A stretch of 63,536 bases of DNA, the filler included, from an uncultured Methanosarcinales archaeon (lineage in GTDB: Archaea > Nanobdellota > Nanobdellia > Woesearchaeales > CAXGTL01): NCBI GenBank assembly GCA_964535955.1. It is 6 parts of 6 records of this genome, joined end to end, with 100 filler letters (N's around TTAATTAATTAA, not from the genome) between each part and the next. Parts side by side here need not be neighbours in the genome. Positions count along the whole stretch, not along the records: positions 23,295 to 37,439 come from CAZHVK010000019.1; 5 more parts are not named here. The stretch is one strand, 5' to 3'. Of this stretch, positions 1 to 63,536 are shown one piece after another. The position numbers and the translations under genes are program-made. A model generated the notes under the pieces. The model ran no database searches and was not told where the DNA came from. It was given only the letters and a program-made list of their open reading frames with translations. Every line of letters starts with the position of its first letter. Positions within the stretch are counted from its first letter, which is position 1.

Positions 1-3000
1 CCGCATTGATTATCATCAGTACATGTTCTTGTTTGTAAACCATCAATACAATCATTCCATGAACCACATTCCCAATCTTCAACACAACATTCTTGTTCTT
101 CTTCAGGTTTATTTTCTATTGTGCCACATTTATTAAAGTCAAAACATGCTCTTGTTTGTGAACTATTTTCACATTCAGTCCAATCACCGCAGAGCCAGTC
201 TTCTATACAACCTTCAACAGTTATTAACATTGATTCAGTATCTTCTCCACCTTTTGAATCAGTTACTGTGAATGTGGCATTATGTATACCATAATCCTGA
301 TTATTAGGACTCCATTTATATGTTTGTGATATTGTTGAATAATCTGCTGGTGACCCAGAACCAGTACCACTTACAAAAGGAATTAATTTATCAAAATCAG
401 ATGCAATATCCATAGAATCTTTATCATAATCTTTTGCACTAATAATTACTGTTAATTCTTCACCTACTTCAACACTTTTATCTTCAATAGGATCAAAGAT
501 AGGATCTTGGTTAACATCCCTTACTTCTATCACAAAACTCTCTGTTACTTGCGAATCACCATCATCTAACATAAATTCAATTGTATAATTTCCTGCATCA
601 TCATAACCAGGTGTCCATTCAAAGATGCACATTGCTTGTGTCTTACCTGTTTCTTTAGTTTCATTAATACTATATTCACAATCATGAAGAATAGCTCCTT
701 GTGGTCCATTAACCAAACTCATCTCAAAGTCAGTTTCATCATCATCATCAAATGCAAAAAATGGCATCCATATTGGTTGATTTTCTTCCCACCAGAAATC
801 TTCAACATCATCCATTCTAGGTTCTCTGTTTATATTATTGATTGTTAATGCAAACTCCTCTATCACACTCACATAAGGATCACTAACAGTAACTGTTAGA
901 TTATATATACCAGCATTTTCATAATCTGTCTGCCATGTGATTTCACCATCACTATCTATGTCCATTCCAATAGGATCAGATTCTAGAGCATAAGTAAGAG
1001 TATCATCATCAGGATCTTCTGCATCAACTTTATATAAAAATAATTCATTTTCATCAACAGATAAACTATTGATTTTAAAATTATCATAATCTATATGCCC
1101 AACTCCATTGTGTCCTGTCCTTGTTGATACACCAAACTTAAATGGTGGTGAAATTTCATTTGAAGTATAACTAAATTTTTCATTATTAGGATTTATAAAA
1201 TTTACATTTACAGAATCATTTTGAAAAATTAATTTTACTTGATATGTTCCATAAATATTACCTACAGCACTTTCCCCATTCCAAAAACCAACATTTCCAC
1301 AAGTAGCATGACCATTACAAACGTTTCCTAACATAAGATCTAAAGGATTGTTATTAATAGTTAGTCTGCTTAAAATATTTCCATCACCTTCTAAATAATT
1401 AACTTCATATTCAATTATATCTCCACTTTCAAAATCGTGATCCATGCTTAATAGAATTACTTTATTTGATGGTGATAATTGAGCAGTATGATAAACATCT
1501 TTATTTAAATCAACATAATGTTCATCAACAAATGGCCAGTTTTCATGATCAGTTGTTTCATCCCAGAAATCAGTATCTAAATCATTATCAAAGTTTTCAG
1601 ATAGTCTAAATTTTGTATTGATAATTGGCTCTCTATTAACATCCCTTACTTCTATCACAAAACTCTCTGTTACTTGCGAATCATTATCACTTAACATAAA
1701 TTCAATAGTATGATTACCAGCAGAATCATAATCAGGAGTCCATTCAAATATGCACGATGCTTGTGTCTTATCTGTTTCTTTGCTCTCATTGATACTATAT
1801 TCACAATTACCAAAAACAGCATCTTCTGGTCCATTAACCATTGTCATTTCAAGATCTTGTTCAATATCATCATCAAATGCAAAAAATGGCATCCATATTG
1901 GTTGATTTTCTTCCCACCAGAAATCTTCAACATCATCCATTCTAGGTTCTCTGTTTATATTATTGATTGTTAATATAAATGATCTTCCATCACTAAAATT
2001 CCCATCACTTGCAGATACAATGATAATATATTCATCACTATCCTCATAACCAGTTTCCCACCTAAACAAACTTTCATCAACTTGATCCTGTACAAAATTC
2101 TCATTATCTACAGAATAAGTCAAAGTATCATTATCTGGATCATGAACCTCAATGATGTGTTCAGATTCAATACTTAAACCACCAGGACCGCCACCAATTG
2201 AACCACCCCCTTCTGCAGGAGGAACATCCAACACATTAAATTTTAATAAAACAACATCAGTCTCATCAACTGTGATGTCTTCAACAATTCCAACAATTGG
2301 TGCCCTGTTAGTTGTTATTGAATTAAATATAACTGAGGATGGTGCATGGGCAAGAGAACCTTCGTAAATAAAATCAATATCATCTTCTTCCTCACTAGAT
2401 GTAAAGTATAACATATTGCCTATGCTATCATAATAATACCCAAGATCATAGATAATTTCATCATCAGATTGAGATGTTTTTGTAGCAGAAGTTAACCTGT
2501 CCAAATCATCATATTCATAATCAATCTGTTCATCATGAATTTCATCATTAATAATCACAATATTATTTTTTGCATCCAAGTCATAGTTTAAATCCTGCAG
2601 ATCAGAAGTACTAATTCTATTTATCTTATAATTATCAGGATTATATTCATAATTAGATGTCAAAGCATTCTCATAAACCCTTGAAACCAATTGATTATCT
2701 TCATTATACTGTTGATCTGAAACAACATCACTTACAGTCTTAATATTTCCAACATTATCATATGTGTAATCAATAATTTCTCCATTAGGAAGTGTCTTTG
2801 ACAACACAGCATCAGCAGAGTCATAAGTATAAGTTGTAACAAAATCAATGCCATTGATAGTTTTCTTGTCTTCAACAATCCTCAACCTTTGATCATAAGT
2901 GAACTCTTTGACAATATCATTAGTCTCTATTTTTGATAAAGTACCTACAACACCTGCATCATATCTATAAGATTCTGATATAGACCCTACTGTTTTGGTT

Positions 3001-6000
3001 TTTAACCTATCTAGTTCATCATATGATAACTCTATTTGATTACCTTTATTATCTGCCTGCTTTACAAGATTACCTGATGCATCATATTCATAAGTCCAAA
3101 TACCAAGGTCTGGATCATCCATCATTGTTTTTCTACCTAAAGTATCATAATTATAATCAAACTCATTACCTTGACTATCATTGATCTTAATAAGATTACC
3201 AACAACATCATAAGTGTAATAAGTATCAAATATGTTTCCTTTGTTATATTCCCTAACATTGACAACATTTCCAAAAAGATCTTCAATATAATCAATCCTA
3301 TGGTCATTTTCATCAAAGAAAGAAGTTAATTGTCTAAAACGATCTATCTCAACATTTGTATTATCAGGATTAATAATCTTTTTAACCTTGCCAAGAGCAT
3401 CATATTCATAATTAGTTTTTTTGACCTGGGAATTAGGTGAAGAATAACTATTACTAGACATCAGATAAGGGTTTGATTCCCATTTCAGACCGCCAACAAG
3501 ATTATAATAAAAATCCTTAGTAATATGATCAGATCCTGAGGAATCAGATTTAATTTGCACAACATTTCCAGAACCATCATAATAATAATGTTGTTCTGAT
3601 ACCATATCATCATTTTGTTTTTGTTTTACAATTACTGATTCTGGTACATTTCCATCTAGATTATAGACTATTTCACTGGTAGGTTTTGATTCTGTATCGT
3701 AAGGTAAGATATCTTTTATTTTTCTGCCAAATTGGTCATATTTGTATTCTGTTTTATATCCATTAGGATCTGTTGCAGACAACACATTGCCTGTTGCAAG
3801 ATTATATTCAAAAACCATTTCCTGATCCTTAGCATTTGTTGTTTTTATTGGAAATGTATGTGTTGAGTCATACTCATATTCTGTTGTTTTTCTTCTTGCA
3901 TTTGTTTCTGAAACTCTATTCCCATATGCATCATATCCATAAGTCATGACAGGATTTTCTCCAGTATCTAACCAAGACTCAGACCTTATCAAGTCACCTA
4001 ATTCATTATACTCAAAATAAGATTCTGACACTTTTGTTGAATCATCTGAACTTCTTAAATATGTTTTTGTTGGTATATTAAGTATCCATTTATCAGTATC
4101 ATAAGTATATTCTGTATAAGAATATCTTTCATCATCATCTACAGAAATTTCACCCAACATAGAAGTCTTTTCCACATTACCATAATCATCATATTCATAA
4201 TCAGTTTGAGTTATTACTGGATTTTCTGCAACACCATCATAATTATAATTCTTTGTTGAATCTAGAGTAACTACATGATAACCATTAGTGGTTGTTGAAG
4301 ATGCTTCATTCTCATTTTTAAAATAAGGCCTGTTTTTATCGTCAAACATTTCTGTCTTATATTCCATACCTTTTTTAGAATCATCCTGGTGATAATAATG
4401 TTTTACTTTGCTATTATCGGGTCTTAATTCTTCAACATAACCAAAACCTCTAAATTCTTTATCACCAAAATCATAATAACCACCTGTATAAGTATAAAAA
4501 GTTTTAATTGATGGTGTTTTTGAACATACTTGATTACTGCTACCAGACACAACCATATCAGCTTTCCATACATGCATGCTAGCTGAAGTACCACTTTTAA
4601 AATCAACATAATCATTTAATGCAGGGCCTGTTGTTTGAGCTTTGCAAGCACCATTTTCATCATCAGGATTGCCAGGTTCATAACCATCTTCTACATCAGG
4701 TATCGCATAAAAACTATATCTCCAAGTATTTCCATAACATTCTGTTGTACATGTTGAATAACCAGAACATCCTTTTTCAGGAGGCATACAATAACCTATC
4801 CAAGTTCCACCAATATTGTCTGCAGATTCATAATCATTACCAGAGTCTTTATCATCAATCAAATAATGATTATTTTTTCTTAACAAACCATGTGCATCAC
4901 TTCCACAATCCCCACCCCAAGGTTGCTCACTTAGACCAGACATCTCCCAATATAAAACAATAACAGCATCTGTTTCAGAAGTGTCTTCATCATAAATTCT
5001 ACTTTCATCAACAATATTATCATCAGACGAAGTCTCAACCTTATAACATTTACCATCTTCAAATCCAGTTGAAAACAAAGGCATACCTATTGCATCCTGA
5101 GGAAGATCATAATTAGACCAAGGATTAGTACTTTCCATTACTTTAGTCCAATCACCGCAAGATCTTATTTCACAGATTCTTACACAAGCATCATCACCAG
5201 AACAATCTATTCCTTTATCATCATACCCATTAGGACAAGAAGCAGGAACACAGTCTATGTTAGAGTTCACATCATGATGATCTAACATATCAACCAATGA
5301 GATAGATTTAACAATCCATTGATTAAACCCTATCTTATTATTCTCTGTTTCACCAGAATTAAAATATTCTATCTTATGTTTTGCACCTGCAGAATTTTTT
5401 ACTTCATCTAATAAAAACTGCTTGTTTGCTTTATTCAGCCACACTAGTTTAGTTATTGAACCAGAATTACTTTTCATTCTTACAATGTCTGCAGAACCAT
5501 CGCCATTTATATCAACCATCCTTGTGCCTTCATTACTTCCATCATTCATTACAAACTCAGCAAACTCAGGAATGTCCCATGAAGAATCTGACACAAGATT
5601 ATTACCATGATTTATAAAAGCTGCTCTTGTTGTTTCTCTTCCTTGCAGTACATCTGCTAACCCATCACCATTAATGTCTGAAAACCTTATACCTTCATCA
5701 TCATTACCAGCATCCACATTATCTGGCAGGTTACTAATTGGCCAGCTACTTGTTTGCTCCCAACCATTACCAGTATTCAACCATAATTCTTTGCTATAAT
5801 CATCATCAGACCTATAAACATCTGTCAATCCATCACCATTCATGTCAATCAACCTGACACCTTCATCATCACCATCTGATTCAATAAAATAAATATTTGA
5901 AGGTAAGTTCCAATTACTTGCACTTGACCAGCCACCATTCTGATTATTGATCCATGCTTGTTTACTTTGTCCTTGTTTTGCTTTCAAAACATCAACATAA

Positions 6001-7439
6001 CCATCACCATTAAGATCAACCAACCTTACACCTTCATCAACATATTTATAATTATTACTATTGTCCTCTATAGTTACAAATTTAGTTACAAAATCATGAG
6101 ATGACAAACTCCAACCATTTCCAGTATTTGTCCAGATATCATAATCTTCATCATCAGCATCTTCATCATAAACTCCTTGTATAAGATCAGGATAACCATC
6201 ACCATTATAATCTCCTAACCTAACACCCATATCAAAAAATATATTGGTATCGTATCTATCTATAAATTTTGCAGGAGGTGCAAAAGTATCATCCCTATTA
6301 AAATCACCATTAAACAAATTTAAAAAAGCATATTTACCAGCCCAAACATGATGAAAATTTGCAACTATATCAACCATTCCATCTCGATTTATATCAATTA
6401 ATCTTGAACCACCGTCCAGATTATTATAAGAAAAATATGCAGGAGGTAATTTATTTTCAATATCTCTATCTCTTTCCCAGCCTTTTTCAAGGTTTGTGTA
6501 TGAAAATGTTGTAGAAGGTAATGATCCGCCATCTTTACCATATTCTGTTATTGACGAGATATATGTCCTAGTTGCAATATTATTATTAGTATAACCAATA
6601 CCATATTTTCTAATCATAGTATTATCATAATATATCCTTATCTCAGTTAATCTACTCTTTCTTGTTATTTTTTGTCCGCCTTGAAATATTGTCCAAGATC
6701 TAGGAAGAGCAACATAACCAAACTCTATTCTTCTTTTCTTATCATTATTATATTCAATCTTATGGATATAAGTTACACCTGTTTCACCAGAAGAAGGATC
6801 TTCCAAATAAGAATAATAAATATTATTATCATGAGTGTCTGTTACCTGATCAAGATACCATCTCCAAACATAATTGTGCTGGTTTGACATGAGTTCTGAA
6901 TCAGAATCATAACCAAACCTATATGTTGTTCCATCTTTTGTCTTAACTTCCCAATATTCATTTTTAGTATTGTCTCCTCCTGATAATTTTTTAATTGAAA
7001 GATAAGACTCAATTTTGGTATGATATCTTCCATCAGTTGAATCATAGACAAGTTCATGTGACGCACCACTTAATATAAGGTTAAACTTATGTTTAGAAGT
7101 GTCACCAGGAAAATCATTAGTATCTCTTTGTATATAAGATTGTGTTAATGCCCAACCACTACCTACTAATTCAGGGTATGACTTTGAGTTAAGACTACTA
7201 TAACTTAAACTTAAACCAGGTTGCAGACCATTTGTGCCGGGCATAACCTGAATAGGATAAGAATAAACAGCTGCACCAGTATTAATATTAGCAGACAATA
7301 ATCCTGATGAAGGCAATGATGCTGGAGAACTTGGTTTATTAATATAATCTCTATAAGGATCTGCTGATGTGAAACAACTCAAACTAATCAAGATTAATAT
7401 AAAGATTACAAGTGTTTTTGATTGGTTGTTTTGTTTCAT
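1..7439 (-). CDS. Giant secreted SpvB/FG-GAP/YD-repeat (TcB-RHS-like) shell protein, cassette B; runs off left edge (about 2479 codons visible)
   Basis: Missing from the ORF track because no stop lies in the window. ATG at 7439 overlaps the upstream TGA (ATGA). Reads MKQNNQSKTLVIFILILISLSCFTSADPY (signal peptide), then NTGAAVYSYPIQVMPGTNGLQPGLSLSY (SpvB-type N-terminus), DxNGDG FG-GAP repeats, YTGGYYDFGDKEFRGF, and YD repeats ending YDSIGNML...LAHAP near 2340. These are followed by cadherin/Ig-like and CxEDWxC repeats. Frame at base 1 agrees with the start. Paralog of 11430..18515. Confidence 0.9.
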   Translation of the reverse strand, partial: MKQNNQSKTLVIFILILISLSCFTSADPYRDYINKPSSPASLPSSGLLSANINTGAAVYSYPIQVMPGTNGLQPGLSLSYSSLNSKSYPELVGSGWALTQSYIQRDTNDFPGDTSKHKFNLILSGASHELVYDSTDGRYHTKIESYLSIKKLSGGDNTKNEYWEVKTKDGTTYRFGYDSDSELMSNQHNYVWRWYLDQVTDTHDNNIYYSYLEDPSSGETGVTYIHKIEYNNDKKRRIEFGYVALPRSWTIFQGGQKITRKSRLTEIRIYYDNTMIRKYGIGYTNNNIATRTYISSITEYGKDGGSLPSTTFSYTNLEKGWERDRDIENKLPPAYFSYNNLDGGSRLIDINRDGMVDIVANFHHVWAGKYAFLNLFNGDFNRDDTFAPPAKFIDRYDTNIFFDMGVRLGDYNGDGYPDLIQGVYDEDADDEDYDIWTNTGNGWSLSSHDFVTKFVTIEDNSNNYKYVDEGVRLVDLNGDGYVDVLKAKQGQSKQAWINNQNGGWSSASNWNLPSNIYFIESDGDDEGVRLIDMNGDGLTDVYRSDDDYSKELWLNTGNGWEQTSSWPISNLPDNVDAGNDDEGIRFSDINGDGLADVLQGRETTRAAFINHGNNLVSDSSWDIPEFAEFVMNDGSNEGTRMVDINGDGSADIVRMKSNSGSITKLVWLNKANKQFLLDEVKNSAGAKHKIEYFNSGETENNKIGFNQWIVKSISLVDMLDHHDVNSNIDCVPASCPNGYDDKGIDCSGDDACVRICEIRSCGDWTKVMESTNPWSNYDLPQDAIGMPLFSTGFEDGKCYKVETSSDDNIVDESRIYDEDTSETDAVIVLYWEMSGLSEQPWGGDCGSDAHGLLRKNNHYLIDDKDSGNDYESADNIGGTWIGYCMPPEKGCSGYSTCTTECYGNTWRYSFYAIPDVEDGYEPGNPDDENGACKAQTTGPALNDYVDFKSGTSASMHVWKADMVVSGSSNQVCSKTPSIKTFYTYTGGYYDFGDKEFRGFGYVEELRPDNSKVKHYYHQDDSKKGMEYKTEMFDDKNRPYFKNENEASSTTTNGYHVVTLDSTKNYNYDGVAENPVITQTDYEYDDYGNVEKTSMLGEISVDDDERYSYTEYTYDTDKWILNIPTKTYLRSSDDSTKVSESYFEYNELGDLIRSESWLDTGENPVMTYGYDAYGNRVSETNARRKTTEYEYDSTHTFPIKTTNAKDQEMVFEYNLATGNVLSATDPNGYKTEYKYDQFGRKIKDILPYDTESKPTSEIVYNLDGNVPESVIVKQKQNDDMVSEQHYYYDGSGNVVQIKSDSSGSDHITKDFYYNLVGGLKWESNPYLMSSNSYSSPNSQVKKTNYEYDALGKVKKIINPDNTNVEIDRFRQLTSFFDENDHRIDYIEDLFGNVVNVREYNKGNIFDTYYTYDVVGNLIKINDSQGNEFDYNYDTLGRKTMMDDPDLGIWTYEYDASGNLVKQADNKGNQIELSYDELDRLKTKTVGSISESYRYDAGVVGTLSKIETNDIVKEFTYDQRLRIVEDKKTINGIDFVTTYTYDSADAVLSKTLPNGEIIDYTYDNVGNIKTVSDVVSDQQYNEDNQLVSRVYENALTSNYEYNPDNYKINRISTSDLQDLNYDLDAKNNIVIINDEIHDEQIDYEYDDLDRLTSATKTSQSDDEIIYDLGYYYDSIGNMLYFTSSEEEDDIDFIYEGSLAHAPSSVIFNSITTNRAPIVGIVEDITVDETDVVLLKFNVLDVPPAEGGGSIGGGPGGLSIESEHIIEVHDPDNDTLTYSVDNENFVQDQVDESLFRWETGYEDSDEYIIIVSASDGNFSDGRSFILTINNINREPRMDDVEDFWWEENQPIWMPFFAFDDDIEQDLEMTMVNGPEDAVFGNCEYSINESKETDKTQASCIFEWTPDYDSAGNHTIEFMLSDNDSQVTESFVIEVRDVNREPIINTKFRLSENFDNDLDTDFWDETTDHENWPFVDEHYVDLNKDVYHTAQLSPSNKVILLSMDHDFESGDIIEYEVNYLEGDGNILSRLTINNNPLDLMLGNVCNGHATCGNVGFWNGESAVGNIYGTYQVKLIFQNDSVNVNFINPNNEKFSYTSNEISPPFKFGVSTRTGHNGVGHIDYDNFKINSLSVDENELFLYKVDAEDPDDDTLTYALESDPIGMDIDSDGEITWQTDYENAGIYNLTVTVSDPYVSVIEEFALTINNINREPRMDDVEDFWWEENQPIWMPFFAFDDDDETDFEMSLVNGPQGAILHDCEYSINETKETGKTQAMCIFEWTPGYDDAGNYTIEFMLDDGDSQVTESFVIEVRDVNQDPIFDPIEDKSVEVGEELTVIISAKDYDKDSMDIASDFDKLIPFVSGTGSGSPADYSTISQTYKWSPNNQDYGIHNATFTVTDSKGGEDTESMLITVEGCIEDWLCGDWTECENSSQTRACFDFNKCGTIENKPEEEQECCVEDWECGSWNDCIDGLQTRTCTDDNQC
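511..849. repeat. 339-bp intragenic direct repeat, copy 1 (duplicated Ig/cadherin-like domain)
   Basis: Aligns without gaps to 1636..1974 (offset 1125); 511-558 and 741-849 identical, middle diverged. Confidence 0.9.
1636..1974. repeat. 339-bp intragenic direct repeat, copy 2
   Basis: Partner of 511..849. Confidence 0.9.
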
Positions 7440-10162
7440 TTTTGCATTCTCCACTTATGTTGCAAATAACTAGATAATTTATCAGCTTCAAATTCCATTT
7501 CTTCTATCGTAGCTCTTCCTGGACCGTAAAATCTATTTGGATATGCTGAAGGACTTGCTTCTAGAACCGGCACTTCTTTGAGATCAGCAAGTATTGCTGC
7601 TCTGGTTCTATGATGCCCTTGTGAAATTAGCATTCTACCACTCTTTGTCGTTGCAACTTCAATTGGTTTTGACATATCATATCCTTTTTTTAACATAGAG
7701 TTTTTAATATTTTGAACCTTTTGGAGGCTATTAGATCGGCTTAGAGGATGCACAGGGTCTAAAGATTTTGGATTAACCATTTTCACATTTCCAACCCCAT
7801 AAACAGCAACACGACCTGTTGCTGCAGCATATCCCAATCCAGCCATTCCTGCTCCTAAACCAACTGCACCACCTACTTTCGCACCAGTCGCAGTAGCTTC
7901 AAACAAATTTTCCGTCACAGGAGCACCTGCCATCACATTATTAGTTGCTTGAGCAGCTGCATTTCCCATTGCAGACGTAGCAGCATATGTTGAAGTTGTT
8001 CCAGCGACATAACCCAATCCAGTTGCTCCAGTAAATAAAGGAGAAACTATACCAAATGTTGCAGCTCCTACTGCTCCTGCCGCACCTCCAGCTACAGCAC
8101 TTTTTCCCACAGCACCCCAGTCAACAGTTCCGTCAAATAATGATGCACCATTCCATAATTGTTTGCCAAGGTTCCATCCTCCACCAATAGCACCACCTAT
8201 TAGACCACCAAACGCTATATGCAACCAGTGTCCTGATGGGTCTGAATACTTCACAGGATTATTCCTTGCATAACTGTATCTATTTAACTGTTGAGGATCA
8301 TAAACATTAGGTAGTATTGTATCAGGCTGTGTAAAATGTTTAAGTACAGGAGAATAATACCTAGCACCATAATACATCAAACCAGTTTCACCATCACTCT
8401 CTTGACCAGTAAAAGTGTAACGTGATGATCCACCAGAAACAACTCCACCAAAAGGCTTATACTCTGTCTCTTCAACAAGTTCACCTTCAGCATTAGTAAC
8501 AATGTGTGTACTACCTAGATGATTAGGATGATAAAATGACATTTCACCTGAAGAGTTCTTTTCACCAACAAGATTAGAACCACTATAATAATAGACAGTC
8601 TCTTTTTCACCAGTAGAATCAACTTCTTTTACATAATCCCCTACATAATAAGTTATTTTTTCACCATTAGAAGTATATTCTTTTTTAGTTATTCTTGCAC
8701 CTGTTTCATCATAAGTATATTCAACAATCACAAGTCCGTTTTCAGAACCTTGCCTTACCTTGACCAATTGGTTAAGTTCGTCATATTCATAATAATTATT
8801 CATGTCTTGAACCAAGTTGCCATTTCCATCATATACAAGGTCAACTTTTCCAGAACAAGCCCCACAATCATCTCTACAACTGAGACAATTTTCAGAATCC
8901 TGACAAATACCATCACCACAACTTGCACAATCTGTAGGACAAGTTATAGAATTTTCATCACCATCACACCTATTATTACCACACCATATTTCATTTAAAC
9001 AATCAGCACTACAAGTACCAGCATTAACACAAGTATCTCTTGTAAAGATGTCTTGATCATCACAATCAGAATCAACATTACATTCTATAGGATGTTCTCC
9101 TGAACAAGAACCTTGTCCATCACATTCTCCACAAGTTCCGCACAATGTTCCAAGAATAGCATCAGTATAATCATTACAATCATCAACAGTAGTTGCACAT
9201 GAATTAACTGCTTTACAATACCTTACATCATTATAATCTCTACAATCCGTATCAAGAGGATCACAGTCAATAGTCTGACATGCTTCATCAATATCATCTA
9301 CAACAGGTGTTGAACCACCTTTACAAATAGCACATAGTCCAGCATCTACATCTGTGCATGCAGAATCATAATCAATTGCCACATTATTATTAGGACATTC
9401 AGGAGAATCACCAGTACATTGATCAACAACAGCACTTCCATCACATGTTGTTAAATCAGCTGTATCACAACTTACACTTTCAGGATCATTACACCATGTT
9501 CCTAAAGATTCATAAGCCTGACCAGAACTTCTACAACAAGGATCACCAGGATTACAAAGTCTAGGTGTTCCTGTATAACAAGCTTCAAAATAATGATAAT
9601 CATTACCATTGGAAGTAAGAATAGTATCACCTTCTTGATCATCATCAGAATCTTCTTTACCTTCTAATCTAAAATAAGCTTTTTGACCACTAAATCCAGA
9701 CTTTATTGCATTTAAATTAGTAAATAAGTCAACTTCTTTTGAACTGCTTCCATGTTTTGAAGAAGTTCCAATCTCTCCTTTCCCACTTGGCTTATTAGAC
9801 CAAGATAAAGTATCAGGATCAAAAGGATGTGATGCTTGAAGTATTATTTTTCCATCATCACCTGCTCCTTTTACAATCATATTATAATTTGCTCTTGTCC
9901 AAGTAACAGAATCAGTTTGAAAACCAAAATTATAGACAATGTATGTTAGTTTCCAAATTTCGTTATTGTCAACTCCTGTTCCAGGATTCCCACCACAGAA
10001 TTTCTCATTTGTATCCTTGATTTCACATCCTTCAAAATCATCTGTTGTCCCACGATTGAAGTAAGCAAACTTTACACAAGTGTCAGCAAATGCAACAGGC
10101 ATACCTATAACAATCAGAACAAGAAATAATGCAATTAGTATAATAAATCTTTTTTTATTAAT
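7436..10162 (-). CDS. Secreted RHS-core polymorphic toxin, cassette B: Cys-rich N-terminal region, short YD segment, RHS core, Gly-rich hydrophobic segment, ParB/Srx-like C-terminal domain
   Basis: YHPNHLGST, YTFTGQE, LMYYGARYYSP, NRYSYARNNPVKYSDPSG are RHS-associated core motifs. The tip PIEVATTKSGRMLISQGHHRTRAA is a ParB/Srx GxxR motif. The frame stays open upstream of ATG 10102 and gives a full signal peptide (INKKRFIILIALFLVLIVIGMPVAFA), so the start is placed at ATT 10162 (start is inference). Confidence 0.88.
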   Translation of the reverse strand: MNKKRFIILIALFLVLIVIGMPVAFADTCVKFAYFNRGTTDDFEGCEIKDTNEKFCGGNPGTGVDNNEIWKLTYIVYNFGFQTDSVTWTRANYNMIVKGAGDDGKIILQASHPFDPDTLSWSNKPSGKGEIGTSSKHGSSSKEVDLFTNLNAIKSGFSGQKAYFRLEGKEDSDDDQEGDTILTSNGNDYHYFEACYTGTPRLCNPGDPCCRSSGQAYESLGTWCNDPESVSCDTADLTTCDGSAVVDQCTGDSPECPNNNVAIDYDSACTDVDAGLCAICKGGSTPVVDDIDEACQTIDCDPLDTDCRDYNDVRYCKAVNSCATTVDDCNDYTDAILGTLCGTCGECDGQGSCSGEHPIECNVDSDCDDQDIFTRDTCVNAGTCSADCLNEIWCGNNRCDGDENSITCPTDCASCGDGICQDSENCLSCRDDCGACSGKVDLVYDGNGNLVQDMNNYYEYDELNQLVKVRQGSENGLVIVEYTYDETGARITKKEYTSNGEKITYYVGDYVKEVDSTGEKETVYYYSGSNLVGEKNSSGEMSFYHPNHLGSTHIVTNAEGELVEETEYKPFGGVVSGGSSRYTFTGQESDGETGLMYYGARYYSPVLKHFTQPDTILPNVYDPQQLNRYSYARNNPVKYSDPSGHWLHIAFGGLIGGAIGGGWNLGKQLWNGASLFDGTVDWGAVGKSAVAGGAAGAVGAATFGIVSPLFTGATGLGYVAGTTSTYAATSAMGNAAAQATNNVMAGAPVTENLFEATATGAKVGGAVGLGAGMAGLGYAAATGRVAVYGVGNVKMVNPKSLDPVHPLSRSNSLQKVQNIKNSMLKKGYDMSKPIEVATTKSGRMLISQGHHRTRAAILADLKEVPVLEASPSAYPNRFYGPGRATIEEMEFEADKLSSYLQHKWRMQK

Positions 10163-10262
10163 CTTTCCACCCCAAACATCTAAAACCCTACTTTAATGCA
10201 ATATTTCAAACTTAATAAACTTTACGATTCAAACCATTGAATAATCACAGACTTCGTGTAAT

Positions 10263-11252
10263 TTATTCATGATTTGATGATATTGATTGTGATTCCCTAT
10301 ACTGTTTAACATGTTCCAGTACTGCTGCTTCTCCAAGCCTATATATTTCCTCTGATACTTTTAATATTTGGATAACAGGTTTTAAACCAGATCTTACAGC
10401 TTGTTTTAAATCTTCATCTTGCCTTATAATATCAGCAATCTCTGGACTATGTTTATAATAAAAGTCAACTAAGTCTTTACCAATTGGATTTGGTAGCAAA
10501 CATTCATCTCTAAATCTACAAAGATATTTAACTTCTTCAGCCATAGCAGTTCCATATGCAGCAGTTGCTATAAAACAACCTCCACCACCAGCAGAAGTAG
10601 AACTACCAGTGCCAGGTGTACCACCTGTACTAGTATCAACACCCCAAGCACTTGCCTGAGTATCATAAGCAGCAACAATCTCATTACCAGTCATACCATT
10701 AGACATATCAAACATTACACATTCAGGAATTCCATTTTTTTCATTTGATTCACTTATATTTTTATAAAAATTCCTGATAGCAACATTATCACATCTTACA
10801 GAAAATAATATTCCATCTTGATCATCTGTTTGATTTTGTTCATTAGAATTATGAAACATGAAATAAATTGTATCTGTTTGTCCAGTATTCTTATCCTCAT
10901 AAGACATCAAAGCGGTAGGCACCATCATACCCAAATCTTGAACATTATCCAAGTCTAACACATTATGACCTTCTGCATATGGTGTTCTATCAGGTCCATT
11001 TATAGTCAATGTAATGCCTTTTGCTTGCTCAAGATAAGCAATAGCTTCATTTACATAATTAATATCAGTGTCCTGCTTCATATCTACCATTGATGGCTTA
11101 TTTGCTTTCCCAAACACATAATTCTTTAACATATCTTTAGCACTTGGCTGTGTATTTGCAGGAGCACCTGTTAATATAGTATATAATAATACACTTCCTC
11201 CAAATAAAGTCAAAGCAATTTGATTCAAACTTGTTTTCATATTTCCTAACAT
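10263..11252 (-). CDS. Exported protein with CFI-box-CTERM domain
   Basis: N-terminal hydrophobic segment; Gly/Ser/Thr linker, then GGGGCFIATAAYGT...LCRFRDECL...FYYKHSPEIADII. Start could be 11240. Confidence 0.85.
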   Translation of the reverse strand: MLGNMKTSLNQIALTLFGGSVLLYTILTGAPANTQPSAKDMLKNYVFGKANKPSMVDMKQDTDINYVNEAIAYLEQAKGITLTINGPDRTPYAEGHNVLDLDNVQDLGMMVPTALMSYEDKNTGQTDTIYFMFHNSNEQNQTDDQDGILFSVRCDNVAIRNFYKNISESNEKNGIPECVMFDMSNGMTGNEIVAAYDTQASAWGVDTSTGGTPGTGSSTSAGGGGCFIATAAYGTAMAEEVKYLCRFRDECLLPNPIGKDLVDFYYKHSPEIADIIRQDEDLKQAVRSGLKPVIQILKVSEEIYRLGEAAVLEHVKQYRESQSISSNHE

Positions 11253-11429
11253 TATAACATCCCTCGCATAGTATTTATATTAATAATATTGTATTTATAT
11301 AATAAATTCTATTATTTAAATACATTACCACCCCAACACCGTGATTTTCATGTATGGTAGAAATAGAGCTTAATAAAGATTAGGGTAATTATAATCCCTG
11401 TTTTAGAATATACACATTACACAATACAA

Positions 11430-14400
11430 TCAAACACTCACACCCAATTCCCCAACATTATTACTTTCATCCTTTTCCTTGACTAAGTTATCAGGATCAA
11501 CAGTAAGAACCATTGTATAACTACCAGGATTATCATAATTACCAGTTGAATACACATTTGCTGATTGGTCAGGCCTTAATGTTAATGATTCTGTACTTGA
11601 AGGATCTGATGTAGCACCGCCTGTGTCAAGCTCCCACCCAACATTTTCTGCAACAGCATCACCACTATTCTTTATCTTGAACTTGACAACAACAATATTG
11701 CCAAAATAAGTTTTTACTCCAAAATCTTCAACAACAAGATCAGGTTTTAAATTAGGCACAGAAATAAACTCGCAAACAGCATTACATGTTCTTGCATTTC
11801 TACACATATCATAAGTATTATCATCATTATCATCACAATCAGAATTTCTCATACACTCCATATTACATGATGAACTTTGTTTATTTTTACAGTATGAGTT
11901 ACATGTTTTTGCTAAGAAACAAATATCTTTGGTATTAGACTTTCCATCATCGCAATCAGAATTACTTTCACATTTCACATTACATGGTTTATTCTGACAC
12001 TTTGCATTGCACTTGCCTGGGTTGATGCAATAATCTTTTGTAGATGAAACATAATCATTACAATCAGAATCAGTGTTACAAGCAATATTACATTTATCAA
12101 GATCTTCAATAACTAAAAACTCTTCTGTTGCAGGATCATAATCATAATTAAATCCTCTACCAGTTCCAAAACTACATTCACATTCATAAATACTATCATC
12201 TTTACTACATTGTGTATGATACTCATCATCTCCAGTTCTAAAACTGCATGAATCACCACAACTAAGAACTCGTTCATCAAAATAATAACTTTGTTCTATG
12301 TTATCATAATCTTTTGCCTTGATCTTGACAGGCACACGTTCATCAAACACAATCTTAAACAAAGCATATGGATTTGCATACTTCTGTTTTTTACCAAACT
12401 TAACAACCGAATTAATCAACTCACCTGTATCATCATCTTCTACACCAATCTTCAACTTATAATCAGGTCCAGAATTTTCATTAATAACAACATCAATATC
12501 CTGTGAATCAGTCAAACCATTTGAATCTTTTAATGTCAGTGTTAATGTAACTGTTCCATGTTTATCTTCAACAGGATAAAACCTCAGGACATCTGTATTA
12601 GAGTTAAGAGAAAATTGTACAATCTTTCTAAGTTCAGCAATTATATCAGCTGTATAATCACCTAAACCTTCAATCTCTTTAAATTCTACTTTCCACCTTA
12701 ATTTCCTACCACTGTCTTGAGCATCATTTTCATAGTCAGTCAGATCAATCATCCATGGTTCAGAATTCATATCCACTTCTTGATTAGGCACATCAGGTGA
12801 AATATATGGTGGTGTATTACCAGCAATATCATTTACAGTGATTTTCATTTCTTCATAATCTTTTGCACCTCTTAGATCTGTAACAGTAAACAAAACATTA
12901 TAAATCCCAGCATCATCTAATCCAGGCTGCCATCTATACTTTCTTCTAATTTCATTACCATAATCATAGTTTTCTGCTGTTTGTAATTGAGAAAAATTAT
13001 TTGTTAATGTCAATTCATCATCTTTATCTTCATCACTTGCTCTTACCCAAATATCTAATATTTGATTTTCATCTATTTCTCTATCATCAATTTCTTCAAA
13101 AACAGGAGGATTGTTTGGCATTATACATTCTTGTTCTTCTTCTGGCTTTTGTTCCATTGTACCACACTGATTATCATCAGTACATATTCTTGATTGTAAA
13201 CTATCATCACATTCAGGCCAATCACTACAAGTCCAATCTTCAGAACAACATTCTTGTGATATTTGTGGTTTATGTTTTGTTGTGTCGCACTGATTAAGAT
13301 CAGAACAAGATCTAGTTTGTTGTCCACCTATACACTCTGACCATTGTGTGCATTGCCAGTTTTCTGTACAGGGAATCCCCTGAGAATTTGTTATTATTTG
13401 TGTTGGTGTATGAGCTAAATTATCATATAAGAATTCTATGTTTCCATCATCAGCATACAAATAAAGCATATTACCAATACTATCATATTCATATGATAAA
13501 TCGTATAATAGATTGTCATTACCATACCTTATTTTCTGAGCCTTTATTAATCTATCAAGATCATCATATTCAAATTCTTCTTTACCATTATGAACAAGGT
13601 CTTCGATTAACATAACATTTCCTACATTATCATATGTATAAGCTAAGCTTTGAACACCACTAGTTATTATATTACTTACTCTATAATTTAATTGATTGTA
13701 ATAATAATTATTTTTTAAATTATTTTTAAAAGTCCTCGCAACAGGCATATTCATTACATTATATCTTATATCTGTAATTATATCATTAACATTTTCAAGT
13801 CTACCAACAGAATCATATGTATAAACAATAGTTTCATTATTTGGTAGGATTTCTTTTGTTATTTGATCCATAGTATTATATTCATACACTGTCAGAAAGT
13901 TTAGATTATCTATTTTTCTTTTATCTTTTATGATTCTATATCTTTGGTCATAATCAAATTCTTTAGTAATGTCATTTGTTTGGATTTTTGATAAAGTCCC
14001 AAGAGTATTAAGATCGTAAGTATATGTTTCTAATGTATCTGCTGAGGTTTTTGTTTTTAATCTATATAATTCATCATATGTTAATGTTACTTGATTATTT
14101 TCATTGTCTATTTGTTTAATTAAGTTTCCTGACACATCATATTCATATATCCAAGTACCTAAGTCAGGATCTTCTAATTTTGTTTTTCTTCCTAATGAAT
14201 CATATGTATGTTTTATTTTATTATTCTCATTATCTGTTATTTGTATTAGATTTCCTCTTGTGTCGTATTTATAATTTGTAGTATATATTTCATCATTGTC
14301 ATATTCTTTGATTTGTATTATGTTTCCATAAGCATCTTTTAAATAATCAATCCTATTATCATTTTCATCATATAATTCTGTTAAGTAATATTTATGTTTA

Positions 14401-17400
14401 CTTACTATCTTTCCTTGATCAGGCTTTACTACCCAAAATATTCTGTCTAAAGTATCATAGAAATATCTTGTTTTAGCAACTGCACTCCTGATTCCCACAT
14501 AATCTTCTGTATCAGAATAATAGAAATTTGTTTCATAATTTAACCTGTATAAATTATCATAATAATAATCTTTTGTTATAAACTTTTGATCAGAAGTTTC
14601 TGTTTTTGTTTGCATAACATTCCCAATTCCATCATAATAATAATAACTATCCAAGGTACTATCTTCACTTTGTTTTTGCTTAACTATTGCTCTTTCTGGT
14701 AAAGATCCATCAAAATCATAGATTATTTCTTTTGAAGGTTTATCTTCTGTATCATAAGGCAAGATTTCTTTTATTCTTCTACTAAATTGATCATATTTAT
14801 ATTCTGTTTTATAATTATTAGGATCTGTTACAGACAACAAATTACCAGTTCCAAAATCATATTCAGATATTGTTTCATGATTTTTTACATTTATTGATTT
14901 TATTGGAAAAGTATGTGTTGAATCATATTCATATTCTAATGTGTTTTGATTAGAATCTGTTACTGAAATTTGATTTCCGTATGAATCATATTCATAAGTT
15001 GTTGTTGGATTTTGTCCTGTACTTAACCAGGATTCAGATTTAACTAGGCTACCATATTCATCATATGTAAAATAAGATTCTGAGACTTTTGTTGAATCAT
15101 CTGAACCTTTTACATAAGTTTTTGTTGGCCTATTTAAGATCCATTTATTGGTGTCATAAGTGTATTCATTATATGAATACTTTTCATCACCACTTATTGA
15201 TGTATCACCTAAGTATGATGTCTTTACTATGTTGTTATAATCATCATATTGAAAATTTATTTGTGTAGTTACTGGATTATTATCCTTGAATTCTGTAAGA
15301 ATTTCTTTTGTTGAATCTAATTTTACTGTGTAGTAATCATTATTTTTTATTGAGAAAAAATCATTTTCTGTTGTTTTAGATATACCTCCATATGACACCT
15401 CTGTTTTATATTCCATTCCATTTTTTGCATAATCTTGGTGAAACCAATGATGTATTGTTCTGTCACTAGGTTTTATTTCCTTTACATAATTAAATCCTCT
15501 GAACTCTTTATCTTCATAATCATATAATCCTCCTTCGTAGGAATAGACTGTTTGTAAACTTTTTATTTTTTGACATGTTTGATGATTTGTTGATGTTATT
15601 GTTAATGGTGCACTACTAATTATCATTCCTACATCTCTATTGCTCTTAAAGTCAATATATTCTGTATCTGCATAATATGAAGAAGTTCTTGATTTACATG
15701 CTCCTTTGTTATCATCAGGATCTAAGGGTTCATAGTCCTGGGGCATGTCTGGTACAGCCACTATCTCAAATGACCATGTATTTCCATAACATTCAGTTGT
15801 GCATGGTTCTGTAAAACCTGAGCATCCTTTTGAAGGGGGTATGCAATTACCACTCCATCTTCCACCTAATCTATCTGCAGTATTATAGTCTTCACCATTA
15901 TCTGAATCATCTATTAGATAATAATAACGTCTATTTAGAACTGAGCCTGTTGAATCAGGTTCACAGTTTCCACCCCAAGGCTGTTGGTCATGATCTGACA
16001 TTTCCCAGTACAGTGCAAGCACTGAATCAGTTTCATATCTATCTTCATAATCTATGTCACTATCATCTACTATGTTATCATCTGACCATGTAGCAACACT
16101 ATAACATATGTCTTCTTCAAAATTAGAATAATTAAATAATGGTACACTGTATGCATGCCTTTCAAAATCATATTCATTCCAAGAATTCTCTTGTTCAAAA
16201 ATAGTACTCCATTGACCACTGCATCCCATCTTCACACATTTTCTTTGACAAACACTGCTTGATGAAGTACAATCAATTCCTGTATCTTGATAACCATAAG
16301 GACAAGATGAAGGAACACAATCTAAAGAAGTTGCTGTACTATGATGCTCTGTTGCATCTAGATAATTAATAGCCAAAACTATCCATTGATTAAAACCCAT
16401 ATCATTATCAGGTGTTATTGCAGAATTGTAATATCTTATCTTGAACTGACCTCCACTAGGCAAGTTTACTTCATCTAATAAGAATTGTTGTTGTGCTTTA
16501 TTTTTCCAAGCAAGTTTAAAATTTCCACCTTCACGTTTTATTCTAACAATATCTACTGAACCATCACCATCAATATCAGCTAATCTTGTACCCTCATTAT
16601 TACCATTACTCATTACAAACTCTGCAAATTCTGGTACTTCCCATGATGAATCATATGTAAATTTCTCTCCTTGGTTTAAATATGTGTCTCTTCTAGATGA
16701 TCTAGCAAGAACAAAGTCTGGCAACCCATCACCATTAATATCTGATATCCTCATGCCTTCATCATCATTAGATGTATCAACATTATCTGGTAAAATATTT
16801 ATTGGCCAATCATTTGTTTCTTCCCACCCATTTCCTGTGTTTAACCATAAATTTTTATTATCCTTATCATCAGATCTGTACACATCTGTTAAACCATCAC
16901 CATTTATATCAATTAATCTTACTCCTTCATCATCTCCATCTGATTCTACAAAATATATATCTGATGGTAGTTTCCATTGACTTGAACTTGACCAACCACC
17001 ATTTTGATTATTAATCCATGCTTTTTTACTATCTCTATCTTTTGCTTTTAGAACATCAACATAACCATCACCATTTAAATCAACTAATCTTACCCCTTCA
17101 TCAACAGATTTGTATGGATGCTCTTCTGCAGTTGTAAAGATTGTTACAAAATCATCATTTGTTTTTCTCCAACCACTACCAGTGTTTTCCCAAATATAAT
17201 CATATTCATCATCACCATCTTCATCATACAATCCTTGAATTAAATCAGGATAACCATCTCCATTATAATCACCGATTCTTACACCAGAATCAATAGGTGT
17301 GTCATCATATTTTAATATGAATGCAGCAGTTTCTGGAGGTTCATATGAACTGTCGATTGTAAAATCTGTTTTATATGAATTAATGTATGCTGTTTGTTCA

Positions 17401-18515
17401 ACATTCTTATAATCTGAGTTACGCAATATGTCTGTTATTCCGTCTCTATTTATATCTATTAATCTTGAACCACCGTCTGCGCCATTATGTGAAAAATAAG
17501 CACTACTAGGCAGTTTTTGTTCAAGATCTTCATCTCTTTCCCAACCTTTTTCAAAATCTTTATAAGAAAAAGTTGTAGCAGGCAATGATCCTCCATCTTT
17601 ACCATATTCTGTTATGGATGAAATATATGTTCTTGTAGTAACATAATTATTTGTATAACCTATTGCATATTTTTTTATTAAATTGTCATTTGCATAAGTT
17701 TTTATTTCACTTAATCTTCTAGTTCTTTTTATCTTTTGTCCATCTTGAAATATTGTCCATGATCTTGGAAGAGAATTATAACTAAATTTTATTTTTCTTG
17801 TTTTATCATTATTATATTCTATCTTATCTAGATATGTTACACCGGTTTCATAAGAGTAAGGGTTTTCTTTATAGGTATAAAATATTTTATTTCCATGCAC
17901 ATCTATTACTTGATCAAGATACCATCTCCAAATATAATTATGTTGATTAGATTTAAGTTCTGAATCTAAGTTATAACCAAACAAATATCTTGTTCCATCT
18001 TTTGACTTTACTTCCCAATATTCATTCTGATCATTATTTCCACCTGATAATTTTTTTATTGACAAATATGACTCTATTGTTGTATGATATCTTCCATCAG
18101 ACGAATCATAAACAAGTTCGTGTGATGCACCATCAAGTATCAAATTAAATTTATGTTTAGATGTGTCAGAAGGGAAATTATCTGTGTCTCTTTGAACATA
18201 AGATTGTGTTAATGACCATCCACTTCCTGTTAGTTCTGGGTAACTGTTTTTATTATAACTACTATAACCCAAATTTAAACCTGGTTGTAAACCATTCGTT
18301 CCTGGTGGAACCATAAATGGATAAGAATAAACAGCTGCGCCTGTATTAGTACTTGTTGTTAGTGTGCCTGATGACGGCAATGATGCAGGACTTGTTGGTT
18401 TGTTTATGTTTGATTTGTATGGATCTGCTGATGTAAGTGAAGCTATGATAAATATGAGCAATAAAATAAATACAAGTTTTTTTATTGTTTTTGTTTGATT
18501 TTGATTATTTTTCAT
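11430..18515 (-). CDS. Giant secreted SpvB/FG-GAP/YD-repeat shell protein, cassette A, 2361 aa, with C-terminal Cys-rich, cadherin/Ig-like and CARDB-like domains and no RHS core
   Basis: Signal peptide; TGAAVYSYPFMVPPGTNGLQP; WRWYLDQVIDVHGN; multiple DING/DLNGDG repeats; YEGGLYDYEDKEFRGF; many YxYD repeats ending YDSIGNML...LAHTP; final KPDLVV...VDPDNLVKEKDESNN (CARDB-like). No PxxxxDPxG motif. Confidence 0.92.
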   Translation of the reverse strand: MKNNQNQTKTIKKLVFILLLIFIIASLTSADPYKSNINKPTSPASLPSSGTLTTSTNTGAAVYSYPFMVPPGTNGLQPGLNLGYSSYNKNSYPELTGSGWSLTQSYVQRDTDNFPSDTSKHKFNLILDGASHELVYDSSDGRYHTTIESYLSIKKLSGGNNDQNEYWEVKSKDGTRYLFGYNLDSELKSNQHNYIWRWYLDQVIDVHGNKIFYTYKENPYSYETGVTYLDKIEYNNDKTRKIKFSYNSLPRSWTIFQDGQKIKRTRRLSEIKTYANDNLIKKYAIGYTNNYVTTRTYISSITEYGKDGGSLPATTFSYKDFEKGWERDEDLEQKLPSSAYFSHNGADGGSRLIDINRDGITDILRNSDYKNVEQTAYINSYKTDFTIDSSYEPPETAAFILKYDDTPIDSGVRIGDYNGDGYPDLIQGLYDEDGDDEYDYIWENTGSGWRKTNDDFVTIFTTAEEHPYKSVDEGVRLVDLNGDGYVDVLKAKDRDSKKAWINNQNGGWSSSSQWKLPSDIYFVESDGDDEGVRLIDINGDGLTDVYRSDDKDNKNLWLNTGNGWEETNDWPINILPDNVDTSNDDEGMRISDINGDGLPDFVLARSSRRDTYLNQGEKFTYDSSWEVPEFAEFVMSNGNNEGTRLADIDGDGSVDIVRIKREGGNFKLAWKNKAQQQFLLDEVNLPSGGQFKIRYYNSAITPDNDMGFNQWIVLAINYLDATEHHSTATSLDCVPSSCPYGYQDTGIDCTSSSSVCQRKCVKMGCSGQWSTIFEQENSWNEYDFERHAYSVPLFNYSNFEEDICYSVATWSDDNIVDDSDIDYEDRYETDSVLALYWEMSDHDQQPWGGNCEPDSTGSVLNRRYYYLIDDSDNGEDYNTADRLGGRWSGNCIPPSKGCSGFTEPCTTECYGNTWSFEIVAVPDMPQDYEPLDPDDNKGACKSRTSSYYADTEYIDFKSNRDVGMIISSAPLTITSTNHQTCQKIKSLQTVYSYEGGLYDYEDKEFRGFNYVKEIKPSDRTIHHWFHQDYAKNGMEYKTEVSYGGISKTTENDFFSIKNNDYYTVKLDSTKEILTEFKDNNPVTTQINFQYDDYNNIVKTSYLGDTSISGDEKYSYNEYTYDTNKWILNRPTKTYVKGSDDSTKVSESYFTYDEYGSLVKSESWLSTGQNPTTTYEYDSYGNQISVTDSNQNTLEYEYDSTHTFPIKSINVKNHETISEYDFGTGNLLSVTDPNNYKTEYKYDQFSRRIKEILPYDTEDKPSKEIIYDFDGSLPERAIVKQKQSEDSTLDSYYYYDGIGNVMQTKTETSDQKFITKDYYYDNLYRLNYETNFYYSDTEDYVGIRSAVAKTRYFYDTLDRIFWVVKPDQGKIVSKHKYYLTELYDENDNRIDYLKDAYGNIIQIKEYDNDEIYTTNYKYDTRGNLIQITDNENNKIKHTYDSLGRKTKLEDPDLGTWIYEYDVSGNLIKQIDNENNQVTLTYDELYRLKTKTSADTLETYTYDLNTLGTLSKIQTNDITKEFDYDQRYRIIKDKRKIDNLNFLTVYEYNTMDQITKEILPNNETIVYTYDSVGRLENVNDIITDIRYNVMNMPVARTFKNNLKNNYYYNQLNYRVSNIITSGVQSLAYTYDNVGNVMLIEDLVHNGKEEFEYDDLDRLIKAQKIRYGNDNLLYDLSYEYDSIGNMLYLYADDGNIEFLYDNLAHTPTQIITNSQGIPCTENWQCTQWSECIGGQQTRSCSDLNQCDTTKHKPQISQECCSEDWTCSDWPECDDSLQSRICTDDNQCGTMEQKPEEEQECIMPNNPPVFEEIDDREIDENQILDIWVRASDEDKDDELTLTNNFSQLQTAENYDYGNEIRRKYRWQPGLDDAGIYNVLFTVTDLRGAKDYEEMKITVNDIAGNTPPYISPDVPNQEVDMNSEPWMIDLTDYENDAQDSGRKLRWKVEFKEIEGLGDYTADIIAELRKIVQFSLNSNTDVLRFYPVEDKHGTVTLTLTLKDSNGLTDSQDIDVVINENSGPDYKLKIGVEDDDTGELINSVVKFGKKQKYANPYALFKIVFDERVPVKIKAKDYDNIEQSYYFDERVLSCGDSCSFRTGDDEYHTQCSKDDSIYECECSFGTGRGFNYDYDPATEEFLVIEDLDKCNIACNTDSDCNDYVSSTKDYCINPGKCNAKCQNKPCNVKCESNSDCDDGKSNTKDICFLAKTCNSYCKNKQSSSCNMECMRNSDCDDNDDNTYDMCRNARTCNAVCEFISVPNLKPDLVVEDFGVKTYFGNIVVVKFKIKNSGDAVAENVGWELDTGGATSDPSSTESLTLRPDQSANVYSTGNYDNPGSYTMVLTVDPDNLVKEKDESNNVGELGVSV

Positions 18516-18522
18516 TTTGTTA

Positions 18523-19086
18523 TTAGCTTTTCATTTTGTTTAATGATTCTTTTGCAATTTTGCCTATTAGTGGTTCTGTGAATTGGAGATAATTTTTAAG
18601 ATTTTGAAGTTTTTCATTAACTTGATTAAATCTGATATGTCCTAATGCAGAAATTATACTACTAATTAGTGTAATGTCTTTTGTGTTTTTATAATTGATT
18701 TTATCTTCGCTTTTAATGAAATCATTATAATAATATTTATCTAGAATTCTCTCCAAATATGTACCACAACCTATTATGTTTAAGTGTTCTATAATCCCTA
18801 TTATTGGTATAAGTCTTTGAGGTTGGTTTAAATTATTAATTAATAATTCTTTAATAAATATTGTTGTACTTTTATCTTTTTTATTCATTAGAGTTCTAAT
18901 CAACACATTAAAAACTTGGTGATCAAGACTATTTTTAGTTAATAAGATTTTTATTTCATTTTGATATTCATTTTTTGAAATTTCTTTGAAAATTTCTTTT
19001 AATTCATTACCCTTAGTAGTTTTATTTCTAGTAAGAACATGTTTCAATTCATTTACTAATTCAATAAATTTTTTTTGTTTGTTCAT
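18523..19086 (-). CDS. Putative immunity protein (cytoplasmic, HEAT-repeat-like)
   Basis: Starts 2 bp after the toxin stop; no signal peptide; helical SIISALGHI...EPLIGKIAKESLNKM pattern. Role inferred from position. Confidence 0.6.
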   Translation of the reverse strand: MNKQKKFIELVNELKHVLTRNKTTKGNELKEIFKEISKNEYQNEIKILLTKNSLDHQVFNVLIRTLMNKKDKSTTIFIKELLINNLNQPQRLIPIIGIIEHLNIIGCGTYLERILDKYYYNDFIKSEDKINYKNTKDITLISSIISALGHIRFNQVNEKLQNLKNYLQFTEPLIGKIAKESLNKMKS

Positions 19087-19088
19087 TT

Positions 19089-20624
19089 TTATCTTAAATC
19101 ATTAATTAAATTATCTAATTTAAATGTTGCTTTGTTATACACGCTTAGTTCATAAGGCGTTAGTGGAATTTCTTTAGGTACAATATGAGTAACATCTGCA
19201 GTGACTGTGTTTTTATTATAGACTAAACTTGACCGAGCAGTTCTTCTCATACCATTCATAACTATCTCTCTGCCATGTAAATTCCAAACTTCAGTTGCCT
19301 CGGGGATATTGTTTAAACCTACTTCATAACCTCTGGTTTCCATTACTGCTTGTTTATCAAGCAATGGATGTGTTCCTCTTAATCGCTTTATAGGAATCTC
19401 TTGAGTACCTGTGCCTTTAACCTTATTTGAAGAAGATCCTCCACTACTAGCACCACCAAAAACAGCAGGTGTTCCTGTTATTGCAGCATGAGCTAAACCT
19501 ACTGAGCCTACACCTAAACCTATTGCACCACCTACTTGCGCACCAGTTGAAGTAGCTTCAAGTAAATTCTCAGTTATTGGAGCACCAGACATAACATTGC
19601 TTGTTGCTTGAGCAGCAGCACTACCCATTGCAGATGATGCAGCATAAGTTGAAGTGGTTCCTGCAAGATATCCAACCCCTGTGGCTCCGGTAAATACTGG
19701 CGAAACAATTCCAAATGTTGCAGCTCCCACTGCTCCTGCAGCTCCACCAATTAATGCACTTTTTCCAACTGCTCCCCAGTCCATTGAACTATCAAATAAA
19801 GAAGCACCATTGTATATTTGTTTTATAACTGAATAACCAGCACCAATTACTGCTCCAATTGCAGCACCAAATAATATGTGCCAGAAATGGCCTGTACTAT
19901 CTACATATTTAACAGGATTATTCCTTGCATAACTATATCTATTCAATGATTGAGGATCATAAACATCAGGAATCGTTGTATCAGGCTGTGTAAAATGTCT
20001 TAAAAAAGGAGAATAGTAACGAGCATTATAATACATTAATGATGATTCTTTATCTTTTTCTTGTCCTGTGAATGTATATCTTGATTCTCCGCCTTCTAAT
20101 GGTAAACCAAATGGTTTGTAAGTAGTTTCTTCAATTACTTCACCATCTTCATCTGTTACAATATGAGTGCTACCTAGATGATTAGGGTGATAGAATTTTA
20201 TATTATCATTATAATCTTTTTCTGCAGCTAAAGAAGATCCTTCATAATAAAAGATTGTATCTCTTTCTTGATTAGAATCTTTTTCTTTTATGAATCTACT
20301 AGAAACATAATATGTTGTCTTAGAATTACCATTTTGGCTATATAAAACTTTTTTTATTCTTTGACCAGATTCATCATAATAGTATTTTGATAATGTTCTT
20401 CCATTTACATTATTTTCTTTTACTTCAACTAATTGATTAAGCGAATTATAAACATAATATTCACCAACACCTAAAACAAGGTTGCCATTATCATCATATT
20501 CAAAATTGATTGTTTTTTGTTGATTTGCTGTTGTCTCTAAAGACTGTGCAAATGATAGAGGTACACATAAGACAAGTAAAATAAGAAATACTGCTATTAA
20601 ATTCAAAATTTTGTTTTTATTCAA
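19089..20624 (-). CDS. Secreted minimal RHS-core polymorphic toxin, cassette A, with divergent ParB-like tip
   Basis: TTG 20624 after a GGGGGTG RBS gives a signal peptide; then FEYDDNGNLV, YHPNHLGST, YYNARYYSP, NNPVKYVDSTG; Gly/Ala-rich hydrophobic segment; tip EIPIKRL...EIVMNGMRRTA. Confidence 0.88.
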   Translation of the reverse strand: MNKNKILNLIAVFLILLVLCVPLSFAQSLETTANQQKTINFEYDDNGNLVLGVGEYYVYNSLNQLVEVKENNVNGRTLSKYYYDESGQRIKKVLYSQNGNSKTTYYVSSRFIKEKDSNQERDTIFYYEGSSLAAEKDYNDNIKFYHPNHLGSTHIVTDEDGEVIEETTYKPFGLPLEGGESRYTFTGQEKDKESSLMYYNARYYSPFLRHFTQPDTTIPDVYDPQSLNRYSYARNNPVKYVDSTGHFWHILFGAAIGAVIGAGYSVIKQIYNGASLFDSSMDWGAVGKSALIGGAAGAVGAATFGIVSPVFTGATGVGYLAGTTSTYAASSAMGSAAAQATSNVMSGAPITENLLEATSTGAQVGGAIGLGVGSVGLAHAAITGTPAVFGGASSGGSSSNKVKGTGTQEIPIKRLRGTHPLLDKQAVMETRGYEVGLNNIPEATEVWNLHGREIVMNGMRRTARSSLVYNKNTVTADVTHIVPKEIPLTPYELSVYNKATFKLDNLINDLR

Positions 20625-20886
20625 AATACACCCCCAAAAACATCTTATACCCAAACAGAAGAAAAGGATATTAATAAATGTTTCTACACTAAAGTATATG
20701 TTTCATTTTATAAATCTTATTTACAAAAAATCGAATAATTTTCGAACATATAGAACAATTTAAACCCAAACATTCAATTCCTCAACATCAATACACTCAT
20801 TTATAAACAAAAACAATTAAATTTATAAATGAATAAGCCATAAGAATAAATATATTGCAATAAATTTAAAAGGAGGTCGACTTAAT

Positions 20887-21237
20887 ATGGAAAAGAAAAT
20901 TGGATACTACAGTTTTGTTGTGGGTGCAATTATAGCATTACTTCTTGGATTAGCATTACCACAACTTGATGTAGCAAAACCATGGCTAATGTCTTTGTTA
21001 GTAATCTTAGGTTTAATAGTAGGTTTTTTAAATATTACAGGAAAAGAAACAAAAGATTACTTATTAATAGGTTTAGTATTGGTTCTAATTGCAGAATTTG
21101 GTGGTGGAGCTTTAGGAGATGTACAATGGCTTGGAACATTTTTACAAGGCATCTTTGATAGCTTAATGGCATTTATTGTACCAGCACTAACAATAGTTGC
21201 TTTGAAAGCAATATATGGACTATCAAAAAGTAGATAA
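20887..21237 (+). CDS. Small four-TM membrane protein
   Basis: AGGAGGT RBS; four hydrophobic segments. Confidence 0.8.
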   Translation: MEKKIGYYSFVVGAIIALLLGLALPQLDVAKPWLMSLLVILGLIVGFLNITGKETKDYLLIGLVLVLIAEFGGGALGDVQWLGTFLQGIFDSLMAFIVPALTIVALKAIYGLSKSR

Positions 21238-21248
21238 GTAAATAAACA

Positions 21249-21346
21249 TTTTATTTTTTTTTATTTTTTTTATTATCTTTTTCTAATATGTTTTAATATT
21301 ATAATAACAATAAAGAATTCTTAAAAAAAAGAAAAAAAATAAAAAA
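21249..21346. terminator. Oligo-T terminator region between convergent genes
   Basis: T-tracts at 21249-21271 after the + gene and A-tracts at 21323-21346 after the - gene. Confidence 0.5.
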
Positions 21347-21350
21347 TTAA

Positions 21351-22034
21351 TTAAAAGTTTCTTCTAATCCTTTTCCAATTACTAACAGCTTGTCCTTTTA
21401 ATCCAAGACCAAAGCTTAGTCCTACTGCCAATGCAAATGCTATAGATAATCCACCTAATAACATTAATATTGCATATTCAATAAACTGCACAGGAATACT
21501 TATTGTTCTTAAAGCAACTAATGTTACCATTACTATGATAATATACTTAAGAACATGTGCAACTGCTTTTGACCCTTTCATCTTACTATGGCTATCAATA
21601 AAATACCATACATAATGTCCTGTTAACAGACCTACTAATACAATTAACACTGCTGCAATCACTTTAGGTAAAAATTCTACAAATTGTAATAATGGTGCTT
21701 CTAGTGACCCTATTGCTGGGCCTAATATCTTTGCAAAAGCTGCTATGAATATTATCAAGATATACCATTTTACTAATTTTCCGATTATTCCTGATATGTG
21801 CGCTTTTCCAATTGCTTTTGACAAATGTAGTTTTTCTAATTCTTTATCCAAATGAAGCTTTTCCAAAAGAATTTTCACTATTCTACCTAATACTGATGCA
21901 ATTATGATTCCAATTATTAATATCAACAAAGCTGCTATTAAATTTGGAATCAGGTTTATTGTATCTGTCCACAGAATTTTCAAAGGATCAACAAATGCAT
22001 CTACATTAAACACTTGTGACCAGTCGACTGCCAT
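21351..22034 (-). CDS. TM-helix repeat membrane protein (MscS N-terminal/CmpX-like)
   Basis: Two repeats of PNLIAALLILIIG / PKVIAAVLIVLVG; ends ALAVGLSFGLG; GGGGTGA RBS. Confidence 0.8.
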   Translation of the reverse strand: MAVDWSQVFNVDAFVDPLKILWTDTINLIPNLIAALLILIIGIIIASVLGRIVKILLEKLHLDKELEKLHLSKAIGKAHISGIIGKLVKWYILIIFIAAFAKILGPAIGSLEAPLLQFVEFLPKVIAAVLIVLVGLLTGHYVWYFIDSHSKMKGSKAVAHVLKYIIIVMVTLVALRTISIPVQFIEYAILMLLGGLSIAFALAVGLSFGLGLKGQAVSNWKRIRRNF

Positions 22035-22276
22035 TTTTTATATCACCCCTTTTTTTAGCTAGCTAGTACATAAAGTACTATGATATAGTAGTTTTAGAAT
22101 AATGTTTTATAATACTTCGTAACTACTTTAGAATGGAAAGGAGAATATACATAAAAAACTAACAAATAATTAACAAATGTAAAATAAACAGATGTAAATA
22201 ATAAAAAAGAAACAAGAAAACAAAAAAGAAATCAAAAAGAAACAAAGAAAATAAAAAAAAATAAAAAAAACAAAAT

Positions 22277-23472
22277 TCAAAACTTTTTAGAGCTCTTACC
22301 TAACAGATATGCAATCAATAATACAATCACAAGCACGCCTAAGATATATCCCCATACTGGGATTCCTCCAGGTCCTCCTGCATGTATATCAACTTCAGAT
22401 GCTTTACATTCTGATTTACCTTCAGGACATTTAACATCTGCATTTGCTCCTGCTACTACAAATGGCACTGTTTTATCTAGTCTAAGTTCTCTGTAATGAG
22501 AGTCTTGAACAACTTTAACATATTCATTGTTTGTTTTTAGATATTCTTTCATTGATGTTGTATCTCCTTCAGTTACTTTTTTTCCTGCTATCACTACTTC
22601 TGCTCCTTCTGCTGTAGCACTGTTTACAGTTATTGATAAAGCACCGATTGTGCCTTCTACACCAACTTCTAATACTTTTGCTTCTCCATCAACACTGATT
22701 TCTGCTTTTGCTGGTACACCTTCTACTGCTGCAACAGCTTCTACTGCTTCTACTGCTTCAATAGCTGGTTCTGTTTCAGTTGCTTCGTGTGCTTCTACTG
22801 CTTCGACAGCTTCTACTGCTTCTACTGCTTCCACACCTTCTGTAAAAGAAACTAATTTCACATCAAAACCAGAAATATCTTGCTCTTCTAATGTCAAAGA
22901 ACCTTCAAAATCAACATCCACGGTTACATCATCAACTGATTCAACTGTTTCTTTAAATGGAATATATTTAAAAGTACAGTCTGCTCTTTTATCACCTGCA
23001 GTGCTTGACTCTAGTGTCAAAGACATAGACTCTTGTGTAGGTCCAACATCCATTGTAAATTTAGGACTTACATATTGTGCACCACTACCAGTGCTTGCAC
23101 CTAGTGCAGAGCTAATTACAGCATCGTCTGGTGTTCTGCAAAAGATAAATCCTTCTACTTTATGTGTAAAATCTGTATTTACAACATCAAAGATNNNNNN
23201 NNNNNNNNNNNNNNNNNNNNNNNNNNNNNNNNNNNNNNTTAATTAATTAANNNNNNNNNNNNNNNNNNNNNNNNNNNNNNNNNNNNNNNNNNNNAAAAGA
23301 TAAATCCTTCTACTTTATGTGTAAAATCTGTATTTACAACATCAAAGATTAGTTCAGCTGATTTTTCTCCTGCAATTCCTGGATTTGTTCTTTTCATTTG
23401 TATGCTCAAGTCTGCGTTAGCAAAGCTCATAAGCATTACTGCCATTACCAAGAAAGCTAATATTCTTTTCAT
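22277..23472 (-). CDS. Membrane-anchored surface protein with (VEA)n repeats; one 346-aa gene split by an assembly gap
   Basis: 23140-23194 equals 23295-23349 (55-bp overlap). Merging gives 1041 nt in frame: signal peptide, ...KVEGFIFCRTPDD..., C-terminal TM and basic tail. GGAGGAG RBS. Confidence 0.85.
23195..23294. other. Assembly gap with artificial six-frame-stop linker
   Basis: N44-TTAATTAATTAA-N44. Same linker at 37440-37539, 46045-46144, 54023-54122 and 61744-61843; plain N100 at 40551-40650. Confidence 0.97.
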
Positions 23473-23593
23473 TTTTTATCTCCTCCTTTTGTTTTATTTT
23501 ATTAATTATTCCTTATTAGGAATATGACTCTTATTGATTTGTTAGTCTTTGTGTTTATTTTCTTTATATTTAAATCTTTTCAAAGCTTTGAAA

Positions 23594-24277
23594 TCATTTC
23601 TTTTTATAAACTACAAAACTCCCAGCCATTTTATCATGCCATCCTTGTTTTCTAGGATCCCAACATACTGCTATATATCCAATCATAAAAAGTACCATAC
23701 CAAGCAAAGGACCAAGGCCAGGGATAGTAATCAATATAAATGAACCTATTGATATTACAAATGGATAAACAAAATGTCTTACAATTGCTCTTCCAATACC
23801 AAGGTTTTCACCATCTTGATTAATTGTTTTTAATCCGCAGATTCTTTTGCCAAGAGTAGCACCTAATCCATCCATTATGACAAAGTAAAGAAGATTTAAA
23901 AAACCAATAATAAATACTGAGATAATAACTCCTATTCCACTCATCATCTCAATCACTTCAGTATCTGTTATATTATATACAGCACCAAATACAATTAACA
24001 TTAAAATAGTAATTATAATAATATTAGGTATGAGCAAGATAAAATTATCTAACATCCTTGCTAAAACTCTTATCCAAAAACCACCATAATGATAATCTGA
24101 TGGAGATGGTGTTAATTTAGTTGTTTTTGATCTTGATTTTGTTGGTTTATCTGATTTCTTAGATTTTGTTTCTTTAACTTTTGTTTTTTTAGCTTCACCT
24201 GCTTCTATTTTTTTTCCACAGTTTTCACAAAAACCTGCATCAGCATCATTTTTTGCCCCACATCTTGCACATCTCAT
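23594..24277 (-). CDS. RDD family membrane protein with N-terminal zinc ribbon
   Basis: CARCG...FCENCG; GFWIRVLARMLD, TLGKRICGL, QGWHDKMAGS. ATG 24277 follows a GAGGTGA RBS. Confidence 0.9.
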   Translation of the reverse strand: MRCARCGAKNDADAGFCENCGKKIEAGEAKKTKVKETKSKKSDKPTKSRSKTTKLTPSPSDYHYGGFWIRVLARMLDNFILLIPNIIIITILMLIVFGAVYNITDTEVIEMMSGIGVIISVFIIGFLNLLYFVIMDGLGATLGKRICGLKTINQDGENLGIGRAIVRHFVYPFVISIGSFILITIPGLGPLLGMVLFMIGYIAVCWDPRKQGWHDKMAGSFVVYKKK

Positions 24278-24319
24278 TTTCTTATTCACCTCTAAAATGT
24301 TAAGTATAAATATTAAATA

Positions 24320-26860
24320 TTAAAACCACCTTTGACGAGCACCGCATTTTTTACAAAACTTTGAACCTGGTGTTATTTTTTTCCCACATTTTTTGCAAAA
24401 TTTACGTGCTTTGGATTTTTCTACTTTTTCCTCTTTTTCGTGTTTTTTGTGTTTATCTTGTTTTTCTTTTTTCAATTTTGCTTTTTCTTCTGCACTTTTG
24501 GATTTATATTTTACATCTTTCTCATTAACAAAATCCATATATTCTTCTCTTAATAATTTATCATTAAAATCAGATATTCCTATTTTCTTCTTAATTCTTC
24601 TCTTGATTGCTGAAACAGAAGGTGAGTGTCTTTTTGAAATCACGTCGTCACCAACAATCTTAAGAGCTTTCTTAATCCTAAACCTTTCCCTTCTTTCAGT
24701 AGCAAATGCTTTGTCTTCTTTGTGTTTTATCATATCTTTCTCATGCTGTTGCTTTAGTCTTATCTTATCTGTTCCCACTCTTAATTTTTTAAAATAAATC
24801 ACACTTCCAACAATTATCAAAATAACTACAAGCAGTCCTATCAAAAATCCATGAGGTCTTGCACTACAAGATTTTTTTCCTTCTTTACATGAATAAGAAT
24901 AAAAACCAGTGTCATCAGGACACCCAGCATCAATGCAGCATGTTTCACTAGTTTCTCCTTCTTCAACCTTGCCATTACCACACTGTACAACACTAACAAT
25001 TGTTGCATCTTCTAATTCTATTTTCTTCTTACCATAATGATAAGTAACAAGAGATCCCATAAATGAAACAGCATCAGAACTTCCCCTTATCTTCAAAGTA
25101 ATGTCTTTTTTACCTCCAGCAGGAATATTTGTTTTATCTGATTTACATTGATTACCTGAACATTGGTCACCTGATAAAATATCAACAATCTCAACACCAT
25201 CTCCTAAGTTTAAAGTAATATCAGCAACAACATCTTCATCCAAAGGATTTGCAACACTTAATGATATGGTTGTCTCATCACCAACATCCAATGTTGCTTT
25301 TGATGAAGTAATATCTACATTAAGACCTTTTATACATTGTCTTAAAGAATCGTCGCATATTCTTTCTTCACATTGAAAATCACATTCACAAGGATCATTT
25401 AACATTAAACCCTCTTTTCTCAAACATTTACCATTACAAACATCATAATCTTCATGACACCCACAGATTGCATTATCTTCTCCAGGTAATTGATGACATA
25501 TTGTTGGACATGGCATGTCAGGACTATTAACTTCTGTTGAACCAGTACACTGATTATTTCTGCATGTCCCACTTTTCTTAATAAGAATTTCATATCTTTC
25601 TTTATTATTAGCACATCTGAATCTTCCTGTATGCTCATTCTCTGCTTTTGTTGTGCAGTCTACATTAGTTCTGCATTCTACACATTGTCTATTCATACAA
25701 AATTTATCATAACATTTATTATCTGCTCTTCCGCAATTTTCATCTGAATCAAGGTCAACACACTTACCTGCTTGTGTACATGCTTGTTGACCATCATCAC
25801 AACCAGCATCTTTCCAACAATTTTTACAATTTTCATCTGAATCTTTTTTACCATTGCCGCATTTTAATCTACATATTTTATTAACACATTCTTTATTACT
25901 AGCACATCTATTACCAATCCAGCCACAGTTACTATCTGAATTAAGATTTATACATTTTCCTTTACTACAAAGACTATCACCGCCGCACTTATTACCACAG
26001 CTTCCACAATTATTTTCATCATAGTTCATATCAGCCCAAAAACCATTGCAACAATTTTCTTGTGCACAATTTTCACCAGGATCACAGAGTCCATCACCGC
26101 AATGTGTTGATGAAGATCTGCAAGTGCTATGTACACAGTTTCCTCCTTGACATTGATCAGCATTATAACAATATTCTCCATCTGATTTTTTACATGTGCC
26201 GCAATCACCTAAACAAGATGTACATGTTTCGCCTGCATTACATGAACCATCACCACACCAGTCACAGTCTGCGTGACAAGAATATGCTTCAGATGAATCA
26301 CATGAACCATCACCGCAAACAGGTTGATTAGAAATACATTCTCCATTAGAACAAACCTTGCCAGAAGCACATCTCAGAGGTCTGCCCCATGTTGCACATT
26401 CTCCACTTTCTGTACATGTTTTTAAGCTTGTTGTACCTTCACATTTTGTTTCTCCTGGAGAACATTCACTAGAGCATGGAGGATCAAAATATACCTCTCT
26501 TCCTCCACCACTTTCTGTATTAAATGTTAAATGATAAGCAGCTGTACCTGCTGAAGTATCACACGCACTAAGATAAAAATTTAGATTATGTTGGTTAGTA
26601 ATTATATGAGTTCCTGACTCTGTAGTAATTTTTTCAAAATAAGATGAACTTAATCTTGGGCCTGTACCTTGCCATATCCAGAAACTGCAACCATTATAAG
26701 CAGGAAGTGTTTCTATAAATTCAATAGAATATTTTGTTCCATACACATCTTCTATAGTTGTTGTTCCAACAGAAGAAAAAGTTGCAATTGTTAATTGAGA
26801 TAATAAGATAAATATGATTAATAATACAGGAAATCTGACTATCCATCTCTTTTTTATCAT
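24320..26860 (-). CDS. Cys-rich single-pass surface protein with Ig-like domain and C-terminal cytoplasmic zinc ribbon
   Basis: Signal peptide, CGDGxC and NCGxCGNxC repeats, beta-rich domain, TM (FLIGLLVVILIIVGSVIYF), basic tail, FCKKCG...FCKKCG. Confidence 0.85.
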   Translation of the reverse strand: MIKKRWIVRFPVLLIIFILLSQLTIATFSSVGTTTIEDVYGTKYSIEFIETLPAYNGCSFWIWQGTGPRLSSSYFEKITTESGTHIITNQHNLNFYLSACDTSAGTAAYHLTFNTESGGGREVYFDPPCSSECSPGETKCEGTTSLKTCTESGECATWGRPLRCASGKVCSNGECISNQPVCGDGSCDSSEAYSCHADCDWCGDGSCNAGETCTSCLGDCGTCKKSDGEYCYNADQCQGGNCVHSTCRSSSTHCGDGLCDPGENCAQENCCNGFWADMNYDENNCGSCGNKCGGDSLCSKGKCINLNSDSNCGWIGNRCASNKECVNKICRLKCGNGKKDSDENCKNCWKDAGCDDGQQACTQAGKCVDLDSDENCGRADNKCYDKFCMNRQCVECRTNVDCTTKAENEHTGRFRCANNKERYEILIKKSGTCRNNQCTGSTEVNSPDMPCPTICHQLPGEDNAICGCHEDYDVCNGKCLRKEGLMLNDPCECDFQCEERICDDSLRQCIKGLNVDITSSKATLDVGDETTISLSVANPLDEDVVADITLNLGDGVEIVDILSGDQCSGNQCKSDKTNIPAGGKKDITLKIRGSSDAVSFMGSLVTYHYGKKKIELEDATIVSVVQCGNGKVEEGETSETCCIDAGCPDDTGFYSYSCKEGKKSCSARPHGFLIGLLVVILIIVGSVIYFKKLRVGTDKIRLKQQHEKDMIKHKEDKAFATERRERFRIKKALKIVGDDVISKRHSPSVSAIKRRIKKKIGISDFNDKLLREEYMDFVNEKDVKYKSKSAEEKAKLKKEKQDKHKKHEKEEKVEKSKARKFCKKCGKKITPGSKFCKKCGARQRWF

Positions 26861-26931
26861 AATAATCTATTTTATATGATATGTATATATAAAGCTTTTG
26901 TATGCTTCTATTAGAATTAAAGTAAAGCATA

Positions 26932-26991
26932 TATTAACAAGTAATAAAGCGTATTAACAAGTAATCAAGCATATTAACAAGTAATCAACAA
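26932..26991. repeat. Three tandem 20-bp repeats (TATTAACAAGTAATmAAsmr)
   Basis: Units start at 26932, 26952 and 26972 in the divergent intergenic region. Confidence 0.85.
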
Positions 26992-27021
26992 ATGATAAAC
27001 AAATAATAAACAGATTAATAT

Positions 27022-27138
27022 AGTATGTGCATAGCGCCAGTATTGGCAAGGGAGCAAAGGTTAGAATTGTAAAACCTAACTGTTACTCAATTTGTTATTG
27101 TATGCACATTGAGTATGCGAACGAGCTATGCACGTACT
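27022..27138 (+). ncRNA. Putative structured non-coding element (ncRNA or MITE-like), copy 1
   Basis: Closing stem AGTATGTGCATAGC/GCTATGCACGTACT, GCC-N6-GGC hairpin, AAGGGAGCA, stem TACTCAAT/ATTGAGTA, TGCGAACGAGC. Same layout as 29666..29830. Strand guessed from G-U wobbles. Confidence 0.6.
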
Positions 27139-27214
27139 TAATATAGATAATTTTATATATTAATCAAACATTAGAGATACTAGACAACAATTAATAAAAA
27201 AAACAGGTGAATAA

Positions 27215-29293
27215 ATGTCAGATCTAATAATAGGTAAAGATTTACATGGAAAACAATTCAAACTACCTAGTAATGTATTAAAAAAACACCTTATTGCACT
27301 TGGCAATTCTGGTTCTGGAAAAACAGTTTTATGCAAGACAATTATTGAAGAAGCTTCGATAAAGGGAATTCCATGCATTCTTGTTGATCCTCAAGGTGAT
27401 TTAGCATCTCTAATCAAACCATTGAGTTCTGAAGAAGCTAAAAAGCATAAAATTGATATGAAAAAAGTAAATTCATACAAGAACAAAACAAGAATAACAA
27501 TCTTTACACCAACTTCATCAAAAGGAATTCCAATCTCAATCAATCCTCTTAAACTACCTACTAAAAAAATTGATAAAGAAGATTTAGTAGGAATCATTAA
27601 TCAAATCTCTTCATCTATCTGCAATGTTATAGGGTATAAACAAGACAAAGCAAAAGCAGCAGAATCTTTGCTCTATCTATTACTAATGCATTGTTATAAA
27701 AATAAGATACAACTTAACACATTCAATAAACTGATTGATATGATTATTAATATGCCTGTTTCTTTGAAAAAAGATGCAAAGCAGTTAATGCCTGATACAA
27801 ATGAGTTGGTCAGGAAATTGAAGTTCTTGACAATCGGTGAAAAGGAATTATTGTTTCAGTTTGGTGTTCCATTAGATATTGAGATGTTGTTAGGCAAAGG
27901 TGTTAAAAAAACACAGGTTTCCATAATCTACTTAAACAGTCTTAATAATTTAAAAGATAAACAATTCTTTTTATCAACATTGTCAACAGAATTATACAAA
28001 CACATGCTGATGCACCCTTCTAAATCTCTGCAAGCATTGTTTTATATTGATGAAATTTCTCCTTATCTTCCTGCAGGTGCGCTCAAACCAGTAACAAAAC
28101 CTATCCTAAAGCTGTTGTATAAACAAGCTAGAAAATATGGAATAGGTTGTATTGTTGCAACCCAAAATCCAGGTGATATTGATTATACTGCTTTTGCACA
28201 GTTTGGTACATGGTGCATTGGAAGGCTCACAACTAAACAGGATAAAGCAAAAATAAAAGGTGCTTTAGAATCACTTGCTGCAAACCAGCTTAACTCAATC
28301 TTAACAAAAATGTCAAAACTAAAACCAGGTGAATTCATTGTTTTTAGTCCAGATATTTTCAAAAAAATTCAAGACATAAAAGTAAGATGGTTACTGACAG
28401 ATCATTCTACTTTAAATGATGTTGAGGTTAAAACTTTAACAACTGACGAACTTAGGAAAGAATATGATAAATTCATGGTAAAAAAGATTGAACAGGATAT
28501 GGAAAATGTTGAAGAAGAAGTTAAGGATGTTAATGTTAAGAAAGGTGAAGACCTTCACCTGCCTCTTGTGATCACAAAAGAAAAAATTAGCAAGATGGTC
28601 GAGAAAAGTAAAAAAAAGAAATTTATTTTATTTGGAAAAAAGACAGAGAATGTAGAAAAATTTAAATTAGAACTTTACCCTTTATTTTTAGTGACTGTCC
28701 GTAAACATGAATCAAAATTTCTTGGTTTGAAAAAAGAAGTTAATGAATATAAAATATTTTTTGATGGGTTTGACGGTGAACTTGTTCGTTTTAAAAGCAA
28801 CAAGATTAAGTCATACAAAGAAACAATCGACATAATGAAATTAACAGAGACAGAACAGCTTATCTTTATCCAATTATTGAATAATAAGAAGATGACATCA
28901 CAGGAAGTTGGTATGAAACTTGGTCTAAGTGATGCTTTTGTCAACAAAACATTGCATGACATGACTAAGAAAAAAGCAGTAACTTATGAAAAGATTCCTA
29001 AGACAAAAGCTTTTGCTTGGAAAACTTTGATTGATGTTGATTTCTCATCTAAACTTAAAAAATTAGTTTACATACCTGAACTAGTTGATGATGAAATCAA
29101 TGCAAAAAAATTGTCACCAAAAGTTGATCTTGGTCTGCTTGGCAGGTTTGTTAGGATATGGTTTAAAGGAGAGATTGTAGAGGCTGAGATTGTTTACATA
29201 CCAGTTTATAGTATCACTTTAGTTTCTAAAAACAAAAAAAGACAGTTAAGAATTGATGGAGTTTCTGGAAAAGAGTTTAAGGTTTATGATTGA
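27215..29293 (+). CDS. HerA/FtsK-superfamily ATPase (DUF87/DUF853-like) with C-terminal winged-helix region
   Basis: Walker A GNSGSGKT, LVDPQGD, Walker B FYIDE, ARKYGIGCIVATQNPGD; AGGTGA RBS; HTH-like TSQEVGMKLGLSDAFVNKTL. Confidence 0.88.
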   Translation: MSDLIIGKDLHGKQFKLPSNVLKKHLIALGNSGSGKTVLCKTIIEEASIKGIPCILVDPQGDLASLIKPLSSEEAKKHKIDMKKVNSYKNKTRITIFTPTSSKGIPISINPLKLPTKKIDKEDLVGIINQISSSICNVIGYKQDKAKAAESLLYLLLMHCYKNKIQLNTFNKLIDMIINMPVSLKKDAKQLMPDTNELVRKLKFLTIGEKELLFQFGVPLDIEMLLGKGVKKTQVSIIYLNSLNNLKDKQFFLSTLSTELYKHMLMHPSKSLQALFYIDEISPYLPAGALKPVTKPILKLLYKQARKYGIGCIVATQNPGDIDYTAFAQFGTWCIGRLTTKQDKAKIKGALESLAANQLNSILTKMSKLKPGEFIVFSPDIFKKIQDIKVRWLLTDHSTLNDVEVKTLTTDELRKEYDKFMVKKIEQDMENVEEEVKDVNVKKGEDLHLPLVITKEKISKMVEKSKKKKFILFGKKTENVEKFKLELYPLFLVTVRKHESKFLGLKKEVNEYKIFFDGFDGELVRFKSNKIKSYKETIDIMKLTETEQLIFIQLLNNKKMTSQEVGMKLGLSDAFVNKTLHDMTKKKAVTYEKIPKTKAFAWKTLIDVDFSSKLKKLVYIPELVDDEINAKKLSPKVDLGLLGRFVRIWFKGEIVEAEIVYIPVYSITLVSKNKKRQLRIDGVSGKEFKVYD

Positions 29294-29311
29294 TTATGAT
29301 TTTGTATTTGT

Positions 29312-29659
29312 TTAATCAACAAATTTAATCTCATTAATAATTATCTGAGGCTCATTATTATATTCATCAACCTTGCCAATTATTTCTACCAAGTCTCCTT
29401 TCTCGATAGTGATATTGCCTTTCTTAAACAACAATGCATTCACCTTTGCTTTTTCTGATATTTCTATAAACATTACTTTGTCTCTGTCAGTGACTTTTGT
29501 CACCATTCCAGTCACTTTAACTGATTGCTCAATATCTCCCATTGTTATTTTATCTATTTGTTTGTCACCTATTTCTATGCTTTGTGCTAATATGAAGAGA
29601 AGTATGAGGCCTAGTAATGAGCCAATTATTGATATTTTTTTTAAGGTTTTTTCTTGCAT
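29312..29659 (-). CDS. Membrane-anchored OB-fold protein
   Basis: MQEKTLKKISIIGSLLGLILLFIL anchor; VKVTGMV...GDLVEIIGKVDEY OB-fold pattern. Confidence 0.8.
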   Translation of the reverse strand: MQEKTLKKISIIGSLLGLILLFILAQSIEIGDKQIDKITMGDIEQSVKVTGMVTKVTDRDKVMFIEISEKAKVNALLFKKGNITIEKGDLVEIIGKVDEYNNEPQIIINEIKFVD

Positions 29660-29665
29660 TTTAAA

Positions 29666-29830
29666 GTGTATGTGGCGCCTGTTAAGGCCTGTCATAAATG
29701 CAGAGCATTTATGAGCATGATCAGAAACCCACTGGTTTCTGACAAGTGAGCACAAAGATTAATGGTGACACTGTTGGAACTTTTCATGTGACAATATTTA
29801 GGATGAAAAGTGCGAACGAGCCACATACAC
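29666..29830 (+). ncRNA. Putative structured non-coding element (ncRNA or MITE-like), copy 2
   Basis: Closing stem GTGTATGTGGC/GCCACATACAC, GCC-N6-GGC, two extra perfect hairpins, AAGTGAGCA, stem CTTTTCAT/ATGAAAAG, TGCGAACGAGC. Confidence 0.6.
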
Positions 29831-29880
29831 AATAGAAAACAACAACATATATAAATAAGTAATTACACTAAAAACTATAT

Positions 29881-31878
29881 ATGGCAAAAAGTGTTAAAAA
29901 AAGGGGTAATAGTAAGAATTCTAAAAAAACAATTAGTAAAAAATCTATTAAAAAGGTTTCAAAATCTTTAAAACAATCAAAAACAAATTCAAAATTATCA
30001 ATCCCTCTTAATTTTAAATCAACAAAAGAGATCATAGTTGACAAAAACATAATCAACCAAGTCATTGGCCAGGAACAAGCAGTAGAAATAATGAAAAAAG
30101 CTGCTAATCAAAGAAGGCATGTTTTATTAATAGGAGAACCAGGTACTGGTAAATCATTATTAGGTTTAGGCTTGGCAGAATTATTACCAAAAGAAAAACT
30201 AGTTGATATTCTTGCATTTTTTAATCCTAATGATGAACATCAACCAATGATAAGAACAATGCCAGCTGGCAAAGCAAGGTCACTTATACAACAAGCAAGA
30301 ATAAAATCAATGTCAATGTTCAAGAATCAAAACATAATCATGTTTATTTTAGTAATATTAGCAATGATCATGCCGTGGTGGGGTTTTTCATATTTTTCTA
30401 ATTTACATAATACAACAGTGGCAGCAATAATGTTTGTTGCACTATTCCTTGGTGGTCTGGTTTTTCTTATTGCATTTGTTTTATTCACTAACTTAGGCAA
30501 AAGAATGAGTGATAAAGGACAAGTTCCAAAGATAATTGTTGACAATTTCAGTAAAAGAAAAGCACCTTTTAATGATGGCACAGGTGCACATGCAGGAGCA
30601 TTATTAGGAGATGTACTCCATGATCCGCTTCAATCTGGAGGCCTGGGTACACCTGCACATGAAAGAGTAGTTGCAGGCATGATTCATAAAACTAACATGG
30701 GTGTTTTATTTATTGATGAGATAGCAACCCTGCACCCGCACACACAACAAGAATTATTAACAGCATTGCAAGAAGGAAAATATCCAATAACAGGTCAAAG
30801 TGAAAGATCAGCAGGTGCAATGGTTAGAACAGAACCAGTACCTTGCAATTTTATTCTAGTTGCAGCTGGAAATGTTGAAACAGTCACAAAAATGCACCCT
30901 GCACTTCGTTCTAGAATAAGAGGTTATGGTTATGAGATTTATATGAATGTAACAATGAAAGATACACCAGAAAACAGATTAAAGATTGCTCAGTTAGTTG
31001 CACAAGAAGTTGTAAAAGATAAAAAGATTCCTCACTTTGCAAGAGAAAGTGTCAATATAATAATAGAAGAAGCAAGAAAGATGGCTAATAGAAAAGGTCA
31101 TCTAACATTAAGGCTCAGGGAACTAGGTGGTTTGATAAGAGCAGCAGGAGATGTTGCAATAGAAGAAAATGCTTCCTTAGTTACACCAAATCATATTATC
31201 ACAGCAAAAAAAATAGCAAGAACATTAGAAAAACAAATGGCTGACAAATATATTGAACATAAAAAAGATTATCAAGTAATTATAACAGAAGGTAAAAAAG
31301 TTGGCAGAGTCAATGGCTTAGCTGTTATTGGTGCAGAAGGAGCATTCTCTGGTATCATATTACCAATTGAGTCAGAAGTTACTGCTGGTGGCAAGGTTGC
31401 AGAGATCATTGCAACAGGAAAACTTGGTGAGATTGCAAAAGAAGCTGTTAAAAATGTTTCAGCAATTATTAAGAAACATTTTGGTGAGGATATAAAAGAA
31501 ACAAAAGATATTCATGTACAGTTCTTGCAAACATATGAAGGATTAGAGGGTGACAGTGCAAGCATTGCAGTAGCAACATCAGTCATATCAGCTCTAAAAA
31601 AGATCCCTGTGCGGCAAGATACTGCAATGACAGGATCATTATCTGTTCGTGGAGAAGTATTGCCAATTGGTGGTGCTTCTGCTAAAGTTGAGGCTGCAAT
31701 TGATGCAGGCATTAAACAAATACTTGTTCCAAAAGCAAATGTACAAGACATTGTGGTTGACAAAAATAGGCTAAAAAGAATAAAAATAATCCCTGTTGAA
31801 AATATTCAACAAGTTCTCAAAGTTGCTCTTGTTTGGAAAGGAAAAGAGAAAATTTTAAAAAAGATTGTGTCTAACTAA
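29881..31878 (+). CDS. lonB: Archaeal ATP-dependent protease LonB
   Basis: [14 protein letters not shown], two-TM insertion in the AAA+ domain, LFIDE, catalytic EGDSAS and K in ASAKVEAA. Confidence 0.96.
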
Positions 31879-31886
31879 GTATTAAT

Positions 31887-32726
31887 ATGAAACAATCAGT
31901 TAATTCACTATCTTTATTAATATCTTTAACACTATTTATCATAGTCTTACACAGCACATCAGCATTAGCAACAGAATATTACATAGATCAAGAAATAGAA
32001 ATAATGGAGAATGGTGATGCTGTTGTTTCTGGCATTGTTAATGTAGATTTATTCTCAGACATAAGTATCAAAGGCGACACAATTCAAGGAACAACATCAG
32101 AACTAACATCTAAATCAGGAGCACAATGGATTTTTTCATACCAGAACAATGAGGTTTTTTCAAATTATATTGTAAAGATTTTGTTTCCATCTGGTGTGAA
32201 GATTAGTAATATTGTTTCTGAATCAGAATTAAGCATTGAAAATGAAAATAGTAGAACAAAATTAGTATTCATTGGTAAGGACCAAGTTCTAGACATCAAT
32301 GTTGAATATTCTTTTGACACAAAGCTTGAGACAAATTACAATGCAGTGTCATATGGCTTGTTTATATTTATTATTGTTCTTTGTTTATTTATTTATTTTA
32401 ATAAAAAACATCATAAGAAACAACATCAACAAAAGAAACAAACAGATAAACATGATAAAAAAGAAAACTCAACAGAAAAACAATTAAACAAGACAAAACT
32501 AAACACAATCAAGTTGACATTAAATGAAACACAGTTAAAGATTGTCGATGCTTTGCTTGATCAAGATGGTGAATGTTCACAGACAAAGCTTAGGCATTTG
32601 ACTGGTATTCCAAAGGCTTCATTGTCACGTAATTTGGAGTTGTTGTCACAGAAGCATGTTGTGTCTAAGTTTTATAATGGTACTTCTAATTATATTAAGG
32701 TGCATGTTGGTTTGTATGAGAAATAG
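31887..32726 (+). CDS. Single-pass membrane protein with cytoplasmic winged HTH (putative membrane-bound regulator)
   Basis: Signal peptide, extracellular beta domain, TM, then LNETQLKIVDALL...SQTKLRHLTGIPKASLSRNL. Confidence 0.8.
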   Translation: MKQSVNSLSLLISLTLFIIVLHSTSALATEYYIDQEIEIMENGDAVVSGIVNVDLFSDISIKGDTIQGTTSELTSKSGAQWIFSYQNNEVFSNYIVKILFPSGVKISNIVSESELSIENENSRTKLVFIGKDQVLDINVEYSFDTKLETNYNAVSYGLFIFIIVLCLFIYFNKKHHKKQHQQKKQTDKHDKKENSTEKQLNKTKLNTIKLTLNETQLKIVDALLDQDGECSQTKLRHLTGIPKASLSRNLELLSQKHVVSKFYNGTSNYIKVHVGLYEK

Positions 32727-32769
32727 ATTTCTTGATTACTGGCAACTAAATTTAAGCTATGTTAAAATG

Positions 32770-33390
32770 TTATTTACTTAATTTTCTTATGGACTCAATT
32801 ATACGAAGATATTTCTGTAAATTTTCATTTAATATTGACAAGATCAATGGTCTGATTGACCTATAATAATATTTTAACTCAGTGTTAGTCAAAGGTTCAT
32901 GATTAAATATGGTTTTCATTATTCTCAATTTTGCAGGAGCAAATATGTTTGATAAAGCTTTGTTTAAATTTAGTTTTCCTCTTATCTTAATTTGTTCTTT
33001 AAAATATATTTCTTCATTTTTTTTTGTGTTCTTAATAAAATCTTTGAACGAATCATGATAATATTTGAATTCATCATTACTTATCCTTTTTTTGATTTTA
33101 TTATTCTTAATTATCTTTTTTAGATCTGAATTATCAATTTGTTCTGTCTGAAATATTTTATTAGCAATAATAGTTATTTTATCAAAATTGTTCTTTCTTA
33201 TTGTATTTAATTTGTTGATTATCTTTTTATAATCAAATTCATATTGTAATAATAAAGGAATAGCTAAGTTCAATCTTTCATTATCTTGTTTAAGTATTTC
33301 AATGATTCTGCTATCATTAGAATCATAATTAGGAAAATCTAATCTAAACCCTTCTCTTTCAAGATCTTTGATAAGCTTTGCTGAAATCAT
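32770..33390 (-). CDS. Hypothetical protein, partner of the upstream nucleotidyltransferase
   Basis: 206-aa ORF with ATGA overlap to the upstream gene. Confidence 0.7.
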   Translation of the reverse strand: MISAKLIKDLEREGFRLDFPNYDSNDSRIIEILKQDNERLNLAIPLLLQYEFDYKKIINKLNTIRKNNFDKITIIANKIFQTEQIDNSDLKKIIKNNKIKKRISNDEFKYYHDSFKDFIKNTKKNEEIYFKEQIKIRGKLNLNKALSNIFAPAKLRIMKTIFNHEPLTNTELKYYYRSIRPLILSILNENLQKYLRIIESIRKLSK

Positions 33391-33986
33391 TTTTTTGGTT
33401 TTATTTTATTTTCTAAATGCTTGAATTTAATATCATAATGCGATATTAATGAAATATCTGCTAATCCATAATATCTTTTCTTTAAAGTATTAAAATCAAT
33501 CTTTTGTGTTTTGATTATTTCAATAATATCCTCAAAATCTCTTGGTTCTGAACGAGCAATCTTTGTTATTATTATATCATACCAATTCAAGATGTATAAT
33601 TGTAATTTACCGATGTGTCTTAGATGTTCTGATAATTCTTTCCAATTGTCAGGCAATGCTATTCCTAGTATAAATTCATCATAAAAGATGTCTATTCTTA
33701 TATTTCCTAAATACCAAATATTGCATAATTTTGAATTACTTTTTTCTTTTAACCCTGCTAATTTGAACAATTTGCTTATTGTATCATAATCTAATGTTGT
33801 CATAAAATCAATATCTTTAGTAGATTCTTTAATATTCTTCAAGACCATTGCAGTTCCACCAATAGCAAAAAACTCAATCTCTGTGTCTAAATCTGCTATA
33901 AGCTGTAAAAAGTTCTCTAAATCTTTAAGATTTGTATCTTTTGGGTTCTTATAATCATTTTCATACATATTTATACACCTTTTCAT
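33387..33986 (-). CDS. Nucleotidyltransferase (DUF6036/AbiEii-like)
   Basis: AIGGTAM...STKDIDF and TKIARSEPRDFED motifs. Confidence 0.8.
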   Translation of the reverse strand: MKRCINMYENDYKNPKDTNLKDLENFLQLIADLDTEIEFFAIGGTAMVLKNIKESTKDIDFMTTLDYDTISKLFKLAGLKEKSNSKLCNIWYLGNIRIDIFYDEFILGIALPDNWKELSEHLRHIGKLQLYILNWYDIIITKIARSEPRDFEDIIEIIKTQKIDFNTLKKRYYGLADISLISHYDIKFKHLENKIKPKK

Positions 33987-34038
33987 ATGTATGAATATGA
34001 ATTAGTATATAAAGGTTTTGGTTAATTTAATACATAAT

Positions 34039-34122
34039 TTGTTGTTTCAGAAGGATATTATTTCTAAATATTATAATGGCACTTCTAATTATATTAAGAT
34101 TCATGTTGGGTTGTATGAATAA
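34039..34122 (+). pseudogene. Duplicated 3' end (27 codons plus stop) of the 31887..32726 gene
   Basis: LLFQKDIISKYYNGTSNYIKIHVGLYE* versus LLSQKHVVSKFYNGTSNYIKVHVGLYEK*; 68/81 nt identical to 32640-32720 by hand count. Confidence 0.88.
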
Positions 34123-34127
34123 TTAAT

Positions 34128-34676
34128 TTATCCAAGAATATTTAAGACTGCTTCATACTTATTTTTAATAATAGTTTTTGCATTGGGTGTAAGCTTATTC
34201 CATGATCTTTCTAATTTACCTTTAACAAACTCTTTTGCTTTGTCAGTATCTAATTTTCTTATTTTTATTGCTAAATAAAATAATGAACTAAGATTATCAA
34301 AATGCGACATTGCATCAGCATTAGCAACGCATTCTGCTTCTATTGTTTCTCTTGGAATATCTTTACTTGCTCTATGAGCAACAATACAATGTTTTACTTT
34401 TTCTATTTTCTCCTTAGGATAGTTTAATTCTAATAACAATTTCTCAGCATATTTAAGGCTGGAAATATGATGGTTTTCGTATTCTCCCATTATGCTTCCA
34501 ATATCATGTAACCAAGCAGCAATCTCAACAATTTCCTCATCTGCTCTAGTTTCCTTTGCCAATAGTTTAGCATATTTAACAGTGCTAATAAAATGGTGAG
34601 TATAAGCATTCATACCAAAGAAATTAGTATCTTTTTCACATTGTTCTTTAACAAACTCCTTAACTTTGTTTATCAT
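34128..34676 (-). CDS. HD-domain phosphohydrolase
   Basis: H...AAWLHDIG...HH...ADAMSH. Confidence 0.88.
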   Translation of the reverse strand: MINKVKEFVKEQCEKDTNFFGMNAYTHHFISTVKYAKLLAKETRADEEIVEIAAWLHDIGSIMGEYENHHISSLKYAEKLLLELNYPKEKIEKVKHCIVAHRASKDIPRETIEAECVANADAMSHFDNLSSLFYLAIKIRKLDTDKAKEFVKGKLERSWNKLTPNAKTIIKNKYEAVLNILG

Positions 34677-34769
34677 TGTTAATGGGTATAATAGGATGTT
34701 AATAAATTTTGTTATAGTTTTACATGGTTAATTTTTAATTTATATATGAAAACAAATTCTCGATGGATA

Positions 34770-34810
34770 AAGTTCCACCAAGTTCCACTTAGCATTTAAA
34801 TACTGTTCCA
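34770..34810 (+). promoter_or_regulatory. Candidate operator: GTTCCA direct repeats around a TATA box
   Basis: AAGTTCCAC at 34770 and 34780, TTTAAATA at about 34795, GTTCCA at 34805. Confidence 0.45.
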
Positions 34811-34857
34811 ACCTACTAATATCTATGGTTTACAAAAAACTTAAGGAGGTTATTAAC

Positions 34858-36129
34858 ATGAAAAGAATAATAAGCACACTTCTAATGCTTCTACTTGTAC
34901 TATCTATGTTTAGTGCATTTGCATTAGCAGAAGAAGACAATACAGTTGTTGAAGATACAACTGAACCTGAAGTAGAACAAGTAGATTCAATCGATGAAAC
35001 AGAACAAGATGAATTAATTGAAGAAACAATTGCAGAAACAGAACAAACAGATGAAGAGTTGCAAGAAGAATTAGAAATAACTAAAGAAGAAGCAGAAGAA
35101 ATAGAAAAAGTAGGTAAGAGAATTGGTGTAAAACAATTAGTTCTTAACAAACAGCTAAAACACAGAATGCATGTTGCATTTGTATCAGGAGATGCAATTC
35201 TAAAACACCTAGAAAAGAAAGAAATAGATACAACAGAGTTAAAAGAAATACAAGATAAGATAAAAGTAATTAAAGAAGAGATGAAAGATGAAATGGAAAA
35301 AGAAGAATTCTTAGCAAAGATAGAAGAAGTAAAAAAACTAGTAAAAGAATTTAAAGAAAAAGTACATGAGCTTGTTCCTGAAGAAGAACTAGATGAGTTA
35401 AGAGAAGAAGTTAAAAAAGAAAAAGAAGCTAAAAAAGAAGAACTAGATAAAATAAAAGACAAAGAGAAAAAGATAAGACAATTTCATAACAAAAAACAAC
35501 AAAGAGAGACATTCAAAAAACTGAACAAAGAAGTAAAAGACTTTAGAAAACAAGGCAAGAAACTAATAAAAGTAGAAGAGAAATACAAAGAATTACATGA
35601 ATTAAGAAACAAATGTGGAGCAGAAGAAACTAAAAAAGCAATCACTAAGTGCGGTGGCGATTGGAATAGAAAATTGAAAGAATACAAAAAAGCACATTTT
35701 GAAGACAAGTTGACTAATGAACAAGCTGAACTTTATAAAGAAGCTGGTGACATTAAAAAAGCAATTGCAGAAGCAAAAGAGGCTGGTGAAGATACAACAG
35801 AATTAATGGCTCAGTTAGATGAAGTTGTTGCACAGATAAAAGAACTACATCCTAACAAAGTAAAAAAAAGTGAAGCAGATGCAAAGATTGGTGTCATGAA
35901 AAACAGGATGAATAATTTGAAAGATAAAGAAATGATAAAAGAAAAAGTTCAGAAACACAGAAAAGTAAGAGAAAAAAGTTTAGAAGAAAAAAAATTACAA
36001 TGGAAAGAAAAAAAACAAGAGCAGAGAGAAAATAGACAAGACAAAATACAGGAAAAACAAGAACAAAAGGCACAAAATACTAAGGTAAGAACATGGCCAG
36101 GCAAAACACAAGGAGGTGAAGAACAATGA
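34858..36129 (+). CDS. Secreted Glu/Lys-rich coiled-coil protein
   Basis: AGGAGGT RBS before ATG 34858; signal peptide ending AFALA; charged helical body. Confidence 0.85.
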   Translation: MKRIISTLLMLLLVLSMFSAFALAEEDNTVVEDTTEPEVEQVDSIDETEQDELIEETIAETEQTDEELQEELEITKEEAEEIEKVGKRIGVKQLVLNKQLKHRMHVAFVSGDAILKHLEKKEIDTTELKEIQDKIKVIKEEMKDEMEKEEFLAKIEEVKKLVKEFKEKVHELVPEEELDELREEVKKEKEAKKEELDKIKDKEKKIRQFHNKKQQRETFKKLNKEVKDFRKQGKKLIKVEEKYKELHELRNKCGAEETKKAITKCGGDWNRKLKEYKKAHFEDKLTNEQAELYKEAGDIKKAIAEAKEAGEDTTELMAQLDEVVAQIKELHPNKVKKSEADAKIGVMKNRMNNLKDKEMIKEKVQKHRKVREKSLEEKKLQWKEKKQEQRENRQDKIQEKQEQKAQNTKVRTWPGKTQGGEEQ

Positions 36130-36314
36130 GAAAGATAATTGCGTTATTTTTAGTCATAATGTTGGTAAGTGTTTTGCTAGTTGGCTGTGGTCCTGCAGAA
36201 CCAGAAGGAGCATTGCCAGACAAACCAGATCAACAACAAGAACCAGAAGAGGTTTCAGAATTCGAACCAGACCTTATTGCAGAAGACGAAGTAGATATTG
36301 GTGAAATGGTTTAA
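36126..36314 (+). CDS. Small acidic lipoprotein
   Basis: GGAGGTGA RBS, ATGA overlap, lipobox LLVGC. Confidence 0.75.
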   Translation: MRKIIALFLVIMLVSVLLVGCGPAEPEGALPDKPDQQQEPEEVSEFEPDLIAEDEVDIGEMV

Positions 36315-36351
36315 ATCATTTCATTTATTTTTTTTATTTTTTTAATTTCAT

Positions 36352-37439
36352 TTAAAACTCACCCAAGCCTTTCTGAACATTACGTTCCAACTTAATTGGT
36401 TCAGGTTCATCAGCTTTATTAAACACAGGCACACCATAAACACCATCATAACCAGGTATGATTTTTATTTCCCCTCTCCTATTCTTAAGAATAATATTAG
36501 CTAATTTTTCATTCATTATCTTTTTCAATTCCTCTAATGGGAGCTTTAATAAAATATCAAACTCTGATCTTTTTTCTGTTACTAATTTATTATATTCTTG
36601 CCAAATTGTTTTTGTTGCTAAACCTTTTTTATAAAGTTTTGATAAAATTTCTGTTAAAGGAATTAGTTTAAAATAATCCTTATGATCTTTTGGTAGAAAG
36701 TGTTCTGGTCTATCTGCTAATTCCTCAACTCTATACTCAACACCAATTGTTATTTTTTTTTTACATACCGGACATATTCCTTTGTGTTTGTGTGTTTGTT
36801 GTGGTGAAAAAGAAATTCCACATTTTCTATGACCATCAAAATGATACCTACCATAACCAGGATCAGTTTCAACAGTTGAATGCAAATCCTCACCAGTTCT
36901 GATTGCTTTTATTATATTTTTATATGTTAATTTATTTATATCAAAAGTTGTAGCTTCTCTTCCAATCCTCCATGGCCAAAATGAATGCATATCAGAGAAA
37001 GAAACTAAATTATATTTATCAAGTTTAGATAATCTCCAGTTCATTGCTGGATCAGAACTCATACCAGTTTCTAATGCATGAATATATTTAGATTTTTCTT
37101 GAAAACATTCTTCAACAGAATCAAAACCAGACTTTTCCCCAAGCAAACCAAACCAGGGAGTCCAAACATGCGCTGGTACTATTTCTATATCTTTAGATAT
37201 AGAGTTCATCATATCAACTAACTCAATTGCTGTAAAACCAAATATTGGTCTACCATCATAATCAATTCTGCCTTTTTTTAATAATGCAGCTGTGATTTGA
37301 TCAGAAACTTCTTTGTTTGGTGAAAATATCATTAAATGAAGTCTTCTCCCTCTTCCACCTTGTGAATACATTAATGAGATTTCTGTTTGAAATATGAATG
37401 GAAACTTTGTCTTGCTCCACAGAATACCATTTTCATCTT
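36352..37439 (-). CDS. Endonuclease Q-like PHP-domain protein, 5' end lost in gap
   Basis: DGRPIFG, VPAHVWTPWF, ETGMSSDP, SDMHS, YHFDGHRKC...CPVC; frame open to the gap. Confidence 0.88.
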
Positions 37440-37539
37440 NNNNNNNNNNNNNNNNNNNNNNNNNNNNNNNNNNNNNNNNNNNNTTAATTAATTAANNNNN
37501 NNNNNNNNNNNNNNNNNNNNNNNNNNNNNNNNNNNNNNN

Positions 37540-38456
37540 TGCCACATTTCTTTCCAATTAAAATTAAAAGCTAAGAACTCAAGCTTATCAAGTTTGCAAT
37601 CAAAACCATACTTAATATGTTCCATGTTAATGAACTTAGCAATACCTTGGTTCCTAAACTTAGGATTAACTGCGCCCATAAACACAGTCATAGTATTATT
37701 ATAAATACAACCAAAATCCACTGCAGCCAATTCTCCATTAACATTAACAACAGTCATATACATTATATTTCTTTTCATAAACAAATCAAGAACATCAGCA
37801 AATGCTTTGTTAAATCTCTTATCATAAAAATAAGACTTCTTACCAAATGCTTTTATGCTCCATTTTTTCATAATCTTATAATATTTTTTATAATTAGTAG
37901 GACATCTGATTATATCAACACCTTGTTTATTTAAATTTCTAATATCTCTTAATATATTTCTTACATGTTTTCTTTTAAACAGTTTATGATAATTATTAAG
38001 ATTATATTTAAACTCCTTTGGATACAAAGAATAAGTACAATCATCATCTTCAAACATTTTTTTATACAAAGGAATTTCATCAATTCCAGTTAACTTAGTA
38101 TTTGCAGGACACATTTTGATTAATTCTTTCAATGATCTTTTTTTATGTAAGAATATAGAATTTTTTTCTATCCAATCATCATCTCCTGGAAAAAACTTAA
38201 ACAATTTTTGATCGTCATCATAAGACAAAGGCAGCATTCCAACAATTTGTCCTTTTTTCTTATGAACAATAAAGTGCGGCAAGTTATTAAAATATTTATG
38301 AAAACAGAATTTAAATTCCCACATATCAGAAATCTTTTTGTTCACACTAAAAGTTTTCCAAAGTTTTTCACATTCACTTATGTCTGTAACGATTTCAAAC
38401 TCGTCACCAGATGTTAATTGCATAACCTCTTTTTGTTCTTTCATATATTCTATCAA
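37540..38456 (-). CDS. GNAT-family acetyltransferase (CelD/BcsL-like), 3' end lost in gap
   Basis: VGMLPL, VNGELAAVDFG, FRNQGIAK, EFL...WKEMW pattern. Confidence 0.7.
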
Positions 38457-38802
38457 CCTTTTTGTGTTTAATCTTTATCTATATATTATTTTACAAAAAA
38501 TCCTTTATAAACCTTTTCTTTTTTTCAAATCCTCGACGAGGAATTTTCATTATTTTTACTATTTTTTAATGGTTTTTCTGTTATTTTCTTTATTTTTTTT
38601 ATTTTTTTCTATCGACGGGAAAAATTTACTTTTTTTCTTGATTTTTTTTAATTTTTAACAAATTTTAGAATTTTTTTGATTTTTTTACAATTTTTTTTAC
38701 TTTTTTTATTTTTTTTAGAATTTTTTAACAAAAATCTTTATTTTTTTGTTTTTTGCTTAAATATTTCTGTTTTTTATGTTTTTTTGTTAATTTTTTACAA
38801 AA

Positions 38803-39513
38803 TTAGCTCAAAATTTTAATTAATTCAGACAATTTTTTAATTCTGTAATTAGGTTTCCAATTTCCTCTGACATTCACTTTTTTCTTTGTTATCAATACAG
38901 TATACATACCAACTTCATTTGCACCTTCAACATCTCTTTCCTCATTATCACCAACCATGATTACATCTGAAGGTAAAAGATTTACCCTGTTTAATGCAAG
39001 CAAAAACATTTCAGGATTTGGTTTATCCATTCCTACTTCTTCAGAAGTGACTACAGAATCAACATATTTTGTTATTTTCAACTGTTTTATTTTTCTCATT
39101 TGGATATGTGCTGTTAAATCAGTAACAATTACTATTTTGATTTTATTTTTAGTTAAAAAATCAAAAACCTTAATGGCATCTGAAAACATTTTCATATCTT
39201 TTAACAAAGTATTCCAATAAGTACTATACAGTTTTAAAATCAAATTTACTTCAAATGTTCCAATTAATTTCTCAACCATCCTTTGGAAATATAAAACTCT
39301 GTTATGAGAAGAAGCTGTACCTACTAGTTCATTCTTAATCTCTTTTTTAGCATTGTTAAAAGCCTGAACAAATTTTAATTTTGTTAAACCTTTAACCTTT
39401 GTTTTAAAAACCTTATAACAAGCATTTAAAGATTTCTTATGACATGAATCATAATCATACAAAGTATTATCTAGGTCAAAAAACACAGCTTTTATATCTC
39501 TTTTTTTTAACAT
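38803..39513 (-). CDS. HAD-superfamily hydrolase
   Basis: FFDLDNTLY, KPNPEMF, MVGDNEERDVEGA. Confidence 0.92.
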   Translation of the reverse strand: MLKKRDIKAVFFDLDNTLYDYDSCHKKSLNACYKVFKTKVKGLTKLKFVQAFNNAKKEIKNELVGTASSHNRVLYFQRMVEKLIGTFEVNLILKLYSTYWNTLLKDMKMFSDAIKVFDFLTKNKIKIVIVTDLTAHIQMRKIKQLKITKYVDSVVTSEEVGMDKPNPEMFLLALNRVNLLPSDVIMVGDNEERDVEGANEVGMYTVLITKKKVNVRGNWKPNYRIKKLSELIKILS

Positions 39514-39593
39514 AATTATATTTTTTATTTTGGATTATATAAATCTTATGTTTTGAGCAAACTTTAAATACTACTACTCCATAAATTAACATT

Positions 39594-40798
39594 ATGCCTC
39601 CAACAAATAGCGCAAGCAACATAACTCCTGAACAGCAAGAAGAGATAAAAAAACAAATAGAGCTTCAGAAACAAAGATGTCCATTTTGTCAGATGGTTAC
39701 TGGACAAATACCTGTTAAAAAAGTTTATGAAGATGATAAAGTTCTTGCTGTGTTAGATATTAATCCTATTTCAAAAGGCCATGTTCTTCTAATGCCAAAA
39801 GAACATTATCCAATCATGCCTCTTATCCCTCAAGATCTATTAAACCATTTATTTAGAATAACAAAACACATTTCTGAAGCATGCCTCACAAAAATACCAT
39901 GCCAAGGAACAAATATTTTTATTGGAAATGGTGCTATTGCAGGCCAATCACCTACAGGTCATTCAATGATACATATTATACCAAGAGACGAAGGAGATGA
40001 AATCAAAAACTTTAATCTTCCTAAGATAAAGATTATTGCAAAGGAAGTTGATGAAATTCTTCCTTCTTTAAAAAATAATATTAATATAATGTTAAGAGAA
40101 AATGTAATGAAGCATCCAATACCTGGAAGAAAACCACCTAAAGTAGAAATGCCTGAGATAACAGAAGAACAATTAATACAAACAATTGAAGCAAACCCAC
40201 AATTAAAAGATATATTAGTAAACAAACCAGATCAGTTTAAACAATTACTTCAGACAAATAAACAATTGCAAATGTTATTCCATGGAAAAGATATTGATAA
40301 AATTATTGATAAATTGTCAGAAGCGAAAGCTTCTGATCATGATCAGAAATCTTCGATTTCTGACATAAAAGGAAAACAAGTAGAAGTAGTTGAGCCAAAG
40401 CTTAATCTTGATGCAATAGCAGAAGTTATGAAAGAAAAAGAGGAAAAAGTAGAAGAAGAAACACAAGAAGAGGAAGAAAAACAAACAGAAGATACAGAAG
40501 AACAAGATGATGATGAAGAAAAAGAAACAGTAGCAAAACAAGAAGAGAAANNNNNNNNNNNNNNNNNNNNNNNNNNNNNNNNNNNNNNNNNNNNNNNNNN
40601 NNNNNNNNNNNNNNNNNNNNNNNNNNNNNNNNNNNNNNNNNNNNNNNNNNAGAAGAACAAGATGATGATGAAGAAAAAGAAACAGTAGCAAAACAAGAAG
40701 AGAAAAAAGACCAAGAACAAGATGATGATGAAGAAGAAGAAGAAGATGAACCAAAAAAAGGAGTTAATTTAGACCAAATAGCAGATCTATTTAGTTAA
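39594..40798 (+). CDS. HIT-family protein with acidic C-terminal extension (degenerate triad); spans N gap
   Basis: CPFC, DINPISKGHVLLMPKEH, GHSMIHIIPR. 40496-40550 equals 40651-40705, so the gene continues ...KKGVNLDQIADLFS* to 40798. Confidence 0.85.
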
Positions 40799-40802
40799 AA
40801 AA

Positions 40803-41333
40803 ATGACATGCCCACCCTGCGAACTAATAAAAGAACAAGATAAACATATTATCTATGAAGACAATTTAGCAGTTGTCATGCTAGCACCAGACCCTGCTGT
40901 AAAAGGTCACTTAGTGGTTTTACCTAGACAACATTTCCAAGTTATGTCACAAGTACCAGATGATGTAATCAGTTATTTATTTTTAATTGCAAACAAGGTT
41001 TCAACATTAATATTTGAAACATTAGGATGCCAAGGAACAAATATCACAGTTAACAACAGAGTGGCAGCAGGACAAGAATGGGCACATTTCATGATCAATG
41101 TCATACCAAGAAAAGAAAATGATAATATAGATTTTAATTTTAAAAGGTCGAAAGCAGACCAGAATGAATTAGAAGAAATTATGAAAAGAATTAAAGAAGA
41201 GACAAATTATATTGGTCTAGAAGATAAATCACAACAAAAACCAGAAGTGATTGAAGAACAAGGTTCTCAAGAAATAGATGTTAACAAATCAGAAGATGAT
41301 TATAAGTTGAAGCAGTTGAGGCATATACCGTGA
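40803..41333 (+). CDS. HIT-family protein (degenerate triad)
   Basis: CPPC, GHLVVLPRQH, AGQEWAHFMINVIPR. Confidence 0.88.
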   Translation: MTCPPCELIKEQDKHIIYEDNLAVVMLAPDPAVKGHLVVLPRQHFQVMSQVPDDVISYLFLIANKVSTLIFETLGCQGTNITVNNRVAAGQEWAHFMINVIPRKENDNIDFNFKRSKADQNELEEIMKRIKEETNYIGLEDKSQQKPEVIEEQGSQEIDVNKSEDDYKLKQLRHIP

Positions 41334-42103
41334 GAAAAAAAACAAGATTATTATATACATACATTAAAAAGAAACCCAAAAAGAAATACAAAATAGAATA
41401 TGACAAGACAGGTAAACTAAGACCAGCTTGGGTAAAACTAGAAAATCCACCAAAAGGTGCAACATTTATTGCAATAAGATTTGGAAAGATAGGATGGAGA
41501 TATTTAGCCTACCTAGTTGAAGGATTATATCTTCCTACTCATTATACAAAACAAGAAATGGAAAAATATTATGACAAATTCTCAGAAACATATGATGAAG
41601 ATGTTAAACGTGCCGGACAAAATCAAAGAGCAATAAAATATGCTGTAAAATTATTAAAAGATAAAAACATAAAAAAATCTTCAAAGATATTAGACATTTG
41701 TGCAGGAACAGGCATAGGTGCTGAAGAATTTATAAAACAAGGTTATAAAGATGTAACTTTGCTTGATTTTTCAAAACAAATGATTAACAAAGCTAAGAAG
41801 AAAAAGCAATTAAAAAACTGTAAATTCATTGTAAGTGATTTCTTAAAATTTAGAACAAGAAAAAGATATAATATTGTAACAAGTTTTTTTGGTTTTGGAG
41901 CAAGTAGTTATTTTTCTGAAAAACAAATAGAAAAAGGTTTGAAAAAGATAAGATCATTGCTTAATAAGAATGGACTTTTAGTAATACAAGGTTATCCAGA
42001 CATAGAACTATTTTCTAAATATTTTAAACCAATAATTGTTGGAAGGTACACATTAAACAAAAAAAAGAGATATTTTACAACTTATTTCATAGGAATAAAA
42101 TAA
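41330..42103 (+). CDS. Class I SAM-dependent methyltransferase
   Basis: ILDICAGTG, LLDFSKQM, LNKNGLL. Confidence 0.88.
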   Translation: MRKKTRLLYTYIKKKPKKKYKIEYDKTGKLRPAWVKLENPPKGATFIAIRFGKIGWRYLAYLVEGLYLPTHYTKQEMEKYYDKFSETYDEDVKRAGQNQRAIKYAVKLLKDKNIKKSSKILDICAGTGIGAEEFIKQGYKDVTLLDFSKQMINKAKKKKQLKNCKFIVSDFLKFRTRKRYNIVTSFFGFGASSYFSEKQIEKGLKKIRSLLNKNGLLVIQGYPDIELFSKYFKPIIVGRYTLNKKKRYFTTYFIGIK

Positions 42104-43388
42104 ACCAATTACCAAACAAAACAGTAACTAAAAAACTTATCATAAAACTAGGCACAAAAGGAATACCAACTTTTACCAAAACCTTTTCAATCTTTCCTAA
42201 GTTTTCTAATCTTTTTAATTCATCAATTTGATACTTTTCAATCCCAAGATCTTTAGGACCACATACATATTTCTCATCAAGATCAAAAACAAACATTTCT
42301 TTAACATCTTTTTTACTAAACTTAACAAAATCATTCAAATTAGACAAATACTCAGAAAACTCATGCTCAGAATCAGTATGAATTAATTTCTTAACAACAT
42401 TTCTAAACTTTTTATAATTATCACTCCATTTAAAATATAGATGAAATTGTAAAAACCTAAACAAATTTGTATAAGAAACATAATAAAATTTTTTACAAAC
42501 AACATCTAAGACATCATCTTGTGTTAAAGTATATTTATGTATGATCTTATTTTTCTTTTTTTCAACATATTTAGAAAAAAAATAAGAATCTAATAATCTA
42601 ATCATAAAATTATTATTCAAGAAATAATCAACCTCTCTTTTATTATTTTCTTTAAAATGATTTAAAAGACTTTGATTATCTGTTTTTTTAATCCACACAT
42701 CATTAACAATCCATTCACCTTCTGTGAGTTCATTTATTTTAAAATCTCTCTGCATTGCACCTTCTTCTACAGCTTTTGCAAATAAATAAAAATAAATACT
42801 TAACACTATGAAAACCATCATAAGATACAGAAATACTTTAAACAAAAACTCAGTAACAGAAAAACTAAAAATAAATAATAAGATACAAACAATTACCACA
42901 AGAATCTTAATTCTAACAATCTTCTTATCCTTAGAATAATGTATAAACTTAGTCTTAAACTTGTGCCAATGTTTAATAGCTAAAAATATAGAGAAAAACA
43001 GACCATAAAAACCACCAATTATTAATACATTAATAAAAAAGATACTAATAAGATGCATCTCAGATAAAACAAAAACACTTCTCCACATTAATATAGGAAA
43101 ACCAAACACAGCTCCTAGACCAAGGACCATTTTTGCATCACCACCACCCCATTGACCAGTATAAAACATTACACAAGCAAACAAGAAAAATATTAATGCA
43201 CCAGCCAAACCATTAAAAAAATACCAATAATCATTTGAATGCACAGAATACATCAACCTAATACCTAACACAACATACAAGAATCCCCAATTGATTATAT
43301 CAGCAACTTCTCTTTTTTTAAAATCAGTGTATGATCCTATAAAAAGTACAATAAATGTTAATGCATATAGTATGTAGGTGGTTATCAT
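42087..43388 (-). CDS. Prepilin/prearchaellin peptidase (A24 family)
   Basis: SYTDFKKREV and GGGDAK aspartates, multiple TMs, C-terminal GIPFVP; long insertion in the soluble domain. Confidence 0.88.
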   Translation of the reverse strand: MITTYILYALTFIVLFIGSYTDFKKREVADIINWGFLYVVLGIRLMYSVHSNDYWYFFNGLAGALIFFLFACVMFYTGQWGGGDAKMVLGLGAVFGFPILMWRSVFVLSEMHLISIFFINVLIIGGFYGLFFSIFLAIKHWHKFKTKFIHYSKDKKIVRIKILVVIVCILLFIFSFSVTEFLFKVFLYLMMVFIVLSIYFYLFAKAVEEGAMQRDFKINELTEGEWIVNDVWIKKTDNQSLLNHFKENNKREVDYFLNNNFMIRLLDSYFFSKYVEKKKNKIIHKYTLTQDDVLDVVCKKFYYVSYTNLFRFLQFHLYFKWSDNYKKFRNVVKKLIHTDSEHEFSEYLSNLNDFVKFSKKDVKEMFVFDLDEKYVCGPKDLGIEKYQIDELKRLENLGKIEKVLVKVGIPFVPSFMISFLVTVLFGNWFILFL

Positions 43389-43461
43389 AATATGGAAGAA
43401 ATATTAAGCATATATAATAGTTTTGGTAAGTTTTATTAACAACCTAATTCTCCCACAACAT

Positions 43462-43875
43462 ATGAAAATACAAAGAGTAGTAGGATGTTTTATGGAATAT
43501 GATGGAAAATTTATAATCATGCACAGAAACCCTGATGTTTATGAAGCAAATAAATATGGATTAGTAGCAGGCAAAGTAGACAAAGGAGAATCAGACATAC
43601 AAGCAATGTTAAAAGAAATACAACAAGAAACAGGTTATGAAGCAAAACAAGATGAATTAGAATTCTTAGGTGAATACAGATGGGAACATCCAGAAAAGAT
43701 CTATGACTTTGTAACATACAGCATAAAGTTAAAAGAAAAAATAAAAGTCAGACTAAAAAGAGACGAACATCAAGGATATCTATGGGTCACACCAGAAGAA
43801 TGTTATGCAAGAAATGATTTAATACATGACTTTCATAAACTTTTAAGAGATGTTGGTTATGTCAAAAACCATTAA
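43462..43875 (+). CDS. NUDIX hydrolase
   Basis: GKVDKGESDIQAMLKEIQQETGY Nudix-like box. Confidence 0.85.
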   Translation: MKIQRVVGCFMEYDGKFIIMHRNPDVYEANKYGLVAGKVDKGESDIQAMLKEIQQETGYEAKQDELEFLGEYRWEHPEKIYDFVTYSIKLKEKIKVRLKRDEHQGYLWVTPEECYARNDLIHDFHKLLRDVGYVKNH

Positions 43876-43935
43876 TTAAAACAATATAATCAAATGGTTT
43901 TTGATCATGATCATAAATCTATGATTTATGACATA

Positions 43936-44325
43936 TTAAGACTTAGATTCTAAAAACTCCTCAATCAACTCAATATCCTTAAGATCTTTTTCATTGCCTC
44001 TTTTCTTTTTCCATTCAATGATATGAATTAACTTAACAAACCTGATTCCATCAATAATATCAGCAGAATCAATATATTTATCAACACCACCAAATTCATC
44101 CATAAACCAATCCCTAAATATCTCAATCTCACCAACAACTAAAACATTATCTCTTCCTTTTTTAAATTCAAACTTCTTAACAAGCTCATTCCACAGATCC
44201 ATCTTGACAATGATGTCAAGATCTCCATTCTCTCTAATACCATATATTGCCATTGACCCAGAGCCAAATACAGCAAACTTGTCTACAGGTAGATTCAATT
44301 TCTTTAATTCTTCTAAATATCTCAT
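43936..44325 (-). CDS. Small nucleotidyltransferase-fold protein
   Basis: VFGSGSM...DLDIIV...EKDLKDI. Confidence 0.65.
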   Translation of the reverse strand: MRYLEELKKLNLPVDKFAVFGSGSMAIYGIRENGDLDIIVKMDLWNELVKKFEFKKGRDNVLVVGEIEIFRDWFMDEFGGVDKYIDSADIIDGIRFVKLIHIIEWKKKRGNEKDLKDIELIEEFLESKS

Positions 44326-44409
44326 ATTTATATAGAAATTATCAAAACATTTAAATAGTTTCTTATCATTTAATAGTAATAACTAAGGTTTGGAGGGATT
44401 AAACTAATA

Positions 44410-45162
44410 ATGGTTTTAGACACTGTAAAAGGGATATTTAAGATTGATTGGGGCAAGAAAAGGTTAGAGAATGTTCCATTACATGTAGCTTTAACTATCA
44501 ATGGTATTCCAAAGTTTGCTAAAAACAATAAAAAACCAATCCAAGAAGCATATGATAAAGCATTTCAACAACTAAATGATATATTTAAAACACAGATAGA
44601 AAACAAGATAAGAATCCTAACAATTTATTATATGCCAAAATTCAGAAGCAGGGATCAAGAATTAATAAAAGCAACAATCAATTTTATGGAACAATTAATG
44701 AAAAATAAAATTATACATGAAAACCAGATAAAAGTATCAATATTAGGCAAATGGTATGACTTGCCAAATGAATTAGTTGAGCCAATCAAAAACCTTATAT
44801 CAGAAACAAAAGATTATGACAATTTCTTTATCAACTTCTGCATTAACTATTCAGGTAGAGATGAAATAGTAGATGCATGCAGACTGATTGCAATGAAGAT
44901 CAAGGCAAACAAACTAGACCCAGAATCCATAGACAAAGATATGATCAAAGACAATCTATATACAAGTTATTTTGTTCCACCTGATTTAATAATCAAAACA
45001 GGTATTAAATCTAAATTATTTGGTTTTTTATTATGGGACACTGTTCATTCTGATATTTATTTTGCTAATAAACTGTTTCCAGACTTTGCACCAAATGACT
45101 TCTTAAAAGCAATTCAAACATGGAAAAAAGATGAAGATATTATAGATTATAGTAAAGAATGA
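44410..45162 (+). CDS. cis-prenyltransferase (UppS-like) with degenerate active site
   Basis: PLHVALTING, INYSGRDEIVDA, PDLIIKTG, GFLLW, LFPDF; the DGNRR motif reads NGIPK. Confidence 0.8.
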   Translation: MVLDTVKGIFKIDWGKKRLENVPLHVALTINGIPKFAKNNKKPIQEAYDKAFQQLNDIFKTQIENKIRILTIYYMPKFRSRDQELIKATINFMEQLMKNKIIHENQIKVSILGKWYDLPNELVEPIKNLISETKDYDNFFINFCINYSGRDEIVDACRLIAMKIKANKLDPESIDKDMIKDNLYTSYFVPPDLIIKTGIKSKLFGFLLWDTVHSDIYFANKLFPDFAPNDFLKAIQTWKKDEDIIDYSKE

Positions 45163-45346
45163 ATTCTATTGAATTAATAATAAAAAACAAGACAACAACC
45201 CAAGACATTAGTCTAAAAAACCCAACACAAAAACTTAGCCACTTAGAAGAACAGGGGTGGGTGGTCGGGAGGTTTAGGATGGTGGGTAATAAAAAATCAA
45301 ATATAAAAAGCAAACTTTATAAACAACCTATCCTATAAATAATAAT

Positions 45347-46044
45347 ATGGAAGTATTTCATTGCATTAAAAAGAGGAGAAGTGTTAGAAAATACCTAGAA
45401 AAACCAGTTGAATGGGACAAAATAATGGACATTCTAGAATCAGCAGCAGCAGCACCATCAGCAGGCAATCTCCAGAACTGGAAATTCATTGTTTGCGCTA
45501 ACAAAGCAAACAAAGAAGAAGTAGCAAGAGCTTGCGTTGACCAGCTATGGATTTCTCATGCACCTGTTTTAATCATTGTATGTGCAGAACCAAAGCATGC
45601 AGAGTCTTTGTACGGCGAAAGAGCAGAAAAATTATACAATATCCAGAACTGTGCAGCTGCAGCACAAAACATATTATTATCAGCAACAGCTTTAGGCTTA
45701 TCAACATGCTGGGTTGGTGCATTTGATGAAGAAAAAGTAAGAGACATATTTAAAATGCCAGCAGAAGCAAGACCTCAAGCAATTATCACTCTTGGTTATA
45801 CAGATGATGAGACAAAAACACCTGACAAGATAGATCTTGAACGTTTAGTATTTTTTGAAGAGTGGGCAGGAGGATTTTATAGTTATGCACAAGTAACAGG
45901 TGATTATGGTGCCAATATCAGGACAGGGTTTGAAAACACAAAAGAATATATAACAAAATGGTTAAGTGTTTTAAAAGACAAATCAGTTGAACAATCAAAA
46001 AAGATTCAGGATAAAATTAAAAAGGCTAAGAGCAAGCAGGGAGA
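45347..46044 (+). CDS. Nitroreductase family protein, 3' end lost in gap
   Basis: RRSVRKY, APSAGNLQNWKF, AAAQNILLSATALGLSTCWVGAF. Confidence 0.92.
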
Positions 46045-46144
46045 NNNNNNNNNNNNNNNNNNNNNNNNNNNNNNNNNNNNNNNNNNNNTTAATTAATTAA
46101 NNNNNNNNNNNNNNNNNNNNNNNNNNNNNNNNNNNNNNNNNNNN

Positions 46145-46567
46145 GGTTCTGTTATGGATAGTGTTGTGATTATCAGAGAGTATGGTGCAGATGATGTTTA
46201 TGTTTTTGATCCAAAGATTCCTGCTAGATTTAATTCTTTAAAGACAATTGTAGGTGGTAAAGCTTATCAAGTAAAGATGAAGAATGGTGCTGAATTGGTG
46301 ATAAGTGGAACATCTTTCACTAAAACAAGTGTATCGCTCCACAAAGGCTGGAACATGATGCCTTACTTAGGTAGTGGTGTGCTTGGTATTGATGATGTAA
46401 TTGGATCTGTAAAAGACAATATTGTTATTATCAGAGAATATGGTGCTGATGATGTTTTTGTTTATGATCCAAAGATTCCTGCTCGTTTTAATTCTTTGAA
46501 AGAGTTTCAACCAGAGACAGGTTATCAAGTGAAGATGAAGGATGTTGGTGAGGTGGATTTTGGTTGA
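46145..46567 (+). CDS. C-terminal fragment of a surface protein carrying the tandem LHKGWN module
   Basis: Open from the gap; two IIREY...YDPKIPARFNSLK...YQVKM repeats. Confidence 0.85.
   Translation, partial: GSVMDSVVIIREYGADDVYVFDPKIPARFNSLKTIVGGKAYQVKMKNGAELVISGTSFTKTSVSLHKGWNMMPYLGSGVLGIDDVIGSVKDNIVIIREYGADDVFVYDPKIPARFNSLKEFQPETGYQVKMKDVGEVDFG
46340..46554. repeat. 215-bp exact repeat shared by surface-protein 3' ends
   Basis: Identical to the reverse complement of 61258-61472. Confidence 0.9.
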
Positions 46568-46582
46568 TGAATGCAGGTGATT

Positions 46583-49500
46583 ATGATTAGGAAATATCTT
46601 TTGTTTTTTTGTATATTGATTTTTATTAATCTTTGTTATGCTGCAACTTCTGACAATCTTGTTGCTTATTACAAGTTTGATGATGATGCACATGATCATA
46701 GTGGTAATGATAATCATCTAACTAATAATGGTGGAGAACTTGTTGATAGTTATTTGAAATTAGGTAATGGGGGTTATGTTATTAAAAAGAATTCTGACCT
46801 AGACTTAGTCACTACTTCTTTCTCTGTTTCAAGCTTTGTTTATATTGATAAAATGACTGGTGATTGGCAGACTATTTTTGAGTATGGTGAGTATGATATT
46901 AATAATGAACAAAATTGGTTAGGTTTGTGGATTAATCCTGAAGGAAAATTATCTTTTAGTATTGGTTATGATTTAGAGTCTAGAATTGTTGTTGAATCTG
47001 ATATATTATCTGCTGGAGAATGGTATTTGTTTACTATTAGTTTTGATAAAAATAACAATAAAGCTGTTTTATATGTTAATGATGAAAAAGTAAGTGAGAA
47101 GATATTTGAAATTTCAGGTTATTGGTCTGAATTTTCTTCTGTTGACTTTTCTATTGGTGCATCTAAATATCAAGATTCTTATGAACAGTTTTTTAGTGGT
47201 TATGTTGATGAAGTCAAGTTTTATGATTCTATTTTATCTCTTGATGATGTTAAGTCAGAAATTCTTAATAAGCCTGATGATATAATTGTACATGTTGATC
47301 CTGTCAGTGAAGAAGGATTGGTGGCTTATTATAAGTTTGATTTCGATGCTAAAGATTATAGTGGAAAAGGTAATCATGGAAAGGTTTATGGTGGTGCTGG
47401 TTTTACTAAGCAGGGCATTAAAGGTGACGCTTTGAGGTTGGATGGTGTTGATGATTATGTCAATATTAGGGGTAGTGATAGTCTAGATCTTACAAATACA
47501 ATTACTGTTTCAGCTTGGGTTATACCTGACAAAACTAGTGATGGTGGGTACATTTTAGCTAAAAGTGATCATTATTATTATGCTTTGGGTATGGGGCTTA
47601 ATGATCTTGCACCACATCTGGGAACTGGCAGTTCTTATTCAAAATGGCAAACTTTTCATGACTTTTTAATAGATGGTTGGACAAATGTAGTTTTTACTTA
47701 TGATAAAGATGCAAATGAAGTTAAAACTTTTATAAATGGAGTTCATAGGGATACATTTGAATATTCAGAAACACTTGGTGTTAATAATTATCCATTGCAA
47801 ATTGGTCGTAGATTGCCAAGTAATTATTATTTTGATGGTTTAATCGATGAATTAAAAATCTATAATAGGGTTTTAATTCCTGAAGAAATCACACAAGAAT
47901 ATGAAGATTCAAAACCATGTTATTTTTCAAAACAAACAGTGACTAGAGGACCTGTAAAAAAACTAGACGGAAACTATGCACCTTCATCAGGCAAATGTTC
48001 TGGTAACAAGGTTTTGGTTGGTATTAAATATAATTATGGTTCTCATATGGATGGAATTTATGCTGTTTGTAAAGATTTAGAATTTGGTTATCTTAATGAT
48101 ATGAAGTTTATTGATAAAGAATACAAGTGTAGTGGTTGGTGTCATAGGACTTGGAATAATCAAGAAATCTTTTGTCCTGAAGGTTATGTTGTTACAGGCA
48201 GTAAATGGTCACCTCCTCCTGTTGGTGGCATGTCAATCATCTGTCAAAAGATAAGTTTAGGTTATCAAGGTGAAATATTGTTAGGTGATGAAAAATGGGA
48301 ATCACAATGGATTGATTCTGGTGACTGTGCTCATAGAGGTGCTGAACGTTGTAAATCAAGTATGGAAATCTATTCTTGTCCAGAAGGTCAAGTAGCAGCA
48401 GGTGTTCATAATAGTATAGAAGGTGGTATTTATTGTGCTGGTGTTAAGAAGTTAAATGATTTTGATGGTGATGGTTATATTTCTATGGAGCTTGGTTGTG
48501 ATGATTGTAATGATGGTAACCCTTATATCAACCCAGGCATAGAGGAAAAATTTAATGGTATGGATGAGAATTGTGATGAACAAATTGATGAGAGTTTTGA
48601 TCTAGATGATAAACAAGAATATTGTGTTGAAAAACCATTGAGATCTATAACTGATAATGGTTGTGATGCTTTTTCATTTGGCGAAGAGTTTCATGCTAAT
48701 ACTAGAACAGAAGGAGATCAGACATTATTATCAAATGCTATGGATGGTGATGGTAATTATATTGTTGTTTGGCAAAGTAATGGCCAAGATGGTGGTGGTG
48801 GTGGGATCTATGCAAAAGGAGGAATCTATGCAAAAAGGTTTGACAAACATGGGAATGAACTAGAACCCCCTGAAAGTGTTGAGAGGGGAGATGGAAATGA
48901 ATTTAGAGTTAATACTTATACTCAAAATCATCAATTAAATCCTTCAGTTGCAATGGATGCTGATGGTAATTTTGTGGTTGTTTGGGAAAGTAAAGCACAG
49001 GATCATGATAAATGTACTAGGACTGATTGTTATGGAGGTGATGGTATTGATGAATGTTTTTGGTCTGAATGTTATGGTATTTATGCAAAGAGATATGATA
49101 AAAATGGAAATGAATTAGAACCTCCTGAAAGTGTTGAAAGGGGATGGGGTAATGAGTTTAGAGTAAATACTTATATTAAAGCTGATCAATTACATCCAGC
49201 AATTGCAATGAACAACAATGGTGATTTTATAATTGTTTGGGCTCACAGCAGGCGTGAGCGTCAAGGAAATATTGATATTCAAAGATTTAATAAAAATGGT
49301 GAAAGAATTGGTGATGAATTAGTGGTTGGTTATGGTAATCATCCTGATGTTGCATTAAATGATAATGGTAAGTTTGTCGTAACTTGGGGTTTAAACTCTA
49401 AAGTATATTTACAAAGATTTGATTCAACAGGAAAAAAAATAGGAAAAACAATCTTAGCAGATAATTCAGATAGAAATTCACATTTACCTTCAGTAGCTAT

Positions 49501-52500
49501 TTCTGAAAACAACAATTTCGTAGTTACTTGGGTTGGTTCAAGTAATGATGCTGGAAATGAAATCTATGCGCAGGTTTTTAATTATAATGGCAGGGTTAGA
49601 GATGAAATCCATGTAAACACTTTGGAAGAAGGGAATCAAGCACTCCCAGACATAACTATGGACAGTGATGGTAATTTTATAATTGTTTGGGCAACAGGAA
49701 AACATATGAGCATTGGAAATACAAAAAAAGTTTCTGCTCAAAGATTTAATTATTTAGGGCAAAAGCTTGGTGAAGAAGAAAAAGTTGGTTTTTATAATAA
49801 TGGTTTTTTTCCTAAAGTTGCAATGAATAATGATAATCATTACATTGTCTCTTGGCCACCACATTCTTGGACATTCGCTTTTGGTGGAGAAGCTTATACA
49901 AGAACTTATGAAAAAATTGAAAAGAAAATATTAGCACATTATACTTTTGATGATGATTTAAATGATTATAGTGATAATCAAGATCCCGGCACAATCATTG
50001 GAAATGTTGATTATGCAGAAGGAATTGTTGGTCAGGCATTGAATTGTCATGGTAATTCTGGTACTGGTGAATATGATAATTGGGGAGAACATAATACCGT
50101 TGATTTACCCAAGGGTCTATATTCTAAAAAAGATCAAAGAACAGTTTCTTTTTGGTTGTATAAGGAAACAACACCTATTTTTAATGAAGAGATGGTATAT
50201 TTCTCAGGTAAAAGAGCATATAAAAGTGGAGACTATAGTTTAGGAAACCAATTTGCACTTTCTTTGTTAAAAAATGATAAGATCAGACTAAGTACAGGTG
50301 ACTATAAGTTTGAATATGATTACAAACCTTATTATGCTTCATGGCATCATATTGTTTATAGTTATGACCAAAAGTATGTAAGATTATACATTGATAATAA
50401 ATTAATTGGGAAAGAAGAATCAGATTTCTGGACAGATGCTGATGATCACCAGTTATGTGATTATTATGGGCATTTGGGAAATCATGATTTCAAGGGCCTC
50501 ATCGACGACCTTCAAATCTATAACTTTGCATTGTCAGACGAAGAAATTAGACAAATTTATGTGACAAAAAAACCTGTTGAAGTTTGCAATAATAAAGATG
50601 ATGATGGTGATGGCAGGACAGATGAAGACAATGTTTGCCAAGCAGATTGCAGACCTGGTATGAGTTATGATGTAAGCAGCAATAGGTGGATGAATGATTA
50701 TTGTTGTGGTGATGATGCTGATGAGTTTTATGATCCTAACAGATGTTTTGATACACCTGAAGATGTTCATGCATGCTGTGAAAACCCTGATCACTATGTA
50801 GATTATTTTGGTAATTGTGTTGAATTATGTCCTAACTTAGGGGGTGTTGATAAGGATAATGATGGATATGATTCTATAGAATTTGGTGGTGATGATTGTG
50901 ATGATGATAATCCTTATATTAATCCTGGTGTAGAAGATGTTTGTGATGGTATTGATAATAATTGTGATGATAATATTGATGAAGGTTGTGACTGTGTAGA
51001 TGGTGCTACTAAGATAGAATCTTGTGGCAAGGGTGAATGTTATAAAGAGATTGAACTTCTTTGTGTTATGGGTGAATGGGATAAAAGATGCATTGCTCTT
51101 GAAAAGATCGAGGATGAGATCTGTGATGATGGTCTTGATAATGATTGTGATTCTGTGACTGATTCAGATGATGATGATTGCAATGAGAACTTAGAAAAAG
51201 ATAAGGACAAAATAGTTCATATACAATTTGATTATCTTACTAAAATATTTAATGAAATTAAAAATGATCATTCACATGGGGAACTCACCCCAGATGGAGG
51301 ATACGTAATTGGTGGGTATTCTGGGGTCTTATTAAAGGCAGATTCAAAAGGAGATAAACAATGGATGAAGACTTTTAAGATTGGTGACACTCCATTTTAT
51401 CTAAGATCATTTACGCAAACGACAGATGGAGGATATATATTAACTGGAAATAATGGAAAGAATGCTAAAAATTTATTTGTAATTAAAACTGACTCTAAAG
51501 GAAATACTTGTAATGTAGATTCAACTTATAATTGTTATATTAATGAAAATAAATGGGTTAAATTTTTAAAAAATGAACAATTACCTCCAAGAGCAATTAT
51601 ACAAACAGTGGACAGGGGATATATAATTTTATGTGGCGTTACTCAAGGAAACATACTAAAGCCAAGACCAAGGATAATTAAAATAGATTCTAAGGGTAAT
51701 ATACTAAATGAATTTGAATTTGGAAGCGATAAAGACACAGTTACTTCATTACAACAGACATCGAATCAAGGATTGATTGTGACTTCTATAGCAAATATAG
51801 AAGATTTTAATTATTATGCAGGGCGTTTGATTAAAATAAGAAAAAATGGAAAGACACAATGGACAAAAAATTATGATGGTAATATTTATGGATATGATGC
51901 AGTTAATTTTGCTCATCAAACAACAGATGGAGGGTATATATTAACAGGTACAACACAGTCTTATGGTAAAAATAAAGGGATTGTTTGGCTAATAAAAACA
52001 GATTCTTATGGAAATACTTGTAATTACAAAAATCAGGGTTATTGTTTTAGTAATCAAAATAAATGGGTCAGAACATTTACAATTGGTACTTTGAGATATG
52101 GGGGTGGTAAAGTTGTTAAACAAACCATGGATGGAGGATATATTCTAGCAGCGACTTATAATAATAGATCTTTAAGTACTAATATGTTATTAATTAAAAC
52201 AGATAAAAATGGTTATACTTGTAATTATAAGAAAGGTATTTTAAAAAATACTTGTTATTATAAGAAAGATATTAAATTTAATAATTGTTATATAAATAAA
52301 AATAAGTGGGTTCAGATTATTTCTCTTGGCTATTATGGTAGTGTGAATTCATTACAACAAATCTCAGATACAGAATACTTTGTTGCAGGGGAGAAAGGAT
52401 TACCTAATAAAAAAAAGCTTCATCCTATTTTGATCAAGATTAAGATCTCTGAACCAGAATGTGTTGATTCTGATGAAGATGGGTTTTATGATGAAACTTG

Positions 52501-53872
52501 TGAAGATCCTAAACAGATTGGGAAACTAGATTGTGATGATACTGATGCTGATGTTTATCCCAGGGATAATTTTAATGAAAAACAAAATGGTTTGTGTAAT
52601 GATGTTGATGATGATTGTGATGGGACAAAAGATGAAGAATGTGATTGTGTGACAGGATTAACACAAGAAGTTGATTGTGGTGATGGTGTTTGTAAAAATA
52701 CAGATGCTCTTGAATGCGTGCTTGGTGAATGGAATCCTGCTACTTGTGTTCCTAAGTTTGAGAATCAAGTTGATGAAAATACTTTGGAAAGATGTTGGGA
52801 TAATCTTGATAATGATTGTGATGGTTTTGTTGATACTTTTGATTCTGATTGTTATTTTGACAAAGATGAGGATGGTTATGAATCTGATGAACATTGTGGT
52901 GATGATTGTGATGATGATAATCCTTATATTAATCCTGGTGTAGAAGATGTTTGTGATGGTATTGATAATAATTGTAAAGATGGAATAAATGATGAAAAAC
53001 CTAACACTTATTATCTTGATAATGATGGTGATGGTTTTGGTAATCCTTCACAGACAAAACAAGTATGCACTCAACCACCTGGGTATGTTGTTGATAGTTC
53101 TGACTGTGATGATAATGATATAACAAGTTATCCTAGTGCAGAAGAATTATGTGATATACAAGACCACGACTGTGACACTGACATGGATACTTTAGATGGA
53201 AATGTTTTGCAAGAGATTTATCTAGAATCAGGTGAGCAATTGGTCAAATATTGTAATGATGGTAACTGGATAAGCAAGGTTTGTGGTAGTGAGATTGATT
53301 GCAATAACAATGTAGATGACGACTGCGACACTAACATTGATGAAGTAGATGAATGTACAACAATAGAACTAAAACTAAACCTACACAAAGGCTGGAACAT
53401 CCTACCAATCACAATAAATCCCGACATAAAAGAAATAGACAAAGCACTTGCGTTGATTCTTGATAATGTTGTTATTGTCAGAGAATATATTTCAACAGGT
53501 GTACTTGTCTATGATACTTCTGTTCCTGCTCGTTTCAATACATTGCAGACTATTGCTGGTGGAAAAGCATATCAAGTAAAGATGAAAGATGCTGGTGAAT
53601 TGACATTGACAGGAATGCCATTCACAAAAACAAGTGTCAAGCTGCACAAAGGTTGGAATAAGATAACTTATCTTGGTGATGATGTTGTGGATATTGAACC
53701 AACAATTGAATCAATCAAAGACAATGTTGTTATAATAAGAGAATATGCTAAAAGTGGTGTACTTGTTTATGATACTTCTATTCCTGCTCGTTTCAATACT
53801 TTGAAACAATTCAAACCTGATACTGGTTATCAGATTAAGATGCGTGATAAGAGTGAGGTGAATTTGAGTTGA
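46583..53872 (+). CDS. Giant secreted modular protein: three LamG-like domains, two beta-propeller-type repeat regions, MopE-like Asp/Cys repeats, C-terminal LHKGWN module
   Basis: AGGTGA RBS before ATG 46583; LVAYYKFD...FDGLIDELKIYN; FRVNTYT...VAMDADGNFVVVW; QTTDGGYILTG; DCDDDNPYINPG.E.CDGIDNNC. Confidence 0.9.
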   Translation: MIRKYLLFFCILIFINLCYAATSDNLVAYYKFDDDAHDHSGNDNHLTNNGGELVDSYLKLGNGGYVIKKNSDLDLVTTSFSVSSFVYIDKMTGDWQTIFEYGEYDINNEQNWLGLWINPEGKLSFSIGYDLESRIVVESDILSAGEWYLFTISFDKNNNKAVLYVNDEKVSEKIFEISGYWSEFSSVDFSIGASKYQDSYEQFFSGYVDEVKFYDSILSLDDVKSEILNKPDDIIVHVDPVSEEGLVAYYKFDFDAKDYSGKGNHGKVYGGAGFTKQGIKGDALRLDGVDDYVNIRGSDSLDLTNTITVSAWVIPDKTSDGGYILAKSDHYYYALGMGLNDLAPHLGTGSSYSKWQTFHDFLIDGWTNVVFTYDKDANEVKTFINGVHRDTFEYSETLGVNNYPLQIGRRLPSNYYFDGLIDELKIYNRVLIPEEITQEYEDSKPCYFSKQTVTRGPVKKLDGNYAPSSGKCSGNKVLVGIKYNYGSHMDGIYAVCKDLEFGYLNDMKFIDKEYKCSGWCHRTWNNQEIFCPEGYVVTGSKWSPPPVGGMSIICQKISLGYQGEILLGDEKWESQWIDSGDCAHRGAERCKSSMEIYSCPEGQVAAGVHNSIEGGIYCAGVKKLNDFDGDGYISMELGCDDCNDGNPYINPGIEEKFNGMDENCDEQIDESFDLDDKQEYCVEKPLRSITDNGCDAFSFGEEFHANTRTEGDQTLLSNAMDGDGNYIVVWQSNGQDGGGGGIYAKGGIYAKRFDKHGNELEPPESVERGDGNEFRVNTYTQNHQLNPSVAMDADGNFVVVWESKAQDHDKCTRTDCYGGDGIDECFWSECYGIYAKRYDKNGNELEPPESVERGWGNEFRVNTYIKADQLHPAIAMNNNGDFIIVWAHSRRERQGNIDIQRFNKNGERIGDELVVGYGNHPDVALNDNGKFVVTWGLNSKVYLQRFDSTGKKIGKTILADNSDRNSHLPSVAISENNNFVVTWVGSSNDAGNEIYAQVFNYNGRVRDEIHVNTLEEGNQALPDITMDSDGNFIIVWATGKHMSIGNTKKVSAQRFNYLGQKLGEEEKVGFYNNGFFPKVAMNNDNHYIVSWPPHSWTFAFGGEAYTRTYEKIEKKILAHYTFDDDLNDYSDNQDPGTIIGNVDYAEGIVGQALNCHGNSGTGEYDNWGEHNTVDLPKGLYSKKDQRTVSFWLYKETTPIFNEEMVYFSGKRAYKSGDYSLGNQFALSLLKNDKIRLSTGDYKFEYDYKPYYASWHHIVYSYDQKYVRLYIDNKLIGKEESDFWTDADDHQLCDYYGHLGNHDFKGLIDDLQIYNFALSDEEIRQIYVTKKPVEVCNNKDDDGDGRTDEDNVCQADCRPGMSYDVSSNRWMNDYCCGDDADEFYDPNRCFDTPEDVHACCENPDHYVDYFGNCVELCPNLGGVDKDNDGYDSIEFGGDDCDDDNPYINPGVEDVCDGIDNNCDDNIDEGCDCVDGATKIESCGKGECYKEIELLCVMGEWDKRCIALEKIEDEICDDGLDNDCDSVTDSDDDDCNENLEKDKDKIVHIQFDYLTKIFNEIKNDHSHGELTPDGGYVIGGYSGVLLKADSKGDKQWMKTFKIGDTPFYLRSFTQTTDGGYILTGNNGKNAKNLFVIKTDSKGNTCNVDSTYNCYINENKWVKFLKNEQLPPRAIIQTVDRGYIILCGVTQGNILKPRPRIIKIDSKGNILNEFEFGSDKDTVTSLQQTSNQGLIVTSIANIEDFNYYAGRLIKIRKNGKTQWTKNYDGNIYGYDAVNFAHQTTDGGYILTGTTQSYGKNKGIVWLIKTDSYGNTCNYKNQGYCFSNQNKWVRTFTIGTLRYGGGKVVKQTMDGGYILAATYNNRSLSTNMLLIKTDKNGYTCNYKKGILKNTCYYKKDIKFNNCYINKNKWVQIISLGYYGSVNSLQQISDTEYFVAGEKGLPNKKKLHPILIKIKISEPECVDSDEDGFYDETCEDPKQIGKLDCDDTDADVYPRDNFNEKQNGLCNDVDDDCDGTKDEECDCVTGLTQEVDCGDGVCKNTDALECVLGEWNPATCVPKFENQVDENTLERCWDNLDNDCDGFVDTFDSDCYFDKDEDGYESDEHCGDDCDDDNPYINPGVEDVCDGIDNNCKDGINDEKPNTYYLDNDGDGFGNPSQTKQVCTQPPGYVVDSSDCDDNDITSYPSAEELCDIQDHDCDTDMDTLDGNVLQEIYLESGEQLVKYCNDGNWISKVCGSEIDCNNNVDDDCDTNIDEVDECTTIELKLNLHKGWNILPITINPDIKEIDKALALILDNVVIVREYISTGVLVYDTSVPARFNTLQTIAGGKAYQVKMKDAGELTLTGMPFTKTSVKLHKGWNKITYLGDDVVDIEPTIESIKDNVVIIREYAKSGVLVYDTSIPARFNTLKQFKPDTGYQIKMRDKSEVNLS

Positions 53873-53890
53873 TGAATGCAGGTGATTTAA

Positions 53891-54022
53891 ATGTATAAGA
53901 AAGATCTGATTAACTGTGGAATTTTATTTCTCTTATTAATTTCAATGATAATTGTAAGTGCTGAACCAGTCTATGTTTTTGAAAGAAAATTAGGAGGGTT
54001 TGGTTCTTCTGAATTCTTGTTT
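53891..54022 (+). CDS. N-terminus of NHL-repeat surface protein (continues at 61844)
   Basis: AGGTGA RBS; MYKKDLINCGILFLLLISMIIVSAEPVY; 53968-54022 equals 61844-61898. Confidence 0.85.
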
Positions 54023-54122
54023 NNNNNNNNNNNNNNNNNNNNNNNNNNNNNNNNNNNNNNNNNNNNTTAATTAATTAANNNNNNNNNNNNNNNNNNNNNN
54101 NNNNNNNNNNNNNNNNNNNNNN

Positions 54123-54429
54123 CATCAATACCAAGCACACCACTACCTAAGTAAGGCATCATGTTCCAGCCTTTGTGAAGATTTATTTTTTTATTATCAA
54201 ACTCTGCACCACTAATTGTTAATTCAACAGAATCCTTCATCTTTACTTGATAAGCTTTACCACCACTAATTGTTTTCAAAGAATTAAATCTAGCAGGAAT
54301 CTTTGGATCAAAAACATAAACATCATCTGCACCATACTCTCTGATAATCACAACACTATCCATAACAGATGCAAGTACTTTGTCAATCTCAACAACATCA
54401 GGCTCAATAGTCAAAGGCATAACATTCCA
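54123..54429. repeat. 307-bp exact direct repeat shared by surface-protein 3' ends
   Basis: Identical to 61418-61724. Confidence 0.9.
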
Positions 54430-57400
54430 GCCTTTGTGCAATAATAATTTTAGTTCTACAGTATCGTCAACAACACAATCATCATCAAGAGCATCAACCA
54501 AACCATCACAATCATCATCTATTTCATTGTCACATATTTCAGAAGACCCTGGATAAATCTGTGGACTGATATCATCACAATCATCAGCATTATCAACAAG
54601 ATTAAGAGTGATCACAGAACACACAGTTGTTTCTACAGCAGACTCTGGATCACCAAACCCATCACCATCATGATCTTGATATTTTGTAATTTCATAACCT
54701 TCATCTTTTATTCCATCACAATCTTCATCTTTTCCATCACATTCTAGTTCTTTTGCAACATCTTGCACAGTTTCATAAGTACATCCATTACATCTTTTAT
54801 GAGTATCACCAGGTGCTTCACATTCATTGCCTGAACAATCACAGCAATCCTCATCAAGAGTATCTGCAAAACCATCACAATCATTATCAGCATCATCATT
54901 ACAATTATTTAATTCCAATGATTCTTGTTGTTTAACACAAATATCACCAGATTGTGCATAACAATTATTTTTATCACATCTCCATGAACAACTAGCAAAA
55001 GGAATTAATTCATCATAAACCCATTCTTGGTTTACAGAGTCTGGTCTTTCTCTTATAAATATTCCATCACCAGAAGGAACAGGTTCTACACATGATGGTT
55101 CAGGAATCTTTACACAAGTATTTTCATTTTTTTCATAACCATCTGCACACTTCCAATGACAAGCACTATGTACAGAAGGGGTATTCCTATAAGTCCATAT
55201 CACAGGACTATAACCATAAATATAAGTGCTTGGACCTTTTACCACATTACCACTAGGCATTACACCACCGCAGACACATTTAGAATGAGCAGCACCATCA
55301 ACACCCAAATTATCAATAATATTATTACAATCATCATCTTTTCCATTACAAAATTCATCAACAGGAGCTTGAGCATTAATACATTCACCATAACTAAAAG
55401 TTTCAGGTTTAATTGTTTTGATCTTATTACCATTCACAAACACTTCATGAACAATAGTTTCACCTAATGAACAACCACCTTGTAAAGAAACATCTAATAA
55501 TACATCATCATCAACATAAAGTTTACAACCACTACCAATGTTTTTCAAAGAAAGCATGAACTCATCACCAATATTCCAATCAAGAACACCTGAATCAAAA
55601 TAATTACTTTTTCCTGATTTTCTTATTATTAATTGAAGTTTTCCTCCATAAAGAGTTTGTAATATATAAGAATTATCATTGTCTGCTTTTAATTGAATCA
55701 ATAAAGAAGAACCTTTTGCAAATTCTTGCAACACACTTATTTTTGCATTAAATATATCATTAATATCAAAGTTTCTTACACAATTTTGTGTTCCTGACCT
55801 ACACTCACCAATATTTGTTTCACCGCACTGCTGAGTCAAACCTTCATTACCATCATCAACACCATCACAATCTTCGTCAATTCCATTGCATTGTTCATCA
55901 ACTGCAAGATCTTTAGGAGAACACACAGGCAACCATTCACCATTCATACAAGTTTGTTGGATTCTATTGACACATAGACCTTTGCCACATATTGTTTCTC
56001 TAAAAGTATTATCTATACAACCACAACCTTCATCTTTTAGATTATCACAATCATCATCTTGTCCATCACAATTAGTTTCTGCAACAAGATTCTCAACTTC
56101 AACATAATTACAACCATCACATCTTCTATTACCATTTTCTGGATGACATTTATTTTCTTCTAAACATTCACAACATTGATATGCTGTTGTTTCACCAGAA
56201 CTTTGTGCAAATGCTTTAGAAATTTGTGAATATTCTTTTGCAACATAAGGATTTATACATTTCCATTTACATCGTGTTTGTGGTGTTGCAGAAGCATCAT
56301 ATGTCCATGCACTTGGTTCATAAGGTGGTGTGTATACATCTAATCCCTGCAATATTCTTTCTTTTTGTAATGCAATATCACCAGACTTGCATTGTGTTTG
56401 TGTTGAGATTATTTTAAATTGTTTTTCAAATTCATTACCTGATGATACAACCAAAACCTTGTATTCACCACTAGGAACCTGTGTTTCTAAAAACACAGCA
56501 TCAAAACCTTCACCAACACATTTTTCTTCTTTCTGATCCCATGCAAATTCAACAGTTTCTCCTGGTTTTATTGCAAGAGCTTTGACAAGACACCTAGAAT
56601 TACAACCATCACAAGGCACATTATTTATCTTTATCCATTCATCATCAACTAATCTATAAAAATCACCACTATAAAACACATCTTCATTAAAATTATTAAC
56701 AATACTAACAACAACATCTTCACCTAAATCATATTTATTTTTATTACTTGTAACTGTTAGTTTAGGTTGTTCATCACCACAATTACCTTTTGTACAACAA
56801 TTATTGTCAACAAACAAACAATCACCTTTATTACAAACATCTTGAGTACAGCCAGCCTCATTTGTATCATAACTTTCACAAGAATTTATTGATGAACAAG
56901 TCAAACACCCACCTATATTTAAAAGAGTTTCATCAAAATAACAACCTTGTTCAAGACCCAAACATTCATCCTGATCACACACATTAGTTATACCTATCCC
57001 ACAATTATCACACACACTACAATCAGAATCCTGCATATCAAGTGTATTATCACAATCATTGTCTATTCCATCATTACAAATCAATTCTGTCTGTGCACTA
57101 GGATTAAATAATTCTTCTTCATTATCACAGATTTCACAAGCATCTCCTTTTGCATCATTATCTTTATTCTCTTGTCCAGGATTAGAAACACTAGGACAAT
57201 TATCATCATTATCACAGATGTTATCATCATCTGTATCATCACACACAGAATAAGGATTACATTTACCACCAACACAACCATTATTACACTGTACAAGTTG
57301 GATATTAACAGTACCATCTTGTATTCCATTCTCGTCAACAACACAATAATACTCATACAATCCTTTACCATTAGGATCATACTCATCACAAAAATCATAA

Positions 57401-60400
57401 GAATCATGTTCAGCAATATCATTAACAACACCCAATGTAAAAGCATCTATTCCATTATTATCATCTGTCTCATCACTGTCAGTGCACAAGACTTCTTCTG
57501 GTTCTTCTAAGTCGATTGTTGCTTTTATTTCTATGTCTTTATCAAAGATTCTTATTTTGTGTGCATTTTCATGATAAGGGATTTTGATTATTGTTTCTAC
57601 TTGTTGTAATTCTTCTTCTTCATGACCCCATAATTCTAGTTCTTCATCATAATAACTATACCTTACTTTAACAGGAATATCAAAAAACACAGCATCTATT
57701 GAATTAAAATTCTCATCTAAAACTTCACCAACATATGAACCAGGCAGATTATAAACAACCTCAGTTGCTGTAACAGGTTTAACTTCAATTGATTCAATAC
57801 TTATATCACCATTATTATATTTTAATTTTATCTCATAAAAAGATCCAGAACCCTCAGCCTCTTTCTGCTCAACATTTATTTGCATTGTTTTCCCAACAAC
57901 ACTTTGCTTGCTCAGGCTCATCAAACTTTTTGAAGAAACAACATCTTCATCATCTTCAGATTCACAAGACAATGTTCCTGTCACAAAATTATAATCATCA
58001 TCAGAAATAAAATCATATTCATACAATAAATCTAATTTTTTCTTATAGATATCAGCCCATTTCTTTGCATTACTCTCAGAAATATCTGTATAATAAATAC
58101 TCTCAGGATCTATTAGTTTTTTTAATTTAAACATATTACTTTGTGATGTAAAAGCTTCAATAAAAGTTGCAATATCTTCTCCTTTTTCAGTGCCACCATA
58201 AGTACGCCAGAGGCCATATTTCGGTCGAACACCCTGGAAAAGTGAAGATACTCCATCCCAATCAGACCAAACAGTAGAACTCTTTCCACTATCAAATGTA
58301 TGTGTCTTTGTATTATCATAAACATCTCCTGCTATCTCTTCCCATTTCTTAATAAACTCAGCATCACCATCAGGATCTACAAATTCTGTTCCCATATATT
58401 CCCAAAGTTTGTAATGTGAACCATAATCACTCATAAATCTAGTAACACTATATTTAATCTCCTCTTCCATTTTATCAAGATGAACATAAGCAGATGTCAT
58501 AAAATGACTAAATGCACCCCAAGAATCAACTAATAATGGCTTATGGAGATATTCTTCAAGTTCATGATAATCAACTAGCTTTTTATAAAACTCATTTTTC
58601 TCATCATCTGAAAATTTATCACTTTCTAAAACCATTTGTCTTAATTTTTCATCATCAGATTCCTCTGTCCCTAGTTTATCTTGTGCTTTATATTTCTGAT
58701 AAAAATAATATCCTGTTACAGTACTAAATTTGTATTTTGCAGCAGCTCTTGTGTAACTATATTTTCCTTCTATTTCATAGTGCAAATTATGTGCTGCTTC
58801 ATGATCTAAATAATATTTATAAAAATCAATTGAATTAAATCTCATTATCCTATTAGAAGATGTAAAAGCATTACCAAAACCTAGTTCTTCAAATCTTCCA
58901 GGGGGGTAAATAATAATTCCTTTAAAAGACATGCTCATTTTTTTAGGGAGGCCATATAAATATCTTATCACCTTTTCTTTAAGATCAGGAGCATTATTAA
59001 CTCCTGCAATTACCAGATGATTAGGTGCAGCAAGAGTCAAGGTTTGAACTTCTCCAACCTCAACATTATCATGGAATAATATTGTTCTATCCTGTTCAAG
59101 CCTATGCAACATTTGTTCTGTTGTCAATTTTTCTTCTTTCAAAATGTCACCATTAACAGCTAACTTATATCCATCTTCACAAACACATTTACAATAATGC
59201 CCTGATTTATAAGGAACAGAATTAGGGATTGTATCAGCACAATATTCACCACATTTATCAATTTTTTCTTCAATCACCCCCTCTTGTTTCCAAAAACTAT
59301 GAAAATCTTTATCCTGCCCAAAAACATACTCATTAAATACAAACTCACTTTGTAAAGGAAGGTTTCTATTCATTTTTTTCAATGTTTCTTCTGCTTTACA
59401 AAAATTAGAAAGGAAATTAGTCATTTCATTTTTCCATATAGGAATTGCATTAGTACTTCCTTCTATATCAAAATAAAACAATTCACTATTATGATTACAA
59501 TAAAAAAAATTCAGTTTTTTTTCTTTTTTAAACCAAGTGATACCACTAGAATAAACACCACTTAAATCCCTATACTTCTCACTACACATACCAAGAGAAC
59601 CAGGCAAATAACTTTCAACACCATAATAAAAATTATCTAATATCTGAGCACCAGTCACCACCTGATCTAGACCAATAAAACCTGATCTTTTCAGCTCATA
59701 CCTAACAGCAACCCCATCCCTCTCTTCACATATAAATTCTCTCAAAGCTTCTGTTGGCTTATACTTATCAGGAACAGGATAATCTTCAGGATGCTCAAGA
59801 CGATAAGCCTCATACTTAGTCACTTGCTCTTCAACCCAATCAACGCGACCATACTTATAATCACTCAATCTCCCACTATAAACACACCTTGCTTCTGCAT
59901 AAGGATCTTCATCAAATGAACCAGTAAAATCACCATAAGCTTGTTTAGCACCAAAATTATCAACAAGCTTAGGACCTGTTTTTTCACAAAGATAATCATC
60001 ACCACACTTTCTCATCTTCCACTGAAAACCTTTTCCATAAGAAAAATGACCCTGACCAACATATGATTCATATTTACCAGTTTCTCTATTTTCATAAAGA
60101 TGACACATGTAAACATCTAATGCTTCAACCTTATCAAGAACAAAATCAAATGTCTTGGTTTTTGCAACATTTTTACCAATAGCATCAGCTTCTATCTTTA
60201 CAGTGATCTTATCAACATCATCACAAGCTTCATCATCAAACAAATCCTCCCAAACCTTAAACTGAACATAGCCATCAGTAGTTGGTTTTGTATAACTATA
60301 TATCTCATTTTCACCGCAATAGAAAAAAGAAGTTACACTCCATCCACTCTCTAAATCAGGTATCATACTCACCTTCAGATAAATATTTCCATTGTTATCA

Positions 60401-61248
60401 AAACTAACTTCTTTATTTTTATTGATATCATTCACCTTTTGATCAATAATATTTATCTCAGCACATGTTGAACATGTGTCAGTTGTTCCAGCAGCTGCAA
60501 GAGATTTTGAAGAACTAAGTTCTGATTCTTGATAACATCTAGAAGAACATAAAAGATTTACACATTCACCCCAAACACACATTTCACCAACACTACAATC
60601 AGGAGTTTCAGCACATTCAGCCATACCAAGTTTCATTTTAGTACACAAAAGCCATCTTTCTTCTCGTGTCAAATAAAGAGAATAATATTCATCCTCACAA
60701 TCACAACAACATGTTTCTTCCCAATCATTAGGATCACAACGAGGACCGGCACGGACACTAAACTTAGAAATAACACCACCTTTTTCAATTATCGGATCTG
60801 ATTCTTCTTTTAAATTATTCTCAGAAGATTGATAATTTTTATTAACAGATTCTTGTGCATCTCTTTCTTTTCTAGTCATACATCCTCCAGAACCACAAAC
60901 ACATTCATAAGACTCTTGTATTATATTAAGCATAAGGTCTATTCCAAGACCACTACCATGATAATTTTCAAACTCATCATTATACTCATTTACACATTCT
61001 TCTAAATAACCAAAGATCAATGCCATATCCATTATATCAGGATATTCATCATGTACTTCATGCCAACCATCATGCACCCTCTTCATCCTATCCTCATAAG
61101 CACCAATCTTAATATTCCCATGATCAATACAAATAAGCTCTCGATCATCAGGGTGTTTATTACAAGATTCAACACCAGCACCAAAACCAACATTAACTAA
61201 CACAATCAAACAAATTACAATCAATAAAAACTTTTTATTGATATTCAA
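54123..61248 (-). CDS. Giant secreted modular protein with HExxH zinc-metallopeptidase-like domain, TSP3/MopE-like repeats, Ig-like domain and C-terminal LHKGWN module; 3' end lost in gap
   Basis: Signal peptide; LDHEAAHNLH and downstream YGGTEKGEDIATF; DNCPSVSNPGQENKDNDAKGDAC; EICDNEIDDDCDG. Confidence 0.88.
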
Positions 61249-61743
61249 CCCATATCAACCTCACCAACATCCTTCATCTTCACTTGATAACCTGTCTCTG
61301 GTTGAAACTCTTTCAAAGAATTAAAACGAGCAGGAATCTTTGGATCATAAACAAAAACATCATCAGCACCATATTCTCTGATAATAACAATATTGTCTTT
61401 TACAGATCCAATTACATCATCAATACCAAGCACACCACTACCTAAGTAAGGCATCATGTTCCAGCCTTTGTGAAGATTTATTTTTTTATTATCAAACTCT
61501 GCACCACTAATTGTTAATTCAACAGAATCCTTCATCTTTACTTGATAAGCTTTACCACCACTAATTGTTTTCAAAGAATTAAATCTAGCAGGAATCTTTG
61601 GATCAAAAACATAAACATCATCTGCACCATACTCTCTGATAATCACAACACTATCCATAACAGATGCAAGTACTTTGTCAATCTCAACAACATCAGGCTC
61701 AATAGTCAAAGGCATAACATTCCAACCTTTGTGTAATGATAAT
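61245..61743 (-). CDS. C-terminus (LHKGWN module) of the NHL-repeat surface protein
   Basis: Reverse complement of 61689-61743 equals 63482-63536. Confidence 0.85.
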
Positions 61744-61843
61744 NNNNNNNNNNNNNNNNNNNNNNNNNNNNNNNNNNNNNNNNNNNNTTAATTAATTAAN
61801 NNNNNNNNNNNNNNNNNNNNNNNNNNNNNNNNNNNNNNNNNNN

Positions 61844-63536
61844 AGTCTATGTTTTTGAAAGAAAATTAGGAGGGTTTGGTTCTTCTGAATTCTTGTTTAA
61901 TAATTTAGGTAATGTTGATGTTAATTCTGAAAATTATCTTGTAGTCACTGATTATGGTAATAAGATGATCAAGGTCTATAATGAAAAAGGTTATTTTGAA
62001 AAATGGATTGATAATAATTGTTGTGAAACCAATGCTTTGGATCCATTCATTCCTGTGTCTGTGACAATAAGTTCAAAAGATGAAATCTATGTTGCTGACA
62101 GGATGGGTGGAATTGGTAATGTCAAGGTGTTGAATAGTCAGGGTGTTTTACAAAGAATGATTGGTCATGGTAAGATTAGTAGTGATGATGATAGAGAAAA
62201 AAGAACACAAAAACCCAACAAGATCATAATCAATTCACAAAATAATGTTATTATCTTGGATAAACGTGTTGTTGCAGAATGGGGTGCAAGTGTTAAAGTA
62301 TATAAAAATCAACATGATGTTCTTGTTTATGATGAACAAGGCAATTTTTTGTTTAAGATTGGTTTTAAGCATTGTGATATCATGTCTCCTAATAATGATG
62401 AATGTATTGGTAAGTTTAAAGATATAAAAGATATTGCAATTGATTCAAAAGACAGGATTATTATTCTTGATTCAACTAATGTTCAGATCTTTGATAGTAA
62501 TGGTAAATTTATTAAAAAAATTGGTTATATTGCTCCTGGTGTTAATGAATTTAATAATCCATTATCTGTTGCAGTTGATTCAAAAGATAATATAATTATT
62601 GCTGATACTGGTAATAATAAGATAAAGGTGTATAGTCCTGGGTTTTCGAATATTTTTAATTTTGGTTCTGAATGTGATCTTAGCATGTTGACAGATCCTA
62701 GTTTTACCCAGACTTGTAAACATTTTCCTAGTGCACCTATGTGTCAAAATCATCCTGCTAAAAAGTGTCATACTGAGTTTGAAGGTGCTGTTGAAAAAGG
62801 TGATGGCCAGTTTAAATATCCTAGTTTTGTTGCAGTTGATTCTCAGGATAATATTATTGTTGTTGACAAGAATAATCATAGGCTGCAAATATTTGATTCT
62901 TCAGGCAAATTTCTACAAAAAATAGGTTCACTTGGACAAGGTGATGCAGAGTTTGGAAGACATGGTCCTGATTATATAACTTTTGATAATAATGGTGATA
63001 TGATTGTTGTTGATAATGGTAATTCTAGGATTCAGTTTTTTGATTTTAAAGGTGAAGTTGTTGTTAATGATAAAGATGGTGATGGTTTTGACTCAAATGA
63101 ACATGGTGGTGCTGATTGTGATGATACCAGTCAACAGATAAATCCAAGTGCGAGTGAAATTTGTGATGGTGTTGATAATGATTGTAATGGTGCTATTGAT
63201 GAAGGATGTGGTTGTGAGCATAATATAGAAGAGTTTGATGTTGTTTGTGGTATTGGTGAATGTGAAATAATTATACCAATAAGACAATGTATTTTTGGTG
63301 AATGGGATAATAAATGTCCTAATCTTGAATTCAGTCCTTTAAAACAAGATGAAAATACTGTTGAAAAGTGTAAAGATGGTCTTGATAATGATTGTGATGG
63401 TGTGGTTGATGCATTAGATGATGATTGTGTAGATGTTGATGATGTTGGTGTTGATGATATTGAGATAAGTAAAGAAATTACATTATCATTACACAAAGGT
63501 TGGAATGTTATGCCTTTGACTATTGAGCCTGATGTT
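61844..63536 (+). CDS. Middle of NHL-repeat beta-propeller surface protein with MopE-like repeats (737 aa when rejoined)
   Basis: Not in ORF track. FNNPLSVAVDSKDNIIIADTGNNKIKVY and GDGQFKYPSFVAVDSQDNIIVVDKNNHRLQIFD; DCDDTSQQINPSASEICDGVDNDC. Three pieces sum to 132+1638+444=2214 nt, in frame. Confidence 0.88.

Follow-up and report, generated by a model that had tools for sequence, protein, structure and literature searches.

Known RHS cocoons are built either from one chain or from the TcB and TcC subunits of Tc toxins (e.g. YenB with YenC1, YenC2 or YenC3). In the passages of PMC11067744 covered here, the TcB-TcC pair is made by co-expression in one cell, one TcB can package several TcC proteins (one even from a distant locus), and polymorphic toxin loci are known to contain orphan RHS cassettes. 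TcC measures 851-1050 aa, with a conserved N-terminal part of ~680 aa (passages of PMC7861908). Other relatives are single chains. Toxins of the 'TcdB/TcaC' type (Zhang et al. 2012, PMC3482391) combine a signal peptide, SpvB, an integrin-like propeller, RHS repeats, core and tip with an immunity gene, and ParB-fold tips are listed for them; the passages of that paper covered here describe no two-gene split. Mosquito SGS1 (PDB 8fjp; passages of PMC9935623) is a TcA-independent YD shell whose YD repeats contain inserted receptor-like domains; a hydrophobic C-terminal moiety follows its core. Bacterial teneurin-like proteins (TLPs; passages of PMC13018210) have a Sec-exported shell, adhesion domains and polymorphic toxic C-termini, with an FN-plug/NHL N-terminus rather than SpvB/FG-GAP.

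The system described here resembles TcB plus TcC with a later cut and Sec export: it is probably an SpvB/FG-GAP/RHS polymorphic toxin whose chain has been divided at a surface loop in the late part of the YD spiral. The larger half, the shell, is an SpvB/FG-GAP/YD protein whose YD series stops at a conserved H-x-P motif, with Ig-like domains beyond it; the smaller, the cartridge, runs from a signal peptide through the last YD strands and an RHS autoprotease core to a variable toxin tip. SpvB, propeller and TcdB_midN liken the shell to TcB, autoprotease core and variable tip liken the cartridge to TcC, and the two chains are predicted to form one cocoon likewise. In contrast to Tc toxins, each chain has a signal peptide, adhesin-like domains lie at the cut and immunity-like genes lie behind the tips. 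The cut also falls far later, leaving ~210 aa of cartridge before the cleavage site versus ~680 in TcC: most cartridges measure 400-520 aa with a conserved part of ~210 aa, outside the TcB/TcC boundary, and residues 124-245 of cartridge B align to TccC2 541-663. Unlike the 'TcdB/TcaC' type, the system places delivery part and tip on two genes and has a second signal peptide; the RHS/YD toxin layout, YD repeats and then core, is found only in shell and cartridge together.

Full-text searches returned no account of this split (passages of PMC6393860 and bioRxiv 10.64898/2026.07.27.741052 were among those covered). A full-text search also found no literature linking Woesearchaeota, RHS repeat and toxin. 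Archaeal polymorphic toxins are reportedly the subject of a 2019 mBio paper by Makarova et al., which may bear on novelty.

Shell and cartridge genes of the window

The window (the whole stretch of DNA analyzed, 63,536 nucleotides) contains two cassettes, each with one shell and one cartridge gene; the ORFs of both, and those of the two further genes among them, are on the minus strand. The source organism is a tiny marine archaeon. Shell B (11430..18515, 2361 aa) has a signal peptide, an SpvB-like N-terminus, an FG-GAP propeller, a TcdB_midN domain interrupted by a ~260-aa Cys-rich insert, and YD repeats ending LAHTP. Its split point, the H-T-P motif and last strand, lies at 13383..13412; a Cys-rich/Ig/PKD/CARDB tail follows, adhesin-like and 650 aa long (11430..13382; Big_9, PKD_4, He_PIG, CARDB). 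The protein has no RHS core or membrane anchor. Shell A (1..7439, >2479 aa) has the same anatomy and runs off contig C18; its YD series ends LAHAP at about residue 2348, ahead of an Ig-type tail. The end of contig C7 has a shell-type tail but no exact overlap with C18, and was therefore not joined to shell A.

The first-pass annotation had assigned SpvB, FG-GAP and YD repeats to both giants. Shell A indeed matches SpvB, FG-GAP, TcdB_toxin_midN and RHS_repeat; in shell B the last three matched and Pfam SpvB did not score, although a 1721-aa alignment with shell A (58% identical) takes in its N-terminus. As had been proposed, both shells stop at the same point (YDSIGNML...LAH[AT]P) before Ig-type domains (Big_9, He_PIG, PKD, CARDB), and the RHS core (TIGR03696) is absent from both while scoring above cut-off in both cartridges.

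Cartridge B (19089..20624, 511 aa, as in its database entry) starts at a TTG at 20624 preceded by GGGGGTG. It has a signal peptide (aa 1-26), enters the YD series at FEYDDNGNL and closes its core with PVKYVDSTG, not with the DPxG named in the autocleavage test proposed earlier. The ~263 aa past the predicted autocleavage site (19092..19880) form the cargo, a Gly/Ala-rich hydrophobic segment and then a ParB/sulfiredoxin-fold tip. Next comes a gene for a 187-aa, all-helical solenoid (18523..19086), a putative immunity protein. Cartridge A (7436..10162, ~908 aa from its probable ATT start) enters the YD series at LVYDGNGNL, as expected from the earlier reading, but only after a ~410-aa Cys-rich extension; PVKYSDPSG ends its core, ahead of a hydrophobic segment and a ParB-like tip (SQGHHR). 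Its ATG at 10102 falls within the signal peptide, and only a start at the in-frame ATT at 10162 (behind GGGGTG) gives the whole signal: the signal peptide claimed for both small proteins thus requires a non-canonical start here. No immunity gene follows cartridge A; its stop codon and the start codon of shell A share an ATGA (7439-7436). Contigs from runs X3 and X4 span this overlap with 0 differences, so it is not an assembly error; a contig of run X5, not marked as a potential source, matches 9915-11733, also with 0 differences. Between the cassettes lies a gene for a CFI-box-CTERM protein (10263..11252). The rest of the genome encodes no homolog of this protein, which is probably not a component of the toxin system.

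A third cassette, with two cartridges, is on another contig. The genome's three full shells are 51-54% identical in their YD parts and differ in their tails, which does not fit the 'constant' shell initially envisaged; a truncated fourth shell is also present, whereas no intact full-length single-chain gene was found in the genome. SecY is present. TcA (PF18276) gave no match, in a search to which control genomes were likewise silent, and VgrG (PF05954) and PAAR (PF05488), both detected in controls, were absent, which sets the system apart from T6SS Rhs effectors.

The split point and the predicted complex

By sequence, the halves are co-directional and often coupled, each has a Sec-type signal peptide, and together they tile intact homologs. 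Among 59 such homologs (5 without a shell match and 29 with partial profile matches uncounted), 22 of the 25 cleanly mapped ones leave a linker of only 1-12 residues between shell and cartridge, so that neither a large gap nor an overlap appeared; the remaining 3 have a 396-466-aa insert at the split site. The intact homologs closest to the system come from Methanosarcinales, Nitrospirota and others.

Structure prediction for shell B with cartridge B returned the interaction that the first-pass annotation had anticipated, with an ipSAE of 0.89 against 0.01 for the best of 3 controls. The mark used is reached by 116/157 solved complexes and 2/215 mismatched pairs, rates only roughly valid with our own alignments; the two parts of a divided gene are prone to pass because they resemble RHS shells of known structure, so that memory of intact shells and assembly in trans look alike by this measure. 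The model, built without cargo, has 250-256 contacts, at least 98% of them agreed between runs, with a partner pLDDT of at least 89. In it the split-point strand of shell B touches cartridge residues 1-12, and the core is buried inside the shell. The cartridge is predicted to contribute the final ~100 residues of the YD spiral plus the core plug, and to seal the shell at its open end by β-sheet continuation. Together with the tiling, these results support the earlier interpretation of two complementary chains.

Natural fusions with inserts at the split site also exist (loci L069 and L099), and they nest among split forms in a quick, unrooted LG+G4 tree of 84 rows, from which six loci with proteins duplicating other entries and four shells lacking the end motif are omitted. 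The AU test rejected a single origin for the split forms as a whole (p 0.00016), and the nested fused forms add to this rejection. Split and single-chain states probably switched more than once; the likely origin is that adhesin domains were inserted into a surface loop of the YD spiral, with fission then occurring within the insert.

Distribution, cargo and immunity-like genes

The search of DPANN genomes proposed at the outset found shell matches in 46/401 genomes of the order, 45 of which also have a cartridge match, and cartridge matches in 66/401 (one unpublished genome, G445, which matched both queries, is counted in these tallies). The split is not tied to archaea: it occurs in DPANN archaea and in a few bacteria. 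In loci chosen from the best matches rather than at random, a shell accompanies 42 of 52 cartridges within the stretch retrieved, in all 42 cases co-directional and in 15 within 50 bp. Neighborhood is thus usual, but lone cartridges exist. The small gene lies upstream of the large one in the window, as described; elsewhere this is not a rule, as 16/42 pairs are shell-first. A hydrophobicity rule, not a trained predictor, found a signal-like segment in 48/52 cartridges and 34/35 shells; a C-terminal anchor was seen in 0/34 shells. The H-x-P end is missing from 4/37 shells.

Shell and cartridge distances correlate across 32 loci (rho 0.64, 0/2000 permutations), as plain co-inheritance would also predict. 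The adhesin-bearing shell that had been inferred describes the window; elsewhere, the cartridge can carry the adhesin-like domains. Each of the 5 shells without a tail has a partner cartridge with a long N-terminal extension, versus 3/25 tailed shells (Fisher p 0.0004, with kin not independent). Cartridges outnumber shells in 8 loci, up to six tandem cartridges to one shell at L187, with no immunity genes between them. Of the 66 cartridge-positive genomes, 21 (most of them fragmented) have no shell match, and 12 of 13 retested with a shell profile still had none. In G235, a single-contig genome, the lone cartridge has a frameshifted RNase-like tip and no immunity gene, and G570 retains an SpvB remnant; both read as decay, a reading that does not extend to G350, G552 and G567.

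The Arg/Asp/Asp residues R167, D180 and D207, assigned as autoprotease residues in passages of PMC9935623, are invariant in 53/53 aligned cartridges. Behind the core the sequences diverge: tips of 52 cartridges fall into 40 clusters, with cargos of 166-268 aa in 51/52 and a clearly hydrophobic segment in only 30/52. Toxin-family cut-offs were passed by 4/53 cargos (colicin D, 2 RNase, Ntox47), 3 more matching weakly. The tip of cartridge B (model pLDDT 77) gave Noc/ParB/Srx as best Foldseek rows (E~2e-3, none at E≤0.001), its homolog search returned only itself, and the ESM Atlas yielded only unnamed clusters with low recognition; the tip of cartridge A matches ParB_N below cut-off (E 0.0046). 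A small gene lies downstream of 42/52 cartridges and is missing after 10, cartridge A included. These immunity-like genes follow tip type in two cases, and at L071 a homolog of the 187-aa protein (E 1e-7) is encoded behind a cartridge whose tip is related. In Foldseek the 187-aa protein gave only weak helical-repeat rows and no PDB match at E≤0.001.

Competing explanations and proposed mechanism

Could the two genes be neighbors by descent only, encoding a stand-alone secreted mini-RHS toxin and an empty giant adhesin? The lone cartridges of the retested genomes, the loci with surplus cartridges and the cartridges with their own adhesin-like extension would fit. However, only 1/46 shell-positive genomes is without a cartridge match, both ends are fixed at complementary points across many families, adhesin domains go to one chain or the other, the model places the core within the shell, and the sole lone cartridge of a single-contig genome is broken. 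We regard this explanation as improbable. Still less credible is the proposal that cartridges are ordinary orphan cassettes, silent until recombined onto a shell gene. Such orphans are also short core-plus-tip genes, several per locus, and the nested fusions are as this proposal would have them; but true orphans, found next to intact genes in Methanimicrococcus (L103) and Methanolapillus (L108), overlap the main gene, begin upstream of H-A-P and have no signal peptide, whereas cartridges share one start point, are exportable, have no shell overlap for recombination, and occur here in a genome with no intact gene. Decay or mis-assembly of intact RHS genes is known from broken loci (L054, L064, L097) and could account for the truncated fourth shell, yet the same split recurs in dozens of genomes in both gene orders, with intact signal peptides, invariant catalytic residues and junctions repeated in other runs. 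We give it practically no weight, in agreement with the earlier argument against a simple nonsense or frameshift break.

A further alternative accepts the two-chain cocoon but assigns it to attachment to, or manipulation of, a host cell in the manner of teneurins or SGS proteins, rather than to killing competitors. In its favor are the large Ig/lectin load, the likeness of cartridge B to mosquito SGS1 (its nearest solved relative, which has a hydrophobic segment after the core in passages of PMC9935623), the missing immunity genes of cartridge A and between the L187 cartridges, and the lack of a Pfam match for most tips. Against it, the recognized tips are antimicrobial nucleases (colicin D, barnase-type RNase, Ntox47, Ntox24), and the small genes behind most cartridges, two of them tracking tip type, point to kin or near-kin as targets. 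We consider host attachment unlikely; as an alternative about the target, it is compatible with the split cocoon.

For the split toxin itself, we propose that shell and cartridge are exported separately by Sec and most likely join outside the cell. The cargo of ~170-270 aa would then thread into the open cup, the lid would close, and the core would cut after D-x-x-G once closed. The Ig, PKD, CARDB and lectin domains at the split site, whichever chain bears them, may attach the particle to the surface of its target; the hydrophobic segment may aid entry of the tip, here of ParB/Srx fold, into a microbial cell. In cartridge-rich genomes one shell might be loaded with several cargos. Exchangeability, assembly outside the cell and targeting are what we infer from this arrangement.

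Two independently exported halves imply that cargo can be enclosed after secretion, which bears on how RHS shells load and open without TcA or T6SS; the natural split makes the loading question testable with a 500-aa chain. If the pieces join outside the cell, one shell could take different toxins. DPANN archaea, usually viewed as minimal dependents, gain a common polymorphic toxin system and many unclassified tips. Our judgement is evenly balanced on a broader view: a widespread, undescribed class of cocoons made of two or three Sec-exported chains, assembled outside the cell around a reusable adhesin-bearing shell that takes any of several small cartridges after export, arisen by repeated fission at surface loops and serving as a main antagonistic weapon of Woesearchaeota-like DPANN, in which lone cartridges might use the shells of neighbors. 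In a second family, a single-chain homolog is tiled by three secreted pieces.

Shell and cartridge genes in the genome

Both cassettes lie on one contig (window 1-23194) of a 1.49-Mb genome in 31 contigs, and only this part of the window is contiguous with both; runs of N join the window's contigs at 23195-23294, 37440-37539, 46045-46144, 54023-54122 and 61744-61843. All genes are on the minus strand. Cartridge B (19089..20624, 511 aa) comes first in transcription, followed by a gene for 187 aa and by shell B (11430..18515, 2361 aa); next come a CFI-box-CTERM gene (NF041770; 10263..11252), cartridge A (7436..10162) and, last, shell A (<1..7439), which is open at the contig end. The CFI-box-CTERM protein, encoded between the cassettes, is probably unrelated to the system, and its gene has its own intergenic region upstream. 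Both shells, the large proteins, carry FG-GAP, TcdB_midN and YD repeats, with an SpvB Pfam match in shell A only; the domain search found the RHS core in both cartridges, the small toxin-bearing proteins, and in neither shell. Over 1721 aa the two shells share 58% identity, and beyond that they diverge. The division into a shell gene and a separate core-and-tip gene, proposed in the first-pass annotation, is confirmed by the open reading frames, their domains and the same split across loci.

The stop of cartridge A overlaps the start of shell A. Cartridge A gains a complete signal peptide only from an in-frame ATT, the probable start at 10162, with GGGGTG upstream; its homolog P0001 has an ordinary signal peptide at its start. 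With this ATT start, expression of cartridge A could be lower than that of the other cartridges. A run of seven A directly follows the ATT. The junction and ATT region showed 0 differences in contigs from runs not flagged as source, these runs coming from two studies that are possibly one campaign.

In a third cassette, on contig C2, a 157-aa gene lies between two cartridges, followed by a shell of 3013 aa and then a truncated fourth one, bringing the genome to four cartridges and three full shells, with no intact RHS gene. The fourth shell (L001:13777-18129, 1450 aa) breaks off within the YD series and has neither an H-x-P end nor a tail. At the end of contig C7, an open-ended shell-type tail (L002:7845-10001) is 59% identical to that of shell B; it is probably the rest of shell A, and no exact overlap with the cassette contig was found. 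SecY is encoded in the genome. VgrG and PAAR profiles found no match in it while matching their controls, and the TcA profile was silent there and equally so in its control genomes.

Fit of the two halves

We aligned 59 longer homologs to profiles of the shell end and the cartridge; 25 mapped cleanly, and 5 without a shell match and 29 with partial matches were left uncounted. In 22 of the 25, only a linker of 1-12 residues separates the halves, and the other three carry an insert of 396-466 residues exactly at the split site. In L069, a natural fusion, laminin-G-like domains of ∼650 aa occupy the same site, which would therefore most likely be a surface loop that accepts insertions. Tail-less shells pair with long-extension cartridges in 5/5 cases and tailed shells in 3/25, so that adhesin-like domains (Ig, PKD, CARDB, laminin-G, CBM, PA14) sit on either the shell or the cartridge.

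Modelled as a complex, the shell B YD part (731 aa) and cartridge B (214 aa) scored 0.89, and the best control 0.01. The model has 250-256 contacts, of which the runs share at least 98%, and its partner pLDDT is 89 or more. The score mark was met by 116/157 solved pairs and 2/215 mismatched ones, and is roughly valid with our own alignments. The interface takes in the last shell strand (720-730) and cartridge residues 1-12, and the surest contacts join core residues 187-203 to shell residues 419-433 and 653-700. The model shows that shell B and cartridge B fit together; because halves of split genes tend to pass this test through likeness to solved shells, it means fit, not binding. Tiling and model together support the earlier reading that the chains complement each other into one cocoon, and we regard this two-chain cocoon as likely.

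The predicted working principle is that of TcB+TcC. Judged by the tests run, the system is not a Tc toxin: the Tc cut lies several hundred residues earlier, and here both chains bear export signals. By its domains the system groups with the single-chain SpvB/propeller/RHS toxins, as portrayed in part of PMC3482391, but those keep everything in one chain. The literature searched yielded no account of this split. An excerpt of PMC11067744 describes a single B chain as packaging several C chains; for the shell, a fully exchangeable cargo loaded after export is about an even call.

Pairing and spread

Of the order's 401 genomes, 66 gave a match to the cartridge N-terminal part, 46 to the shell YD part and 45 to both; these tallies include the window's genome and one unpublished genome, and kin are not independent. 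Since both queries contain YD repeats, loci were checked directly, in 60 fetched regions picked from the best matches plus two own loci (37 shells, 52 scorable cartridges). The YD series ends at H-[ASTG]-[PAV] in 33 of 37 shells, the motif missing from four. In cartridges the series resumes at an invariant D-x-x-G-N, placed a few residues beyond the signal-like segment or behind an N-terminal extension. By a hydrophobicity rule, 48/52 cartridges and 34/35 shells have a signal-like segment; a C-terminal anchor was found in 0/34 shells.

The expectation that the two genes are neighbours holds for the most part. For 42 of 52 cartridges the fetched stretch contains a shell, always co-directional (26 cartridge-first, 16 shell-first; 15 pairs within 50 bp). 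Against it, 21 of the 66 cartridge-positive genomes lack a shell match, and a shell profile that matched two positive controls still found none in 12 of 13 retested cartridge-only genomes (12 of the 21 plus G235 from the class sample), most of them fragmented. G235, a single-contig genome, has a lone cartridge (L038:8304-9580) in which a frameshift breaks the barnase-type tip into two frames and which no immunity gene follows; G570 retains an SpvB remnant, and G350, G552 and G567 are further cartridge-only genomes.

Woesearchaeota records supply several of the cartridge's best named relatives. Among 75 named loci, splits with a signal peptide occur in Nitrospirota (L097, L100, L104), L107 and two MAGs, one of Patescibacteria (L106) and one of Altiarchaeota (L115); the gene is intact in Methanosarcinales and in most other bacteria. 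Ordinary orphan cassettes beside some intact genes (L103, L108) lack a signal peptide and overlap the main gene. In L090:9241-11541, L124:849-3719, L128:1630-3387 and L143:446-5212, the single chain is shortened: an earlier YD repeat leads directly into the cartridge portion, as though the spiral had lost a few hundred residues.

On a quick LG+G4 tree of the shell region (84 rows), there are at least five changes between the split and the single-chain state. Most archaeal split forms make one group with two fused proteins nested inside; the Patescibacteria split falls among insert-bearing single chains (99% SH-aLRT), and the Nitrospirota splits form a separate branch. A single clade of all split forms was rejected (p 0.00016), partly owing to the nested fusions. 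L129, titled 'uncultured Methanosarcinales archaeon', branches deep among the split forms of the window's order and not with the named Methanosarcina proteins; it may carry a wrong title or be a transferred locus.

Cargo, small genes and related families

Core residues R167, D180 and D207 are invariant in 53 cartridges and match the Arg/Asp/Asp autoprotease that an extract of PMC9935623 describes in Tc and SGS1. The cargo, beyond the predicted cleavage site, measures 166-268 aa in 51 of 52 cartridges, and the 52 tips form 40 clusters. Pfam matches exceed the cut-off in 4 of 53 cargos (colicin D, barnase-type RNase, Ntox47) and are weaker in three more (colicin D, Ntox24, ParB); most have none. 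The cartridge A tip bears a ParB-like GHHR motif, and that of cartridge B a predicted ParB/Noc/sulfiredoxin-like fold (best E 1.8e-3); ParB-fold tips are described, with uncertain activity, in a portion of PMC3482391. A small gene follows 42/52 cartridges, though not cartridge A. Behind a related tip in L071 comes a homolog of the 187-aa protein, and behind L069 one of the 157-aa protein.

A second, more distant RHS family is cut at other points. L042:1118-7963 and L185:4466-10864 (similarly L046, L183, L184 and L187) have three genes that point the same way, and every product has a signal-like N-terminus; the L042 pieces correspond to 1653-1972, 1972-2406 and 2420-2548 in the single-chain homolog L188:2435-10879. 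In L187:3248-19143, six tandem core-only cartridges of signal peptide, core and tip follow one two-piece shell, with no genes between them.

Elsewhere in the window, a repeated C-terminal domain with the motif L-H-K-G-W-N, possibly a surface-sorting domain, is common to the proteins at 46154..46567, 46571..53872, 54067..61248, 61245..61715 and 61893..63536. These comprise giant secreted proteins, with laminin-G and MopE-type Cys repeats, and small ORFs. Shells L035 and L057 have a similar W-N-L stretch past their split point.

What the first reader, a model, noticed from the sequence alone, without database searches (positions are those of the whole stretch)
1..20624. Split two-component RHS toxin system: adhesin-bearing shell protein plus separately secreted core/toxin cartridge, in two tandem cassettes
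Seen: both giant proteins have SpvB, FG-GAP and YD repeats but stop at the same point (YDSIGNML...Y..LAHxP) and switch to Ig/cadherin/Cys-rich domains, with no RHS core. Both small proteins have their own signal peptide and enter the YD series at xxYDxNGNLV, then carry the core and PVKYxD(P/S)xG. The small gene lies upstream of the large one, the reverse of the fused domain order, so this is not a simple nonsense or frameshift break. Known: intact RHS proteins run ...YDxxGN...H....YDxNGN... continuously into the core, and Tc toxins build one cocoon from TcB plus TcC. Inference: the two chains are Sec-exported and complement each other to close a cocoon, with a late split point. This would give a constant targeting shell and an exchangeable toxin cartridge, with no TcA or T6SS genes in the window. 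I do not recognise this arrangement as described for archaea.
Basis: partly seen in the sequence, partly recalled or inferred. Interest (0 to 1): 0.93.

Follow-up and report, generated by a model that had tools for sequence, protein, structure and literature searches.

The report
Split two-chain RHS toxin cocoon
An archaeal genome piece carries two copies of a toxin container whose shell and lid-plus-toxin are made as two separately exported proteins, a split form that turns out to be common in its relatives but seems not to have been described.

Summary
All genes lie on the minus strand. Two giant proteins (11430-18515; 3-7454) have a signal peptide, SpvB/TcdB-type N-terminus, FG-GAP propeller and YD shell. 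Both stop at LAHxP, lack an RHS core, and continue into unrelated Cys-rich/Ig-like domains. Each follows a small gene (19089-20624; 7436-10162) encoding a signal peptide, the last YD hairpins, the RHS core and about 265 aa of cargo.

- In 24 of 36 single-chain relatives, giant-type homology ends 13-39 aa before small-type homology starts. The window pair supplies about 33 aa there.
- Of 67 closest SpvB-type relatives, 61 lack the core. All 6 fused ones carry an inserted domain at exactly this site.
- Split pairs recur as neighbours in 7 fetched loci, bacteria included, and in 3 Woesearchaeota records.

The "constant shell, exchangeable cartridge" idea is not supported, since the two chains co-diverge. 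Small B has a signal peptide only from an ATT start.

Verdict: a real new variant of TcB/TcC-like RHS toxins, with a late split and two Sec-exported chains. Interest 0.68.

The parts
19089..20624 (-). Small A ('lid plus cargo', 511 aa from TTG 20624; an alternative TTG lies at 20654). Signal peptide: residues 1-26. Last YD hairpins and RHS core: 27-245, ending PVKYVDSTG. Cargo: 246-511.
   Evidence: Rhs_assc_core at 179-256; start region; core motif ends at 245. Y43, D44, G47, N48, D215, D242 and G245 are invariant in 40 small proteins. AF2 pLDDT 81, helix 3-20 then strands 49-205.
19890..20546 (-). Small A shell-completing part: mature N-terminus, YD entry (FEYDDNGNLV) and RHS core with both conserved Asp.
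   Evidence: residues 38-246 align to the last ~200 residues of solved Rhs shells (8h8b 950-1152, 7q97 1091-1292, 5kis_B 479-689). TM-score 0.54-0.62 by query length but only 0.06-0.26 by target length.
19092..19889 (-). Small A cargo. A Gly/Ala-rich hydrophobic module (about 246-400) precedes a ~110-aa C-terminal domain with a weak ParB-like DGxGRxxR-type motif (NGMRRTAR).
   Evidence: the Gly-rich part aligns with the C-terminal region of mosquito SGS1 (8fjp). One search shows the motif. Searches gave no significant family and a low-confidence fold.
18523..19086 (-). 187-aa ORF starting 2 nt after small A's stop; candidate immunity protein (inferred from position only).
   Evidence: Searches found no family. 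One search found one homolog (55% identity); an ORF of 135-219 aa sits directly after the toxin gene in 5 of 7 split loci (L002, L004, L006, L007, L047).
11430..18515 (-). Giant A (2361 aa). Signal peptide; SpvB/TcdB-type N-terminus and FG-GAP propeller (1-716); Cys-rich insert (717-984); YD shell (985-1704, ends LAHTP); then Cys-rich repeats, Big_9 and CARDB. No RHS core.
13404..15563 (-). Giant A YD shell up to the split site (residues 985-1704).
   Evidence: homologous to the YD region of coreless and fused relatives; conservation in 36 giants ends at ...YxYDSIGNxL...HAP.
11433..13403 (-). Giant A post-split extension (residues 1705-2361), non-YD display or adhesion-type domains.
   Evidence: Big_9 at 1801-1892, CARDB at 2257-2354; only ~20% identity to giant B here; equivalent extensions of 6-1254 aa in 59 coreless relatives.
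7436..10162 (-). Small B (908 aa from ATT 10162; 888 aa from ATG 10102). Putative signal peptide; ~410-aa Cys-rich N-extension; YD entry and RHS core (nt 8231-8845, ends PVKYSDPSG); cargo (nt 7439-8230) with a weak ParB_N match. Overlaps the giant B start by 19 nt.
   Evidence: ParB_N E 0.0047, below the cut-off.
3..7454 (-). Giant B (at least 2484 aa, C-terminus beyond the window). Same architecture as giant A up to LAHAP (1701-1705, nt 2340), then He_PIG, Big_9 and Cys-rich domains (nt 3-2339). No RHS core in the part seen.

Best explanation
Each cassette encodes a two-chain version of an SpvB/TcdB-type RHS polymorphic toxin.

The giant chain is Sec-exported. It supplies the N-terminal plug region, the FG-GAP propeller and about 720 aa of YD shell. 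It then leaves the shell at the conserved HAP turn and continues as a variable array of binding-type domains.

The small chain is exported separately. After signal-peptide cleavage it begins 16 residues before the next YD strand. It supplies the last hairpins of the spiral and the RHS core, which plugs the shell and cleaves itself after ...D(P/S)xG. It also carries a ~265-aa cargo: a Gly/Ala-rich hydrophobic module plus a small, weakly ParB-like domain, probably a nuclease.

The two chains are proposed to join by beta-sheet continuation at the site where single-chain relatives carry a looped-out domain, enclosing the cargo.

Shown: the architecture, the exact register of the split, recurrence and linkage of the pair, and conservation of the core's catalytic residues.

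Inferred: physical assembly outside the cytoplasm, encapsulation, the nature of the toxin, the immunity role of the 187-aa ORF, and how the cargo reaches a target cell.
For: 1. Complementary content. Core only in the small chains; plug, propeller and main shell only in the giants.

2. Register.
- In 24 of 36 fused relatives from 73 fetched loci, giant-YD homology (to query position ~700 of 721) ends 13-39 aa before small-chain homology (from query position ~13) begins. Giant A 1685-1705 plus mature small A 27-38 supply 33 aa.
- In 21 of 27 intact proteins, the PHAV-type motif is followed 12-18 residues later by Y-D-x-N-G-N.
- Methanosarcina sp. DH2 (L005) reads FHAPVTYSVGNLGYDTNDLDYDANGNLID in one chain.

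3. The site tolerates interruption. All 6 fused SpvB-type proteins among the 120 best relatives carry non-YD inserts between the two homology blocks. L011 does too.

4. The split form is the norm in this clade. 61 of 67 SpvB-type relatives lack a core, against 7 of 53 other RHS proteins. Of the 150 best cluster representatives for small A, 131 are under 600 aa, and 111 of those have a hydrophobic N-terminus directly before the YD entry.

5. Linkage.
- A small gene with its own signal peptide lies next to a coreless giant in L001, L003, L004, L006 and L007 (small upstream) and in L002 and L047 (giant upstream, 4-nt overlaps).
- These make up 6 of the 9 best-scoring loci.
- Three Woesearchaeota records place small and giant within 3 accession numbers of each other.
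- 12 of 63 coreless giants share an exact contig length with a listed small protein, against 0 of 6 fused and 0 of 50 other RHS.

6. Co-divergence of the two chains over 8 pairs: Mantel r 0.91, with 1 of 5000 permutations as high.

7. The small chain alone is only a fragment of a cocoon. Its cargo size lies in the 201-400 aa range reported for 97.9% of TcC cargo regions (PMC7861908, passages read).

8. Both catalytic-position Asp and the G of the cleavage motif are invariant in 40 small proteins.
Against: - No interaction was predicted or measured.
- Linkage and co-divergence are also expected for any two co-inherited neighbours.
- Assembly and cargo enclosure after separate Sec export has no precedent that I know of (recalled: TcB and TcC lack signal peptides and assemble in the cytoplasm).
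- Small B needs an ATT start to have a full signal peptide, and no immunity-sized ORF lies between it and giant B.
- L012 has a signal-peptide small gene with 9.4 kb downstream and no giant. Its upstream side is cut by the contig end.
- 46 of 59 listed small proteins on contigs of 8 kb or more share no contig length with a listed giant. Both lists were cut at the best 120.
- The toxin domain could not be identified with significance.
Confidence: 0.7

Rival explanations
1. The two genes are functionally independent. The giant is a decayed RHS protein kept as an adhesin or surface protein. The small protein is a self-sufficient secreted mini-RHS toxin that only uses its core for self-cleavage.
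For: Small proteins are far more numerous than the giants seen: 1026 representatives at E<1e-30. Some lie on loci without a visible giant (L012). AF2 gives the small chain a confident fold on its own (pLDDT 81), though that confidence comes from the alignment. Binding is untested.
Against: - The giant's YD shell stays conserved right up to the split in 59 of 61 coreless relatives.
- The small chain starts in exact register with the missing part.
- It covers only 6-26% of a solved cocoon chain and cannot enclose 265 aa by itself.
- Adjacency recurs across archaea and bacteria in both gene orders, with overlapping stop and start.
Confidence: 0.17
2. The small genes are orphan toxin cassettes of the classical rhs kind: silent spare C-terminal tips that become expressed only after recombining into a full-length gene.
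For: True orphans of that kind exist among more distant relatives. Arrays in L052, L019, L014, L054 and L062 lack a signal peptide and begin upstream of the PHAV motif, so they share a recombination tract with the main gene. N-truncated remnants follow the small genes in L006 and L047.
Against: - The window's small genes have start codons and signal peptides.
- They begin after the HAP motif, so they share no tract with the giants' YD end.
- They lie upstream of giants that have no core to be displaced.
- The only direct DNA repeats in 1-21000 are the 72-85% identical paralogous stretches of cassettes A and B and internal repeats.
Confidence: 0.06
3. Assembly or sequencing artefact, or recent pseudogenisation of a fused gene.
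For: The sequences come from metagenome-type assemblies. Giant genes in L001 and L003 are themselves broken into two ORFs.
Against: - The gene order is reversed relative to the fused domain order.
- Each chain has its own signal peptide.
- There are two diverged copies in one window.
- The same split occurs in independent assemblies from different phyla.
Confidence: 0.02

Closest known systems
Tc (ABC) toxin BC subcomplex: TcB plus TcC (e.g. TcdB2-TccC3, YenB-YenC2)
   Same: Two polypeptides build one RHS/YD cocoon. The large chain has the SpvB-type N-terminus, an FG-GAP-like propeller and TcdB_toxin_midN. The second chain ends the shell with the RHS core and carries a 200-400 aa cargo. Small A matches TccC3, TccC2, YenC2 and RHS2 by sequence and fold.
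   Different: - Split point: small A aligns to RHS2 (5kis_B) from about residue 479 of its ~690-residue shell part. It therefore contributes ~210 aa of shell and core, whereas 97.2% of 2,528 TcC proteins are 851-1,050 aa long (PMC7861908, passages read).
- The gene order is mostly reversed.
- Both chains carry Sec signal peptides.
- No TcA was found in the window.
- The large chain has a long post-shell domain array.
Single-chain SpvB/TcdB-type RHS polymorphic toxins (the 'TcdB/TcaC' class of Zhang et al. 2012, PMC3482391, passages read)
   Same: Signal peptide, SpvB, integrin-like propeller, RHS repeats, core and polymorphic C-terminal toxin. That paper lists the class for Euryarchaeota as well. 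Fused relatives were found here (P0016, P0024, P0030, P0059, P0108, L005, L015, L018 and others).
   Different: Here the chain is broken in the turn between the HAP motif and the next YD strand. The second part has gained its own signal peptide.
Orphan rhs C-terminal cassettes
   Same: Short ORFs with the core and a variable toxin, often followed by an immunity gene.
   Different: Orphans seen here have no signal peptide and extend upstream of the PHAV motif (L052, L019, L014, L054, L062). The window's small genes start after the motif and do have one.
BC-toxin-like domain inside giant SPEARE surface proteins of Nanohaloarchaeota (Hamm et al. 2019, PMC6642349, passages read)
   Same: A DPANN archaeon displays a Tc BC-like shell within a giant extracytoplasmic multi-adhesin protein.
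   Different: SPEARE is described as one chain with a membrane anchor and a cytoplasmic restriction-enzyme part. No separate lid gene is described in the passages read.
Teneurins, bacterial teneurin-like proteins and mosquito SGS1
   Same: Surface-exposed or secreted YD shells closed by an RHS core. Bacterial teneurin-like proteins are mostly Sec-dependent (PMC13018210, passages read). The Gly-rich start of small A's cargo aligns with the SGS1 C-terminal region (8fjp, E 1e-18 over residues 30-343).
   Different: Those are single chains with FN-plug/NHL rather than SpvB/FG-GAP N-terminal parts.

Membership tests
RHS/YD-repeat polymorphic toxin | YD/RHS repeats forming the shell | tested here: met
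   RHS_repeat and YD_repeat_2x in both giants (1e-18 to 1e-30) and weakly in both small proteins. Fold match of small A to solved shells.
RHS/YD-repeat polymorphic toxin | RHS repeat-associated core with PxxxxD(P/S)xG and two conserved Asp | tested here: met
   TIGR03696 in small A and small B only. D215, D242 and G245 invariant in 40 small proteins. Absent from both giants. Autocleavage itself was not tested.
RHS/YD-repeat polymorphic toxin | Variable C-terminal toxin after the core | tested here: met
   The last ~110 aa of small A and B are ~22% identical, against 66-84% for the core and Gly-rich part. Precomputed Pfam domains differ among the small relatives listed.
RHS/YD-repeat polymorphic toxin | Cognate immunity gene directly downstream of the toxin | tested here: inconclusive
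   A 187-aa ORF follows small A and similar-sized ORFs follow the toxin gene in 5 of 7 split loci. It has no family and only one homolog. None follows small B.
RHS/YD-repeat polymorphic toxin | Shell, core and toxin in one polypeptide | tested here: not met
   They are divided between two ORFs in both cassettes.
Tc toxin BC component | TcB-type chain: SpvB N-terminus, propeller, TcdB middle region, RHS repeats | tested here: met
   SpvB passes in giant B only; giant A has it by 60-82% identity to B.
Tc toxin BC component | TcC-type chain of about 851-1050 aa contributing ~680 aa of shell | tested here: not met
   Small A is 511 aa with ~220 aa of shell and core. It aligns only to the last 120-210 residues of TccC3, YenC2 and RHS2.
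Tc toxin BC component | Partner TcA translocator | tested here: not met
   No TcA-type family in the 6 cassette ORFs or 28 other ORFs of the window. The rest of the genome was not seen.
Tc toxin BC component | The two chains form one closed cocoon | not testable with these tools
The other structure tools fold single chains only.

The most novel reading that the evidence does not exclude
A large, so far undescribed class of RHS toxins exists in DPANN archaea, methanogens and some Nitrospirota and Desulfobacterota. Its cocoon is assembled outside the cytoplasm from two separately Sec-exported chains. The break sits at a hot spot where relatives insert binding domains. Shell-plus-adhesin and lid-plus-cargo then evolve as a linked but physically separable pair. 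The same accessory domains sit on either chain in different lineages: LamG on the second chain in L002, and a Cys-rich domain in giant A but at the small-chain N-terminus in L006, P0210 and P0251.
Probability: 0.55. Interest if true: 0.78.

Novelty: new variant of a known kind. Interest (0 to 1): 0.68.

Why it matters
RHS and Tc cocoons are the standard example of a protein that encloses its own toxic cargo. The only known two-chain form is TcB/TcC, which is made and closed in the cytoplasm.

A natural second split point would show three things:
- the last three or four hairpins plus the plug can be added in trans;
- this can happen after export of both chains;
- the HAP turn is a permissive surface site.

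That bears on how Sec-dependent RHS toxins fold around their cargo, which is an open question. It also bears on how host-dependent DPANN archaea arm their surface. For annotation, hundreds of "RHS repeat-associated core" proteins of 400-500 aa and "VCBS/TcdB middle domain" giants would be halves of one system rather than fragments.

Tried and rejected
- Complex prediction of giant A 985-1712 with small A 27-258 was not available and nothing was folded. Crossed pairs were likewise not run.
- Fold of the small A toxin domain (133 aa, 7-row alignment): pLDDT 41, unusable, so no fold search was made on it.
- ESM Atlas look-up of the same domain: best score 0.89 with unnamed clusters, a lead only.
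- PDB sequence search with the small B C-terminus: only chance-level hits, E 0.028 and above.
- Pfam at E up to 5 on the cargo, the 187-aa ORF, the small B N-extension and the giant A Cys-rich insert: only ParB_N at E 0.0047 in small B, below the cut-off.
- Sigma-70 promoter and terminator scan of 7000-21400: counts at shuffle level, and the scan is not designed for archaea.
- Homolog search for the 187-aa ORF: one relative, no name.
- Frameshift or nonsense break: rejected because of the gene order, the signal peptides and the recurrence.
- Literature. Six searches and passages of PMC3482391, PMC7861908, PMC13018210 and PMC6642349 gave no description of a split at this site. Makarova et al. 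2019 (mBio, archaeal polymorphic toxins) is not held, so it was not seen and may bear on the novelty claim. Supplements were not consulted.
- The closed collections (metagenome contigs, viral contigs) stayed unchecked. Most DPANN relatives come from such data, so their gene neighbourhoods were seen only indirectly.
Full report
WHAT IS THERE

All relevant genes lie on the minus strand. In order of transcription they are:
- a 187-aa ORF, 18523-19086;
- giant A, 11430-18515 (2361 aa);
- a 329-aa CFI-box-CTERM protein, 10263-11252;
- small B, 7436-10102 (888 aa from the first ATG);
- giant B, 3-7454 (2484 aa, running off the window). Small B overlaps the start of giant B by 19 nt.

The context is archaeal and AT-rich. 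GC is about 31%, and LonB with the archaeal LID domain and an archaeal A24 prepilin peptidase are present. The nearest named homologs are from Woesearchaeota, Pacearchaeota, Micrarchaeota and Nanoarchaeota.

DOMAINS

Both giants hit FG-GAP, TcdB_toxin_midN and RHS/YD repeats. SpvB passes in giant B, and giant A is 60-82% identical to it over that part. Neither giant hits the RHS repeat-associated core. Both small proteins do (TIGR03696, 5e-20 and 1.5e-21).

The giants are 58% identical over 1721 aa. Identity falls from 37-82 per 100 aa to about 20 right after LAHTP (giant A 1700-1704) and LAHAP (giant B 1701-1705). After that point different non-YD domains follow: Cys-rich repeats, Big_9 and CARDB in A; He_PIG, Big_9 and Cys-rich repeats in B.

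The small proteins are 54% identical. Per 50 aa of small A, identity is 44-50% in the first 150 aa, 66-84% through the core and a Gly/Ala-rich stretch (54% at 351-400), and about 22% in the last 110 aa.

SIGNAL PEPTIDES

Giant A, giant B and small A have plain Sec-type N-termini. Small A reads MNKNKILNLIAVFLILLVLCVPLSFA|QS.

Small B's frame is open upstream of its ATG and reads ...INKKRFIILIALFLVLIVIGMPVAFA|DTC. The only candidate start there is ATT at 10162, at the position homologous to small A's TTG. This part of the observation therefore needs a non-canonical start.

Small B also has about 410 aa of Cys-rich sequence between the signal peptide and the YD entry.

IS THE SPLIT IN REGISTER WITH INTACT PROTEINS?

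I never joined the two chains. I compared each separately with single-chain relatives.

- A scan of one genome per species with an alignment of 40 small proteins returned 73 loci.
- In 36 of them the matched ORF also holds giant-type YD homology.
- In 24 of those 36, giant-type homology (to position ~700 of a 721-aa query, giant A ~1684) ends 13-39 aa before small-type homology (from small A residue ~39) begins.
- Giant A 1685-1705 plus mature small A 27-38 add up to 33 aa.
- Eleven others have larger gaps (85-1979 aa), and one short fragment overlaps by 49 aa.

In 21 of 27 proteins examined, the H of a PHAV-type motif is followed 12-18 residues later by Y-D-x-N-G-N. The other six are insert-bearing or pattern mis-hits. 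Mature small A has 16 residues before its invariant Y43. The break therefore lies in one short turn, and nothing is missing or duplicated.

THE SITE IS A HOT SPOT

Among the 120 best relatives of the giant A YD region, 67 are of the SpvB/FG-GAP type.
- 61 of the 67 lack a core.
- 59 of those 61 keep YD homology up to the split site and then carry 6-1254 aa of other sequence.
- 51 of those 59 have an H[ASTG][PVIL] motif at the split site.
- Of the 53 other RHS proteins in the list, 46 have a core.

The 6 fused SpvB-type proteins all have 110-400 aa of non-YD sequence between the two homology blocks. These are a Pro-rich linker, an Ig-like domain, Cys-rich or lectin-like repeats, or beta-sandwich domains. 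L011 has one too.

In L002 (Methanosarcinales) the giant stops 11 aa after MHSP. The next gene overlaps it by 4 nt and encodes a signal peptide, 590 aa including a Laminin_G_3 domain, then the YD entry and core. The variable binding-type module can therefore be an insert, a tail of the shell chain, or a head of the lid chain.

THE SMALL CHAIN IS A LARGE FAMILY

Against 1.84 billion cluster representatives, small A has 1026 hits below 1e-30. Of the best 150:
- 131 are under 600 aa;
- 15 are 600-1399 aa and carry N-terminal extensions as small B does;
- 4 are 1400 aa or longer.

By a crude hydrophobicity measure of my own, 111 of the 131 short ones have a signal-peptide-like N-terminus. The listed examples run straight from ...A|xx into x-Y-D-x-N-G-N-L.

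In 40 aligned members, Y43, D44, G47, N48, D215, D242 and G245 are invariant.

LINKAGE

- A small gene with its own signal peptide lies next to a coreless giant in L001 (Nitrospirae), L003 (Thermodesulfovibrionia), L004 (Desulfosudis), L006 (Methanosarcinales) and L007 (Woesearchaeota), with the small gene upstream.
- In L002 and L047 the giant is upstream.
- These account for 6 of the 9 best-scoring loci. L005 and L009 are fused and L008 is degenerate.
- In three Woesearchaeota records, small and giant protein accession numbers differ by 3, and a second small gene lies 2 after one giant. Reading accession order as gene order is my inference.
- 12 of 63 coreless giants share an exact longest-contig length with a listed small protein, against 0 of 6 fused and 0 of 50 other RHS. 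This is indirect, and both lists were cut at 120.
- Over 8 pairs, small-chain and giant-chain distances correlate (Mantel r 0.91; 1 of 5000 permutations as high). That is expected for co-inherited neighbours. It argues against free exchange of cartridges, not for binding.

WHAT COUNTS AGAINST

- More distant bacterial loci hold short core units that are classical orphans. They have no signal peptide and start upstream of PHAV (L052, L019, L014, L054, L062).
- L012 has a signal-peptide small gene with no giant in 9.4 kb downstream. The contig ends 121 nt upstream.

STRUCTURE

With the 40-row alignment, small A 1-260 folds at pLDDT 81. It shows a helix at 3-20 and then a run of strands from 49 to 205. 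Residues 221-246, around the cleavage motif, have low confidence.

The model matches solved Rhs, Tc BC, teneurin and SGS1 shells. TM-score is 0.48-0.62 by query length but 0.06-0.26 by target length, so the small chain is a fifth or less of a cocoon.

By sequence, small A 38-246 aligns to the last ~200 shell residues of RhsP (8h8b 950-1152), RhsA (7q97 1091-1292) and RHS2 (5kis_B 479-689). The split therefore lies about 470 residues later than the TcB|TcC boundary.

CARGO AND IMMUNITY

The first ~150 aa after the core are Gly/Ala-rich and hydrophobic. They align with the region after the core in mosquito SGS1.

The last ~110 aa have a DGxGRxxR-type motif. Small B has sub-threshold ParB matches. 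The precomputed Pfam column lists PF02195 for small B's cluster and three relatives. Other attempts to name the domain failed. "Nuclease" is thus an inference.

The 187-aa ORF after small A has no family and one homolog. ORFs of 135-219 aa sit directly after the toxin gene in 5 of 7 split loci. None follows small B, or the small genes of L001 and L003.

COMPARISON AND NOVELTY

The system works like a Tc BC cocoon and belongs to the SpvB/TcdB-type RHS polymorphic toxins, a class already listed for Euryarchaeota (PMC3482391, passages). A BC-like shell inside a giant DPANN surface protein is also in print (PMC6642349, passages).

What I did not find in print is a shell broken at the HAP turn, a lid chain with its own signal peptide, and the predominance of this form in a whole clade. 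This rests on searches and on passages of four papers. Makarova et al. 2019 was not available.

I rate it a new variant of a known kind.

Noticed in passing
window 10263-11252 (-): The 329-aa protein between the two cassettes has a signal-peptide-like N-terminus and a CFI-box-CTERM domain (NF041770, 3e-26). Its relation to the cassettes is unknown.
   Followed up: partly
window 10103-10195 (-): Small B's frame is open for 31 codons upstream of its ATG and encodes the n- and h-regions of a signal peptide. The only plausible start is ATT at 10162, homologous to small A's TTG. A nearby ATG (10179) is out of frame, before an A-run.
   Followed up: partly
window 15564-16367 (-), giant A residues 716-990: A Cys-rich insert lies between the propeller and the YD shell and is absent from fused relatives such as P0016. 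It is homologous to the N-terminal extension of small-chain proteins elsewhere (L006 small gene, P0210, P0251; E 7e-16 to 8e-12). The same accessory domain thus sits on either partner chain in different lineages.
   Followed up: partly
window 1-209 and 13162-13370: A Cys-rich C-x-x-x-W-x-C...Q-T-R-x-C repeat module is shared at 72% nt identity. In giant B it lies at the far C-terminal end; in giant A it lies just after the split (family D8). This shows domain shuffling in the extensions.
   Followed up: no
window 46571-53872 (+), 54067-61248 (-), 61893-63536 (+): Three more very large predicted surface proteins: Laminin_G_3 x3 plus MopE motifs; MopE; NHL repeats plus MopE. The first two are convergently arranged, and none has RHS repeats.
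   Followed up: no
L047 7785-11281: A 'mini' version in a Nanoarchaeota MAG. A 735-aa protein has a signal peptide, only the last ~230 aa of YD shell, the HAP motif and a 465-aa tail. It is followed, with a 4-nt overlap, by a 430-aa signal-peptide lid protein and then N-truncated core remnants.
   Followed up: partly
window 19400-19889 (-), small A residues 246-400: The Gly/Ala-rich hydrophobic start of the cargo is the best-conserved part between small A and B (up to 84% per 50 aa). It is shared with many small relatives and with mosquito SGS1. It may be a membrane-entry module.
   Followed up: partly
window 27215-31878 (+): A HerA/DUF87-type ATPase with a TrmB-like C-terminal part lies next to archaeal LonB.
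   Followed up: no
window 23594-26860 (-): An 846-aa Cys-rich protein with a Stig1-like region and a C-terminal zinc ribbon lies next to a zinc-ribbon RDD-family membrane protein.
   Followed up: no

Follow-up and report, generated by a model that had tools for sequence, protein, structure and literature searches.

A MITE-like repeat family with a conserved, covarying fold in genomes of Woesearchaeales

RESULTS

Two folded elements lie between divergent genes

The stretch of DNA analyzed here (the window; 63,536 nt, filler included) consists of six joined parts of the genome of an uncultured archaeon of the Woesearchaeales (G000, 1.49 Mb, hereafter the own genome). Two elements, at 27022-27138 (copy 1) and 29666-29830 (copy 2), both on the plus strand in window coordinates, lie between divergent genes, and copy 2 is separated by 6 nt from the start codon of an OB-fold gene (CAT at 29657-29659). 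Both fold far better than shuffled sequence, with -42.1 kcal/mol and a z score of -4.85 for copy 1 and -65.4 kcal/mol and a z score of -7.72 for copy 2, and in neither case were any of 200 shuffles as good. The parts of the two copies are the following.

Copy 1:
27022-27138, plus strand: whole element, short form, interior type B, P5 being UACUCAAU/AUUGAGUA (match to covariance model R1)
27015-27023, unstranded: left TTAATATAG direct repeat, target-site duplication (9-nt flank repeat abutting the ends, C19:3728)
27022-27035, plus strand: P1 5' strand, the left terminal inverted repeat, pairing with 27125-27138 (P1 97.9% paired, 37 copies)
27036-27047, plus strand: P2 hairpin GCCAGUAUUGGC (98% paired, two-sided changes in 2/4 pairs, 37 copies)
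27048-27056, plus strand: J2/3 junction strand AAGGGA (family consensus CAGUGA), then P3 5' strand GCA
27057-27083, plus strand: P4 hairpin, GGUUAG (27059-27064) with CUAACU (27076-27081), from per-sequence folds only
27084-27115, plus strand: P5 hairpin, 8-bp stem and A-rich loop (92.2% paired, two-sided changes in 6/8 pairs, 37 copies)
27116-27124, plus strand: P3 3' strand UGC, then J3/1 junction strand GAACGA
27125-27138, plus strand: P1 3' strand, the right terminal inverted repeat
27138-27146, unstranded: right TTAATATAG direct repeat (flank repeat of copy 1)

Copy 2:
29666-29830, plus strand: whole element, long form, interior type A (fold; partial model match)
29666-29676 with 29820-29830, plus strand: P1
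29677-29688, plus strand: P2
C29689 plus 29745-29749, plus strand: J2/3
29690-29744, plus strand: nested 55-nt double-hairpin mini-repeat, TG-TCA..TGA-GCATGA-TCA..TGA-CA (absent from the syntenic copy in sister species G002)
29750-29752 with 29811-29813, plus strand: P3
29780-29787 with 29803-29810, plus strand: P5
29814-29819, plus strand: J3/1

Model R1 matched copy 1 at G000:C19:3729-3843 with 100.1 bits (E 2.7e-23), whereas the match to copy 2 was partial because of the insert. The left TTAATATAG repeat shares its last 2 nt with the outermost closing-stem pairs of copy 1, and the P4 tip of this copy is the family motif UUGUAAAA (consensus UCGUAAGA, GNRA-type loop). The string GCGAACGAGC is found at 27117 and 29812 and nowhere else in the window, where shuffles would lead one to expect 0.03 occurrences.

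A first-pass annotation of the window had placed two structured elements at these positions, and its description of a GCC-N6-GGC hairpin, an 8-bp stem of unrelated sequence, a shared orientation, divergent flanking genes, the 6-bp distance of copy 2 to the OB-fold start codon and the motif AAG(G/T)GAGCA, which we find at 27048 and 29744, is accurate. The string TGCGAACGAGC, which it had taken as one invariant motif, has to be divided: the UGC and the GCA within GAGCA covary as helix P3, GAACGA makes up a junction strand, and with the final two bases the closing stem begins. CTGTT, listed as a shared feature, is not conserved across the family. The two additional hairpins of copy 2 are present as described; they are, however, a nested insertion from a separate repeat family of about 55 nt, which entered between C1 and A2 of J2/3. 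The syntenic copy in G002 is a short form lacking them, and G003 keeps only a 3' remnant at this locus. In the own genome, family copies contain modules of this double-hairpin type at about 11 places, and about 20 more places lie outside them. TATA-like boxes had also been noted beside both elements; they do exist but lie in flanking DNA, and from sequence alone we read them as promoters of the neighboring genes.

The elements belong to a large and divergent family

Although only two copies had been annotated, a covariance-model search of the own and other genomes returned 56 matches in the own genome and identified 12 further carriers, giving 13 carrier genomes, all of the same order. Within the order, the distribution is patchy (7/151 and 5/151 sampled genomes), and copy number per carrier ranges from 1 to 56. 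The elements are 113 to 172 nt long and contain no transposase gene. In the own genome, the closest pair of copies is 88% identical and the median identity is 56%; every one of the 55 or so sequence-level matches is full-length and folds, while detection based on the model is biased toward intact copies. For public collections, any core pattern of sufficient sensitivity was predicted to match by chance hundreds to thousands of times.

No match to Rfam 15 was obtained at the gathering score in the window, nor on either copy at E values up to 10, and 20 diverse family copies gave no consistent match, hammerhead, twister, twister-sister, pistol and hatchet ribozymes included. A tRNA or tmRNA gene was rejected: each junction strand has 6 nt, the closing stem has 11 to 14 bp, and ARAGORN, a weak test here, found 0 genes in the window. 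In the published work on Woesearchaeota MITEs, archaeal structured inverted repeats and DPANN insertion sequences, we did not find the element described.

The interior keeps a covarying fold

Of the cells in 37 own-genome copies, 85.5% were paired, compared to 63.6% for shuffles. Covariation scored 0.547, compared to 0.185 for shuffled sequences, with 0 of 500 shuffles reaching 0.547 and slid controls remaining at or below 0.139. This bears out the earlier proposal that the structure is under selection. P2, the junction helix with P3, and P5 were 92 to 98% paired, and most of their pairs had changed on both sides. The 35 copies from the 12 other genomes showed 95.2% pairing and a covariation of 0.815 in an alignment fitted to the model. 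In the stems, G.U occurred in 23 cases and A.C in 5, thus indicating that one strand is the folding strand. Much of the covariation in the closing stem arises because P1 is an inverted repeat, a source of covariation that calls for caution in RNA-gene discovery.

One strand of the interior, about 90 nt long, forms a conserved two-junction structure made of P2, P3, P4 and P5 plus a noncanonical helix, CAGUGA/GAACGA, in which tandem G.A pairs adjoin a covarying pair, U41-A115, replaced by C-G in 4 copies. A K-turn reading of the junction strands was discarded as incompatible with this pair. P2 forms a hairpin whose loop is GNRA-like, P3 has 3 bp, P4 carries the UCGUAAGA tip and the P5 loop is A-rich. 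As a column model, P4 reached no more than 43% pairing; per-sequence hairpins with the UCGUAAGA tip took its place, so that P4 is drawn from individual folds. The sequence of P1 falls into different classes (GTATGTGCAT, ATGAAAC.., GGTGCAACCC and GGCTAATATGAAACCC); CAGUGA, UCGUAAGAC and GAACGA persist across genomes. The junction nucleotides are conserved more strictly than the repeat ends. In five syntenic comparisons, pairs were kept by 17 two-sided changes and broken by 0 two-sided and 3 one-sided changes, and at one locus the interior had been exchanged from type B to type A while P1 and the flanks stayed.

Terminal repeats, target duplications and empty sites

P1, the closing stem, is 11 to 18 bp long and constitutes a terminal inverted repeat, 97.9% paired in the 37 copies. 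The copies in carriers G240 and G235 are near-identical, and the outer ends of the 13 examined all read GGCTN...NAGCC, with GGCTNNKWWGAAACCC as the end sequence of copies of this kind. Flank duplications of 9 bp were present at 12 of these 13 (10 perfect, 2 with one mismatch) and imperfect at the remaining one. In the own genome, flank repeats of at least 8 nt abutted the ends of 11/55 copies, compared to 72/2970 mismatched-flank controls, and repeats of at least 9 nt those of 8/55 copies, compared to 21/2970. About 9 bp of target are thus duplicated on insertion, although three copies have duplications of 14 to 16 bp instead, which counts against the explanation favored below. We also looked for empty sites in relatives. 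Among 15 element loci of sister species, 7 were occupied in G000 (at 4 loci), 4 were empty and 4 were ambiguous.

Orientation and genomic neighborhood

With the coding-strand effect removed, 47 of 53 copies had their folding strand on the strand with C excess (6 exceptions), 3 further copies being undetermined. The same held in the distant carrier G249 for 10 of 11 regions, and orientation was uniform within each of its 4 contigs (17 copies). Orientation follows strand asymmetry more closely than gene direction. A difference in strand stability was rejected as the cause of this polarity because it is too small (-19.3 kcal/mol for sense versus -18.0 kcal/mol for antisense, DNA parameters). Classical insertion sequences are already known to be biased in orientation in relation to replication (PMC3971601), and polarity alone is therefore no argument for single-stranded DNA.

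Between tandem genes, 23 copies were sense and 11 antisense, and 16 copies lay between divergent genes. Of the copies following a co-oriented gene, 17/26 lay within 14 nt of its stop codon. Several others were antisense, between the promoter region and the start codon of a gene, and scored as well as the rest. No recurring protein family was found beside the copies, and reading of the sequence gave no conserved promoter-like box inside the element; the TATA-like boxes about 25 nt upstream of some copies are located in target DNA, outside the element. No RNA run containing the stretch was identified, and reads from four runs gave no cover on either window copy.

Search for a partner enzyme

No cognate autonomous element with the same ends was found in G000, G240, G235 and G094, which are fragmented assemblies that may lack insertion sequences. 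When G240 and G235 were searched for the pattern of the terminal repeats, all that emerged were mini-elements, solo ends, contig-end copies and a different type of mini-element. G000 has no split copies with a long interior and no repeats above 90% identity, and no active insertion sequence is present in its assembly. The reverse transcriptase search gave a single sub-threshold match (18.6 bits), the TnpB TNB domain was absent from G000, IS1595 was found in 0/5 carriers and IS256 in 0/13. The DDE_Tnp_1 and DDE_Tnp_1_5 genes of G240 and G094 were rejected as partners, their ends being unrelated to the family.

DISCUSSION

The two stretches very probably belong to a MITE-like family of nonautonomous DNA transposons that is large and old and in which turnover continues. 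Since the element has no coding capacity, its transposase must act in trans. The first-pass annotation had offered an element of the single-stranded-DNA-structured MITE/REP-like kind and a functional RNA (cis-regulator or ribozyme) as alternatives. As to kind, the former agrees with the inverted repeat, the 8- to 9-bp duplications and the occupied and empty sites, while a cis-regulator finds no support in sense, antisense and divergent placements alike and in neighborhoods in which no protein family recurs. What is unusual is the combination, in a MITE-like archaeal family, of an intricate covarying fold, ends looser than the interior and near-uniform strand polarity.

Several known systems share part of these properties. 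The repeats bcr1 (Bacillus cereus group), ERIC (enterobacteria) and Correia/NEMIS (Neisseria) (reviewed in PMC3184786; see also PMC10969869) are likewise roughly 100 to 170 nt long and intergenic, with inverted ends and short flank duplications; their genomic positions are also unconserved between relatives, and bcr1 keeps its structure by compensatory changes. The present family differs from them in having two junctions and five helices, junctions more conserved than an inverted repeat that varies by subfamily, a duplication of 9 bp versus 5 bp in bcr1 and TA in ERIC, an archaeal host, a median identity of 56% within a genome in which all copies nevertheless fold, and strong polarity. Palindrome-associated elements derived from IS200/IS605, and likewise REP/BIME elements, are reported to be moved by HUH Y1 enzymes in the form of folded single strands (PMC5027513). 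These elements resemble the family in their strand-specific fold, stems free to covary and replication-tied orientation, but have neither terminal inverted repeats nor target duplication, and this assignment was rejected because the family has both and because G000 lacks the TNB domain of TnpB, the partner of this type that was searched for. Like classical DDE insertion sequences, the family has inverted ends, a fixed 9-bp duplication in young copies and a family-specific replication orientation bias; such sequences, however, have no need for a covarying internal fold, and the search for a transposase gene whose ends match those of the family found none. IS903-type elements have GGCT ends and a 9-bp duplication, yet the lone IS903-like gene among the carriers has ends unrelated to the family. 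Integron attC sites, of roughly 60 to 140 nt and many per genome, are recognized on one strand by structure rather than sequence; the family differs from them in being dispersed rather than arranged in cassette arrays, in its flanking target duplications and in junction motifs unrelated to the attC core sites.

Taken as a whole, a MITE-like family, together with the reading of its fold given here, is the best explanation, which we put at about an even chance. For the fold itself, we favor, tentatively and at somewhat less than even odds, a requirement in cis for the element's own propagation. A trans-acting transposase or a replisome-linked host factor would most likely recognize the element, either in the form of folded single-stranded DNA or in that of a nascent transcript, and copies losing the fold would stop spreading and then be replaced or deleted. 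Recognition of the fold in cis would explain the stronger conservation of the junction nucleotides compared to the repeat sequence. Against it, no partner transposase was found in the carriers searched, a fixed 9-bp duplication and inverted repeats are the mark of ordinary double-strand DDE transposition, for which no folded strand is needed, the two strands differ little in stability, and both GNRA-type loops and tandem G.A pairs are motifs classically seen in RNA. A more specific proposal, in our judgment unlikely, is a new archaeal mode of DNA transposition in which the enzyme would read a folded single strand, namely, the two-junction core plus any base-paired stem, and make a staggered 9-bp cut, with insertion always in the same orientation with respect to the replication fork, or in which the core would be a cis-encoded RNA cofactor needed by the transposase. 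Recognition of structure would then be as in integron integrases and the TnpA of IS200/IS605, which lack the staggered 9-bp cut and the fixed orientation.

Features typical of RNA (GNRA-type loops, tandem G.A pairs and an excess of G.U) make it possible, though on balance we doubt it, that the fold is an RNA-level payload, a co-transcribed module altering the processing, stability or insulation of flanking messages, a role also proposed for ERIC, Correia and bcr1, and making insertions tolerable or useful. The position of 17/26 copies shortly after a stop codon and the excess of sense over antisense tandem copies fit this view, and bcr1 offers the precedent of a transcribed mobile repeat with structure-keeping compensatory changes (PMC3184786). 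Yet the 11 antisense tandem copies, the 16 between divergent genes and several antisense ones near start codons score as well, no internal promoter-like box or recurrent neighboring gene family is apparent, and orientation follows strand asymmetry more closely than gene direction. Since the own-genome copies are old and no active insertion sequence accompanies them, intact folds could instead mean host selection. Domestication of the family, with copies held by host-level selection as genes for a stable small RNA, a ribonucleoprotein component or a sponge for an RNA-binding protein, would account for full-length, folding copies despite their 56% median identity, for pair-keeping double changes between syntenic copies of different species and for the upstream TATA-like boxes. 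We nevertheless consider it improbable given the patchy distribution, the presence and absence of copies among sister species (with only a decayed remnant at one locus), a copy number of 1 to 56, the near-identical, recently inserted copies of G240 and G235 and the location of the boxes in target DNA. Most improbable of all is that the core is a putative self-cleaving ribozyme of an undescribed class with type III hammerhead topology. The helix order does match (open helix, hairpin, junction ending in UGA, branched helix, junction starting with GAA), the tandem G.A pairs stacked on the middle helix look like G8.A13/A9.G12, and there is almost no variation at the junction nucleotides. In a type III hammerhead, three helices surround a core with the strands CUGANGA and GAAA; here, the strands read CAGUGA and GAACGA, and the place of A14 is taken by the U-A pair covarying to C-G, a Watson-Crick pair forbidden in the hammerhead core, which led us to reject the hammerhead itself. 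Rfam gave no ribozyme match at E values up to 10 for the window region and 20 diverse copies.

MITEs are usually seen as decaying shells of which only the ends matter. Here, the reverse is observed: variation is seen in the ends, and a strand-specific, five-helix fold persists in the interior across genera. If the transposition machinery does read this fold, the family would represent a structure-guided transposon in a lineage whose mobile DNA has hardly been studied; if the element works as RNA, it would be a mobile structured RNA module. Either way, it provides about 100 natural sequence variants for structure probing and a ready marker for strain-level insertion typing. A Woesearchaea genome ranks among the archaea richest in MITEs in one census (PMC11602168), and members of the family may be present in its supplementary lists.

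Two window elements belong to a large family

Both stretches were as the first-pass annotation had described them, and both folded much more stably than shuffled sequence did, at -42.1 kcal/mol (z = -4.85) for copy 1 and -65.4 kcal/mol (z = -7.72) for copy 2, with 0 of 200 shuffles as good in either case. The 10-mer GCGAACGAGC occurred exactly twice within the window, against 0.03 expected.

27022-27138, plus strand: copy 1 (G000:C19:3729-3843, contig C19 of the window's own genome, G000)
29666-29830, plus strand: copy 2 (G000:C19:6372-6536)

The pair reported in that annotation turned out to be part of a large family. The 11-mer TGCGAACGAGC had 7 exact matches in G000 (1.49 Mb, 29.7% G+C) and more with one mismatch; a relaxed script recovered at least 34 copies, a sequence profile about 55 loci, and the covariance model R1, built on 37 short copies (alignment A3), 56 copies at an E of 1e-3 or better. 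Model R1 also matched at least 7 of 61 relatives (G000 counted in), at least 7 of 151 genomes drawn from within the order (E no higher than 1e-5) and at least 5 of 151 genomes in a phylum-level draw, these samples overlapping and the carrier counts being lower bounds. Homologues were found in G000 and 12 other genomes, giving at least 13 carriers, all labelled as the same order, from at least 8 families and with 1 to 56 copies each.

Rfam gave no match to the whole window at gathering score and none to copy 1 or copy 2 with E allowed up to 10, nor any consistent match to 20 diverse family members; ARAGORN found 0 tRNAs in the window. The family is MITE-like, a kind already known, and a census ranks a Woesearchaea genome among the most MITE-rich archaea (PMC11602168). 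Our searches of the literature on MITEs and archaeal mobile elements turned up no account of the element or of how it folds.

The fold covaries and is strand specific

Comparison of many copies corrected the architecture first proposed: the GCA following AAGUGA, there listed within AAG(G/T)GAGCA, covaries with the UGC preceding GAACGA. Since both covary, they form a 3-bp helix, P3, for which we observed GCA/UGC, GUA/UAC, GAA/UUC, GCC/GGC, GUG/CAC, ACC/GGU and AAA/UUU. The closing stem P1 measures 11 to 14 bp in G000 and up to 18 bp elsewhere, and the P2 hairpin is GYC-UGUAA-GRC. Junction strand J2/3 (CAGUGA) lies opposite J3/1 (GAACGA), forming A.G, G.A, U-A, G-C, A.G and C.A, with the U-A pair changed to C-G in 4 copies. 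P3 leads to a second junction carrying P4, whose tip UCGUAAGA is a GNRA-type loop, and P5, of 8 bp with an A-rich loop, which defines two interior types (type A, CUUUC..; type B, GCUC..).

In alignment A3, 85.5% of cells were paired, against 63.6% in shuffles, and two-sided changes occurred at 36 of 41 pairs. The covariation suspected from two copies was borne out, at 0.547 compared to 0.185 in shuffled alignments (reached by 0 of 500), while slid controls gave 0.139 or less. Pairing reached 97.9% in P1, 98.0% in P2, 96.8% in the junction helix plus P3, and 92.2% in P5. A column model of P4 was dropped at only 43.4% paired, so the evidence for P4 comes from per-sequence folds. Among 35 copies from the 12 other genomes, 95.2% of cells were paired and covariation was 0.815, in an alignment fitted to the model and thus biased towards its structure. 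G.U pairs (23) exceeded A.C "pairs" (5), which identifies the listed plus strand as the one that folds.

The family is a mobile, non-autonomous DNA element

In carrier genomes G240 and G235, copies are near-identical and contigs often break at them. At the 13 loci read there, a 9-bp direct repeat lies just outside the ends (perfect in 10, one mismatch in 2, imperfect in 1), and the outer ends, GGCTN...NAGCC in all 13, extend P1. In G000, repeats adjoining the element ends were found at 8 nt or more in 11/55 copies versus 72/2970 control pairings of one copy's left flank with another's right flank, and at 9 nt or more in 8/55 versus 21/2970; these counts are conservative, because the script misplaced the ends of about 8 copies.

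27015-27023 and 27138-27146: direct repeat TTAATATAG flanking copy 1

Longer repeats, of 14 to 16 bp, flank three copies (C6:16093 and C3:141761 in G000, and one in carrier G094). Of 15 element loci in the three sister species, 7 were occupied too in G000 (at 4 loci), 4 were empty and 4 could not be placed. Flanks of the empty sites lay 5 to 64 nt apart, with the duplicated target present once. The copy 2 locus holds a short form in sister species G002 and just a 3' remnant in G003; for copy 1 and the HerA-like gene downstream, the sister genomes hold nothing that corresponds at the DNA level.

At locus L109 (G240:C57:20017-20065), an element comprises only its two ends, separated by "NN" and flanked by the 9-bp repeat GTGAAAGAA; this is most likely an assembly gap within a copy rather than a natural deletion derivative. 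Two loci of G235, L106 (C14:14657) and L107 (C93:11734), hold a different short element with the same end, GGTTAATATGAAACCC, and another interior, a hairpin GTAATTCTGAT..ATCAGAATTAC, suggesting that several mini-element types may use one set of ends.

Copies turn over while pairing is kept

The closest pair of G000 copies is 88% identical and median identity is 56%. The G000 assembly lacks repeats of more than 250 bp with identity above 90%, and thus holds no active insertion sequence. Syntenic copies of different species diverge strongly with pairing retained: in five comparisons, that of copy 2 being partial, two-sided changes kept the pair in 17 cases and broke it in 0, and 3 one-sided changes broke it. 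At C1:4152, G000 and G002 have common flanks and P1, with a type B and a type A interior, respectively. Every combination of P1 class and interior type occurs. At C1:9671, orientation is reversed relative to the flanks in sister species G001 and G003, by either a flip via inverted repeats or separate re-insertion. Together, these observations indicate that copies are often converted, replaced or re-inserted. The last site (G000 C1:9671-9783, with syntenic L054, L065 and L071) is intergenic and is occupied by a family member in each of the four species that make up the genus.

Orientation follows strand composition

The 15 copies of contig C1 all lie on the minus strand; on C2, C3, C4, C9 and C13, every copy is on the plus strand. 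After removal of a coding-strand effect of about 0.2, by taking the strand component r as the mean of the plus-strand-gene and minus-strand-gene skews over 15 kb each side, the folding strand coincided with the C-excess strand for 47 of 53 copies; 6 were exceptions and 3 further copies were undetermined (binomial p 6e-9, same-contig copies not being independent). No contig majority went against this rule. In G249, of another family, 17 copies on 4 contigs were uniformly oriented per contig, and 10 of 11 sampled 20-kb regions followed the rule, r being near zero in one. The G-excess strand carries just 53% of coding bases, so we do not equate the C-excess strand with leading or lagging; the strands differ little in fold stability. 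Since classical insertion sequences show replication-linked orientation bias (PMC3971601), the polarity is informative yet not unique.

Gene context

No neighbor protein family recurred (104 neighbors, only 8 weakly related pairs); those in the window are a Cys-rich zinc-ribbon protein, a HerA-like ATPase with a TrmB domain, an OB-fold protein and LonB. By crude gene calls, 23 copies lie sense and 11 antisense between tandem genes, 16 between divergent and 3 between convergent genes, several antisense copies being 10 to 20 nt or less from a gene start. The ATPase (27215-29293, 692 aa, HerA/DUF87 type) has its TrmB-like winged helix at the C-terminal end. Neither its DNA nor that of the preceding 846-aa Cys-rich, zinc-ribbon protein could be matched in any of the three sister genomes, so this region looks variable. 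Three tandem direct repeats of about 21 nt (26926-26990, consensus about GCRTATTAACAAGTAATMAA) lie immediately upstream of copy 1 in the same divergent intergenic region.

Why the fold is kept

The annotation had left a choice between functional RNA and a structured mobile element. Inverted ends, target duplication and insertion polymorphism support the latter kind; these three are demonstrated, as are a covarying fold specific to one strand and the polarity of the copies. Why the fold is kept can be answered only tentatively. We lean towards a requirement in cis for propagation, in which the folded single strand would be recognized by the mobilizing machinery, because junctions are more conserved than ends, stem sequences vary freely, folds are intact in any transcriptional context and the family turns over. 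Somewhat less probable is the main rival, an RNA-level payload, for which bcr1 and ERIC offer precedent (PMC3184786). Domestication of copies as a small-RNA gene family seems improbable, and that the core is a new ribozyme, as the annotation had also suggested, we regard as very improbable. No partner transposase was found in G000 or the carrier genomes searched, and four RNA runs gave no coverage of copy 1 or copy 2. A 614-aa open frame of G000 (L009, C3:3761-3976) contains a weak, sub-threshold RVT_1-like stretch (18.6 bits, E 9e-4).

A second mini-repeat nests within the element

29690-29744: 55-nt unit TG-TCA..TGA-GCATGA-TCA..TGA-CA, within copy 2

This unit, missing from the syntenic G002 copy, belongs to a second mini-repeat family of double hairpins with covarying stems. 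About 11 such units are nested in copies of the main family and about 20 occur elsewhere in G000, with many matches in related genomes too. Nested units adjoin P2 or lie inside P2, in P4 or in the P5 loop; within the element, the unit persists at loop or junction positions only. The repeat, of about 50 to 55 nt, reads TG-TCA..TGA, a 6-nt linker NCATGN, and TCA..TGA-CA.

G000 C8:40756-40805, C9:34425-34474, C9:7952-8001 and C17:4153-4202: other double-hairpin copies, with about 15 more

Some stand-alone copies have common longer inverted flanks, CTGTGATG...CACATCAA.
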